Source of the DNA: Trichoplax adhaerens
Taxonomy: Eukaryota > Animalia > Placozoa
Assembly: GCF_000150275.1 (NCBI RefSeq)
Contig: NW_002060945.1
Location: 8,200,011-8,264,010, forward strand
Direction of reading: 5' to 3'
Length of the DNA stretch: 64,000 nt
Each line of letters starts with the position of its first letter. Within the stretch, counting starts at the first letter, position 1. A model generated the notes under the pieces. That model was not told the origin of the DNA, did no database searches, and saw only the letters and a list, made by a program, of their open reading frames with translations. The position numbers were made by a program, and so were the translations under genes. Shown here one piece after another: positions 1 through 64,000 of this stretch.

Positions 1-1085
1 ATTATATCATTCTTGCAATTATCACTACAGTTGTACCGTCATTAAAAACAGCTAAATAATATTGAGAGCAATATACTATCTTGATATAACAACAAGAATG
101 ATTGTCACAGAAAACTCTTTAAGATATTTTTGTAATAATTAAATAAGGAACATAAGGTTCATAAAGGAAGTATAAATCAATTATAAATCAACAATGAGTA
201 ACAAAAAATTTTAGCTGGTACAATTTGTATAGCAGTCATGGAGATACAATACTGACGATAGAATAAGATGTTTAGGAATGATTGCTTATGCCATGTTTAA
301 TAAATTTTTGATAGAGCAAAATATCAAATTGCGATTGGAATCATTATATATCATGTCAACGAAGGGATTAGATTCCACGATCAATCCGAACACAATATGC
401 AACGCTGCAACTATCGATCTGTAGCTGAGATTGCAATATAATACTTTGTAGTTTATTGATATTTTATCCAATTTCTTGAACGTAACATCAGGAGTAGAAA
501 TGATACTGGAACTTGAAATCAATTCAGTATTACTACTCTTTCATTCTGACGATATCAAATTTGATATCAATTCTATAAGCTAGAAATGCAATGAAACTAC
601 TGTATATTATAGATGATGCCATGTAAGCATTAAAATATTTTTCTTTACCATTTTAAAACACGCTACGATAAATAAATGGTAAAAATATGGACTGCTAAAT
701 TGATGAAATAGATGAAATAGCAAATAAACTACAAAAATGATCGAGAACGAATACAAGATACTAGTTAGCATAGTACAGTTGATAAAGATAGTAGCAGAAG
801 AGTGAATGTATTATTTCTCATGGGTTAATAACAGTCATTAAAGTTCACTATTAATTTATGCTTGGACAAAAATACAAAAGAAACACAAATACTTATAAGA
901 TGTAGAACAGTAAATTTAAAATATTGATGATACAATTATTAATATCTGGGGATTTCTTGATTTATGACTAACACTAAATTACTAAAAGCTTGAATCCTGT
1001 GGTTTGCTAAAAGAGACTTGAACTTTCAAGAAAATGACAAACTGAATGGATCCTAGTGACCAAAGCAGCACTCAATCGCATTGAT

Positions 1086-2107
1086 TTATTGGAATAAAGA
1101 TGGCGATAGTTTTTCTTTGGATGCAGGGGGTTCACCCGAACAACATAAGTATTTCCCGTTATTCTCGAAATCAGTTAAGTTCTTCATGACTTTTTTCAAC
1201 TCTGGAGCCTTGTAAATTTTTTTGACAGGTCCAGTCGTCAATCGAACAGCATTGGTAGAAGCCTGTAACATTTGATCAAATGTACGAAATTTCTCTTTTT
1301 TCATAACAAGCTTTTCACCAGTGTGATGTTTATCACCATTTCGATATAAAATTACGCTAATAGGCTTGTCCATTTGAGTGCCAAATTTCTCTTTTCCAAG
1401 TGCACTGGCCACAACTGGTTTATCTGATTTGGAAACGTTACTTTTATTCACAGCAAAATCGCGCGATTGGCTGCTTGTACTGCCGGTATAATCCACCATA
1501 TTTTCCCTTCCAGCCTTTCCAAGGCCCTTCCCGGAATCATCGAAGCGATTTTTATGGCTTCCCTATTGTATCAACGACAATAATAGTGGTTAGTACCAAT
1601 TTAATACAAGGACTCATTTCAAGCTAAAGTTAGAACATTATAGCAATGTATAACATCAAATTATTTACAACTATTTGGGCCTGATCATTGGTTTGCTAGC
1701 AAAATCGGTAGTAGTGGGGCGGATCACAAAATTATTGCATCTACGTACGCTAATCTCAGTTTATTAATGTAAGTACGGTAATCTGAAAGATGCGATACTA
1801 TAATTTTTAAATCTGTCCGTTGAATTTTTAGAGATAAAAAGAGGTAAAATCGTATTGATAAGTGCTCCATCGCTCAAGACGGCTAGTATCGTTGATTCCT
1901 CCATCCTGTTTACTGTAGAAAACATGCCAGGCCTTAAAAGAAAGCTTGCGGTAGGAAAAGTAATAACACAGTAAAATAAAATGATGTTCATCTTGAGCTA
2001 ATTGCAGGAAAAACCCCTTCATAGGATAAAATTTTTAATGCTCTTACAGTATATTTAGACGAGTCCGTTAAGCGACTAGTCACATCTTGAGATTTCTTAC
2101 TCGCCAT
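1086..2107 (-). CDS. Apicortin (partial p25alpha/TPPP motif + doublecortin DCX domain), 2 exons, ~178 aa
   Basis: Exon 1, 2107-2048, encodes [20 protein letters not shown] followed by a gtaag donor. Exon 2, 1562-1086, follows a tag acceptor and encodes [27 protein letters not shown]... Joined, [28 protein letters not shown] is the p25alpha C-terminal signature with GxGxGxxGR. The C-terminal YRNGDKHHTGEKL...FRTFDQML...VRLTTGPVKKIY...GKYLCCSGEP is a DCX domain. Confidence 0.93.
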
Positions 2108-2338
2108 TTTTGTTGTTGTATGTGTATTTTTCTTCTGTTGTTTTGCAAGTAGATCTGATCGGTTTCGCTGTATGTCGGCTGCAATGTTGTCTTATACTTA
2201 TAGTAGCAAGCTAGGCTTTTATAACCATATCACTGGCTGAAATTATTCAACCAATAAGCGAATATAGGTAATAGGATTTATTAAAATCAGAATTTCATTT
2301 AACGCTAATTAATTATGCATCTGCATACAGGCGCTGAA

Positions 2339-2352
2339 GTTACCATGGCAAC
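2339..2352. promoter_or_regulatory. RFX X-box (GTTACCATGGCAAC) ~230 bp upstream of the apicortin ATG
   Basis: Match to the canonical palindromic X-box GTTNCCATGGNAAC at a typical proximal-promoter distance from ATG 2107. Confidence 0.75.
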
Positions 2353-3239
2353 GTTGCAAGAGGAAGTTCTATCTGCTACATGAATGGTTATGTCTAAATG
2401 TTTTCCCTTTATGTTGGTCTTGGTAACATTATTTGTTAGCTAACAGTGTAATTGATCAATTAATGATGATGACTGATACAATTTTATGGTCTTGTGTATT
2501 ATTATAATTGAATCATTCAAAAATAACTTGAAATGATAATGGAGATTTAAAGTGAAGCATTGTATTACAATGATTATTTTCTACAATTGTAAATCTACTC
2601 TATAGTTGATGATACAAGTAGCACCTTAATAGTCTCTTTCCTGTTTACAATAGTAATACATCTTGAAGAAGTACCGCTCCAATAGCAAACAAGCTTTAAC
2701 TATTGTTGTTGTTGTTATAACATCCAATGACGAGCGATGTCAAAGGTTGCCATTATTTCCATCTGGTTTTATGCATATGTATTGAACTATTATTATTCTA
2801 GTAGATCGTAATGACATGTTGTTCCATCATCTACTTAAACAACAATACATATGATGTAAAGTTATGTTGAGCTCAGCTTTGAAGTAGAACTTTGTTCAGC
2901 TGGATAATATCAATTTTAATTACATTATTAAAATAATTTATTCACGGGCTAGCCGTTAAGTATCATATCTATCTGTCTTATAATGCAACTCTTTTCAAAA
3001 ATTCACTGCATTTAGTATATCACAATTTATTAAAATATCCCATATAGCGATTTTCTTGCCATATACTAACGGGCATGTTCTGAGTATCCCTTAAATTAAG
3101 ATCATAATGTGTAGTTAAGCTGTTAAATAAGTTATTGTTGTCAATGTGTTATGTAGAAGCGAATTAGAGATAACTTAAAAATTATACCAAAATCTAGTAC
3201 TGTTGACAATAACAGGTTTATATAAGTAATGGTTGTAAT

Positions 3240-3640
3240 AATTCAAGTATGTTAATTTCAGCTTCGCTTACTTCTCCTAAAAATATTCCTGATAAAATAT
3301 TGATTATAAATAACAGAGTTTGCATTATGTGTATGTTCTCATCAGAGATTATGAAATTGATGAAAATTAATGAAATTATCATCCAACATGAATAATGAAT
3401 AATATATTTAGGTTTGAAAAACATATTTTTTTCCGAACCTACAATTAGGATCGGAAATTCTGTATTATTCAAGTCCTTAATATACTTATTTTTGATTTCT
3501 AATTATTCCTCGTAGGTTTTGACTATTGCCGCAATTTCTGGTTCTAATCCTTGAATAAATTGACGTATCCGTTTCAGTAAGCCGGTTAACTGTGAAGTCG
3601 TCAGCTTGAACTTAGCCATAGCATCTTAGATCCTTTTACC
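3240..3640 (-). pseudogene. A0: decayed fragment of a class A dynamin-like gene (exon 2 and start of exon 3)
   Basis: Reverse strand reads KRI*DAMAKFKLTTSQLTGLLKRIRQFIQGLEPEIAAIVKTYEE*LEIKNKYIKDLNNTEFPILIVG, homologous to A1/A3 exon 2 but with two stops. It is followed by an acceptor and GEVSEAEINIL, a destroyed GEVSAGKSS P-loop. Confidence 0.8.
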
Positions 3641-6600
3641 AGAATTATTAAAAGAAATTCATGTTAAAATGCCCGACAGTAGTTATAGCCCACGTTATAT
3701 TTCAAGCTGTATACAAATTCGTACAAAACGAAATGATACTTTAATACTAAACAATGATGTTAGCAGATTAAAATGCAAAGATGTTGGTCATACGTCGATT
3801 ACGTTTCATTTTATATGTAGAACAGTTTCTACAACAAGACTAGCCCATTTTGGACTGCAACCGTAATAGACTAATATACTGGCACTGAGTATCAAATGAT
3901 CTTACAGCACGTGTCAACTTTTTTGTATATTTGCGAAAAGGGCTGGAAAGTTTAGCACAAGTAGAAAAGGTAGAAGCCTGCAGCGTGCCTAAGATATAAA
4001 ATATCTTGACCATGATTAATCTTATTACCAGATAAACATACGTCATTGCTCGTGCTACATGAAAGAGTAGGAGCATCTAGCTATTTGGAGATATTTACTA
4101 AAACCTAAAGAATGAGCGTAATATAACATTTCATGGCTAACATAATTACATTACTTTAACGTTCAATAATGATTAATCTTAACCCTAATGAGATACTAGA
4201 AGTATGTAGATACTAAGCATACAAGATGGCAAACCTGATAGCTAATTCACTGTCAATAACTGTACGAATGTCGGATTCTTCAAGCATCAGAAAAATTAGA
4301 ATTCTATTAAAGCAGTGTTCAAAAGCCAGCTAAGGTATGTTTTGGCGTCCTTGACAAGTCTTTATCATTAGCTGTTTCAATAAGCAACTAGTATTACCTA
4401 CATATGACGTCAAGATGTAAAAATATAATTTGATCAAGTTGTATATTACACTAATAAAAGCCTTTAACCATTATTATGTACGATACTGTAGTGTATGGCG
4501 ACTAGACTAACAATTGATTAATGTGATGTTTCAAGAAAAGCCTATATTAATATCAAATTTGCTACAGTACGTTGTTTTTCCATTGTATATTTGCGTGTAT
4601 AATGACCGATTAAAACTGAATAATTAAATATTTTTTACTATTCTACCTAACAATGAAAGTTTACTAATGTCTCGAGTGAAAGTAGAATTTAGTTAGATGG
4701 TCCACTGTTACAAATTGCCTTCTTTGTGAACGATTAACTCCTCTAGTAACTAATAACCTAACGCACTCGGGGTGCGTATAAGTAATCAATTACTCGAAAA
4801 ATATTCAGTTAAAAAGTTTATTATATTGCTCGACGAGCCTTATGACTACTGAATTTCGGAACAACTAGTCGTTGGGAGCTCGCTCCTTTTATCCTCTCTG
4901 GGAGCGGCTGCTGGTACATTCTAACAAACTGAGCTCTAATCATTTTCTACGTTTAGTATAAGATTACATCTCACAATCAATATCAGGACTCAGTATAGGC
5001 AAAATTGGTAAACAACATTATAGTGGCAAAGCACTATAACATCCACTCATCCAGTTCAGATAAATAAAATTTCTTCTATGATTCTACTTATTTGGACGCA
5101 TATAGTATTAACTATGATCGATCAATAGACAGGCGATAACTTTATTCAATTGTAGTGATATATATCATTCAATAATATTGCCATCAATAATTCTATCTGA
5201 CTTAATAGTAATTGTATGCTACTATGGTGCAATAATAATCTATGTACTGTATTTGCAGAACTCTTCGCTAGGTTAAGAAGAACGTTAGTATTATCATCCC
5301 TCATAGAAGACATCGTAAGTGTTTAAATAAAGTAGTTCGATCTAATAACTGAGGATTCTATCTGTGTGTTTCATTGATCTGTGACCGTAGATAGTCGGAG
5401 TACCTTACAACTCCTGTCAGGCATTAACTTATCAGACACAAGATTGTAACAACCCTATATATTTTACTTTCACTGTATTTTCTAACACAAAACTACTATA
5501 ATAAGCTGAGATCTTTACATTTGACATGCACTGGTGCTCTAATGTTTCAAAAGATTGAGAGATGGTTACAATAGCAAGAAATTACATTAAATTAATAGAA
5601 AAAATAAAGGAATAAATAAATATACAGTTTTTATTGCAGTTGGTACTTGTAGAAACTTTATGTTAGAGTGTTTCTTAGATACAATCAAATTAGAGCCTAT
5701 ATAGAATTATGTACAATAGATTACTAAATATAAATCATGTATATATGAAATTATTATCCATTATAGTACAAGTTAAATTGTACTATTAATTAAATATGTA
5801 ATAGACTAAATAGTACGGCACAATGAGTTGATTAATTTTTCAGATGTTTTGATGATAATTTATATGGAAATTATTACTATGTGTCATAGCAATTTTTGCA
5901 TGGACAGTTACGGCACATTTTATATATATATGTTACGGCTATATATCAAAAATTCAGTTCGCATTCTACATGTTGGTATAAAGTACTCCATTTATGCGCT
6001 AGCTTAAGTCACATTTTTTATATCTCAAACAAATGTAAACATGCTGGTTTATTGAGATATATACTATATGTTCTTCTATTTTTATAGATATTCGAGAAAT
6101 ATATAATACATATTGTTCTATTTACTAGTAGAGCCCACGCTCCTTAAAATTCGCTTACTGAATTCACTTGTACATTTTTCTTTAGAATATTAAATTGTTA
6201 TCATTGAGATTAAGACCTAGATTTGTGTATCAAAAGTAATAAGTTTTTGTTCTGCTTCTACTTCTTAAACTTAGCTTCTGTATCTGCACGATTGGTATTG
6301 CAAGATGTCCTCTACCCTTAATGATGTACCGCTATAAAACATTATCGTCTTGTCTCTAGCGATAATAAAGTCCAGCTAAGTGCCTAAGCTCTTATGAATT
6401 CGTCTGTGTAACAGCGAAGTCTACTACGAAAATTATAGTAGTTACTATAGAATATGTTGTATGTAGTGGCTATACTATATTCTAGAAATGTAATACATTT
6501 GTCTCGTTCTACTTAATAACCTTAATTGAAGCACTATGACTTTAGCAACATGAATTATTGTTACGTTAGTCGTTAAATCGTTTACTAGTTGAACATTAAC

Positions 6601-7066
6601 GCATTTTACAGGTAATCACTTTCGAATTACGATATACCTTACTTTATTTAAAGAAATTAATCATACATTAATAGAGTTTATTTAATTTAATGCGAAAATA
6701 GCAGGACTTCACAAGTAACGAAAATAAAATGAAAATTGTCTTCTTCGCTAGCGGTTGAAATATGGTGCACTTATAAGGGAAATGAAAGACTTTAATTGAA
6801 CTTTTTAGATGAAACTTTTTGTATTACAATATTAACTAGAACACCTATATCGTTGTATTGCAATATTGATATGTGTATATCTAATTTTAGAATACCACCG
6901 TATTGACTGGAGTAACGTATTGTAAAAAAATAATAGCAATCTTTCCATAGATTACGATATTTTCAAGGATGCTTTGCTTCGGTACTTTATATCAACAGCT
7001 TATTGAACCAGAAACGGTGGTAAAATGAATCCTATGCAGCTGTGGATAAATCAAAATAAATAAGTA

Positions 7067-10000
7067 TTATATTCCGCAGTCGTAACTATTGAGAACATCA
7101 TTAATGTTTTTCCTGAGTTTATTAATAATGCTAATTTTATCTAAGGCGATATCCCTTGCCATAGAATAATCTTTTTGATTAACTTGATTAATGAGAGTTT
7201 CATTTGCCTCTACTTGCCGAATCATCTGCCTTCGCATATTCTCGATAGATTCTTTAACTGGATTGGTATAATTTAGTGCAACTTGTCTCGCTTTATTTTT
7301 TTGGGCCAATTCCGAAAGAATTTTAGGTGAAATTTTTTCTAATACATGCAGAATCCTTTTTGTTTGTCTATTGATTTTACTTGCAGACCAGATTGCAGTA
7401 ACCACAGCAGCCGCAACAATGATAGTAATAATAATTCCTATACCAGCTGTTGCTCCACCAATTACTCCTCCGACAACAGCAGCACCAACTCCATCTGCAA
7501 TAGTAAGGCCGACAGTAGCACCTACAGCACTACCACTAAGTGTTCCAGTAACAACTCCCAGACCGGCAAGTAGACTTCGACGTAATCCTTTTCCTTTAGA
7601 CGGAATACCATCCGCGTATGAGCTGTTTTCTATAAGTGACGAAACGTTTTCTAGGTCCTGTATATTATTTAAAATGGAAACATCCACTGCTAACTTATTT
7701 TCCAAATCATCTAATTCCTTTAAAGCCTGTTCATAGCGCGAATCTAGAGATTTTCGTACTTTTACATAAAATTGTTTGAGTAAATTGTTATGATCTTCCC
7801 AAACAGTTAATAAGCGAATAAATCGATCGTCAATTAGTTTACTAATAACATCTTCGATATTAGTAACTTTTTCACGAATTGGTATGTCATCTAATGTCCA
7901 ATGCGTCATCGAAAATTTAAATTTATTACTATTAAAAAAATGAAGCAAAGAAGTTGTAATTTGTTCAGTGTTATCATCGATAATTTTTTCAATGCCTATA
8001 TGAAAATCTTGATTTTCTACGACAGTCTTTGCAGATGAGGTGTTATTTATTAGACTGTCCAAGTAAGAGATACGGTTTTTCTGATCCAAGCGAGAGCAAT
8101 TCGCTAACAAGCGGTATCTATGGGCTACAACCTTCAATAAAGTGTCCAACCAACTATACATAATATAAACAAGACAGTTACAATTAATATTTAAACTAAT
8201 GTATCTATTTTGCATATACATTGGCATGCAGTACCTTATAAAATACGCTACTGCATTAATATGAACTATTAATTCGGTAAAATAGCTAAAAATATCTATT
8301 ACTACTTTAACAAATATCCTAATTGCGATACATACCAGCTATAATTTACTATTGTCTTCTTCAAGCTATCTTCCAGTAGCTGAGAAAGAAGGGAATATAC
8401 TGTTTTCAAATCGTCCGATATATATCCAGCTTTGAGATGATTTGCTGTGATTTGACTCGATAATAATATGAGCTGAGAATCGTGAAAACCTGGCCAAAGT
8501 CGTTTTAAATTTTTCTTAATACTTTCTTCAACCTTGGGTCGATTTGTATCGGAGATAAGATCCCATTTATTACAGATAAAAATGGCTGATTCTGGGGAGA
8601 ATCTCTTAAAATTTCCATTTCCTGTATTTTGAGCCACTCTTAAGAGTCTTACAAGCTGTAAAGTAGTGAACTATTATTAGCTATTATCTTAGATGGAAAA
8701 TTTAAATAATCACTTGGTATCAGCTGTAATTTATTAAAGCTTACTCGGTCTTCTAGTATACCCCCAGCATTTGAGGGATTGATGACGTAAACAAGCGAGC
8801 AGGCTTTAGGCAAATAATTTACGAGCTGCTGTGTTGCTAAAGATGTTTCACCTATCCCTGGGCTATCTACTAAGAAGATTCCATCCTAATCGAGAGCATG
8901 AAGAATTCTATGGTGATGATTTTTGCATATGCTAGCTGAAATTGTCTTTGCATTTTGAACAAATTTTACTAACGGCAATAGCACATTACTAAATCGTTTC
9001 AATAAAACAATCTTCTCAAGTAGACACCAGAAAATTATGATAGACAGCCAAGGCCTTGTCTATTTTAATATAGTCAAATACATTCTACAATGCCAACTAT
9101 TTCTCTATTTTAATCTATATTAATCAAAAATGTCTTAACCAGCTCGTTGGACAAACCTTCAGAAAGTCAAAACTCCAATGAACTTCAATCTTTCCACTTG
9201 TCAGTTCTACATCAGGAAGATCACAATTTACGGTAATATCATTTACTGAGGTAGAGAGCACAGGCGTTTCTTCGGTATCTGTATAGTCTTCATCTTGCTG
9301 AAGTGAACTGTGACCTTCTTCGGCTGCATTGGTGGAGATCTTTTTCTTGGATATCAGGTCTTGGGCACTTTTAATCTTTTTAACCAGGTCAGAAACTTTA
9401 TCGATATGTATTGGCTGCAACGGTTCTAACTTTTTATCCCGTTTATTCCAAATAAACGGTTTCAAGCAAGAGTCTATGGAATAATGTAATTGACATATAC
9501 ACTTTGTGGTATGCAAATGGCCGACTGGCAGTACCGATTTTCCTAAGATTAAGTTAATTAAACTACTTTTTCCAGCGCTTACTTCTCCTAAGATCATATA
9601 CAAACAGATAAAAATATTGACTGTATTATTATCATGCGTAGCTTGCCGTATATTTCTAATTAGAATTATTTAAGATACGAGGATAAAATTAGATCGTTCA
9701 TTACAAATAACGTTGAAAGGATAAAAGTTTATTTTTTATCCTGAACCTGCAACAAGAATTGGATATTTCATATTGTAAAAATTCGCAATCTGGTTATTAA
9801 TATTCTCTAAATAGTGTTCGTCAATGACATTGACTATATCGACAATTTCCGGTTGTAATTCTTGAAATATAAGCTCCTTTGCTTGTAACGATAAGTTGAT
9901 TACTTGTAATTTGCTTTCCTCAAATTTAGTGATAGCAGCTTGGATCCTTCGTTTGCACTGGTTATTTCAAGATTTGTTAGGTATTGATCAGGGTACGAAA

Positions 10001-10467
10001 ATACAATATTTTTATTTGATTTAGTAAAGTACCGGTAGCAGTAAGCAATAAATTGATACCAGAGTTAAGACATGTAGTTTTTATTACAAGTACTTGATAA
10101 TTTAGAACAGAAAGCAGGTTATATCTTAAATTTGCGTTGGTCTAATGTTATCGTGGATTAATCAACTTAAATAGAATACGATATAGTCTGCCGAATCGTA
10201 GGCTGTTTTAGTCACGACAATAATTTTATCCAATTATGTTGCAAAGATATAGAGATGTAATAATCTAATTTAGAAAGTAATAGCACTTACGTAGGAACTT
10301 TTATAGTTTTCAATTGTTGCATCTCTTCGAAATAAGTCTAATCGGTCTTTAAAATCCTGCAAAGTTTTTGTTCCGGTTGAATCGATGTTATATTTTTTAC
10401 AGATATTTCTTGCAACTCTAGCGCTTTTTATTTCATCAATTTCACTCTTTGTTATGGCAGAAGCCAT
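7067..10467 (-). CDS. A1: dynamin-like (BDLP/mitofusin-type) GTPase with C-terminal Gly-rich transmembrane hairpin, ~788 aa, intact
   Basis: Exons 10467-10291, 9957-9747, 9587-9157, 8885-8745, 8655-8336 and 8153-7067 are all GT-AG and total 2367 nt in frame. Motifs: G1 ILVAGEVSAGKSS, G2 HTT, G3 LVDSPGIGE, G4 CNKWD. Hydrophobic segment LLAGLGVVTGTLSGSAVGATVGLTIADGVGAAVVGGVIGGATAGIGIIITIIVAAAVVTAIW lies between coiled-coil regions. Confidence 0.88.
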
Positions 10468-10937
10468 TTTTAAACGATAGCTCTCACGATTATCAGTGCC
10501 GTAATCGAAAAGCTTTATGTAATGGCAAACTTGAATTCTGTAATTCCTATTCTTTGGATCTGAAATGTGAAGGAGAATGAAATTCACTTTTAATTTTCTA
10601 CCCCGTGAAACAGTTTTAGTAACACTTTTAGTATCATATGCTACTAAGAAATATCCATTAGTAATCTACTCTTTGATCTTTGATTATGGATGGATTAACA
10701 ATTACTAACTATGCTTATTATGATGTAATCTTTCAATTAAGACTATATAATTCCTGTTGAAGACCTGAAAAGAACTTGTACAGCTTTATCTACAGTACGT
10801 CACTTTATCGTACCTTGCTATATCAATATTATAGGGGAGTAATGAAGTATCGACAGTTCTATTCATACATTGCATATTCTTAAGTCCATTCTACTGTATG
10901 TATATACGAGTACTGTAGATACCTTTTTGCTACATAA

Positions 10938-10950
10938 GGGGGGGGGGGGG
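10938..10950 (+). repeat. G13 homopolymer in the A1/B1 divergent intergenic region
   Basis: 13 consecutive G residues in an otherwise very AT-rich sequence. Confidence 0.9.
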
Positions 10951-11489
10951 CTCTTCAACCTACAGTATAGCGATCAGCGGCACCAGCAAAAATTAGTTCT
11001 CTACTACAAACGTAATATCAATTATTATAAGATTTATAAAATTTTTTCATGATAAGATCGGAATCTAAGGATTTGGTAGCATGTTTACTTTTTCTATTTT
11101 TTCCTGTATTGTAAAAGAATTTACTTTCTTATTCAGACACACATTAATTCGCATGAAAGCTAAGTAATAATTCTAAAATCACAATTCATATCTGAAAGAT
11201 TAATTGAATTACGTTAGAGCTTTACACTAATAAACCATACCGATACAACGAGATTCTCACAGTAGCTGAATGCTGATGATGCTCTATGATCAACCTGATG
11301 ATCAAGCCTATTTTGACGTTTCAAGGGTTGTAAACTGACTTGGTTACGTAAAAAATTGCTTCATTAAGAATTGATATAGTCTATTTTATTGGCTTTGTTT
11401 GTTAATAAAAGCATACATTATGAAATATATTACAATAGAGCATTCTAAAAATTAACTATCGTACTTTTGTGTCAAATATAAGGTGTTCC

Positions 11490-11520
11490 TTTCAATAATA
11501 GCCTTAGGCGACGAAAGCAT
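11490..11520. promoter_or_regulatory. Conserved non-coding motif (ctttcaata..GCCTTAGGCGACGAAAG) upstream of class B genes, copy 1 of 4
   Basis: Related copies occur at 21561-21590, ~49754-49770 and 55232-55260. Each lies upstream of a class B gene or remnant. Confidence 0.5.
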
Positions 11521-12237
11521 TGAGTTAAAAACATCTAATGCAAATGAAATAAATTCCACACCTATTTAGTGATGCTATTGTGAATGAATCCTATCTTATT
11601 GCTCTACCATATTTGTGAAGCCGGACAAATTTAACAGTCGATTTGTACTAAAATTTCAAAGAAATAAAATAACTTAATACTGCAGTAAAAATTAACAAAA
11701 ACATGAAGAGCCGATTGTTCAAGGTTGTAAGAATCCGTTTATGTGAAATTTGAGCCAAATTTAATGTGAATGCCTTAAAAATTGTAAAGATTGAATTGAA
11801 AGCTGCACTATAGCTGAACAACTTGCAACCAGTATACAACAGAGAGCTCGCAGCACCCCTGCAATATTGGTCGAACGTTAACACACGTACAATATGCAAA
11901 ATATGGCGGAAGGGACAATAGATGACTTAGCCTAATCAGCACGGTACTATAATAATCTTATGCACAAAAGTCATCTATGTCATTATAAAGTATTACTTTC
12001 GTACTTTCCGAATTGCTTACAGCAGAAGTAAGCTAAGAACGATTGGTTGATTTGTAAGCCTATTAACTAGAAGGTGGCAGTTGTATTGTCTGATAGACGC
12101 TTATTGAATACAAATCGTTAATAAGAAGCGATACAAGCAGCATAAGTATAGGACATAGACGTCGTCGAGAGTTTTATCCGTTGAAAACGCCAGAGCCAAA
12201 ATAGTTACACAAAATTTGATCAACAGCAGCAACATTT

Positions 12238-15200
12238 ATGGCCAACATCGATAGCGAAAAAGGTATACTCATAATTACTCAATTATTTCTGGCAATCTTT
12301 CGTGAGATTAATTATAACAATTTGTAAGCTTAGGCAAGTAAATGACATTATAATACAATGTAATGATTCAACGTCAATAACATCGAAATAACTTGCTGTA
12401 TAGGAATACTGTACACGTACTCGTACGTATGTAGGGTCTTGAAATGCCGTGTTGTTTTGTAGAGTTATTTCATAAAAAATGAAAGAATGCTAATTAATCT
12501 TATCATATCTTAGTCAAATCACTTTTAGATCAATTGGAAGCAGCCAAGTACGTCGACGAAATTTTCGATATCGCCGATGAATTCGACTGGGACATCGATG
12601 ATAGTAAAATCGAACCATTGAGGAGACAAGCTATACAGAACACACTCAAACTGCTGCCTAATGAAAATCAAAATACATATCAAGATGTAAGTGCCGCAAT
12701 TGTTTCAACTGATATTTATCAGCAGTTTACTTTAACAATTATGGACGCAGTAGATTCATCAGTGCACGCAGCGCAATCTTCAATTAACATGTAGAATTAA
12801 CAAGTGTAGAATATCACATTTGTATAATACTATAAATAATCAATCACGATTATTATTATGCAATCTGTGGTAATAGCAAGTTTGTAACGTACTAAATTTG
12901 ATAATATCGAATTAACGCAAACATACAACAGCAATCTAAATGTACTAATGCTATATATAGTAATACATCACATTAAATGTACAATCTAATAAATACAGCG
13001 TGGCGTAGTATATAGTAGTATCAACTGCATATTGAAGAAAAGTATAAAAGATCTATATTTAAGAATGTATTAGTTATAGGATAATCTGAAAACACTCCAG
13101 TTTTCAACTGAAATTGGTCTATAATTTCTTTTAACAATTATTAACTTTTCGATCGAATAATAAAAAATCCCAAATAATAATTACAAAGTAGTCAAAGTAG
13201 CGTATAAATGACTTATACTGCTAAAACGAATTTAACGAGATCGATTGGTTAGTATTAAAATAATTATCTTTAGTACCTTATATAAGATTACTACCATGTA
13301 TAGTATGGACGATGTCTGACAGCTCATTTATAATATTGTGACGGAGTACAGACTCCGTAAATTAATTATAGCGTTAGTTTCAGTAATTAAGATTTTATTA
13401 GTTGTTAATAACCTTTATTTATTAGGTACTCGTTAATTTTAATTTTATTAGTAGTCTAGTCTTACTTTTTGTAGACTCTATGCAGAATAGTGTACTTTCA
13501 TTAGCTAGTTAGCTGACGATTGACCGTGTAGTATACGCGTGTAGTTAGAGTAGTCTTGGATGTCAAGACCACCTTGGTTTAATAAACTAATTTAAAAGCC
13601 TAAGTCTAGTTTACTCTTAGCCCGTTGGGGGCACATTTGGCTATTGTAGCCTTAATATTTATACTGATTCAAAGACCCAGATTTCCTTGTCGTGAGCTGA
13701 ACACGACAAATATTGACACAAACTGAAGCATAACCAAGAGTTATATCCGCAACTTAATTGTTATAGGAAATTGAAAAATTAAGTCGTATCAGTGTTGATG
13801 ACAATACGGCAAGAAGCAAAATAAAAATTCTTCATGAAAGTGTTGAACGCCTGGTAAAGATAAGTAATGAATCGTCTCTAATACATCAACGGGAAGAATA
13901 TGAAAAAAATCTTAAGCGAAGTGATAATCATTCCACGCTAGAAGATTTTAAATATCCAGTTCTAGTTACGGGTAATGTTAATGATAATTATATAGTTATT
14001 TTTACATACTGGTAGTTTATATCATTAAATACCTATCTAGATCGAAATTAGATGCGGGATATTGCTGTTGTCAAATTTTATTGATTATGATAGAGAAATT
14101 CCATTTTCTTAGTTCAACTGTGGCAATGATAATGATAATTGATGAATATAGTAATTAACTATAATTCAATTTTAGGTGAAACTAGTGCTGGAAAATCCTC
14201 TTTGCTGAATTATCTACTTGGTATAGAGTTATTGTCAACTCATACACTAAGTTGTACTAATAAAATATGTGAAATCAGATATGGTGAGATGCCAAAAATT
14301 GACATAATCAATGCTGACAGTGGTGATAAAATCAGTACTAATAGTTGGCCGCTAGATAGTAAAGATTCTGCCATAAAAGAAATTCGGTCATTAACCACGG
14401 ATGAAGGTCTTTTTGGGCACCTTAATAAGGCTAGTGGAATGAAAGAAGGTGAAGATCCATCCAATCAGCCATTGATATTGGATGAAGATGTTTCCCAATA
14501 CTCTAGTGAGAATCATGAAGTAAGACCAGGTGAAGACCCATTGACCCATACGTCGATGCTAGATTGTCTTTCCCGACACCCTAAGCAAGAAAATAACATA
14601 ACAGCGCATAAAGACTCTCAAGATCAGTTATCAACACCAGAAAACTGCTTCCAAAACACTAACACAGACAACGAAAAGAAAGTAAGAAGAGACTCATCAA
14701 ATCAGTCGGTAACATCGGAGGAAAACCTTTATCGATCCCTGCACGAGGACTTTGAAGCGGTGGCAAGAAAATTACCATTCAATCAGTCAGTAATCTCTGA
14801 TGAAGACCTTTACCAACGATCTAATATGGGTAATGAGATGATGTTAAGTGAATCCTCATCTAGTTTGACGTTTATATCGGAAGATCCTTTGCAACATTCT
14901 GACGAGGATGACGAAATGATAGAAAGTAAAAGCAAGCCTAATATACTAATTAGAATACATTGGCCGTCTAAATTCCTTAAGGTAAGGACGCGATGGTGTC
15001 AAAAATCCTAATTACGTGTATCAAATCATATTTTGTAAACAACTGTTTTATTGAATACATAGAAGCTTATCTAAGAAAGCAATATCATTCATTTTATTTT
15101 TCTCAAATATTTACTTAATATGTTCAGTGTACAATTAAATTACTTGTACTTAATAGTAATATAACATCATTGTGCAAACGATTTAATACTATATTTTCTT

Positions 15201-18200
15201 TACGGTACTGTTGTTTTACTAGCACCTCAAGTAATTCATTGTATCGCGCTCTAACAGTTTTAAAATAGAGTTACTTACTTGAGTGATTATGTTTAAGGGT
15301 GGCATGCAAATTGTTGACAGCCCAGGGATTGGCGAGAAAGAGAATATACCAAAGGTCTTGAAAAAGTACATTTACAAGGCGGTTGCCTACGTTATTGTTA
15401 TCGATTCTGGTAATGCTGGAGGGATACAGGAGGGAAGGGTAAAGTATATTTGAATAGAACTATATAGAGAAAGGTAATTTACATGATGTTTTATCCAATG
15501 TTTGATTACGACTTCATTTGATGCTACATGACCTAGCTTCAAAACTTACTACAAGAAATATCCGGTGTACTGGGAAAGGATGGCTATTCGAGTTTTGAGT
15601 CTTCAATGGCTGTATTTGTTTGTAACAAATGGGACACCGTACCGTTTTCGGAAAGAGAAGAAGTGAAAAATGATAGTTTAAGAAAACTGAAACGCTGCTG
15701 GCCTACTATGGTGGAATCTCAAGTAATATTCTTATCAACTAAAATATTGTTGGAGGCTAGAGCTTACAATCCCGATGCTTTAATATTACCGGAAGCTCAT
15801 CGATTATTTGATAAGCTTATTGAGTTGATTCCTATTAGTCGTAAACGGAAACTTTTCAGATTTTACAGGTTAGTATGTCATAGTCAAATAAGTATTAGCT
15901 AAAGAAATAATTCATACGGTATCTTTGCGATATTTTACTTTTATCTTCAGGTGTATGATAAAATTCGTTGAAGAAGTTCAGGAAACATGTTGGTGCTATC
16001 TTCTGAAAGCAAATTCAGAAGATTATCGAAAACAAATCTGTGAAGACCAAGCAAAGGAATATCAGCTACTACAAAAAACACATGACTTATTTAAAACACT
16101 AGAAGCAGATAAAAATAAATTAATTGATGATGCAATAACGAAATATCTAAACTTACTTAAGTGTCTGAATTTTAAATCTATTGCTAAATGGTCTGAAAAG
16201 GACCTCGCAGATAAAGAATTTGAAGAAGATAATCTAAGGATACTACAAGAACATGCCGCTAAAAAAATTAGAAATCGATTAAATACCCATCTGCAATCTA
16301 TTGGTGAAACGATACATAATGATCTTTGGAGCAAGAACGATTCACTAATAGAAGAATTCAATGTTAAACTAGATGAAATCTTTCATTTAGTAGTACCTAA
16401 CTCAATTGAATCTACTAATTCCTTTAAGCACAGATACAGGAGCAGTTTTGACTTGGATGAAAGAGTAGGATACTCAAACTTTTCAGAATTACATGGATTT
16501 TATGATTTATGGGCTGACATCGATGCAAAGAAAAGAACTGTTGTAATCCTTACTAGTCCAGTATGGGTGGCTCCAGTAGTCATAGCTAGTTCAATTAATC
16601 AACTTGCGAAATCATTCAGACGTAAACATAAACAAGAAGAGATTCAGACATATAAAAAAAAATTGGCAGAAGAAATGAGAATGAAGACATTGGAATATCT
16701 TGAGGATATTAGCTCGGAAGAGTTTGCCAGAAAATTTATCTTTGAAAAAATCAATTCATTTACCAATACCGTAATAGAAAATGTTAAAATATCTATATCC
16801 AGATCATTAAATTCTAGAATTAAGGCCGCCAAAATTGTTTTAGAGGATAAATGCACGCCTAGAGAAATCAATAAAATATATCGACCGATTGAAAAAGTAG
16901 CAGAAAAACTGCATTCCCAGTTACGTGATTTCTATTCGAAGGAGCTAGCTGTATCATCAGTCAAATTCAATAATCTACGTGGATATGATGAAAAATCTAC
17001 TGCGATATCCTTAGGATTAAAGGTCAATTTATATCGGGCAAGTATCTATATAAGCGGTAAAGAAATTAAGGTCATTATCCAAGTTCCGGTAAAGAAGTCT
17101 ATGCGTGAAATGCATGACTTTACTAATAATTGCAACACCATTATGGCTAGGTAGGGCGCAGTTTTCATCAATAGTAAAAAGAGATAGAGTGATAAAAAAT
17201 TTTTTTTACACGCATATTAAAGCTAAAGAATCACTTTATTTCTTGCAATATTAAGAAAAGCAACTACTATAATACATTCTTAATAATTAATTTATTTCAT
17301 TTTTGATATATTTAATCTCTGTAATCAATTCTATGACTAGATCTCTAGAATCGACAAGTATCGCAAAATTTCTAGGTATTTGCCATTCTCCGAACGTAAC
17401 AGCTATTGGAATTTTCGAAAATTCTCTTTTTACACTCGAAGACTTAATTCTATATGACCAAACCCTTATTGCCGAAGCTGATATGAATATTATTCGCCAA
17501 AATGATCCAGATGTAATACGATTAATGAAGATTTTTTCCATGGTTTATCAAATCATAGAAGGGATCAAATTCTTACATGAAAACGAACTGATTCATGCTC
17601 ATTTGACGCTTGGGAATATTTTGGTAAATTGAACGGCTATTCAGCATAATTTCAAATTTAGATTACAGTACTTCAGATATCGAAAATCTAGCTTGAAAAG
17701 CTGCTTTTAAGATAAGAAACGTCAATCTGGCAACTCAATAATTTATCGAATTAAAATTTTCTAAAGTTCGACCTAGTAATAATCCTTCATGATATTATTA
17801 CTGATAAATTTCAGCAAGTCCTAAATATCAGCAATTTTTTATTTATTTTGATAATAGGTTTACTTCCAAGCAGATCGACTCAAATTAAAGCTATGTCATC
17901 TCATGAAAAATTGTGTAATTGATCCAAAGATTGATTTTGAAAAGTCCATACTCCATTATTTGGCACCTGAAGTTTTGAAAGGTAAATACATTTATTATCG
18001 AATGCATTTGTTTGAGATCAATACCAATAGCTACAACCTTCCTTATTCTATCTCAGTTTGTGATTGTTGCATATATAGTTAGTAATAGATTAAATACGAT
18101 ATGTTAACCATAAAGGCATAAATAAAAGGAAACACTATATATGTACGTATATGATGATTGTATGATAGTACTTGTAATACAGTAGGTGATAAATAACATT

Positions 18201-18728
18201 GTAAAAGGTGGACTGATAAGTTACTAATTGTAGTGCGAAGTATAAACTGTAATCGTATCGAGGTATAACCTCGTGTTGCTATAAATACCGATCATCTATC
18301 TAATAATAAAATGTGGTTATCAATCTTACTCACGGAGTGAACTTATTATTGAAGAACATAACAGTGATATAAACAGAACAATTATAGAGGTCTATTTTTG
18401 TATCACGTTATTAACTTGTTCTTCCACATTCAACGATATGTTAGATCGTAAATGTTTACAAGCTTCAGATATTTACAGCTTCGCAGTATTATTCTGGGAA
18501 ATTTGGCATTGGAAATCGATACCAGAATTGTTTAGCTGGAATATCAATACTGATCCTGGTGAAAAAGTAAAGGATTTATTTGAAACAAACACACTTATTC
18601 CTAAGCTTCATAAAGATTTGTACAGTATTTGCTTTGATTCCTTTGCTGTTAATCCTAAAGAAAGACCGGATATTTTTTCTTGGTATGATACGTTTCAAAT
18701 GCTAGAGAGTACAGTTAACTGCAGATAA
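12238..18728 (+). CDS. B1: dynamin-like GTPase fused to a C-terminal pseudokinase (DSTYK-like architecture), ~1190 aa, intact
   Basis: Exons 12238-12262, 12514-12686, 13767-13971, 14176-14981, 15298-15438, 15537-15868, 15951-17150, 17341-17623, 17858-17981 and 18445-18728 total 3573 nt in frame. GTPase motifs: G1 VLVTGETSAGKSS, G2 SCT, G3 VDSPGIGE, G4 CNKWD. Kinase-fold motifs: IAKFLGIC, QIIEGIKFLHENELIHAHLTLGNIL, LKLCHL, YLAPEVL, SDIYSFAVLFWEIW, ERPDI. The 25-nt first exon is less certain. Confidence 0.87.
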
Positions 18729-19089
18729 ATGATATTATAAAAATACTATCAGCTTTGCATTGTCAATACAAGGAATACTTGAGTCTTACATAGACGATTG
18801 TGTATTGTAAGAAATGTATTTAGTCCCAATTGCGATTTAAATCTTTGACTGCAGCAACCACTACAGGGTCTAGAGCTTTGTAATGAAGATTAATTTTTAG
18901 AATTTTCCTTCAAGTTCTGATATTGTAATTATTCTAGCTTAGTTTTTGTATCGCGATAAGTATTCTTGCTTTAAAAATATAACTTATTTGGTAGTGTAAT
19001 AAATGCATCCCATCGTAATTATCTTAGTCAAATGGTATTTTCTAAAAGGCTTTATTACAAAATTTTAGGAATAGTAGAGCAATAATTAA

Positions 19090-19530
19090 TTACTGCAAGA
19101 ATCTAGTCTAAAATCTAAAGTATTCCGAGCTCAAAGTGAAGTAAAGTCTCTTTTCTGTCGTGAGGTCATCTCTACAGTACTTATGAAACATTTCGTAAAA
19201 TCCATTTATGACAACTTGATTAATCTACAATCAGACATGAGTAGTCAACCAAAATACTTTTCAAATAGTGCATCATTATCTTCTACAATCTAAATCATTC
19301 TACTTAAGATGTCACTACACTTCTAGTAACGTCTAGCCCCTTTCTCTGAAGGGCATCTTAACAACTACAGTGTTTCTAGCCACATAAATCTTGTACCATA
19401 ACTAGTCGACTGGCTAGTCTTAGTCATCGACAATTTCTAATATAGTAGTTAGCAATCATCTAATATTAGCTTCATGATAATATCTATTCAGAATAACCTA
19501 ACTATATCAAATATAGCTATCCGTATAATT
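19090..19530 (+). repeat. Non-coding block downstream of B1, duplicated in B2 intron 2 (~24190-24640)
   Basis: Colinear shared segments, e.g. cttgtaccataactagtcgactggctag...caatttctaatatagtagttagcaatcatctaatattag versus cttgtaccataattagttgactggctaa...taatttctaatatggtatttagcattcacctaatattag. The tacaatcagac and gagctcaaa anchors are also shared. Confidence 0.8.
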
Positions 19531-19589
19531 AAATATGGGTGAATCACTACAGGTTGATAATAGTAGAAGATTTTACTTAAAATTTTAGT

Positions 19590-21040
19590 ATATTGTAAAC
19601 CCGACTGCTTTATTCGGGTTAGAATTTAAAAGAATTTGTAGAATAATTTTTGCTAAGAATCAGATAATGTGATTTTTTAATTCAAGCAAATGAATTTAAT
19701 TCATAAAATATATGTGTGCTAAGTTTTGATCATTAATTACAGTAGAAGTTAATGTTACTTTGTAATTTCATACAGTATGAACCCAAACGTTTGATCTGGG
19801 TTCTAATTTAAGATTGTTATTTTGTTTTAGTGTTGTAGTGAAGCACCGATAAACTTAAGACTAAGATTATAGAATAGTACGGAAATAGATAAATTGTACG
19901 TTAGGTTGTAAGATTGCCTAAGTGTCTAATTGTGGAAGATGTTTTCAGTACGTGTTGTAGTAATTATATTGAGATGCTTATGTTATATTAAGATTCTGAA
20001 AATTATGAAGTAATAGCGCGATAGTAAATTTAGATATGAACTTCTAACTTAATTGGTAAGATATGATTGTACTTGAAGGAAAATCATTGAGTAACTAATT
20101 AAACATAAATCGTGAATATTGCTGTAATAATTTAGGTAGTCCTTGGTAGTTGTGAGACGAACCTAACCTTATGTAATAAAATGAAGTTTACAAGAAACTA
20201 TAGTTCTTGTTATATTTTTGAGAAGACACTTTATCACAAGTGTATATTGTAGAAATGTATAGTTTCAAACTAAACTATACTTAGTATTAATTTAGTAGTT
20301 TTCGGAAATCTAGGGTATAACTTATCTTATCATGTGTGTTTGATCGCTAGTTTAATTTGGAGTACTTTAGAATGATAGTTGGATGTTTATATCATTTCGC
20401 TAATTAAAATGCTACATTTTATAAGTTCGTTATTACTACTCAGCTACATTGTTGAGTTTATTGAATTATGAAATCAAGGTTGAAAGCGTATTCAGTTTGA
20501 AGGAATTTAAATTGCCGAATAGGGTTTATAATTGTTAGTTGTCTCTCCTCTTCGACAGGAGTCTAATTGTTCTTTAAAGTCTTATATAGTTTCTAATCCC
20601 CCGGTACGGACATTATACTTTATACAGATCCTTTATGCCGTTTTAAAGCTTGCTATTTCACTGATTTCATTTTTATTTATAATATACGAGTATGCCATTC
20701 CTAGTTTCTAGCCGTAGTTCGGAAAATATATAGTAAGAAAATTTTTCTATGGCAAAATTTAAATCAAATCCTTGATACTAAAAAGTGACAAAAAACAGAA
20801 ATTAAATTTTTAGGTTTATTCTATACGTCTTTAATGATATGTAATAATGAATAGAACTTAATAACTTCATATCACATTTGAAGTCTAAATGGTAAAATTA
20901 ATTAACTATTGTGATAAAATCCGATCGCTATACTTCTAAAGCTGTAAAAAATTAAAATTTTATTAGATCTAATACAAGGACTAGCTGTACACAGCTCTAT
21001 TCTAGCCGGATACAATCACTGAAAGACTTCTAGAAATATA
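19590..21040 (+). repeat. Non-coding block with a direct partial copy at ~30145-30410 and an inverted copy at ~31280-32690
   Basis: tattgtaaacccgactgctttattcgggttagaa recurs at ~30148. ttgatctgggttctaatttaag..ttttagtg recurs at ~30371 and inverted at ~32400-32440. 20910-21035 is the diverged reverse complement of 31281-31405. Confidence 0.75.
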
Positions 21041-22607
21041 TGATTTACAATTCTATTTCTACCTCTAACCTTATTAGTAGCTCAACATCTTACTGTATAT
21101 AGTCATCTGTGCTATAGCACGGAGTCTATCCTTACCGTCTACAATTGTGGGCTACTAAATATATCGAAAGGTAAATATAGAAAAGACACTACCGTACATC
21201 ATACTAAACATGGCTAATATTCTACAATCACAATACTAAGTTACTTTACAACTATATACTTAAACTTATAAAATTTACGTTTATAAATATTATTATACAG
21301 TAAGTTATTCTGCTACTACAAGATACTTACAGTACCTAGATGCTAAAGCTGCTTTATAACCAACCTGATATTCAATGCTATATCTGGTGTTACGAGGATC
21401 GCAAAGTGAATCTTTAGCATTAGAAATTGCTTAATATTCGTATCTCAATTTATTAGGTTTATCTGTTAACGAAGGCATATTCTGTAGTATTTTAAGTTTT
21501 AATATAAGATACTATCTTAAAGATTAATTAGTGAGATTGCGGGCAGTGTATAAAGAGATCCTTTCAAAATAGCCTTAGGTGACGAAAGTATTAACAAAAC
21601 TTTTAATGCAATAGAATTAGACGTCACATTCATGGTACCCATATTCATTATAAGAATAGTAATTCTATAAACAATTTGTCCAATTATATGATAAAAGAGT
21701 CAAGTAATAATTTTATTTATTCAATAAGATAACGGGCTATTTACTCTGTAATAGTAACATTATAGAAAACAAAATATCGGATTGTACAGTTATTGTATTG
21801 TTTTTTGAGTTCATTTATTCTTATCTCGTGTAAAGAAGCTTAATACTTCAACTTATAATTATTAATAATTTAAAGCGGTCGCACGTACCATGCCTTTACT
21901 GAATAGTACTATTAATATAAATTTTAAATCATCGTGATATGCTGCCGCCATACTAAATAGTATTACACATTTTCATACTACACAATATAAACAAAATTTA
22001 TTGCTGTAAAATCTACCCAGTTAGGAAATAATGCTAGATATAAAGCCCACAATAGCCGAAAAAATTCGAGCAAAGGAAGCTAATAGTATTAGAAAATATA
22101 ATCATACTATGCGAATATTGTATACCAGATTACTATACAAGGATAATCGATTTACATAGCGATTTATTGACAAAGTAGATATATAATTTTTAATGTATAA
22201 AGTTATATGGTCTAGTTCATGAAGTAGCAATATATTTTATCATCCACAACTAAATCATAATAATACATGACAGTGTCATTCTTTTATTTTAAGCTATACA
22301 TGAATACTCCAAGCTGAGACCGCTTTGAATTGTTGACCTATTGTTTATTTCATCTAATGATTAAAAAAACGGTAAACAGACTTGTGTAGCTGCTCCGGCT
22401 ACTAGTGATTTAAGTTCTATATAGATCATTAGGAAACGGCACAATCAGCATTAATTTAAACGTATAGATATAAATCTGCCTCGGCGGTAAGGTATCAGTA
22501 CACATCGGTAACGTGGAGCGCGCTCAATTTTTTTCCTACAGAGGCATAGAAGCTAAAATAATCTAACCGAAGCCGATTCAATACCGTGCAACAGACTCAC
22601 TACTAAT

Positions 22608-25600
22608 ATGGATATTTCAGGTATAATATCTTCAAATGGTCTTCATTATATTCATGAAACTTTTAATAAGTTAATATATGATCAGCACTAGATTTTAGGC
22701 CAGAATACTCTTGAATAGTGTAATTAGTAATGGCACTAATGTAAATAATATCGTAGGTATGGTTTCACATCCATAATATTGTGTTTGATGAAATTAAAAA
22801 TGTTAGTTCACCAGTAATTTTGTTCTAAATAATGAAATAACTAACGTATTCGAATTTAACTTTAGTTGAGTCACTTTTAGAGGAGTTGGATGCCGCTAAA
22901 GAGTTATCTGTACTATTCGACATTGCCGATTCACTAGGATTGGATATTAATGCAACGGATATCTCAGAATTCAAGAATAAGCTTACTCAATGCGTACGTC
23001 AGTTGCAGCCTAACGAAAAACAAGTTACATATCATGATGTAAGTACTTGCTTCAATTATTTTTTCGAAAAGTTTATTAACGCTAATTGATCCTTTACTGA
23101 CACAAAAAATCAATTATAGATACTATATCATCTTTATACCATTTTTATTTCATTTTTATGTGTTGTCACTAACCAACTTTTTGATGAGGTTTACGTCAAG
23201 ATAAATCTCTCAATTTCTAAAGTCTCTAAGATTCAGTATCCCTTAAATACTCACAAGAACTTAGATGCCTTTGCTTCTAGGTTATAAAACTAGCCAACTG
23301 ATTTTATTCAATTATTTACTGAGCTTATATATCTCTCGGAAGTAGCTAACATTGATGAATCGTTTTGCAACAATAATTGTCAATAATAATTATCGATACT
23401 GACATCTACTGATTGATTCTATATAATTGGACCTCAGTATGTCCATTCACAGAGTCATTTCAGTACACCTGCTATCTACTATTAGTCAGAATTCTGTTAC
23501 AAGAGCTTGTACTGTATTCGATTACTATAAAAGAATTTTATTACAGTACAATAAAAAAATTTGGTGTAAAATGTTATAACTCCAGCGATTCCTACTTTAA
23601 GCTATTAATTGTAATCTCCTAATATAAATGTTAAAGTCGTAAAGTTTGCTTATTTGATTCTCCACAGTAGTTTGTACCGTAACAGTATTAATGATATCAA
23701 ATAATATTGAGATGTTTAAAGATCTCACATAAAATATCGCATAAAGTGATTTCACTCTGTAATGGAAAGAGATTTAGCTTATTTTAATTCATTACTAGTT
23801 AACACGAAACATTGTCATCTTTAACATTTAGTTATAACATAATATTATTGTCTTTAACATTAATGGATATTATATTTATGATAGCCAATCAATAGAAAAG
23901 TAACATTCCAACTTGCCTATCTATTACAGCCTCTGGCACAAAATACAAGTAACTAGTTTTTAATAATACTACCATTCAAAACTAGTCTTAACTAGCTGAG
24001 CAATCTCTTCAAAATGAGTGCTAAACTTTGTCAAAATCTATCGATTATATTATATACGATACTTTATGAAATAAGAATTGATCTAACTTTGATAAAAGTA
24101 TCGCATAAAATAATCGTCTTAGATCATATAGTTTTTATAAAATAAGGCTTCTATGGCAAAATTTAAGATTAGTGAAGTAATAATTAGTTTAGAACAATAA
24201 TCCAATCTAAATTGTCCTGAGCTCAAACAAAGGGAAGTCTAATCTAGGTTCATCTGTGTCGTTGTTAAATGCATTTCCTTTAGTCAAATTACGGCAACAA
24301 AGTTGTTTACAATCAGACGTGAATCATTGAACAGGATGCTTTTCCATAAATAGATCATCACTATGTTTTGCAATATAAATGAATCTGCTTTAAAATATCG
24401 CTACTCTTCTGTTAATGTTCAATATCACAAGATTCTGAGCATCTTCACAATTACAGCACTCAAGTCACATCAACCTTGTACCATAATTAGTTGACTGGCT
24501 AATATTAGCAATCAATAATTTCTAATATGGTATTTAGCATTCACCTAATATTAGTGGCGGGTAATGAGCTAGTCACGGTAATAACTATTCTTAGAAACAT
24601 AACTATATCAAAAATAGCTATCAATGCAATTGAATATAAATTCGTACTCAATCGGGTACACCTGCATTATCAAACCGATATACAGCGTTCATGAGTAGAA
24701 TCTATGGATATTCATTCTAGGATTGCTAGCATTGCCATGAAATTGATATCCTAGTTCTCAATCAAGCATCGAACTTATCATGTAGCAATAATTACTAATT
24801 TGTCGATTGTTGCTAATTATTTGAAGGAATCTGAAGAAGTGGTTTTCAATGCTTCTACTTCTAATGAAACAACGTTTTATGAATTTTCATGTTGATATGT
24901 ACGCATAGATAAACTATTAGTATTTTACGAAGCTTTCTTGAAATAAAGTATTGAATTTTTTACCAATCAAATAAATTAGAAGAAAATAGCAATCACCAAC
25001 AGCTTAACATTTAGTAATGCTAATCAATTAATTCACAATAGCTATAATTTAATGCAACAAGAAAATTTAGGGCTAGTTCTTAATATAACTAAATCGTCTA
25101 ACTTATTTATATGGAATGGTAATCACTAATCTTTTATCTAGCTTATTATTATAATTATAACATTTAATATTCATTCACGATCAAAGCTTGCTATTTGATG
25201 TCCCAATTTTAATTCTCACGTAAAGTTTTTATTACTTTTCTGTAATAACTTCTTAATAACTAAATTTATGATTAATTTATGTTTAATTTTTTTACAGCAA
25301 ATTAAGAAATTAAATGTTATTAGAAATGATGATGATAAAGCAAGTAAGGCGCTATCAGCTCTGCAAGCAGATATTAACGATATGGAAAAGAAATTTGATA
25401 AGTTACTTCCTTGCGGAATAAATGGGCTTAAGATGGAATGCCCGGATAAAAATGAACAAAAGGACAATTCAAAAATATTAGACGATTTTAAATATCCTAT
25501 TCTTGTTACGGGTACTACTAACTATAGTCGCTACTATGCCATCATTTTTTGCCCTTAAAATCTAACTTTAAATGCTTAAGTAAATATAGAATACCTAAGA

Positions 25601-28600
25601 AAAATGTTTAATAAGATATTTATGAGAATATAAACTGATCTTGAAATAAATTCTTAGGCGAAACTAGCGCTGGAAAATCTTCATTGCTAAACTATCTGCT
25701 TGGCTTTGATTTATTACGGAATCATACACTAAGTTGTACGAATAGAATATGCGAAATAATGTACGGAGAAGAGCCAAAAATTAGCATAATAAACGTTAAT
25801 GATGATAGTCAACTCTTTACTAGAAGTTGGACACTGGATGAAAAAGATATTGCTAAAAGAGAAATTCAATCATTGACAGCAGAAACAGGTCTTATACAGG
25901 GCTCCAACGAAAGCAAAGAAATAAAAATCGATGGTATTGCGGCAAATATATTGGTTAGGATTTATTGGCCATCAGAATTTTTAAAGGTAACCTACAAACA
26001 ATTCTTACTTTCAAGTGAAATAGGATTATGATTATTGTGGGAATATTTAGCTAATAACTTGTCCAAAGACATCGAGTGATCTAATTCTGTATTCTTTAGA
26101 GAATATTATTTCGCATGGAGACTTATAATGCGGCAGAGTATATCTTATTCTGTATAAGTTTACTAAATAATAATAAAGTTAAACCTACTGAGACTTAAGA
26201 TAAAAATCTGCTTTTAGTACAATATTTAAAACGTTCATCTAAGCTAGTTTATAATAATAGAGCAGTAAAACACGCGATACTATCTCTAAACTTCTATGAT
26301 TTCTATCTAAATCAAATCATCAAAGGTTCTCCTTATACGTGCTCGATGCTTACATCGAGTTAGTAAATAATTTTCCCCGTAAATACTTGTATGATTGCAA
26401 GCATGAAAGATTGAATTATTAATTGCTTTACGCTATAGAGTCATGGGAATTGCAGTATGCTATTATTACCTCTTTAATTCAAAAATCCGTCATTTTGCAA
26501 AATAAATATATTTTAGAGTGGCTTACAAATTGTCGACAGTCCAGGAATTGGCGAAGAAATTGAGAATCCGAAAGCCTTGAAAAATTATATCTTTAAAGCT
26601 GTTGCCTACATTATTGTCATTAATGCTGCTAATGCTGGAGGGATTCAGGAGGAAAGGGTAAAGTACATGTCGTACTATATATACGTTTTGCATTGAGGGA
26701 GGCGATTTGTTTAATGGTCTAACTAATGTCTGATCACGGCTTTCTTCAACACAATTATACTTAGCTTCAACTATTACTACAACAAATATCGGGCGTACTG
26801 AGACAGAGTGGTTATTTTAATCCCTCTATGGCTCTATTCATATGCAATAAGTGGGATTCTGTAAATTCTACTGAAAGAAAGGAGGTAAAAGCTTACAGCT
26901 TAAAAAAACTAAGAAAGTATTGGGCTGGAATAAAGGAGTCTCAAGTAATCTTCCTCTCTACCAAAGAGTTATTAACGGCTAGAGCATGTAATGAAGATGT
27001 ACTAATTCCACCAGAAGCTGTACAACTATTTGAAAGGCTTAATGTCATGGTTCCACTTAGCCGTCAACAACAGTTATTTAAAATTTATTGGTAGGTCACA
27101 AGCAAAATTAAGATTAGTGAAAACGTGCTAAGATATACCGTATAATTGTTTATCGGTACATGTTGGAATTTACAACAGTATTGCTGTATTTAAACACTTT
27201 AATATTATGTTTTCGCCTTTACTTTTAGCTCAATGGTTGCTCCCGTTGAAGGAGTGCTGGAAACGTGTAGAAGCTATCTTATGAAAGCACAATTAAAAAA
27301 GGACAATCGAAAAAAAGCTAAATTTATGCTAAAACAGTTACAAAACATTATTAAAGAGTCTTCTAAGGAATTAGCAAAGAAAAAGAATGCATTAATTAAT
27401 GATAGTGTGAAAAGATATCAGGAATTTGTTCAAGGTTTGAATAATGATTCTATAGTCAATTGGTCAAAAAATGACCTTTTAGACGAAGAATTAGAAGAAA
27501 ATGATTCGAAGAAATTACAAGAAAATGTTGTTAACAAAGTTACGCAACGATTAAATTGTCATCTGAAATACATTGCTACAGAAATACAAAAAGATCTTTG
27601 GGTTGTTAGAGAATTGTTACGAAAAGAATATATTACTAGGCTTAATAATGTTACTGATCAATCACAATTTAACTTGATTGAAACTAGTGGTGTCGAATTT
27701 AGTACTCATGTTGACAATTTCTACTTAGACGAAACATTTAAATATTCTATAATATCACAATCATATAAATTACGCGATATATGGCCTAACACGATCACGA
27801 GTAAAGGCTCTCCACTACATTATTTTGGGAAATCGCAAAATCGATTAGAGATTCAGAAGTTTAAAGAAAACAAAACTGAAATATTGCAACAGTATACACT
27901 AATGATTCTTGAATATATTGCTTCAGATAATTTTGCGGAAAAATTAATTATTAAAAAATTTTATTCCTTAATAACTGCCTTACTAGATAATGTGGAAAAT
28001 AGCGTATTAGAATCTTCACAGCGTAAAATTAAATTTATCAAGAAAATTTTGGCCGATAAATCGGATAAAGAAATTAACAGAATTTATCTACCAATTAAAG
28101 ATGAAGCTAAGAAACAATTGAGAAAATTGCATAAATTTTATTTACAACATTTAAGCGAATCAGCGATTAAATTTGAAGATCTGCAGGAATGTCATACAGA
28201 ATCTGCTCCATTATCTGTCGGTTTAAAAGTAAACTTATATCGGAAGAAGCTGTGTGAAAATGATACAGTAAATAACGTAATTATTCAAGCTCCGGTTAAT
28301 GAGTCAATGCATGATATGCAAGATTTTATTAACGACTGCTATATCATCAGGTAACTCATGAATATTTTTATAACATAATAATTTTATGAACAGTAAATCT
28401 AATTTTCCTCACGTGCATTACCATACATTTATTGACGGGTGTTCAAACTACTGCTATGTTGCATTTGATATATCTTTAAATTTCTCATTATAATTAGCAC
28501 ACTAGAATCCAGGAATATCGCAAAATTTCTAGGTATTTGCTATGTTTCATCCCCAGAAATAACGGCTATTGGCATTTTTGAAGATTGCCATGAAACTTTA

Positions 28601-29520
28601 TATGAGCTAATCCTATATAATCAAACTATTATTGGTGAAAATGATGCAGCTATTACTCGATTGAATAAGATTTATTCCTTTGTTATCCAAATTATACAAG
28701 GAATTAAGTATTTACATGAGAACGACCTAATTCATGGACATTTGACAGCCGGAAATATTTTGGTAAATTGTATAGCAAATTATAATTACAATTTTTTAAA
28801 TATAGGGTATCATAGTTATTCAATATATTTGATTTGCAAATTATTTTAAAGAAAAAGCCGTCATCAGTTCTATAGCAAAACATATGTTATAATTAAATTT
28901 CTCTAATGAAAACAAAATTATTAATTAATTAATTATTTACGTTAGATTTATCGACGAAAAGATCACTATAAAATAAAGCTGTGCCATGCAATAAAGCATT
29001 GCACAATCTACCCGAATGTTCAATTCGAGAAATCAATAATCCATTATTTAGGACCAGAAGTCTTAAAAAGTAATTACATGAATGTTTATTAACGTATTAG
29101 CTTAATCATAGACCTAGAAGTATTAGAATAATAGCTGCAGTGCTCTAACTCCTTATATAAACCGAATATATTTAATAATTCTCTAATAATCAACCTATTT
29201 CTCCTCCTCCGGGCATTTCACTAAATTTAATTAATTTTATTTTAGATCACAGCTTTCAAGAAGCTTCAGATATCTACAGCTTTGCGGTGTTATTCTGGGA
29301 GATATGGTATTGGAAATTGATAGCTAATCTGTTTAACTGGAATATTTATACTGATTATGACGAAAAAAAGAAGTACTTATTTGCAGCAAGTGCATTAATT
29401 CCTGAATTTCATGAAAATATGCTGAATATATGTGTCCAATCCCTGTCTGCTAATCCTGACGATAGACCGACTATAAATTTCTGGGAAGAAAAGCTAGATG
29501 AAGCTGCAAAGTTACACTAA
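22608..29520 (+). CDS. B2: dynamin-like GTPase-pseudokinase fusion, ~993 aa, intact
   Basis: Exons 22608-22620, 22866-23038, 25298-25511, 25658-25986, 26517-26657, 26765-27090, 27229-28350, 28498-28762, 28946-29069 and 29246-29520 total 2982 nt in frame, with intron phases identical to B1. Motifs: GETSAGKSS, DSPGIGE, CNKWD, IHGHLTAGNIL, IKLCHA, YLGPEVL, SDIYSFAVLFWEIW. Confidence 0.86.
23230..23700 (+). repeat. B2 intron-2 segment duplicated in the B2 3' flank (~29725-30110)
   Basis: attcagtatcccttaa..acaagaacttagatgcctttgcttcta and atgtccattcacaga.tcatttcag.acac occur colinearly in both places. Confidence 0.8.
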
Positions 29521-32500
29521 TATTATGTATCATATTGTATGGGCGATTTACAGAAGAATAAATGTAATTCAATGGCGATACATGCGTAGTAGTAGTTTAT
29601 GTAATAAGGCTTAATTTTTAGAATTCTCTTTCGAGCTTTTCTTATTTTAATAAATATTTGTCACAAACCAGTTTCGTGACAAGGATAACGTAAAACAAAT
29701 CTCTAAATTACGATAGTCTTCCGGAATTCAGTATCCCTTAACTACCTAACAAGAATTTAGACGCCTTTGATTCTACGTTAAAACAATTATACAATTGAGA
29801 ACTGCTTTATTCAACTATCTGACGGGTTTATATACCCTTCTACAGCAGCTAACATTCACAAGTCATCTTATAAAAATACTTGGGTGAGAACATCTACTAA
29901 CTAGTTTTTCACAGTCGGACTACAATATGTCCATTCACAGAATCATTTCAGCACACATTACAGCACAGCAATAAATTTACTGTAACACATTTATAATTAG
30001 AGTAATTCCTATTGTAAGTAACTAGTTGTAATATAATATCACTATATTATATTAACCAAATTTAGATATCTATTTCTTCACGGTAGTTCGCACCGTGACA
30101 TGTAGCTGTAAAAATAACTTGATTAGGTTTAATTTAGTATCGTAACATATTGTAAACCTGACTTCTATATTCAGGTTAGAACTTCAGAATATTCTATAGC
30201 ATAATTTTGATAAGAAAATCACGATGTTAGATTGTAATTTATATGACATATTTAGTTAGTACAATACTCATGCTTTAATTATGATAAAAAACTTGTAGCC
30301 AACTTTGATTACAGAGTACAGTAGAAGTAATGTTATTTAGTTATTGAATACAGTGTAAACCCAAATATATTGATCTGGATTCTAATTTAATATTATTAGT
30401 TTGTCTTAGTATTTTTAGGTTTATGTTATATACCGTAGATAAGTAGAATTTGTAGATTTAGTTATGCTGGGAATCTACAGTACAATTTATCTGGTCATAT
30501 AAGTTCAATTGCTAGTTATATTTGGAATACTTTAGAATAATAATTTGATAGTTTGATACCGTCAACTGCTGTAAATGCAAGAAATTCGTAAGATTTGCAT
30601 GGACGTTTGTAAAATATAAGACTGAAACGTAGACCTGATAATAATTTCGATAATTAATTGTAGAAATAATCTCGAGGTCTAGAATCGTCTAAAGAAAATA
30701 TCGTAACAATGCTTGAAAATGCACTTAAATACTCTCTAACATAGATAATCCAAATTATACAATGTTCAGCATGAGCAATTTACATTTTAATAAATTTAAC
30801 TAAATTTCTTCTACTTAGCCGTAGTGTTGCCCCAAAGTAGCTTACGGTTAGAACTACAATATTGCGCTTTTTACATTAGAATAACAATTCTTGACCTTCT
30901 ATCTTCTTAGTTAGCTAGTAGCTACACGTTAAACTTGCACACTTTATCTTTTCTTTCTTATAATGGCTACCACCTTGTAATGAAACTTAGTATTATGAAT
31001 GTAGACTTTTAGCTATGTTTAGTAAGATGTACGGAAGCGCAACTTTCTATATTTATCTTAAAACGTATTTGGTAGCTCGCTACTATGGCTGCTAAGAATA
31101 ATATATACGGAAATACTGTAATTGTTTCCATATCGAATTCATGATGGTCCGCAGTAAAATGTTGTTGCTAACAATAGTTTGACTATGTGTAAATTATTGT
31201 AGATTGCTGCTATGCTAATTGTATCTGCGAAGGCTACGCAGAGCATAAAAGCAGGAGACATTAGATTGTCTAATTATTCTTTCTAGAAGTCTTTCAGTAG
31301 TTCTATTCGGCTAGAATAGAGCTGTATGTAGCTAGTCTTTATATTAGATCTAATAAAGTTCTAATTTTCTACTACTTGGAATATTCATGATCGGATTTTA
31401 TCTCACGCCTAGGTCGTGTTATCTACCCTCGCTGTAGTCTTACAAATGGTATACTTTCAAATACTGACTGCAATAAAAGCTACTACCGATATTTTTCATA
31501 TTAATGCTTCGTAATGTCATACTGTTATAACAAATTTGCAATCTTTCGAAATATTATACCTGCCATTTTACTGTATTTATATAATAATTCGGTAGATAAA
31601 GTGATCCAGGAAATAAACGAAGCTTTACAGGATATTAAAGTTTTTTGCATAATAATTCTAAGACATTTTAAAATTATCAGCATAAAAATTCTTATGCTAA
31701 CATTGAAATTAGTTATTAAACGAAATGTGCTGACCATCTACTGCAAGCTAATCATAACTTATTAATGTACTTCATCAAGCCTAATGTACTCTATCTTAGA
31801 AACCTTCTGATTTAGCTTTACTAAAAATGCTAGCAATAAATTGTTTTTAATAAATCATGAAAGCTTTAATCAATTTCCAGATTCTCGAAACGAAATTTTA
31901 ATCTCAATTCATACTCACAATTAATAAGGTATTTCAAATAGCCTTAGTTTCCATTTTTAAAAATAGTCTTTTAAATCGTAGTGATATGCTATCGCCATGT
32001 TAAAATAGCAATTTATATTCGAACTGTATATTATAAATGTAGAACGAATCTGCCCAATGCAGGCAATCGTATACGATATGTAAAAGCTAAAACAACCTAT
32101 AAACTTCGATCGAAGGTAGCTCTTGGGATTCATTACGAAATACGCAGTAAATGATACTGTGCAAGTATGAACTATTAGAATACTCGACATCAGGATAATC
32201 GCTTTATGCAGCGATTTAATTTGTAAAACACTTTAACTTATCGTAATCCATTTCCGCTGAGCAAAATATATACAGAAAACTGAATACATTAGTAAGCTTA
32301 CTCGATGGAGCGATTATTGGCTCCGCTAGTTAACAATATTCATTATTTAAATATAAATTACGTCTTTCAACAGTATAGAGAACATAACCTATGAAAAGCA
32401 CTAAAACAGAACAGTAATCCTAAATCAAAACCCAGATCAAAATCAAAGGTCCGATCAAAATGTATAGTTTCATATTCATTTTTGTTTTTGCAAAGTAACA

Positions 32501-33411
32501 GAACATCTACTGTATTTTTTAATTACAGTTAACAGCAAATTTTATCGCAATTAAAGCACCAATATTATAATAACTGAATGCATCGGTTAAAATTGTAATC
32601 TTACAATTTAGGATACCATTTAATAAAATATCTTACCTGATATTATTAAATTCTAACATGAATAAGGTAGCCAGATTCACTATGTGCACATATACAAAGT
32701 AAATTATAGTGTAATTAGAATATACTGTAACTATATTTTACTCTTAAATATAGACATGTTGTATTTATCTTATATTTAGACATATCTACAGTCCGCTTAC
32801 TTCACATTCATATATAGGCTACTTTACAGTATTTAGTTATTACAGTCCTCGCTGTTTGCTACAATCGTCAGCTATGTTGTAACCTGTTATGGTATATGTT
32901 GTATCTAATTCTACAATCCTATTCTCTGCTTGTGCTCTATCTTTAAAACTATAAATACCGCCGTTTTCCACCTCAGAAATCGTTAGTTTCCTGGTTAGTC
33001 TTCACACGTTACTCACGACAGCTTGCACGCTGGTCTACCGTAACTACCTCACTGTACTTACTTTACTACTTAAAATAAAGTATATTTTTTATACAACTTT
33101 TGGTGTACTAATTGTAAATGGCAACTAAATCTCAATCCTCCAAGATATCGAACCCTCCATCACATTTCATTAGTTGAATATTATAGTAATTAAAAACTTA
33201 TCAGGACGGCAAATGAGTTTGAGGCTACTAATAATACAATATTAGTAGATTTATTAACTATTGTACTCGAAAAATTTCGCTACGTTTAAAAGGTTGATAT
33301 GAGGCTAGCAGTTGTCTTAATTATCCTATCCCAATTTTTGAAATGAACATAACATTTGGCAGTATATCTTTGTCTTACACTTTTAACTCAGTACTTCTTA
33401 TTCTATATTAG

Positions 33412-33677
33412 ATCGTAACTATGTGAAAGCTTCAGATATTTACAGCTTCGCAATGTTATTTTGGGAAATTTGGCATTGGAAATCGATAACAGATTTGTTT
33501 GACAGGAATATTAATACTGATCAGGGTCCAAAAACAGACGATTTATTTACAACAAATACACTTACCCCGAAGATTCCTGAAAACTTATATACTACTTGCT
33601 TTAATTCCATAGCGACCAATCCTAAAGAAAGACCGGATATTCCATTTTGGCATGATATACTTTCAAGTGCTAAATAG
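33412..33677 (+). pseudogene. B3: orphan last exon (kinase subdomains IX-XI) of a class B gene
   Basis: A tag acceptor is followed by RNYVKASDIYSFAMLFWEIWHWKSITDLFDRNINTDQG...NPKERPDIPFWHD, very similar to B1 exon 10. No upstream class B exons were found between 29520 and 33411. Confidence 0.82.
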
Positions 33678-34225
33678 TTCCATAATTTATTGCAAAATAT
33701 CAACAGTTTCACACGGCAAATACGAGAAATTCATAAGATTTTCATAGATGATTTACGAAATATACGTTGTCTTAATTGCAATTCTAGTATTTAGCGGAAG
33801 CCACAAATGCTAGGTCTAGAATTGCCAGAATCAATTTCGTAAGGAGTTTGCGCTTACACTTACTTTTATACGTATATTTTACTTTAGCGTAGATAGTCTA
33901 AATTGCGCAATGTTTAGCATGAATCAGTTACACATTTTATTCCAGCAAATTTACAACTAAATTTTTTCATGTAGCCAAAGAGTAGTCCTAAAATAATTTA
34001 AGTTTAAATCTGCAACGCTTTGCTCTCTACATTCTATAGGTAATTCCTAATCTTCTATCTTGTTAATTAACTGTAGTTTTTACATGGTAAGTTTGCACGC
34101 TTTAATTATTCGACTTTACTATAGCTATCTGATTTAGTCTCGTCATTTATCTACGGTGTTATCTAAGACGATATCCCCTTAAAACTTTAATTGCAATAAA
34201 AAATATTACTCCTATTAATCCTTCG

Positions 34226-34289
34226 TAATTTCTTGCTATTATATCGGATTTACAATCATAATTTCTTGCTATTACGTCGGATTTACAAT
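34226..34289 (+). repeat. 33-bp direct tandem duplication (2 copies)
   Basis: taatttcttgctattatatcggatttacaatca / taatttcttgctattacgtcggatttacaat. Confidence 0.85.
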
Positions 34290-36266
34290 AGGACTATCTC
34301 TGGACTATATCTTACAGCAAAAGCTCACAGTTTATATATCCTTTGTTACAGAATGAATCGTGCACATTACAATCATATCTTGGCAATTAAGTCGCAAGAT
34401 AACAGTTTATCATCTCGCGAGCTATTCATTATTCACGCATCTAATTAAAGCGCGGTAATGCAACTCTCACAGTAATAACATAATTAGCGCTATCTATTAT
34501 TATCATGAAATCTTAATATCAAGATCTCAAAAGTATCAAGACAGTACGTATTGTAAACCTCGTCTACAAATAGATATCTTCAAAATCATATAATCTAACA
34601 TACGAGAACTACTACTCTCGTACAGTCTTATAAACACAATTCAAGCTATATTTGGGGCTGCATTACGACATCGCTTAGTGTCTAATGTGCCATCAAGTCT
34701 TAGAATCTATTGCTATCGAAAAATTGCAGCATAAATGTTGCGATTTGATCAGCGTAATAATCAATAGCTATTTTAATATCTTTGTGATAATCTTGGTTTC
34801 CTGCAACGATTTCAGCTGCTAATATCCTATTTATCAGACTGTTTAAGTAGGAGATAAGACCATTACGAACTAAGTAGGAGCAATTCGTTATAGGTTGGTA
34901 CAGATGGGTCTAAACCTTCACTTTGCTGTTAAACCAAGTAAACATAATAAATACAAGACAATCACTATTAATACCTAACCTATATCCATTTTAAATGTAA
35001 CTATGGTATAAAATGATTGCGAATACATTACTTGTCACCAATATGTGTGTATAATTCTGTAATAAAGATACACCAGAGGTATTTCCGGGTCTCATTTTAT
35101 CTCTAGCTACTAATTTACGCGTAATTCATATTCTAAACCGTACGCGATTATAAAAATAAGATTACAACAAAAGCTTGAATCATTCCGCAATAAGAATTAT
35201 GCGGAGCGATGTTTCAAGAATGCAACTTAATGCATAATTTAATAACTGGATTAAAACTAAAGCCAGAAGACAAAGTCTTGAGTTTGGTGAAGAGGCGTAG
35301 AGAATCAAAATTTATAGATTTCGATTTTTTAAAACGCCTCTTTAAGAAAATCTAGATTTTTACATAGATACTCCTGATCTTCTAAACTATAATAATCACT
35401 ATAGCATAAACGGATGGGTATCACTGCACTTATTAACCGAACATACATTGGTACACATAAGAGGTTTCTATTTTTATTATAAAAAGAAGAAATAGCAACA
35501 GATATCATTACATTGCCAAAAAATCGCAGTCTTCATTATGTTTAATGTGTACATTGTAGTTCAGCAAAGCAGCTAATTAGTTTAATTTAATAATGCCACT
35601 TGAAATACTACGACAGCACCAGCGAGAGTTATCATAACATACAAGAAATTGATCAAATATTATTCTATAATATACCGTAAATGTGATGTTTTAAGGCCCT
35701 TATTAAGAAACTGCAGTAACTATAAAATGAATCTAAAACGATGCAAATATTTTTTATTTACAGTACGCGTATCTCTCTACTTATAGTTATTTAGACCTAA
35801 CTCATGTGATAATATTGCATATAGTTTACTCATACTAGAATTAAACGATAAGAACATAGCAGTTTTACAATGATATTAAAACGAAAATTGATTCTTCCTT
35901 CTATGACTGCAATATAAGTAGCTGGTGATTGAAAAATAAAGACTTAAATCATAATCGAAATTATAATTTGAGTATGCTAACTCAGCATGCTACGTAAATT
36001 TGAAAGACTTCAATCGTATCCACAAGGGTAACTATGACAAAATATTGATGGACCGGTATCCTGTATGGTATTCTACGAGTGTAATACTTACCAGAGCATT
36101 AAAAAGATTAAAAGATGCCGAACATCCTAGAGACTTCTGCTAATTACTGTAATTGCATACTTCTAAAGTATGGTAGTAGTGTGGATTAAAAAACTGTGTT
36201 ACACGAAATAGTTGATTGTGCCTAATAGAGTAATTATGGATTGTGGCTGGTTTGATGAAATAGTAT

Positions 36267-39200
36267 TCAAGTATTTTTGGTATAACTTGCGCGGACATTA
36301 TCTATCTCTACCGTAAGTTTCTCAATATCTTCAATCTTACGAACTACAGAATCATTTGATTGAGGATTTCTTTTAGTAACTTCCATAGCGAAATCTTCCT
36401 TTTTCTCTAAACCCTGAAGTATTTGCTTTTGTTTGCTCTTAATTGACTTTCTAATTGGCTCAGCATAAGCCCAAGCCATTTTATTTTCATCTACGTCGGC
36501 TAATTCTGTAACAAGTTTAGGCGTCCAATGTTGTAATATATGTAAAACTTTCAGCTTTTGTCTTTTAATTCTATTTTTAGACCATATCACGTCAGATATT
36601 TTAGCAATAATTGCAGAAATTCCAGCAGAGGTTAACCCTACAAGCGAGAAAATGTTTCGCCATGATCTCTTTTCTCTAAATGGCGAAGAAGTCATATGGA
36701 AATCATAATCATCGCTCAATTCGTGGTCATCCAATTTGAATACATTATCGAAGTTCTTCAATTCCCGTAAAATGTAATCGTAATATAAATTCATACATTC
36801 TCTTATTTTTTCAGAAAAGTACTTAAGTGGGATACATTCTTTTTCCCAGAACGTTAATAGACGCTCAAATCGATCCAAAAATAAATTGTAGGCAACGTCT
36901 GTGATATTAGTAACTCGTCCCCGAATTGGAATATCTTCTAGTTTCCAAGATATCATGCCAGTTTTAAATTTATCGCTTTGTAAAAAGTCGTTTAAAGAAT
37001 TGGCAATTTCTTCGACTCCTACATCAAATGTTTTATCAATATCTATGTGGAAATCTTGATTTTCTATGACCTTCTTAGCTGATTGAACACTATTTTTTAT
37101 CGCACGTAAGTGAGTCATCCGATCAGCAGTATTTAAGGAATTTAATTTAGCCATCGTTTTGTAACCTTTCTTGACCTCTTTCAGAATCGAATTCATCTCA
37201 CTTATAGATATACAACAAGTAAAAAACACCTATTAATAGGATACTTACTATATCCATTTCGATATTATACATGTTCTTTGAGAATAGCTTTATTGACATA
37301 TGCTGAGTACGATTAATTCAAAAATATTAACTTGCATAGTTATTTGATTAAGTAGGAAATACATAGAGTATTTAATTAAAAAACGCCCGATACCTGCTAT
37401 GAATCAATGTTATCTTCTTCAGACTGTCTTCTATTAGTTGAGAAATAAGTGAATAAACTGCTACCAAATCGTCCGATATGTATCCTGCTTCAAAATGACT
37501 TTGTGTCTCCTCAGTTGATAAAAATAATAGTTGTGAATCGCGAAATCCAGGCCAAATTGTTTTCAGCTTATCTTTAGTGTCTTTTTCAACCGTACTTTTT
37601 TCTGCATCTGGGACCTCATCCCATTTATTGCAGATAAAAATAGCTGATTCCGGAGAGAATTTGTTGAATTTTTCCTTCTCTACATTTCTCATTGTGCTAG
37701 TAAGTCTCACAAGCTGTGAATCAGCGAAAACATCTGTTATCTTCGATAGATACCGGAACTTAGATTATAATCACTTCGTATTAAATCTGATTATTTTAAA
37801 AGCTTACTCGATCTGTATGTATACCACCAGCATTTGCAGAATTGATGACATAAATAATTGAGCATGCCTTGGGTAAGTACTTTTCGATTTGCTGATTTGC
37901 TAAAGATGTTTCCCCAATTCCTGGGCTATCTGCTACGAATATACCGGCCTAATTCAATTTAGAAAGAATTCCGTATAAACTATTTCTGTCCATGTTTGCT
38001 AAATCACAATAAAGGGTATTGGTAACTGTAATAATAACCAGCTAATACCATCTAATAGATTAATATTTTTTGAATGTCTAGAAAATAAACTAAACAGTAT
38101 TATAGTTGCATAATTAAACGTTCCATTAGTCAAATGTTGAATTTTTTCTCATTTGCCTTACACTACTCCGATCACTGTTCTTATCAAATTCAATCGCACT
38201 AGACAAACCTTTAAAAAATTAAAATTCCAATAAATTTCGAGCTTTCCAGTTGTTAATTGTGTATCATCCGAATCCTCATCAGCAGATTCATCATCTGTAG
38301 AGACAGATAATTCGGGTATGTCTTCAATGCCTGTATTGACTTAATCTAGTAGAGAAATCCTTGATATTTACCTGCTATATTTGTGAAAAAATTTTTCTTG
38401 CCTATCGATCTCATGGCTTCTTTAATCTTTGATTTCATATCGTGAGCATCTTTAATTTGAGTTATTTGTTCTAATTGTTCCAACTTTTTATTAACTGGAT
38501 TCCAAGCAAATGGCTTTATGCAAGCATCTGTCGAATAATATAATTCGCATATACATGTTGTTGAATGCAAATGACTGGCAGTTAGCAAGGATTCGCCTAG
38601 GATTAAATTAATAAAGCTGCTCTTTCCAGCGCTTACTTCTCCTAAATTCATATACAAGTAAAATGTTAGCTATCATCAAAACCGTAATGTATTTGAGAGA
38701 GAATCCACTATGCAGGATAAAATTAAGCAACTATTATTCAATCGACTTGACGCAACTAAACTGACAGAAGATAAAGTTTATCGTTAAATGGTACAGCTTA
38801 AATAGTTTACATGCTAAATCATATACAGTTAGCTACATTTTTGCATTGCAGTATTATTTAATATTTTATCGAAAAAGGATATTATTAACTATGGTCCATT
38901 CTAAATACTGCGTAGGTTACATTTGTTAGTGGAGACCAGGTAAACATAAAAAAACGGAATAAATCGTTACGCTTAAGCACATAATTGGCCACTTTAGCAA
39001 GTATTGCAAACTGTATGCATATTGTTTCTAAATGCGAATTACATATAATAAATGCCTGAATAATGTGTTGTTGCGGATTATTAGCAATAAATGACTACTA
39101 TATTGTTATAGTAAAAGATTAGCTATTTTTGATAGACCTGCAACAAGTATTGGATATTCCATGTCGCGTAATTTGCTAATATATTTGCCTATGTTTTGCA

Positions 39201-39733
39201 GATAGTGGCGATGCTCATCATTTGCATTGACTATATTAGCAATCTCTGGTTCTAATTTTTGAAAGATAAGCTGATTTGCTGTTTCTAATATACTGATTAA
39301 CTGTATCTTTATTTCTTCAAATTTGATAATGGCGTTTTTGATCCTTTTGTAAGACTGCAATCATAAAGAGAGATTAACTTAAAAATCAGATTTTCATCAA
39401 TAAGAATAGTGATGTTTTAATTCAAGTCTTGTAAACCTTCGTCATAATAAATGATACTTTAATCATGGAATACAAATATAGATGATATAAATAATTTAGT
39501 AAAACAATACAGATTGTGGAAAAGATAGATTTATTCGAATAAATAGTAAGTCTTACGTTGGAGTCTTTATAATTCCTCACTGTTTGATTTTTTCTAAATA
39601 AATCTAATCGGTATCTAAAATCTCGCAAGTTTCTTAGTCCTTTTATACTGACTCCGTACTCTTTACAGATAATTCTGCCGCTCTTTAATTCGTTTATTCC
39701 TTCAATTTGACTTTGAGTTATAGTAGATGCCAT
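36267..39733 (-). CDS. A2: class A dynamin-like GTPase with shortened hydrophobic segment; exon 3 carries a frameshift and stop unless a 41-nt intron (38371-38331) is spliced
   Basis: Exons 39733-39557, 39354-39138, 38641-38209 (interrupted), 37948-37808, 37713-37394 and 37200-36267. GEVSAGKSS, ADSPGIGE and CNKWD are intact. A stop occurs at 38348-38346, and the homologous ...DSDDTQLTTGKLEIYWNFNFLK continues in another frame. Confidence 0.7.
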
Positions 39734-42700
39734 TTCTAGATGATTAGTACGCCAAAATACCTTGTGAAGTAGATCCTGTACTATGCCAAACTGTCAATCT
39801 ATTGCTTTAACCCTAAACTGAAAATAATGGCCAAAATAAATTTTATCAACTTTAGACTTTGTTAAATTTCTAGGTTTTCTAATAGTACCGTTTAAATGAT
39901 GCAAAAAAATTTTCTTCAAATGTTGATTGGCACTGTCTATTCAACTTAAATCAAATTATAGTAGATTAGCTACCTTATACTCATAACTACTTTGACTATC
40001 ATCTTTCTAGAGGAAATAATATAGATTTTAATGAGGATTAAACTAACAAATTTGAGAATACTCGTATACAATTGTAAAGCTTGTCTCTCTGATGGTATTT
40101 CTTGCCCTCTGCCGAAATATCTTAAGAGAATATGGTCAGTCTACTAATTATCTACAAAGATGAAATTTTTTTTCCAAATTTAACCCTATAAACCCAATGT
40201 AACTTACGAAGTCATTACATTATAGCACATTCGCTAGAATAGTAGTATAATATTCACATTCTATAGACTTTAATATTATGAATAATTATAATCATTCGAT
40301 CGATTAGATCTGATGATACTTTGTACAGCGCATTGGTCAAATTTTAAAGTTAGAAAACAAAGTTTAGTATTACATTTCAAATCTCACACAATATATAAAT
40401 AGCTAAATTACATTGCAATAAAGCTCTAAGATAATATAGATCTTACCAATTGGAATAAGTAATTGTAGCACACGAAAGTTGACGACGTATCATACAATGT
40501 TCAATCTAATAGTAAAATCAAAAAGAAATGCGTGCATACAGCGTTTCAAGCGTCATAAACTATTTGTTAGGAAAATGCCTGTATAATAAAGCACAATTAG
40601 GCTTTATATCGACTGTGTCTGATGATAAAGTGGCGTGAAGATCAAATAATTCGATGTCCAGCGCTTCTTAAATCACACTATTCGAAGGTATGGATGTTGA
40701 TTGCTTAACACATTGCATAAATGATTATGTATAATTAAACCTTGAGGTCTTAAGGCTTTTAATTATAGTCTCAGTATCCAATGTTTTAATAAATTCTCTA
40801 GCGACAGCACAACCGAATTGGATATACTTTCTCTGCGGTCGTGAATACAACCTATTCCATTCTTTTACTTTATGTATAGTATAGTTTTAATAATGGCATT
40901 GTAATAGACAATATGAGCCTGTGTCTTATTATGTAATTATCGAATTTACCGAACATGCTATTCATGACTATCTTCACTAAGAAGTATTAATTTTTCATGA
41001 TATAAATGCATATACGGAGATCGTGTAGTACTGTACTGTCGTTACGTTTGGCAATAACAATTAAAACAAATTATGAATTATCGTTACGAATAATGTACTG
41101 CGACTACAAAGATTAAATATAATCTCACTAACGTAGGCATGTTGACCAAAACAATTGAGTAGCAATAGGCGATAGCGTTGATTCTATTCGATTATACATT
41201 TCTTTTACCAAATGCAGTAATAATGTCGAAGCAACAAGTTGTGTTTTCTATGAGTGCTAACCGTTAAGGATTAAAAGAAAAGCAGACTTTATAGCAGGTT
41301 TTTGTTAACAAGAACTTGTACTATTGCAGATTAAAATTGCAAGAACAGTTCTTACCGTATTGATTCAGATACTCACATTTGCATTCCTAGCTTGCTTATG
41401 ACTTAAAGATATACAGTAATTAATGCTTGATTTATTATAAGAATGGAGCTCGATGATGACTGTAGCCTCCTACGAAACCAAAATTGATGCATCCTTGTAC
41501 AATAACTCAGCAAACTCGATCTTCTCCTGTATCTTGGCACTTTCAGTATTGGTAACACAAATAAATTATGATTTAAAAAAGGCTGTTTTACTAAATCCTA
41601 GACTATCCAAAGAGAATACGTTATCCTAACCGATTGTACGAGCAATCTTATAAAATAATTTCCCTAAATAGATAGATCAGGAAAGCATGATGAGGAAACG
41701 AACCATAGAATCTTGAAAAGCAAAGATTTTATAAATTTCATAACGATTCAATCAAACGTCATAACCAATTCTTTCACATTAAGAAAATCACTAAGAAATA
41801 AATTACAACCTTTCCACTTTTTAATTCTAAATCATCAATATCATCGTAGGCAATAGATATATTATTTACTGAAGGAGATACTAGAGCCATTACTGCACAC
41901 ACTATCATCATTTCCGTCCCATTTCGACGGTCTGTCATGCTTACTTTAATTGAATAATTTCCAGATAGAATCTATAGAATAATGTAGTTTTGTAAAATGC
42001 AATGTAGTGTAATGAAATGAAATGAAAGTGTAGAGATCAAGCTACAAAACTTTAATAAACTTTGATTGTACTTTCGTTGCGCTCCGGTCGACTAACGAAA
42101 CTTTGACACCAAATAAAATTTGGAGAAATAATCGATCAACAATTTATTACCAAAAAAAAATGGAGGGAAGTATAAGCCGAACAACCTTACAAATACTTAA
42201 CTTTAAGTATTAATTAAATAAGTGACAGACATAAAAACTGTCAACAACCAAACAACCTTTCAAAAAGAAGAACGTTTTAATTTATGACAATTCGACCCCG
42301 AAGGCCTTTTAAATTCAACAAGTTCTGCAAAAGAATCTTCTTCTACTCTCCCTCTAAATTTTCTAATTGCACTATCATTAATAGGCTTCGTAGAGCTGTC
42401 AGAGGTATTTAAAACTAGACATTTACTAACCAATCGCTCTTAAGATCTGTTTTAGAAAACTACTTTGCACCATTTAAGAAAACAAAAATCATTCAAAGTT
42501 CAGATACAATTTACCCTATGATTCCCTTACAAAACACTATAAAACCAACACGTTGACAATAAAATATATCAAACTTCACTTCTATCATTAATACATTATA
42601 AAAGTCTAAAATTTAACCTTTAAGCATCAAGATTTAGTCATAAAAATAACAGTCTAACTACTTAACAATCAACACAACCTCTGCCAATTTCCTTCTTATT

Positions 42701-44782
42701 TTCTATTTTCCTAACTAAACTTTCCTAATGTGACTTTCATGTCACGTCACAAAATTCCAAAGTTTCAAATTCATAACAAAAAGTTCAAATTTCAAAAATC
42801 AACTCTTACAATATTTTTCATAAACTAAAATCCAAAATTTAAAACAGATAAATTAATACAGAAAAATTATAAGGGATAAATTACATCGGACATAATTCCG
42901 ACCGATTCCAAAATCCGGATTTTATAAAGATCACAGTATGTTTTATGATGTTTTAGCGTCAGGTTGTACGGTTACTGTACGATTATAGACTACATTGCAG
43001 GACTCTACTGTCATGTTATAAATCCCCTTTCTCTATGGATAGGGTTTTGTTACTAAGTCAAATTCATATATAATTTAAATAGACTATCAAACGCCCTTTC
43101 TTTAGATTAGGCAATTGCTTTAGGGCTACTGCTATAGTAATCTATATAATACCTTGTAAAATAATGAAGAAGAAAAGATGGCGACATGATGATTTGGTAG
43201 CGTAAAACTTAAAGACACTATCACTTTATAGGTATTTTCTATAGTAAAATAATACTAGTTACATACTAAAAGCTATAAAGGATTCTACTTTTAGTCCTTT
43301 ACTACAGCAGCATACAAATAGCCAACACTTACCGTAGCACTGATTCTCCAAAGGGTAAATTAATAGAGCGAATTTCTCCTGCACTTATTTCTAATTAAAT
43401 ATTATTTCAGAGTTGATTGATATTGCTATGATTTATGGTAAGTCTCAACTTAATGTAAATTAGATGTCTGTTGATTATAGTTACTGAATTTTGGAGTAAC
43501 AGGATCGATAAAGTATAATTTTACTTATGGAAGAGACTATGCGTACGAGGCAATAGTTCTATTCTTACAATCTAACATAATAGTTTATTCTTCTCTGTCA
43601 AATCTTCAAGAGAGGGATACAGAATATTCAAATATTTATTTAATATTTATGGAACTTCTTTTAGGCACTATAAATTATCTTTCAATAAATCTGACATGAT
43701 CAAACACCTGTTGGGTATCTTTATGATAAGGTTTGTCGATTCTATTAATACTATAATCAATAAGCGTTAGAATTTAAAAATCGTTTCAATGCCACCGGTA
43801 CTAATGCGATAAAGGATAGATGGCAAGTTGTAAACTTGTGAACTCTATTATCAAATTAGCTCAACAACTGCAGTACTCAAATCAGCTCTTCAATACGGTC
43901 TTTGACATATCATAGAATACATTCATTTAACAAATCCTAAATACTAGCATAAAACTTTCTGAATGACTAACTAGCCAACTCGACTAGCTGAACTAACTCA
44001 ACTCTGAGCTACTGTTACGCAGTCGCTTACGTACTGTACTGTGCTAAAACTAGATATCAATGAGTTTAGTCATTTGACTTAATACGATATATTAAGACCG
44101 ACTACATTTATATAGTCTGTACAAGTTAAGGTAGTGCAGAAGTACCGAAACCGCATAGTCCTAACAATGTATTATGTCGGACATGTTATTACATTATGCC
44201 AACTTTGATAATTATATAAATAGTACCGTACTTAATAAGCTACATTCGACGAAAACAATATTTATTTTTCAGTATAATTAGCCAATTTAATTGAAATCAT
44301 ACAGCATTGCCAATATAAACTATAGTAAAATCCCAAAATTAACCTAATAAATGTACCCTATCATCGGCATAGTGGAAGTATATCATGAGTTCTTAGTTAA
44401 TTTATAGCATCTATGAAGTAAAGCTGACTTAAAACCATTAATTGCAAATTACTAGGACCTATAGCTATCTAAAGTAAGAATTAATTTTTGCCTACCATTG
44501 CAATAAGCTATGTTACGTTCATATTGGAAATGAAATGTTTAAATTATACATCGACAGCTATTCTACAGAGCTTTGTACGAATATTTATTTATGGTATTTG
44601 GCAAGTATAGCTTGTTTGAGCAAAAAATTTTGTCAAAGAATTTAGGTATAATAAAATCGTGAATATTATCATAAGCAGTATCAAAATGGTTAATTAAATA
44701 ATACAATATAATAAACTACGTTTTTACTACTGATTTTAATACACGTAGATTTCTTAGATAAATGATATGCGATATCTATAAT

Positions 44783-47700
44783 TTAAATGTCGCTGTCATA
44801 AGTTTTCAGGACATCGTTAATTCTTGTTCTAAGTTTATTAATGATATCTATCTTTGCTACTGCAATATCGCTAGTTATAGAGAAATCATTTTCAAAAATT
44901 CGAATAATAAGCTCTTCATTTGCTTCTAAATGCTGAAATATCTGTTTTCGCATATCCTCATTAGCCTTCCTAATTGGTGTTGTATAAGCCTGTGCAATTT
45001 CAGACGCTTTGTTTTCGTTCGCTAATTCTGAAACAACACTAGCTGCATTTCCTTTCATGACTTGTAAAATTGTCTTTCTTTGTCTGTCGATGCTTGCTGC
45101 TATTAAAACACCATCTATGATAGCTATACTAATCAAGGAAATAATAAGGCCAATGCCGCCTGTTACGCCACCGATTACTCCTCCAACAGCTGCAGTAGCA
45201 ATGCCTTCAGCCATAGAGGCCCCAGCTACTGCAGCTGCAATCCCACTGCCAACAGTACCAGTGATAATACCAGCTCCAGCGTAAAAGGATTGCCATGATT
45301 TTTTTCTTGTAGCCACAGTGAAATCCAACTGTGGTTTAATTTCCTCAAATGATGAAATCATACTCAAGTCTGGTAAACTATCAATACTGGAAGTATCTAA
45401 TTGTAATGAATTTTCTAAGTCCTCCATTGCCTGCAAAATATCACTGTACTGCGCCCTTAAAGATCGCTGTACATTATCATAAAATAGCCTAAGTTCGCCA
45501 TTCTGTTTTTCCCACATCATTAATAACCGAATAAATCGATCACAAAACAAACCCCGGGCAACTTTTTTAATATCGACGATTTTTTCTCGAATTGGAATAT
45601 CCTCTAATTTCCAGGATGACATACCTTCTTTAAAATCTTCGGTTTTTAAGAACTGAAGCAAAGAAATACTTATGTGTGCAGTACCGTGATTGATAATTTT
45701 TTCAGGCTCGCTATGAAAATTTTGACTTGCCATGATGCTTTTAGCTTCGTTGTTCCTATACTTTAAAAGGTGTAGGTAACTTGATTTGCCATCATTGTGC
45801 ATGAAAGAGCGTGTATCAAATAAACGGTATCGATTAGCCATAACCCCTAATAATGAATGAAACCAGCTGCGTACGGTATGTGTATATGTAATAAACGAAA
45901 GAAAACCGAATGTTAAGGTATAATCTACTACATCAATTTTAATAAGCTACAAAATGTTAATGCTCAATTTACTACATTAATTTTAATACGATCCGTTTCG
46001 AAAGCAAGGTATATTTTGTAATGTACTCAATACTAATTTGAACTAAAATTAGCATCTTAGTGAATATGGTCAGTGATACAATTAAGAAACACAACACACC
46101 TGCTATAGTTTACTATGGCCCCCTTCAAGCTGTCTTCTAGTAGTTGGCCTAGAAGGGAGTAAACTGCTTTCAAATCATTTGATACAAAGTTAGCTTTAAG
46201 GTGACTGCGTGCATTCTCAGTTGATAAGGTAATTAGCTGAGAATCGCGAAAATTGGGCCAAATTAGCGCTAGCTTTTCTTTAATTTTATTTTTAACGGTA
46301 CTCCTCTCAGCCTTTGGAATAGTATCCCATTTATTACAGATAAAAATAGCTGATTCTGCAGAGAATCGCTTTAATTTTTCTTTCTCTAAATTTTGTTCTT
46401 CTGTTATAAGTCGCACCAGCTGTCGAGTAGAAAGTGGTTCATTATTTTAGAAAGAAAATTTAGACTATTTTTCGTATCTTATACGATTATTAAACACTTA
46501 CTCGATCTTCTTGTATGCCGCCAGCATTTGCAGCATTAATAATGTAAATAATTGAACATGCATTGGGCAAATAATTTACTATTTGTTTTGTTGCTAAACA
46601 TGTTTCGCCAATTCCAGGGCTATCTACCAAAAAAATACCGTCCTAATTTCAATTTGAAAAGAATCTTACTTCAATTATTTTTGAAAACATTGGCTTGAAT
46701 TTTGCATTCAATGTAATCTACTAACACCAACAATAGTCAGCTAAATCCATTTAATAAAGCAATTTTTGTTAAACAGCCAGATGGCAAAAATGTTTCGTCA
46801 ATGAAAAAACTGATTTTTCTTATTTGCCTTACGATATTTCAGTTAATCGATTAATTCAATTCTATTCTACTAGCCGAACCTTCAAAAGTGGGAAATCGCT
46901 ATAAATTTCAACCTTTCCGCATGTTAATTCTAAATCATCAGAATCACTGCGATCGATACAAATACCATCTACTGAGGTATTCGATAGGTTTTGTTCTTCT
47001 TCGTTCCAATTATCTTCAACTAAGTTAGAAGTTGAACTCCGCCATTTTACTACGAAATCAGTAAAGATGTTTTTGCTTGATACCGAATTCATGCTGCTTT
47101 TGATCTTTGCTGCAATATTAGAAATATTCTCGATAGGTATCACTTGAGACTCCTCCAACTTTTTCTTACTTGAATCCCAAGTAAATTGCTTAAAAACAGA
47201 ATCTCTAGAACTACGTAATTCACATATACATGTTGTTGTGTGCAAATGACCAACAGGTAGCACCGATTCGTTCAAGAGTAAATTAATAAAGCTACTTTTT
47301 CCAGCACTTACTTCTCCTAACATGATAACCAGGGAGAAATATTGACTATTATTATAATAATACACAATTCTAAATCGTTATTGACTCTAAAAGCAATTCT
47401 ATTAGCATAAAGATTATATTTCTCGAACCTGTAACTAAGATTGGACATTCCATGTTGCGTAAATGTTTAATGCATTTTTGGATATTTTCTAAGTAATGTT
47501 GATCGAAAGCTTTGACTATATCAACAAGTTCTGGCTCTAATTCTTGCAGGATAAACTGGTTTGCACTTTCCAATAAATCGATAATTCGCATCTTTGCTTC
47601 CCTAAATTTAGCCACTGCACCCTTGAACCTCTTGATGAGCTACAATTATTAGGGAAATTTGACATTAAAGTATAAGATGTTATTTGTAGTGCACTGTAAA

Positions 47701-48097
47701 GTGTCAGCTTAGGTTGTACATACTCAGTGGCAATAATATCTTTCTTTAAATTATATAACATATAATTAATAATCTAGGCCTGAGATAGTTTAAGAATATC
47801 TTTCTTTCCAATCAACTACAGATCGTAAACGAATATCTTCTAGCTGTAATGAAGACCAAATGTAATTGTGCAATAAAATTAAAAAGTGCAACCGGCTAAA
47901 AAAATATTTATAGCACTTACAGAATTGCTCTTATAATTTTGGATAGTTTCATTCCTTAGCATTAAACCTAATCGTTCTTTAAAATCGCCCAAAGTTTTTA
48001 ATCCCTCCATACTGATAGCATACTTCTTACAGACCTTTTTAGCATCTTTGAAGCTGCATATTTCATCAATCTCGCATTGAGTTATGAGATTCTCCAT
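44783..48097 (-). CDS. A3: class A dynamin-like GTPase with Gly-rich transmembrane hairpin, ~789 aa, intact
   Basis: Exons 48097-47921, 47639-47429, 47316-46880, 46642-46502, 46419-46100 and 45866-44783 total 2370 nt in frame. Motifs: ILVTGEVSAGKSS, HTT, LVDSPGIGE, CNKWD. TM segment AGAGIITGTVGSGIAAAVAGASMAEGIATAAVGGVIGGVTGGIGLIISLISIAIIDGVLIAA. Confidence 0.88.
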
Positions 48098-50566
48098 TTC
48101 TTATTGTTATTATTCGTCAGCAACAGTAGTTCCAATAATTTTCAGTAGAATATCCTATATACCAAACTACAGATTCCTAGAATTGAATCCTTAATTAGAA
48201 ATTTGAAAGGAAGACATTAATTTTCATATTTGCTTCAAAATTTTTCTATAACTATGCAAAAGAGTATACGCGTATGTAAAATGTATTAGTTTTGTAGGAA
48301 ACTTTTATTACGTTAAGGAAAATAGCTGTCATTTAAAGATTTAAAAATATGCAGTATACCACACTGGCATCAAGTTTATTTGCCAGGATAGAATGATGAT
48401 TTTTGACTTGATTTTTCGCAGCATACTGCAGTGATTAACGTGGAGGGCTAGGGTATGCTTTTAAGAATTGTAGAAATTTCGTAAACGAGAGAATATATCA
48501 TAAAGATAGGACAATAAACTACAGTATAAACTCAACTTAGTTTTAAACATAATACGATTTTTTAATTTATAAAACTCAGGAAATTTGTCTCGGCGAATTT
48601 AATTGGCTAAACGTTTCAATAATAGTAATGCTCGATTTTATTTCGGTTTCTCATTAAGCAAAAATGTCCCTACTTAACTTAAATTACTTAGTAACTTTTG
48701 TGAATTTATATAAGTGGATAATATTTTGGTCTTTGATGGATATTGATTCATTTACGGCAAATAAAACATAATATTATTTTAGTTTTAAACTAATAGATGC
48801 TGAGATCATCCAGAGAGTTTACATTTTACAAATTCTAGCATGTCAAAATCTTTCATAAATTGCATATTTCAGCCGTTTGGATTGACTGATACTAATAGAA
48901 AATAGTTATACAAGTTAAGTAAACCCTTCTGCGAGCAAGTGACTAACTGGCAAAATATCTTCATCATAATTGACAACCACATTCTGGTGTATAACTATAC
49001 AATAATTAAAATGCTATAGTAATTCTGTACATACTCGTATATTTTATAGCCGTGCATTAATATAAAAAAGTTCATACTGAGAATTTTTACTCTTACTGCT
49101 ATGGGTTGACAAACTGAGAACTATCGGGTTGCTAGTGATAGCTGATTCGACAACCTAACGTAATAACTACGATTAATATTTTAAACAAAATAAATTTTAC
49201 GGCTTGCAAACTGTTTCCAGGAATAGATCTAAAATAGTAGATTAAATAGCGTACGGCATTTAAATTTCTTTTCCTTCCTAATTACTGACAAAAGTTTAAG
49301 TAGTTTAGACGCGTATCAGCAGCAGGTTGAAGAAAGTAGACTAGGTGAACATGGATCGTTTGCCTACACTATTTAGTATATCAATTGATCCGTTAGCTAA
49401 TTGAATGATTTTGATATTGCATTTCAATGCTAATAAAGTTAATTAATTACTTTAGGTCTAAGCTTACTGATAAAACACCATACCCTTCCAAAGAAATGCT
49501 TGCAGTATCTTGATAGCCAATTTTATAAGTATTCGGATATCTGATGTTTCAAATGCATTAAACTAATCCTGTTATCGTATTAATGTTGCTGCTGTAGTAG
49601 AATGATCGCGATCTACTTTATTAATTTGATCTGGAACGGAAGTACGTTGCGATTCAATATGAAGATCAATCAATATGATGAATCATGTCAAGCATAGACA
49701 TTATTAATTTACGTCAAACCCTGTTGACGTTACGCTGGCATGATGATTGATTAAGCTTAGGCGACAAAACAAAGTTCATTACAACCCCAGGCGACTAAAA
49801 GTTTTATTGTCTTTAGAATAACTGAAACTGTATGGTCCTCCCATGTAATCGCGCTATGATAAATCAAATATCTTGCTGTTCTAATGTTCGTATCGCGTTG
49901 ATGGAGGCGTGCAGCATTGGATAATAATTTCTTTTACCTAATTAGGCATTATTTTCTTCGATCATAGCGCCATAACAAATGATGTTGCTAATTAAACAAT
50001 TGCTATATTGTTTTTTGATTTCATTTATAGTAGTCCTACTAGTTTCATCTAGGAGCATCACTTCTTAATTACGCGATTTTACAGAGTACAATGTTATGTA
50101 TATAGATGACTATGATAATCACCCTAAATAACATGAAAACTGTTGTTGGTTGTAGCAGAATGAATTCTGCAGTAATTGCTATTCTCGATCCTTCGGAATC
50201 ATAATATCAGATTAGAATATGTTGTGTAGGCGAAGTCTCTGAACTCGCGCTATAAGCAGTTTTTCGATTTCTAAAGTAATCAAAGGATAACACTAGCCAA
50301 AAAGATCTCTTTCTGAGTTTATTAAGAGAGTAGAGGTCTAGGGGGATTTCAAGATGCTGTAACCACAATAACTTGAAATAGTATTATGCTTGCAACGCGA
50401 TGAAAATTGATAGACCAAGTTCGCTACATTTGAATTTGCCTAGAATAAGTATGAGGCCGAAATAACGGGTTAACTTCAATCAAAGCTAACAGTCTAGCTG
50501 GGATATTGAGTATTAATTTTAGTTAGTTGCAATGAATTTTGAACATAGTATATGATGGAGCATTTT

Positions 50567-50592
50567 AGATAGAGGAGAGATCTCCTCTATCT
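50567..50592. repeat. Perfect 12-bp inverted repeat (agatagaggaga-ga-tctcctctatct)
   Basis: Read directly from the sequence. Confidence 0.85.
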
Positions 50593-51515
50593 CAATTTAT
50601 AAAGGCTACTGTAGATTCTAACAAACTAAGCGCTCTTTAAAATGTCCAAAGGCAGTGCACATATTAAGATTGAATATCAGCATGATTTTTTAAATGGATG
50701 GTAACATGTTAAGGTAGAATGTGAACTTTAAATATGTTTTACCGTGGTAATCAAGATATAACGCGACGTAGCAATAATAAGGTATAACGCAGTTTTAAGT
50801 TATATCAAGTTTGTCAGCTAGATTCTAAAATATTAGATGTAACTGTTGTGACTGCGATATAAATTTAAAGATGGCTTTGGTAAAAAAACTAATTAATTTA
50901 ACAATGTGACATTGTAATGTGTATTACTTCCAACCCTACAGTATCTAGTTACACAAGGAGATTTAGTTTTCTACGTAGCGGTGGTTAAAAATAATTTATT
51001 ACTTGAAATATTTCGTTGAATTTTACAGTAGTAGAACTAAAGATAATGCAAATACGCACATAATTAGCTCAAAGCTATCGGCCCCTCTCCCACTCTAAGG
51101 AGTGGGCATTTTAGACCTTTCTAGGAAGGATTATTGATAAACATATTTACCCAATCCCTATTTCAGTCTATTCAAGTAATATCTTATTTTAACTTCCAAT
51201 ACTACTCCTTATTCTAATTAACACTTAATATGGCTCTTGCAAGTGCGAGACCCCAAGCTACGTATGATTGCCATCCCTCACTTTGGGTCAATCATATGTC
51301 AAGTACTGAGACGTGCAACACTTAATAAGGGTGCCTCTAGCACCGCTAATCTACTATCTTATTTACGCGGGGGCTCAGCTTAATCTAGTTTTCCTACTGA
51401 TATTTAGCAGGAACTCGAAGCTTTGACATGCTATCTTGAAATACTTCATCACTGTACAGTACATACAGACTTTAATTAATGTATGAAATCAGCTAATTTT
51501 TAATCATAACCCTAG

Positions 51516-51688
51516 CTGAGTCACTCCTGGCCGAACTAGAAGTTACTGAGGACATCAGTGAAGTTTACGATACTGCAGATCGATTAAAATTAGACGTCGA
51601 TGCAGATAATATCTCATCCTTAAAGGTTCAGATTATGCAGACTATCCTTAAACTACTGACTATTGATAGCCAAATTACATATCAAGAT
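51516..51688 (+). pseudogene. Orphan class B exon 2 (not in the ORF track), head-to-head with A3
   Basis: A tag acceptor is followed by 173 nt, the same length as B1/B2 exon 2, encoding ESLLAELEVTEDISEVYDTADRLKLDVDADNISSLKVQIMQTILKLLTIDSQITYQD. The donor GT has become AT. Confidence 0.85.
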
Positions 51689-52429
51689 ATAGATAATTAC
51701 TGCCTGATTAATTGTCTTTTACAGTATTTTGTAACGATCATTAATAATTAATAATTTCATCAATTAATAAATCAATAACATAAGATAATCGCGTCTTAGT
51801 ACCACTTTATTTTCATTTAAATCGATCATTGCTAGTAGATCATATTCAATTATGTTGCATAATGTTATCGTATAAGTGATGCATTCTGTTAAGATAAAAT
51901 TTAACATGTTATAATGTATATCCAATATGCTAATCCTGTATAGTACATTACTTTTGATATAGCATGCCGTGTGTAAAGAGTTCGATAGAGTAATCTCAAT
52001 GTAACATTAATGAATGCATGAAATCAACACCGATACTATCCTGTATGGCCGTTTATGAAAATTGAGTAAATTATCAATAAAGTGACCAGTAGTTAGCTTC
52101 TAACGATAAATAAAACATCAAATATTTACGTGGTAAACACTGAGCTTATATTTTATATAATACGATCAATCACGCAAAACTAAACCTATACAAGAAATGA
52201 TCTTAAACAAAGAAATAGTCACCTTAATATTATCATTCTGACACTAATCCGACTGCCCAAAGTATAATTATAATTTACGGAAATCGGAGTATAGTTTTAC
52301 AGAAATTCCACTCAATAATTACCTTAGTATTTAAAAGAAGTTTCTTTCGATACTACCGCAAATATCTATCTTATCACTAGTGTAGATTTCAAAGAAGTAG
52401 ATCGCTCTAGATAAATGGTATACTTAATT

Positions 52430-53847
52430 CTATATTTCGTCGTTATAACTTTTTAATAGCAGTTTGGTTTGTAAGAGTGTAATCATATCGAGAAACTCGA
52501 TCAGTGAGAACTTCGTTTGCCTCTAAATGATGACCCATCTATCTTTGCATTTTCTCAATGGACTGCCGAATTGGCATGATATATCCTCCACAATTTTTCA
52601 TAGCTATACCTTCATTGGCTAATTCTAAAATAATTTTAGGAGCATTTTTTACCAATGAAAGAAAAATCCGATTTCTCTGCCCAGTAAAATTTGTTGACAG
52701 TAGTGTACCTGTTGCTGCAACTAAGCCAACTAAGGAAATAACAAATCCGATGCCAGCTATTATAGTACCATCAATTATTCCTCCAGTAACAAGGGCATGA
52801 GCTCCTTCAGCTATAGAACTCTCAGTTAGAGCAAATGCAATACCACCGGTAACAGTTCTCGCCACAACATTAAACCAAAAAGCAATCTTTAGAATAATGT
52901 AGTTCACATATACATGTGGTTATATACAAATGAACAACCGGCAGCACTAATTCGTTTAAGATTAAATTAACGATGCTAATTTTTCCAGAACTTATTTCTC
53001 CTAAGACGTACAGAAGAAAATATTAACTGTTACTACATCTACAAAAGAATCTAATTAGAGACAAGCATGTAAATGCACAGGATGCGTTTCAATGGTTATT
53101 AGCTTAATAATTCAGTATTAAGTATATTTTTTGCACCTGCCACTAGGATTTGATATTCCATATTGCATAAATATTGAATATGCTCTTTGATACTTTCTAA
53201 ATACTGTTCATCGAAACGTTCGACTATGTCAATAAGTTCTGGTTCTAATTTTTGAAGGACAAGCTGACTTGTCCTTTCTAACAATCTAATTGTTTCTAAT
53301 TTTACTTTCTCAAATTTAGCAATAACTTCTTTGATTCCTTAAGCAAGCTATAGTCGTTAGGGAAATCAGATATTACAGCATAATTTGACGAGCGTATTGC
53401 ACAATGCATGTTAAATCAATTTATATAAACTTTGGTAAAAATAAAATTTTTCTTTAACTATTAAAATTACAGATTATTTAAAGAGATGTTGGTAATTAAT
53501 TAATAAGTAGAGATGATTTACATCAATTTATATCGTCATAAATAATTTCAGCTCCTATTTTTATACACTTTCAAATAAAACTTTACTATTTACTTCAATA
53601 AATTTACGTAATTCTAGAATCAAATATTAACAAGAGTAAAAGATTGGAAAGAATTTTTATAGCACTTGCAGAAGAATGTTTATAATTTGTAATTGTATGA
53701 TCCCTTAGAAGCAAACTAATACGTTCTTTAAAATCGTCCACGGATTTTAATCCCTTTGTATTGATGTTGTACTTCCTACTATTAGCCATAGCAGCTTTGA
53801 AGTCATTTATTTTTAAAGATCTCATCATGAGTTTTGATACCAGCCAT
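52430..53847 (-). pseudogene. A4: class A pseudogene with a large internal deletion
   Basis: Exon 1 is frameshifted (MAGIKTHDEIF.../INDFKAAM..KYNINTKGLKSVDDFKERI) and exon 2 has a stop. The degenerate P-loop exon GEISSGKISIVNLILNELVLPVVHLYITTCICELHYSKDC is fused directly to the TM part of the last exon. The G3 and G4 exons are missing. Confidence 0.87.
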
Positions 53848-56800
53848 TTTAGTTGTTAAAGGTAGTTCTAATAATCAGAAGCTTGCCAGTTTCTTCTATT
53901 ATGCCAAAAATATAAATTTTAAAAACTGAACGCCTTAAATTAACGTCTTGAATCATGCACCTTTTTTAAGATTTAGATATATATCAGCGTGTAGAATATT
54001 TATTAAAATACAGAATTGATAGCTTTCGAAGTCATTTCTAGTAATACTCTGAGGTAGTTAAAGTAGTGCACTCGCTTAGGAATTGGAGGAAAATTAGTTT
54101 TCTATTACACATATCAATCTAAATGCCATATTGTAAAGGTTTAAAATTTCTCGCTTATAAATCCTATGCAGATATATCTTTATATGAATAGGAAAAGCAG
54201 AGCAAAATTATAATCGGTTGGTATAGTACATGTATTCCGATAAAGAGGTAGAAACAATGTTTTAATTTTGCAATTGTTTTCCTCAAAATCACGACAGATT
54301 TACAAACCGAAACTTTAATCCTGTATTGAAGATAAAATGTTATTCTGACAAAGTCCCACAAAACTCCAAATCTCTAGCTGGTTAAGAACTTGCCCCGTTC
54401 GTCTTACCATATATTTATTTAAGATTTATGTAGCCATTTGTGGCTTACACTAAAAATCATACATGGTAATATTTTTATCATCTTATGGTACCCTTATCTT
54501 TAAGAGTCTAATATCATAAATTACCGTAGACAACCAGCGGAAACTTGTAATAAATTGAGTATCATACATTAGTGTCTGTAATTACCTTAAATTACGTAGT
54601 AACCTTTGAAGTTTAATATATCTGAACTACGTTTCCTTTATTGAAGTGCGTAATACAAGTGTATTTATATGATTCATTTACGATAAAATAAATCACTTAA
54701 TGATATCTAGAATTTCAAAACTATAACTACTAGTAGAGTTTACGTTGTTCAAAAGTACACCAGCAGAAGGTTGAAATAGTAAGCGACGCATCACGTTCAT
54801 ACTGTACGGTATATACGTAGTAGACATGTCGGTTAGTAAGCTAAATAATAAGTTTTAAACAGTATTTCAAATCTAGCAAAATTAATATAATTGTATTAAA
54901 GTATTTCGATGATTACAATGTATCAAACCAGCACAACGAGAGATATGTAACATCCGGATCTTAACGATTTAAGATTATCAACCTAAATAGTCAATTTTGT
55001 GTCTTCATACGCGAATTACTAATATTTGAAGTGCATTCAACTGATCCCGTTGCATTAAAATTATGCAATGAAATAAAATTCTTTCTATTAGCTCTATCTA
55101 GAACAATAGCACATGGTGACTAATTTGAAGATCAATATAAAGGCGTCATGCCGAGGATTGTCGAGCAAATTGTTTCCGATCTATTGGCGTTATATGCGTC
55201 TGATAATCAATTCAACCTAGAAGACGAGACGCTTTCAATAACTGCCTTAGGCAATGAAATTTTAGTGGATCTTTAGCCAAATTGAATTTGGTAGTCCTTC
55301 CACAAGGTAATGCTACAATAAAAAAAATTGATTTTACTATTTTAGCACGTTTATTTACCATGGATGGAAACTTACAGTCAAGAGTGATTAAAAGATCACT
55401 TCATTTATTAATTCAATTAAACTATCATTCTCATTTAATTAATAATCGTACCATACCTTTAAATTTGTTATGAATGATGAAATATCCTAATTTACCTTAA
55501 TCCAGCCTTAACACGAGCCACTCTTTACTACGATGGTAGCAATTACATGGGAAACGACTAGGGATGCTGATGAAATTATCGTTATCACCGATCTATTCAC
55601 TTTGAGCATCGATGGAGACGATAATTGCCCTTGGGCAATATTTATTCTATTTGCTGTCATAATGATATACATCATACAGTGTACGACACTTGCAGATACG
55701 GTAACTTATCATATAGCGTATTTTTCTATTTCGCATTGCATTCGCCAATTCTAAACTTAACTGTATTATACTAAAGAGTACAATCATTTGCGAATATCAA
55801 ACCATCTCGACACGCATTATAGTTAATCCTGCTGTAGTGTTACTTAGTAAATTAGTTCCATTCCAAAAGGCTTCATAATACCGCTGATTTCAACCCCTAA
55901 CTTGTTGCACGTATTGTAAAAATACGAAAGCTCAAAAAATAGAAATGGCAATTCTATTCACTTAAAATGTTAATTTCATTTAACAATAGCGCGGTAATAA
56001 GTAAAGTATCATGTGGTGATCACATTTATTTTCGATACTATTTATGGCCTTCTCGATAAGAAATCATTAGTATTCATCTTATTATTATTGTTTTCTATAT
56101 ATTGGTTATATTCATTAAAATTAAATTAGTCCAACTTAAATGTATGCATAGGGACGGAAGTATCCAGAAAATTGCTATCAAAAGTATTAATATTGGTTGC
56201 TAAAATGGAGAGCACAGGTACTGTTGCGTTTCTAAAGATTTAATTTATAATCTTTTGGCAACATATTTATAAAAAAGAGGATACAGATAGTTCATAAATT
56301 GCTCTTTGATACTGGAAAAAGGGTAAAGTAGTAATACCGATTCACTGCTAGTACCATAAGCTGCTGCTCTAGATGCTCTTAAATTGCTCTTCGTAGAAAC
56401 TGTTATACAGATTAAATTTTCAGCCTAATGCTACTTTGATCTTATCGCAAATACTAACCGATTACTATCACTACTTGTTTATACAAAAAATTACTATATT
56501 ATCAGTACATTCATGTAAAGTTGTACGAGAGAGACATTTTAGTAAATAATAAGCATATAGGTATAGAATCCAATACTAAATATAGCCAAGAATCAAAATT
56601 GAAAGGTTGTGAGAGAATAGTCCAAGCTGTGCTTTAGATTGTGAGACGATACTAGTGTCTCCTATATTTGTAGATGATATTTTAAGGCACGTACTGGATC
56701 TATCCTACTGCAATGCTTGCTTGTATTGCAACACTGATATCTTAATAGATTCTATTGGGTTATTTGGAATTTGAAAGATTTACTGTCGCGATTTCATTAA

Positions 56801-58100
56801 AGTACTTGCTATAACATTTTTGAGACACTATTACAACATAAAAATTTACTAAATTAGCTCTGTAGCGTTCAAAATTATTTTGATTACCTACACAAGTAGA
56901 TATAGAATAAATAATACTACTTCATGATATCATTTATGAATAGATAAAGGTCAGAAATCCTATATTTTGATATTATCTAGTATTGAATGTTTTTTAAATG
57001 TCAAACCCACTGTGAATGCGAGGATAGTGCATATGATAAATGCAAAAGTAACTTCTCAAAAAGGCAAAAAAGAAACTTAGACTAAAAGCTTATTCTGAGA
57101 TGCGAATACAGCAAACTTTAATAAAGACTAATATAACTTTATGCTGCTATAATAATTTCATTAGTTATATAAGAATAAAATATAGTATATAAGATAACAG
57201 GCAATTTTAAGGAAGGTTAATTTTAAAATTTTCCCTTACAGCCATTATTGCATAAAGCTGTATTGTTTTTCCAGTTTCAGATTTACGCTTACCGATCGTA
57301 GTTGCATTTGTACCATACTAGACTCTGTAGTTGATAATTGTAGATAAAACGCCCTTATAGCTAGATTAGGATTACACTATTAATTTAGTGACATTAAGTA
57401 ATTAAGGGCAGTTTGCAAAATGACAGATTTCGCATACGGTCTCGTTCATATTAAAGGAATAGTAATACTCTTCAAAAATTAATATCAGTAGTGCATGTTA
57501 AGTAGCTGTGAAGTTATGCAGATATAAAATGCTCCGTATATTCAGTTGTAAGTAATTCAGTTTTGTATTTTATTTTTTGCTTATTAGATTGATGGAGACA
57601 TTATCAACGTGTCTCCTTCTGATTTATACGCATATTGCACTCATTGCTCGCTGTATCTTCGTGTATTTATTGATTCTTATTAGTTTAATAGGCATTTTCT
57701 TATAAATTACGTAAGTTCAACGTAATGACACCGCAGTTGTAGTAGAAAAGATCATTTTATTATTTCTCTTTAAATCCCTAAAATACGTTAGGAAATCTAC
57801 AATCTTCTACTTATGGTTTATTCCAAACTTTAATAAATTACCATAAATTTCGTTACCGGTATAGATGTTATTATAATTAATTAATAGTATTAGAAATGTA
57901 GTAAAATTGGATCCTAAGCTTTAATCAGGTACTGTTGCGATTATGACTTGGTAAATTTTTATGCATGATTAATTGATTTAAAATTATTCAAATAGTCAAC
58001 ATTCGTATGGTGTGTTATTCGGTTTTACACGATATATTCGTAAATCTCGATCGTACAATAAAAAAGGAAGATTCTAAGTTTCCTCTATCTGATCTAATAG

Positions 58101-61100
58101 TCCAATCACTCCTAAGTGAACTGGAAGCAGCAAATGATATCAAAGCAATTTTCGATCTTGCAGAAAAGCTGAACTTAGACGATGTCGATGGAGATGATAT
58201 TTTACTATTAAAAATTCAAGTTAGGGAACACATATTCAAACTACAACCTAGTACGGATCAAACCACATTCTCTGACGTGAGTAATACAATCTTTGTATAC
58301 TAAATTATGAAGACAATCATTAGCATACTACATAGCTTAAATAAATGTTTTACTTCGAACATGTTTGGAATGATACATCCAATATTTACAAAGTCAGTTA
58401 TATTAGCATTTATTATGATATACAAAATAAAAAATGAAAGGTTAAAGTACTTTAAACCAAGTAAAATGCAATCCAAGACATAATTCTGATAATGTAAAGC
58501 CATTAAGTATATATATCTTATGTAGCAGATCTATCGTATTATCGTTCTGATAGATGTCAAAATATAGGATATAATTACGAAATAAAATAAGTCATAGCCG
58601 ATCGGAAGCGTTATTAATTTCATTTTAAATAAATAAAAGAAATTCCGCTAAAGAATTTATTAACTGAATAATCTTAAAAATGATCGGATATACCTGGAGT
58701 ATTTTCTATGAGTACTTTAATACCCTAAAATTATTGAGGCTTTAATCTTTAGAATTAGTACAATATTGTCAGCTATTTGTTGTGTTATATATGTAATCAG
58801 ACTAAATATGATACGCTAAGGCCTATGATTTACTACTGCAGTAAAATACATCAGTTTTCCAGATACTGTATAGAAAAATTCAAACGAAAATGATACTTGC
58901 CTATAAACTGTACAAATAAATTTAACAATACTTATCGTAGCAGCGACTACACTTATGAAGGTGATTAAACGGATCTTTGAGTGATCATAATTGTTAAACA
59001 TACATTAATCTTTTATCGCCTTGCCAGTCTTATATCTAATATGATTTTAAAGCAAGTATTTAATTAGTAGCCATCAGATATATGATGTACAAAGACTTTG
59101 TTACTCATCCAAGATGATGTTTAAACTTTCACGCTACCAACTATTGCCTATTCTGCCTCATTAACTTCTTATAAGAAGTTGAGAAATTAAATAGTAGAAC
59201 CATTAATACTGAAGAAACGAGAAATATTCTATCTAATCTTTACAAAGATACGAAATCTCTAGCAGAAAAATTTGATAAATCCCTTGACAGCGAAACAGAT
59301 TACCCTCAGAAGACAAACGTGGAGAAAATGCAATGTGATGAGTCGTCGTTGCTAGAAGAATTTAGGTATCCAATTCTTGTTATAGGTAGCATTTGTTTTA
59401 CCTAACCGTCTCTGATAATTTTACAACATTAAAGATCTATTTAGAGATGCTTTTGCAGTAGAATGTAAACTGGTATTTTAATTATGCCTTTATACCATAG
59501 AGTAATCATATCTTTATTTAAATTGCTAACACCGTATTCAACGAAAATTTTAATGGACTTCTAATCATATTTTAGGTGAAACTAGTGCTGGAAAATCCTC
59601 CTTTCTAAACTATCTACTTGGCATTGACATATTATCAGTTCATACGTTAAGTTGTACTAACAAAATATGTGAGTTAACGTATGGCAAGGAACCTCAAATT
59701 AAAATTATAGATACCTCGGATGGTAGACTTATCAAATCCAAAATTTGGACATCAGAAAATGAGCAAACTGCTATTCAAGAAATTCGATCGATAATTACAG
59801 AAGCAGGCCTCATTAAAGACTCCGGTACGGATAATCGAATTCAAGTTAATGAGATTAGCATCAATTTGTTAATTAGAATATATTGGCCATCTGAAATTTT
59901 GAAGGTAACATGAAAGTAATCTAATGACTTGAATTTGAATATATAGAATCGTACTCCATACCTACATCCCTTTTAATCATGAGTCGTTTATCTACCTAGA
60001 AAGTGATCAAATATTTGTCTTTTCAAGATTAACTATCCTTTCAGTGTAGAATTTTCAAATCTAAGATCTAATAAAATAATTAATTGTAATTTAATTTTTT
60101 CTATAATAATTACCATTATAGCATATTTAATCCTATGCAGCGATTTCTGTCTACGAAAAATACTTGTGAACAGTTATAGTTCATCACTTCCATCACTTTA
60201 TATGGTCTACGGAATTGCTACTTAATTGAACAATTTTTCTGTAGGGTGGTCTACAAATTGTTGATAGTCCAGGATTTGGTGAGCAAGTAGAACTGCCACA
60301 CGTTCTGAAAAACTATATCTATAAAGCTGTTAGTTACATCTTTGTTATCAATTCTGCCAATGCTGGAGGAATTCAGGAGGAGAGGGTAAAGTATAGTCTT
60401 ATCTATTGACATTAAACATAAAGAAAAACGGTTCGATAATAGCCTACTTAATTATTGATCACAGTTTAACCCATGTAATTTTGTTTCAGCTGCAGCAAGT
60501 GTTAGTTCGAATATCTAGCACTTTAAGGCAGGAAGGGTATCTAAATTTTAATCCATCTATGGCAATATTTATTTGCAACAAATGGGACACTGTACCTGTA
60601 GACGAGAGAAAATGTGTAAAAGATGACAGTTTGCAAAGGTTGAAACGGTGCTGACCAGGTATAATGGAATCTCAAGTAGTATTCTTATCCTGTGTTGAAT
60701 TATAGAAAGCTAAGACTGCCAACTATAATGGAATATTGCCACAAGAAGCTGTGCAGCTATTTAAACTGCTTTATAATTTGATTCCAATTAGTCATAAACA
60801 AAAACTATCCAGATTATACAGGTATGCATACCCGCTTAATCTTAAATTTTCAAAATAAATCTAAGATAATAAGCCATTCGATTTAATTTTAAATGTTATC
60901 ATCTATCAGCTGTTAAATTTTCAAATGATGGACTACGTTACTTAATTTTAAAGCTTCATCGTTGCTTTCGTTGAAGAAGTAAAAGAAACTTGTCGATACT
61001 ATCTGGAGCTCATGGAAAGCGAGTTAAAGGAAAACCAAATAAAATTACAACGGTTAGCGAAAACAACGCAATTATGCATCACAGAATTGTCTGTGGAAAA

Positions 61101-63404
61101 GAATAAAATAATCGACAGAATTGTTGATAAATATGTGAAACACATTAAAAGTGCTGATATTGAAGGTTTAACCACTTGGTCAGAGGATGATTTCTCAAAT
61201 GAAGAATTTGATGAAGATAATTTGAAGAAACTACAAGAGTGTGCTGCTACTAAAATTCAGGAACGATTAAATATTTATTTGCAACCTGCTGTTCAACAAA
61301 TACAGAAAGATCTCTATATCGAAAAGGATTCGTTATTAGAAAAGCTCACTACTAGACTAAACAAAATCAATGATCAGGTTCAGCTCAGATTAGTTGAACA
61401 GTCTGGAAAGGAAAATAAATTGCAAACGATTCATTTCGACTCAGATTCAAGAATTGGATATTCAAATTTCTCAGAATTGTACGGGTTCTATGATGTATGG
61501 GCTGATATGAATGCTGCCAAAAAAGTTACATTGGTTCTCACTAGTCCAGTGTGGATGGCTCCTGTATTTATAGCCAGATCGATATACCTTATTGCGATGC
61601 TAATAAAAAGTCAAAATCATCAAGAAGAGATTCAGGAATTTAAACAAAATAAAGCTAGAAAAATGAAAGAGTATACATTCATAGTTCTTGAACATATTAG
61701 TTCAGAAAATTTTGCTAGAAAATTTATTGTTGATACCTTTGATTCATTAGTAAATTCACTATTGATTAGCGTTAAAAAGAATATATTAGAATCATGCCAG
61801 TGTAGAGAGGAGGCTATTAAGAAAGTTTTAAAAGATAAGCGACCAGCTAAAGAACGCAGTAGACTCTATCGGCCAATTAAAAGACAAGCTGAAAATTTAT
61901 TAGCAAAATTAAAGAACTTTTATTTGCAACACTTAAGTGAATCATCGATTAAATTCGAAAATCTTCATGGATTTTGCGAAGAATCCGTTCCATTATCCTT
62001 TGGATTAAAAGTAAATTTATACCGGGCGAAATTTCAAAGAAATGGTCAATTGACTCCTGCTATAATCCAAGTTCCTGTTGATAAATCCGCGCACTCAATG
62101 CATGATTTTATCAGCGATTGCCAAATTATTAAGTAAGATATGATATTCGTTACTAAGAATAATGCAGCAAAATGAAAATTAAAATTTAATGATATTGTTT
62201 GCTTACCTTGAAAAATTATTGATTGATAAACTACTGTGTAATTATAAATAATAACTTCTACCATTACGTTCTGATTGATAATTAAATTCATTATACTATT
62301 TCTGATTATAAATAAATTAATCTTAAAATAAGATCACAAGAATCGCAATATTTCGCCAAATTTCTTGGTATTTACTATACTCCATCGCCCACAATAACGC
62401 CTATTGGAATTTTTAAAAATTCAATTTTAACCCTTCAAGACTTAATCCTAAACGATCAAACGATTGTCAGTGACACAGATAAAGATTTGACTAGATTAAA
62501 GAAGATTTATTTTATGGTTAATCAGATTATACAAGGTATCATGTATTTACATAAAAGTAAACTAATCCATGCCCATTTGACAGCTGGAAACATATTAGTA
62601 AATTGTACTGCTAAACAATCTCACAACTATAAGTATAGTGCACTATGGATACTTCAGACATTAGCTTGTAAAGTAGTTCAAGAGTAACAACATACCAGTT
62701 TTTCTAGATATCTACCTTAATAAATTAAAAATATCTAAATTTGGTCATGGTGCAGACAGTAATTTTTTTAGTGATTAAGATTGTCCAATGTCGACTTATA
62801 TTAAGCGATCTATTATTTATTGTAATAGATTATTTTCCGAGAAGATCAACTCGAATTAAAACTGTGTCATGCAACGACAGAATCTACACTCTATCAATGC
62901 AATAATTTCGAAAAATCAACAATTCACTATTATTTGGCTCCTGAAGTCTTAAAATGTAAGTGTATACATATATATATATATAATAGCTAATTAGCTAAAG
63001 TTATAGATATATAAAAGAATCGGTAACTTTATTTATACTATCCTAATTTCTGATATAGATCAAGTAATTTAATATGAGCAAATATTTTATCACAAACTTA
63101 GCCCATCGTATTTTATTCTATGCGATTAGATAATAGTTATGAAGAAGCTTTAGATATTTACAGCTTAGCCATCTTATTTTGGGAGATTTGGTATTGGAAA
63201 TTAATCGCTAATGCGTTCAACTGGAATATTGGTACTGATCACGATCAAAAGATAAAAGATTTATTTGCAACAAATGAACTTGTTCCTAAGCTTCATGAAG
63301 ATATGAGCAATATATGTGCCGATTCCCTAGCTATTGATCCAGAAAGGAGACCGGATATTAAATCTTGGCACCATAAGCTAGAGGAGGCGTTAAAGTCTCA
63401 TTGA
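58101..63404 (+). pseudogene. B4: full-length class B dynamin-pseudokinase gene with inactivating point mutations
   Basis: Exons 58101-58276, ~59175-59385, 59576-59904, 60245-60385, 60490-60821, 60954-62132, 62333-62597, 62829-62955 and 63130-63404. In-frame stops occur at 60652-60654 (RC*PG versus RCWPT in B1) and 60703-60705. The exon 3 acceptor is ttataa versus ttatag in B1. A possible exon 1 with ATG->ATA lies at ~57843-57858. Confidence 0.85.
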
Positions 63405-64000
63405 TAAAATTTTTAGAGGTTTCTCTTATTAATGGGTGATAATTTTTAAATCAATAATGTCGATTAGTTAGATATACAATTATCCGTCGATAGAGCTTCG
63501 AGGAAATCTCAGAATAAGTACTCGTCAGTATATAGGTTTATTAATTGCAGTGACCAATAGTAATTTGAAGGTAAAGATAATACGATAATAATTATATAGA
63601 GCTGGAGACATTGCCAGATAAATGCATAGTAGAATACAATATACAAACGATTGAATATGCTTATAGCAAGGATTGGATAAGAAATACATGTTTATAAATT
63701 ATTGATGTAATGGTTATAATTAAAAATATAAAATATCGTCTATGTGTGTATTTATTCTTATCTAGAGTGAGATATTGTATTATAGAATTATTTCTTACAC
63801 AAGAAAATCGCCATTATTACTCAACGTAGAAATATCAGACATTTATCAGCAACTGCACACGATATTAAATCTGATTTCGTGAAACTGTGTTAATGTAAGC
63901 CTGCATAAGATGCTGTACAAACTGTCACAAGAAATAACATTAATATTCTGTTATTATTATAAGATTACCATTATTAATGTAGCAAAATCTTTTAATCCCT

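Follow-up and report, generated by a model that had tools for sequence, protein, structure and literature searches.

The cluster described here raises the question of whether two kinds of dynamin-like gene, A and B, which are arranged start to start in Trichoplax adhaerens DNA, encode the two partners of one membrane machine or are paralogues that merely share a neighbourhood. Within the window, the whole stretch of 64,000 nucleotides which was analyzed, A and B copies and their remnants were mapped by self-tblastn. All A genes were found to be encoded on the minus strand and all B genes on the plus strand, as the original prediction had stated, and the cluster extends approx. 25 kb beyond the window, where A6(-), A7(-) and B5(+) are located.

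Both A and B belong to the bacterial dynamin-like protein (DLP)/mitofusin class of dynamin-like GTPases and have a BDLP-like predicted fold, an assignment borne out by profile, PDB sequence, AF2 and Foldseek searches. The Pfam Dynamin_N profile matched single exons at 1e-11 to 2e-14 and model P0001 at 4e-23, and the motifs GE[VT]SAGKSS, DSPG and NKWD were present in every intact A and B copy. In sequence searches with A the best match was 5owv_A (4.4e-10), and MFN2 (1.3e-05) and Fzo1 (3.6e-05) were also matched. AF2 models were obtained for A4 (pLDDT 79, pTM 0.77; the near-identical H2 model P0085 was used) and B5 (pLDDT 74). The best Foldseek match to the A4 model was BDLP 2j68 at an E of 1e-17, followed by IniA, Cj-DLP1/2 and mitofusins, while the B5 model returned BDLP as its best match (2j68/2j69, 5e-15) together with JAK-type kinases; the 2j68/2j69 matches to the two predicted structures had TM-scores (target) of 0.45-0.55. 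An Mx/GBP-type GTPase, a likeness drawn earlier, was rejected, as the best structural matches were to BDLP, IniA, Cj-DLP and mitofusin instead, MxB was reached only at rank 45 (7.6e-07) in Foldseek, and Pfam gave no GBP match in the window exons or protein models searched. These same exons and models gave no match to Fzo_mitofusin.

In the A proteins a GTPase of the BDLP/mitofusin class is followed by a helical stalk, a transmembrane hairpin rich in Gly and a coiled coil, and there is no kinase domain. A1 (7070-10467, minus strand) was delineated by Pfam, open frames, GT..AG sites at homology-placed junctions and PDB sequence matches, which included Cj-DLP1/2. It is intact, with six exons encoding N-terminal helices, the GTPase (GEVSAGKSS, DSPG, NKWD; Pfam Dynamin_N 8.5e-14), the stalk, the Gly-rich hairpin and a C-terminal coiled coil. 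Dynamin_N was detected on minus-strand exons 9124-9603 and 46862-47365. A4 (44786-48097, minus strand; TRIADDRAFT_54949), identified by self-tblastn and modelled by AF2, is an intact protein of 789 aa in which hydropathy analysis marked residues 651-689 (peak 2.6) within a Gly-rich stretch of approx. 60 residues. Open frames and hydropathy uphold the predicted hairpin in A, with the exception of A3 (36270-39739, minus strand; self-tblastn and motifs), which retains its GTPase motifs and has lost most of the hairpin (33-residue gap). A1, A3, A4, A6 and A7 have all retained intact G1, G3 and G4 motifs.

B resembles A in its GTPase and stalk and continues with a short hydrophobic stretch and then a kinase fold. 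B1 (12238-18725, plus strand; TRIADDRAFT_54945, 1190 aa), located by RNA contigs, Pfam and the mapping of model P0002, begins with an ATG mini-exon at 12238 and continues through spliced exons 13767-13970, 14175-14976, 15293-15437, 15536-15865, 15948-17146, 17337-17622, 17857-17979 and 18443-18725; its GTPase is interrupted by a 190-aa low-complexity insert and precedes the stalk, hydrophobic segment and pseudokinase. Pfam placed Dynamin_N on plus-strand exon 14139-15011 and PK_Tyr_Ser-Thr, above gathering score, on exons 17291-17629 and 18285-18725 (1.1e-19 on P0002). Spliced RNA contigs with GT..AG joints from runs X4, X8 and X10 (three studies) showed that the B1 GTPase and pseudokinase are carried on one transcript. 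B2 (22608-29517, plus strand; TRIADDRAFT_54946, 993 aa), to which model P0031 maps and which was further defined by its start codon, alignment and hydropathy, has an intact GTPase and pseudokinase; alignment gap and hydropathy indicate that its hydrophobic segment is deleted. B4 (58007-63401, plus strand; H2 model and alignment) is represented by the partial model TRIADDRAFT_54951 and by the full H2 model P0043 of 1016 aa, with GTPase, stalk, hydrophobic segment and pseudokinase. Hydropathy analysis gave a hydrophobic segment of 19-21 residues in B1, B4 and B5, and G1, G3 and G4 are intact in all four of B1, B2, B4 and B5.

In the B copies compared VIIQ replaces VAIK, H[AG]HL replaces HRD (B4 being excluded from this comparison by a gap in its model at that block) and LCH replaces DFG. 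Judged by these motifs, B is a pseudokinase without the beta3 Lys, the HRD Asp and the DFG Asp (B4 gapped at HRD). The pseudokinase tail foreseen for B was confirmed by Pfam, the motif alignment and the spliced B1 transcript, and in Foldseek with the B5 AF2 model its kinase fold matched the JAK, TYK2 and ACK1 kinase domains with TM-scores (target) of ~0.7.

There are five A/B units in the cluster in divergent orientation, with intergenic regions of 1.8-4.2 kb. The original prediction of three A/B pairs plus extra copies was correct as to the features present, but the A gene head-to-head with B4, here called A5 (52446-53855, minus strand; self-tblastn), is an internally deleted pseudogene in which a truncated P-loop exon with the damaged P-loop GEISSGKIS is joined to the hairpin region. 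That list was also incomplete. It lacked a decayed A copy, A0, at the left cluster edge (3221-3619, minus strand; open frame; 44% identical to A4 exon 2 by tblastn), with a stretch resembling exon 2 and a P-loop decayed to GEVSEAEIN, as well as a further unit formed by B2 and an A remnant. This remnant, an A first exon and the dead partner of B2 (20525-20707, minus strand; tblastn and translation), has two in-frame stops and is separated by 1.9 kb from the start codon of B2. In the same manner a B exon 1 remnant, the dead partner of A4 (51512-51697, plus strand; self-tblastn and translation), sits 3.4 kb from the A4 start. Since first-exon remnants of the missing partner adjoin lone B2 and lone A4 at the expected distance, the pair was duplicated as a unit, as had been proposed. 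Self-tblastn also revealed an orphan last B exon (33405-33677, plus strand), which encodes the kinase C-lobe and is 62% identical to B1, and an orphan fragment of the A C-terminal exon covering part of the stalk (34649-34978, minus strand). B2, A4, A3 and A6 are without an adjoining partner and all four have intact reading frames, which indicates that an adjacent partner is not obligatory. Related, more distant genes sit on another contig of the Trichoplax genome; family members on contig C1411 are arranged in tandem or tail-to-tail.

RNA runs contained 53-70% of the words of 7001-17000, a stretch of which B1 exons make up only ~30-35%, and A1 transcripts are therefore probably present in these samples together with those of B1. 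In the A1-B1 interval a conserved non-coding block (11245-11552, no strand) was found by blastn, with 66% identity over 319 bp to a second copy which blastn and alignment placed between the A remnant and B2 (21315-21620); a search of the Trichoplax genome found no further copies. The block is a candidate for a shared promoter or 5' UTR element, and its presence in two units is further evidence that the pair was what was copied.

Sequence comparison placed B in an as yet unnamed family of animal proteins of ~1000 aa with Dynamin_N, stalk, hairpin and kinase. This family is new here, and a literature search returned no description of an animal dynamin-like GTPase + kinase family. Its members were found in placozoans, hemichordates, amphioxus, bivalves and a coral; amphioxus and bivalves have multiple copies, and the distribution over animals as a whole is patchy. 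B1, B2, B4 and B5 were compared with more than 40 hemichordate, amphioxus, bivalve and coral proteins (E down to 2e-64). Branchiostoma XP_066272439, Ptychodera XP_070564254 and Saccoglossus XP_006813730.2 have the architecture and length of B, and the deuterostome proteins have in common with B Dynamin_N, stalk, an LTSPxWxP hydrophobic hairpin, a C-terminal TKL-like kinase, the intron positions of the GTPase part and head-to-head pairing. A has all features of the family except the kinase domain, and its stalk profile matched the stalks of the kinase-bearing members at 1e-12 to 1e-5. The AU test rejected neither of two groupings, A4 together with the active-kinase group (p 0.44) and A4 together with Trichoplax B (p 0.46), and the kinase tree left the position of Trichoplax B unresolved.

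A check for divergent pairing elsewhere, which the original prediction had called for, showed that head-to-head pairs of divergent family paralogues recur at five loci in four deuterostome species of hemichordates and cephalochordates, one each in Ptychodera, Saccoglossus and Glandiceps and two in Branchiostoma; scallop copies were tandem and not head-to-head. This recurrence lends outside support to the hetero-pair idea. Each of the five pairs has one intact kinase and one pseudokinase. The intact partner keeps VAxK, HRD and DxG, whereas in the Trichoplax cluster neither partner does.

To our knowledge no kinase fold has been described in bacterial DLPs, and the C-terminal kinase fold sets B apart from them, as the long Gly-rich transmembrane hairpin does A. 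Mitofusin isoform pairs work heterotypically. Mitofusins and Fzo1 belong to the same dynamin-superfamily branch as A by sequence and fold, with an N-terminal GTPase, helical bundle, transmembrane hairpin and C-terminal helical region in common, but identity to A/B is only ~13-16% over aligned structure, B has a kinase domain and there is no evidence of mitochondrial targeting for A/B. The bacterial pairs (Cj-DLP1/Cj-DLP2, 5owv; Nostoc BDLP, 2j68) share with A/B a GTPase, a neck/trunk helical bundle and a membrane-inserting tip. Most DLP genes of bacteria come as operon pairs, and Cj-DLP1/2 is functional only when assembled into a 2:2 hetero-tetramer (PMC6104087). Both systems have two divergent paralogues side by side, heterotypic assembly being a requirement in bacteria (PMC6104087), and the animal genes differ from the operons in having introns and in being divergent rather than co-directional.

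We give about even chances to the reading that A and B form a heterotypic pair, co-regulated and active in membrane remodelling, whose kinase chemistry has been lost in Trichoplax, with interaction, co-regulation and membrane activity all inferred. The locus would then be an amplified two-gene module of paralogous membrane-binding dynamin-like GTPases, divergently transcribed from a shared intergenic region and co-expressed. A and B would assemble as a heterotypic complex on a membrane, A anchoring it, and the GTPase domains would associate in a GTP-dependent manner and so tether, fuse or reshape that membrane. The B pseudokinase may serve as a docking or regulatory surface, Trichoplax having presumably kept the module and lost the phosphotransfer step. 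When complex prediction was run on the G domains of A4 and B5 in the presence of GTP, the score was 0.04, which the program reported as 'no answer'. The loss of membrane segments from A3 and B2 counts against the membrane-pair reading, as do the tandem scallop copies and the lone Trichoplax genes; the AU tests and the kinase tree likewise gave no match of A and B to the two deuterostome partner types.

An explanation which we consider unlikely is that the locus is a paralogue cluster without functional coupling, derived from one ancient inverted duplication and later segmental copies, in which orientation reflects history and A and B, each on a different membrane, work singly or as homo-oligomers. 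The lone A3, A4, A6 and B2 persist with intact reading frames, the grouping of A4 with Trichoplax B stands unrejected, and the C1411 and scallop members are not head-to-head. Against this, head-to-head arrangement with opposite kinase status has been kept at all five loci of the four deuterostome species, and a pairing kept across hemichordates and cephalochordates would hardly be expected unless selection acted on the pair.

Less probable again is the view taken in the original prediction, a cell-autonomous immune or membrane-damage system, in which the pseudokinase of B would act as sensor and A as executor on membranes, with birth-and-death evolution like that of Mx/GBP/IRG or of the dynamin-like anti-phage pairs of bacteria. 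It is true that the locus is an amplified cluster in which pseudogenes and orphan exons occur, that the family has multiple copies in amphioxus and bivalves and a patchy distribution over animals, and that the deuterostome kinase + pseudokinase pairing recalls RIPK3/MLKL. A two-gene dynamin-like operon also protects bacteria from phage (bioRxiv 10.1101/2022.05.11.491447). However, A and B have no immune domains and their fold is much closer to that of BDLP and mitofusin than to that of Mx. Nor was the fast birth-and-death of the original prediction evident: paralogues in the cluster are old (33-62% protein identity), and A4, the only copy for which T. adhaerens was compared with Trichoplax sp. 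H2, differs at 1/789 residues.

The heterotypic-pair reading can be widened into a more tentative one, which we regard as possible but somewhat doubtful. An animal module older than the placozoan-bilaterian split would combine two BDLP/mitofusin-class membrane GTPases, one carrying a kinase and the other a pseudokinase, kept head-to-head because they work as one heterotypic machine coupling phosphorylation to membrane tethering, fusion or rupture. In form it would resemble an operon pair of bacterial DLPs to which kinase/pseudokinase logic has been added; Trichoplax would have amplified it without phosphotransfer, and vertebrate DSTYK may be a surviving relative. Bacterial/mitofusin-class dynamin-like proteins in animals are, as far as we know, almost only mitofusins. 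The present family is a second, undescribed animal lineage of this class, kinase-fused and kept across deuterostomes as divergent pairs of opposite kinase status, the version without an active kinase being amplified in the placozoan. If the partners assemble, they would offer a tractable eukaryotic counterpart of bacterial heterotypic DLP pairs and a new link between phosphorylation and membrane remodelling. The amphioxus and acorn-worm pairs are candidates for kinase-to-pseudokinase regulation, and Trichoplax A1/B1 and A7/B5 for kinase-independent function. There is also a possible lead on DSTYK control of membrane fusion. DSTYK has a large N-terminal region followed by a C-terminal kinase. 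Zebrafish Dstyk is required for membrane fusion with the notochord vacuole (PMC7012607). Annotators name members of the GTPase + kinase family after unrelated kinases, and the DSTYK lead comes only from the name 'DSTYK-like' given in RefSeq to one bivalve member.

Head-to-head pairing of family members was found to recur outside Trichoplax, and this is the main new result. At each of five loci fetched around members of the family, two family genes lay start-to-start, with start codons 1.1-2.9 kb apart except at locus L017, where the spacer was approximately 6 kb. An intact kinase (given first) was paired with a pseudokinase in Ptychodera flava (L007, protein models P0026 and P0045), Saccoglossus kowalevskii (L011, P0099 and P0044), Glandiceps talaboti (L018, P0048 and an orthologue of P0045) and twice in Branchiostoma lanceolatum (L008, P0010 and a P0050-type gene; L017, P0007 and P0068). 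One partner of each deuterostome pair retained VAxK, HRD and DxG, the other showing HxEL or HLDL together with NIG, and in the kinase tree the bilaterian pseudokinases fell on one side. Given this opposite kinase status and the pairing at five loci, the active/pseudokinase head-to-head pair is ancestral at least to hemichordates and cephalochordates. Recurrence of the pairing elsewhere, raised in the original prediction, was therefore seen at these hemichordate and cephalochordate loci (n = 5) but not among the scallop copies, which are tandem, nor among three remoter family members, on contig C1411 of T. adhaerens itself (210278-233360, loci L014-L016; assembly of 105,631,681 bases, 1414 contigs), which are arranged in tandem and tail-to-tail with none head-to-head. 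In one of these three, G4 is weakened (THKD) and the kinase is a pseudokinase (YKN, EFG); another has a degenerate P-loop with HRD kept and EIG in place of DFG, and in the third the GTPase and kinase domains are both degenerate.

Two side observations were made at the amphioxus loci. A reverse-transcriptase gene model at 4598-7752 of L017 marks a retroelement invasion of the pair spacer. At L012 (B. lanceolatum, 10001-22068) the 647-aa model P0075, annotated "bacterial dynamin-like protein", was considered as a case of kinase loss and rejected, as a separate 177-aa kinase model follows it after 1.8 kb on the same strand; the two are probably a single gene that annotation has divided, or else a damaged copy.

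The family itself consists of unnamed animal proteins of approximately 1000 aa. Among 1.84 billion representatives, the profile built on the B large exon gave strong matches in Trichoplax only, and weak matches (E 5e-8 to 2e-4) to amphioxus and Ptychodera proteins of approximately 1000 aa with Dynamin_N and kinase domains. Two further searches brought the Dynamin_N plus kinase proteins among the matches listed to more than 40. Among the matches listed, which are no proof of absence in other taxa, the hosts were Saccoglossus, Ptychodera, Glandiceps, four Branchiostoma species or hybrids, at least nine bivalves and the coral Desmophyllum. All listed members were annotated as "uncharacterized" or with arbitrary kinase names, and in most a hydrophobic hairpin spanning 31-35 residues carried the LTSPxWxP motif. 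A full-text literature search for the family, the TRIADDRAFT identifiers and a DSTYK-dynamin link returned no description, and exact-sequence look-up of models P0002, P0087, P0068 and P0055 returned no record. The ESM Atlas gave weak leads only (a Campylobacterota GTPase, Fzo-like, DLP_helical). The A stalk profile matched family stalks at 1e-12 to 1e-5, and A is therefore a kinase-less member of the family. No similarity between the A C-terminal exon and the B large exon was detected by pairwise BLASTP or profile-profile comparison; profiles of both matched stalks of the wider family. A homologue search with the A C-terminal exon alignment gave no match and was uninformative, since it covered 233-740 aa proteins only.

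The window is AT-rich (G+C approximately 31%) and its genes bear introns. Self-comparison of the window, extended by flanking DNA, placed A1 (7070-10467), A3 (36270-39739) and A4 (44786-48097) on the minus strand and B1 (12238-18725), B2 (22608-29517) and B4 (58007-63401) on the plus strand; beyond the window followed A6 (67406-71165, -), A7 (74264-77900, -) and B5 (82099-88049, +). Between and beside these lay an A0 remnant (3221-3619, -), an orphan last B exon (33405-33677, +) and an orphan fragment of an A C-terminal exon (34649-34978, -). As originally predicted, A was always on the minus and B always on the plus strand, flanks included. The T. adhaerens models TRIADDRAFT_54945, 54946, 54949, 54951 and 54954 mapped exon by exon at approximately 100% identity, and in Trichoplax sp. 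H2 the same genes all lie on one 209,928-bp contig. The full-length proteins used were these and other database models, no spliced proteins being joined from window exons; A1, A3, A6 and A7 were treated exon by exon and left out of the trees. The left neighbour of the cluster is an unrelated gene with a DCX (Doublecortin) domain exon at 1086-1499 (-; Pfam 7.9e-14).

The divergent pair is the unit of duplication, as had been proposed. Intact pairs are A1/B1 and A7/B5. The B2 ATG is preceded at 1.9 kb by the decayed first exon of an A gene, which carries two stops (20525-20707, -), a B exon-1 remnant (51512-51697, +) lies 3.4 kb from the A4 start, and A5 (52446-53855, -) faces B4. The divergent A/B4 pair of the original prediction thus has the described layout, its A member (A5) being an internally deleted pseudogene. 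A non-coding block of approximately 320 bp in the 1.8-kb A1-B1 spacer (11245-11552) was 66% identical to one in the spacer between the A remnant and B2 (21315-21620), and no further copy was found in the genome; it is a candidate promoter, 5' UTR exon or something else. Cluster paralogues share 33-62% protein identity, so the amplification is old. The A4 proteins of T. adhaerens and H2 differ at 1 of 789 residues.

The A genes are split into six coding exons (GT..AG borders). Their products begin with N-terminal helices and a GTPase domain (GEVSAGKSS, DSPG, NKWD) that contains an acidic, disordered insert; next come a helical stalk, a hydrophobic, Gly-rich stretch whose approximately 60 residues would suffice for a transmembrane hairpin, and approximately 125 residues of helix. 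In A3 the hairpin has lost 33 residues. Intron positions through the GTPase domain are common to A and B. In B the ATG sits in a mini-exon (B1, 12238), and the GTPase domain (GETSAGKSS, DSPG, NKWD) is followed by a stalk, 19-21 hydrophobic residues (ILTSPVWVAPVFIA) that are deleted in B2, approximately 150 residues of helix and a kinase fold. The dynamin-like identity claimed at the outset was confirmed by Pfam, with Dynamin_N at 9124-9603 (-), 46862-47365 (-) and 14139-15011 (+), as was the kinase-like tail of B, with PK_Tyr_Ser-Thr above gathering score on two other B1 exons.

By sequence, the best solved relatives of A4 were Campylobacter Cj-DLP1 (4.4e-10), Nostoc BDLP, mitofusin 1/2 and Fzo1. 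The structures used were predictions. The AF2 model of A4 (pLDDT 79, pTM 0.77) matched BDLP from end to end (E 1e-17), followed by IniA, Cj-DLP1/2, mitofusins and SynDLP, with classical dynamin, OPA1 and MxB far lower. The B5 model (pLDDT 74) also matched BDLP (5e-15), its C-terminal domain matching the JAK, TYK2 and ACK1 kinases. A PDB sequence search with single exons gave generic matches only as to kinase subfamily.

Aligned with its relatives, the B kinase reads GLKVNLYR at the glycine loop, has Q for the beta3 Lys (VIIQ), H[AG]H for HRD and LCH for DFG, and retains APE. The B4 model is gapped at the HRD block, where its genomic exon reads HAHLTAGN. With all three catalytic residues gone in the B copies compared, B is, on sequence grounds, a long-standing pseudokinase. 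Its catalytic loop (HAHLTLGNILV, KLCH) has the look of an active-type loop that decayed. GTPase trees placed the four Trichoplax B proteins in one clade with the deuterostome pseudokinase partners (88/90); A4 fell outside that clade, close to active-kinase members. A4 and the B stem are very long branches. A grouping of A4 with the active members (p 0.44) and its grouping with Trichoplax B (p 0.46) both survived the AU tests, and in the kinase tree B sat on a very long branch without a supported position. First-exon profiles, weak and mixed but in loose agreement with the GTPase tree, likened A to the Ptychodera/Glandiceps active clade and the amphioxus P0050 clade, and B to hemichordate pseudokinase and scallop clades. 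Given the AU tests, the kinase tree, the B loop and the mixed profiles, any matching of A and B with the two deuterostome partner types is tentative. From the conserved arrangement we lean slightly towards an inherited pair in which A shed its kinase over parallel invention.

RNA evidence consisted of assembled contigs, which report splicing and presence and not level, strand or start. B1 contigs from three different studies (3.8 kb in runs X4 and X8, shorter in X10) joined 13767-13970, 14175-14976, 15293-15437, 15536-15865, 15948-17146 and 17337-17625 at GT..AG sites, and joints 17622>17857 and 17979>18443 extended the transcript to the last exon. These spliced contigs identify the runs as RNA and, since they span GTPase to kinase-like exons, place both domains in one mRNA. 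They also make exonic a 190-residue Ser/Asp/Glu-rich low-complexity insert between G2 and G3 (14400-14950, +), of a size seen only in B1, inside the GTPase domain; at this site the disordered inserts of A proteins and of B5 are shorter (pLDDT under 50). The runs with B1 contigs contained 53-70% of sampled words of 7001-17000, which exceeds the B1 exon share of about one third and suggests, by inference, A1 transcription in those samples as well. In X10 only, CT..AC joints within B1 exons (14579>14663, 14820>15279, 15609>15768) may stem from antisense splicing or from faulty assembly. A contig from X15, a run under another organism label, differed at 8 letters and 5 gap positions over 18065-18363 and probably comes from another placozoan strain or haplotype.

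The best-supported reading, in which we infer all that lies beyond the anatomy, is that A and B would be regulated together and remodel membranes as a heterotypic pair. GTP-binding motifs are intact in the two proteins, and both are predicted to fold like BDLP; A would be firmly and B weakly anchored in the membrane, and the dead kinase of B, judging from its motifs, could bind only and not phosphorylate. A direct precedent for such a pair comes from bacteria, in which the majority of DLP genes occur in pairs: Cj-DLP1 and Cj-DLP2 are each monomeric, and GTPase activity, lipid binding and tethering arise only when they join in a 2:2 hetero-tetramer (PMC6104087). A complex prediction with A4 residues 121-400, B5 residues 125-358 and two GTP scored 0.04, which is not evidence either way. 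A cluster without functional coupling between A and B we regard as unlikely. The immune system of the original prediction appears slightly less likely still: the amplification and pseudogenes at the cluster, the multi-copy state of the family in amphioxus and bivalves and the existence of bacterial dynamin-like anti-phage pairs (bioRxiv 10.1101/2022.05.11.491447) speak for it circumstantially.

Zebrafish Dstyk is needed for membrane fusion with the notochord vacuole, by a route unexplained (PMC7012607). A possible kinship of the family with DSTYK is a lead, one bivalve member carrying the RefSeq name DSTYK-like.
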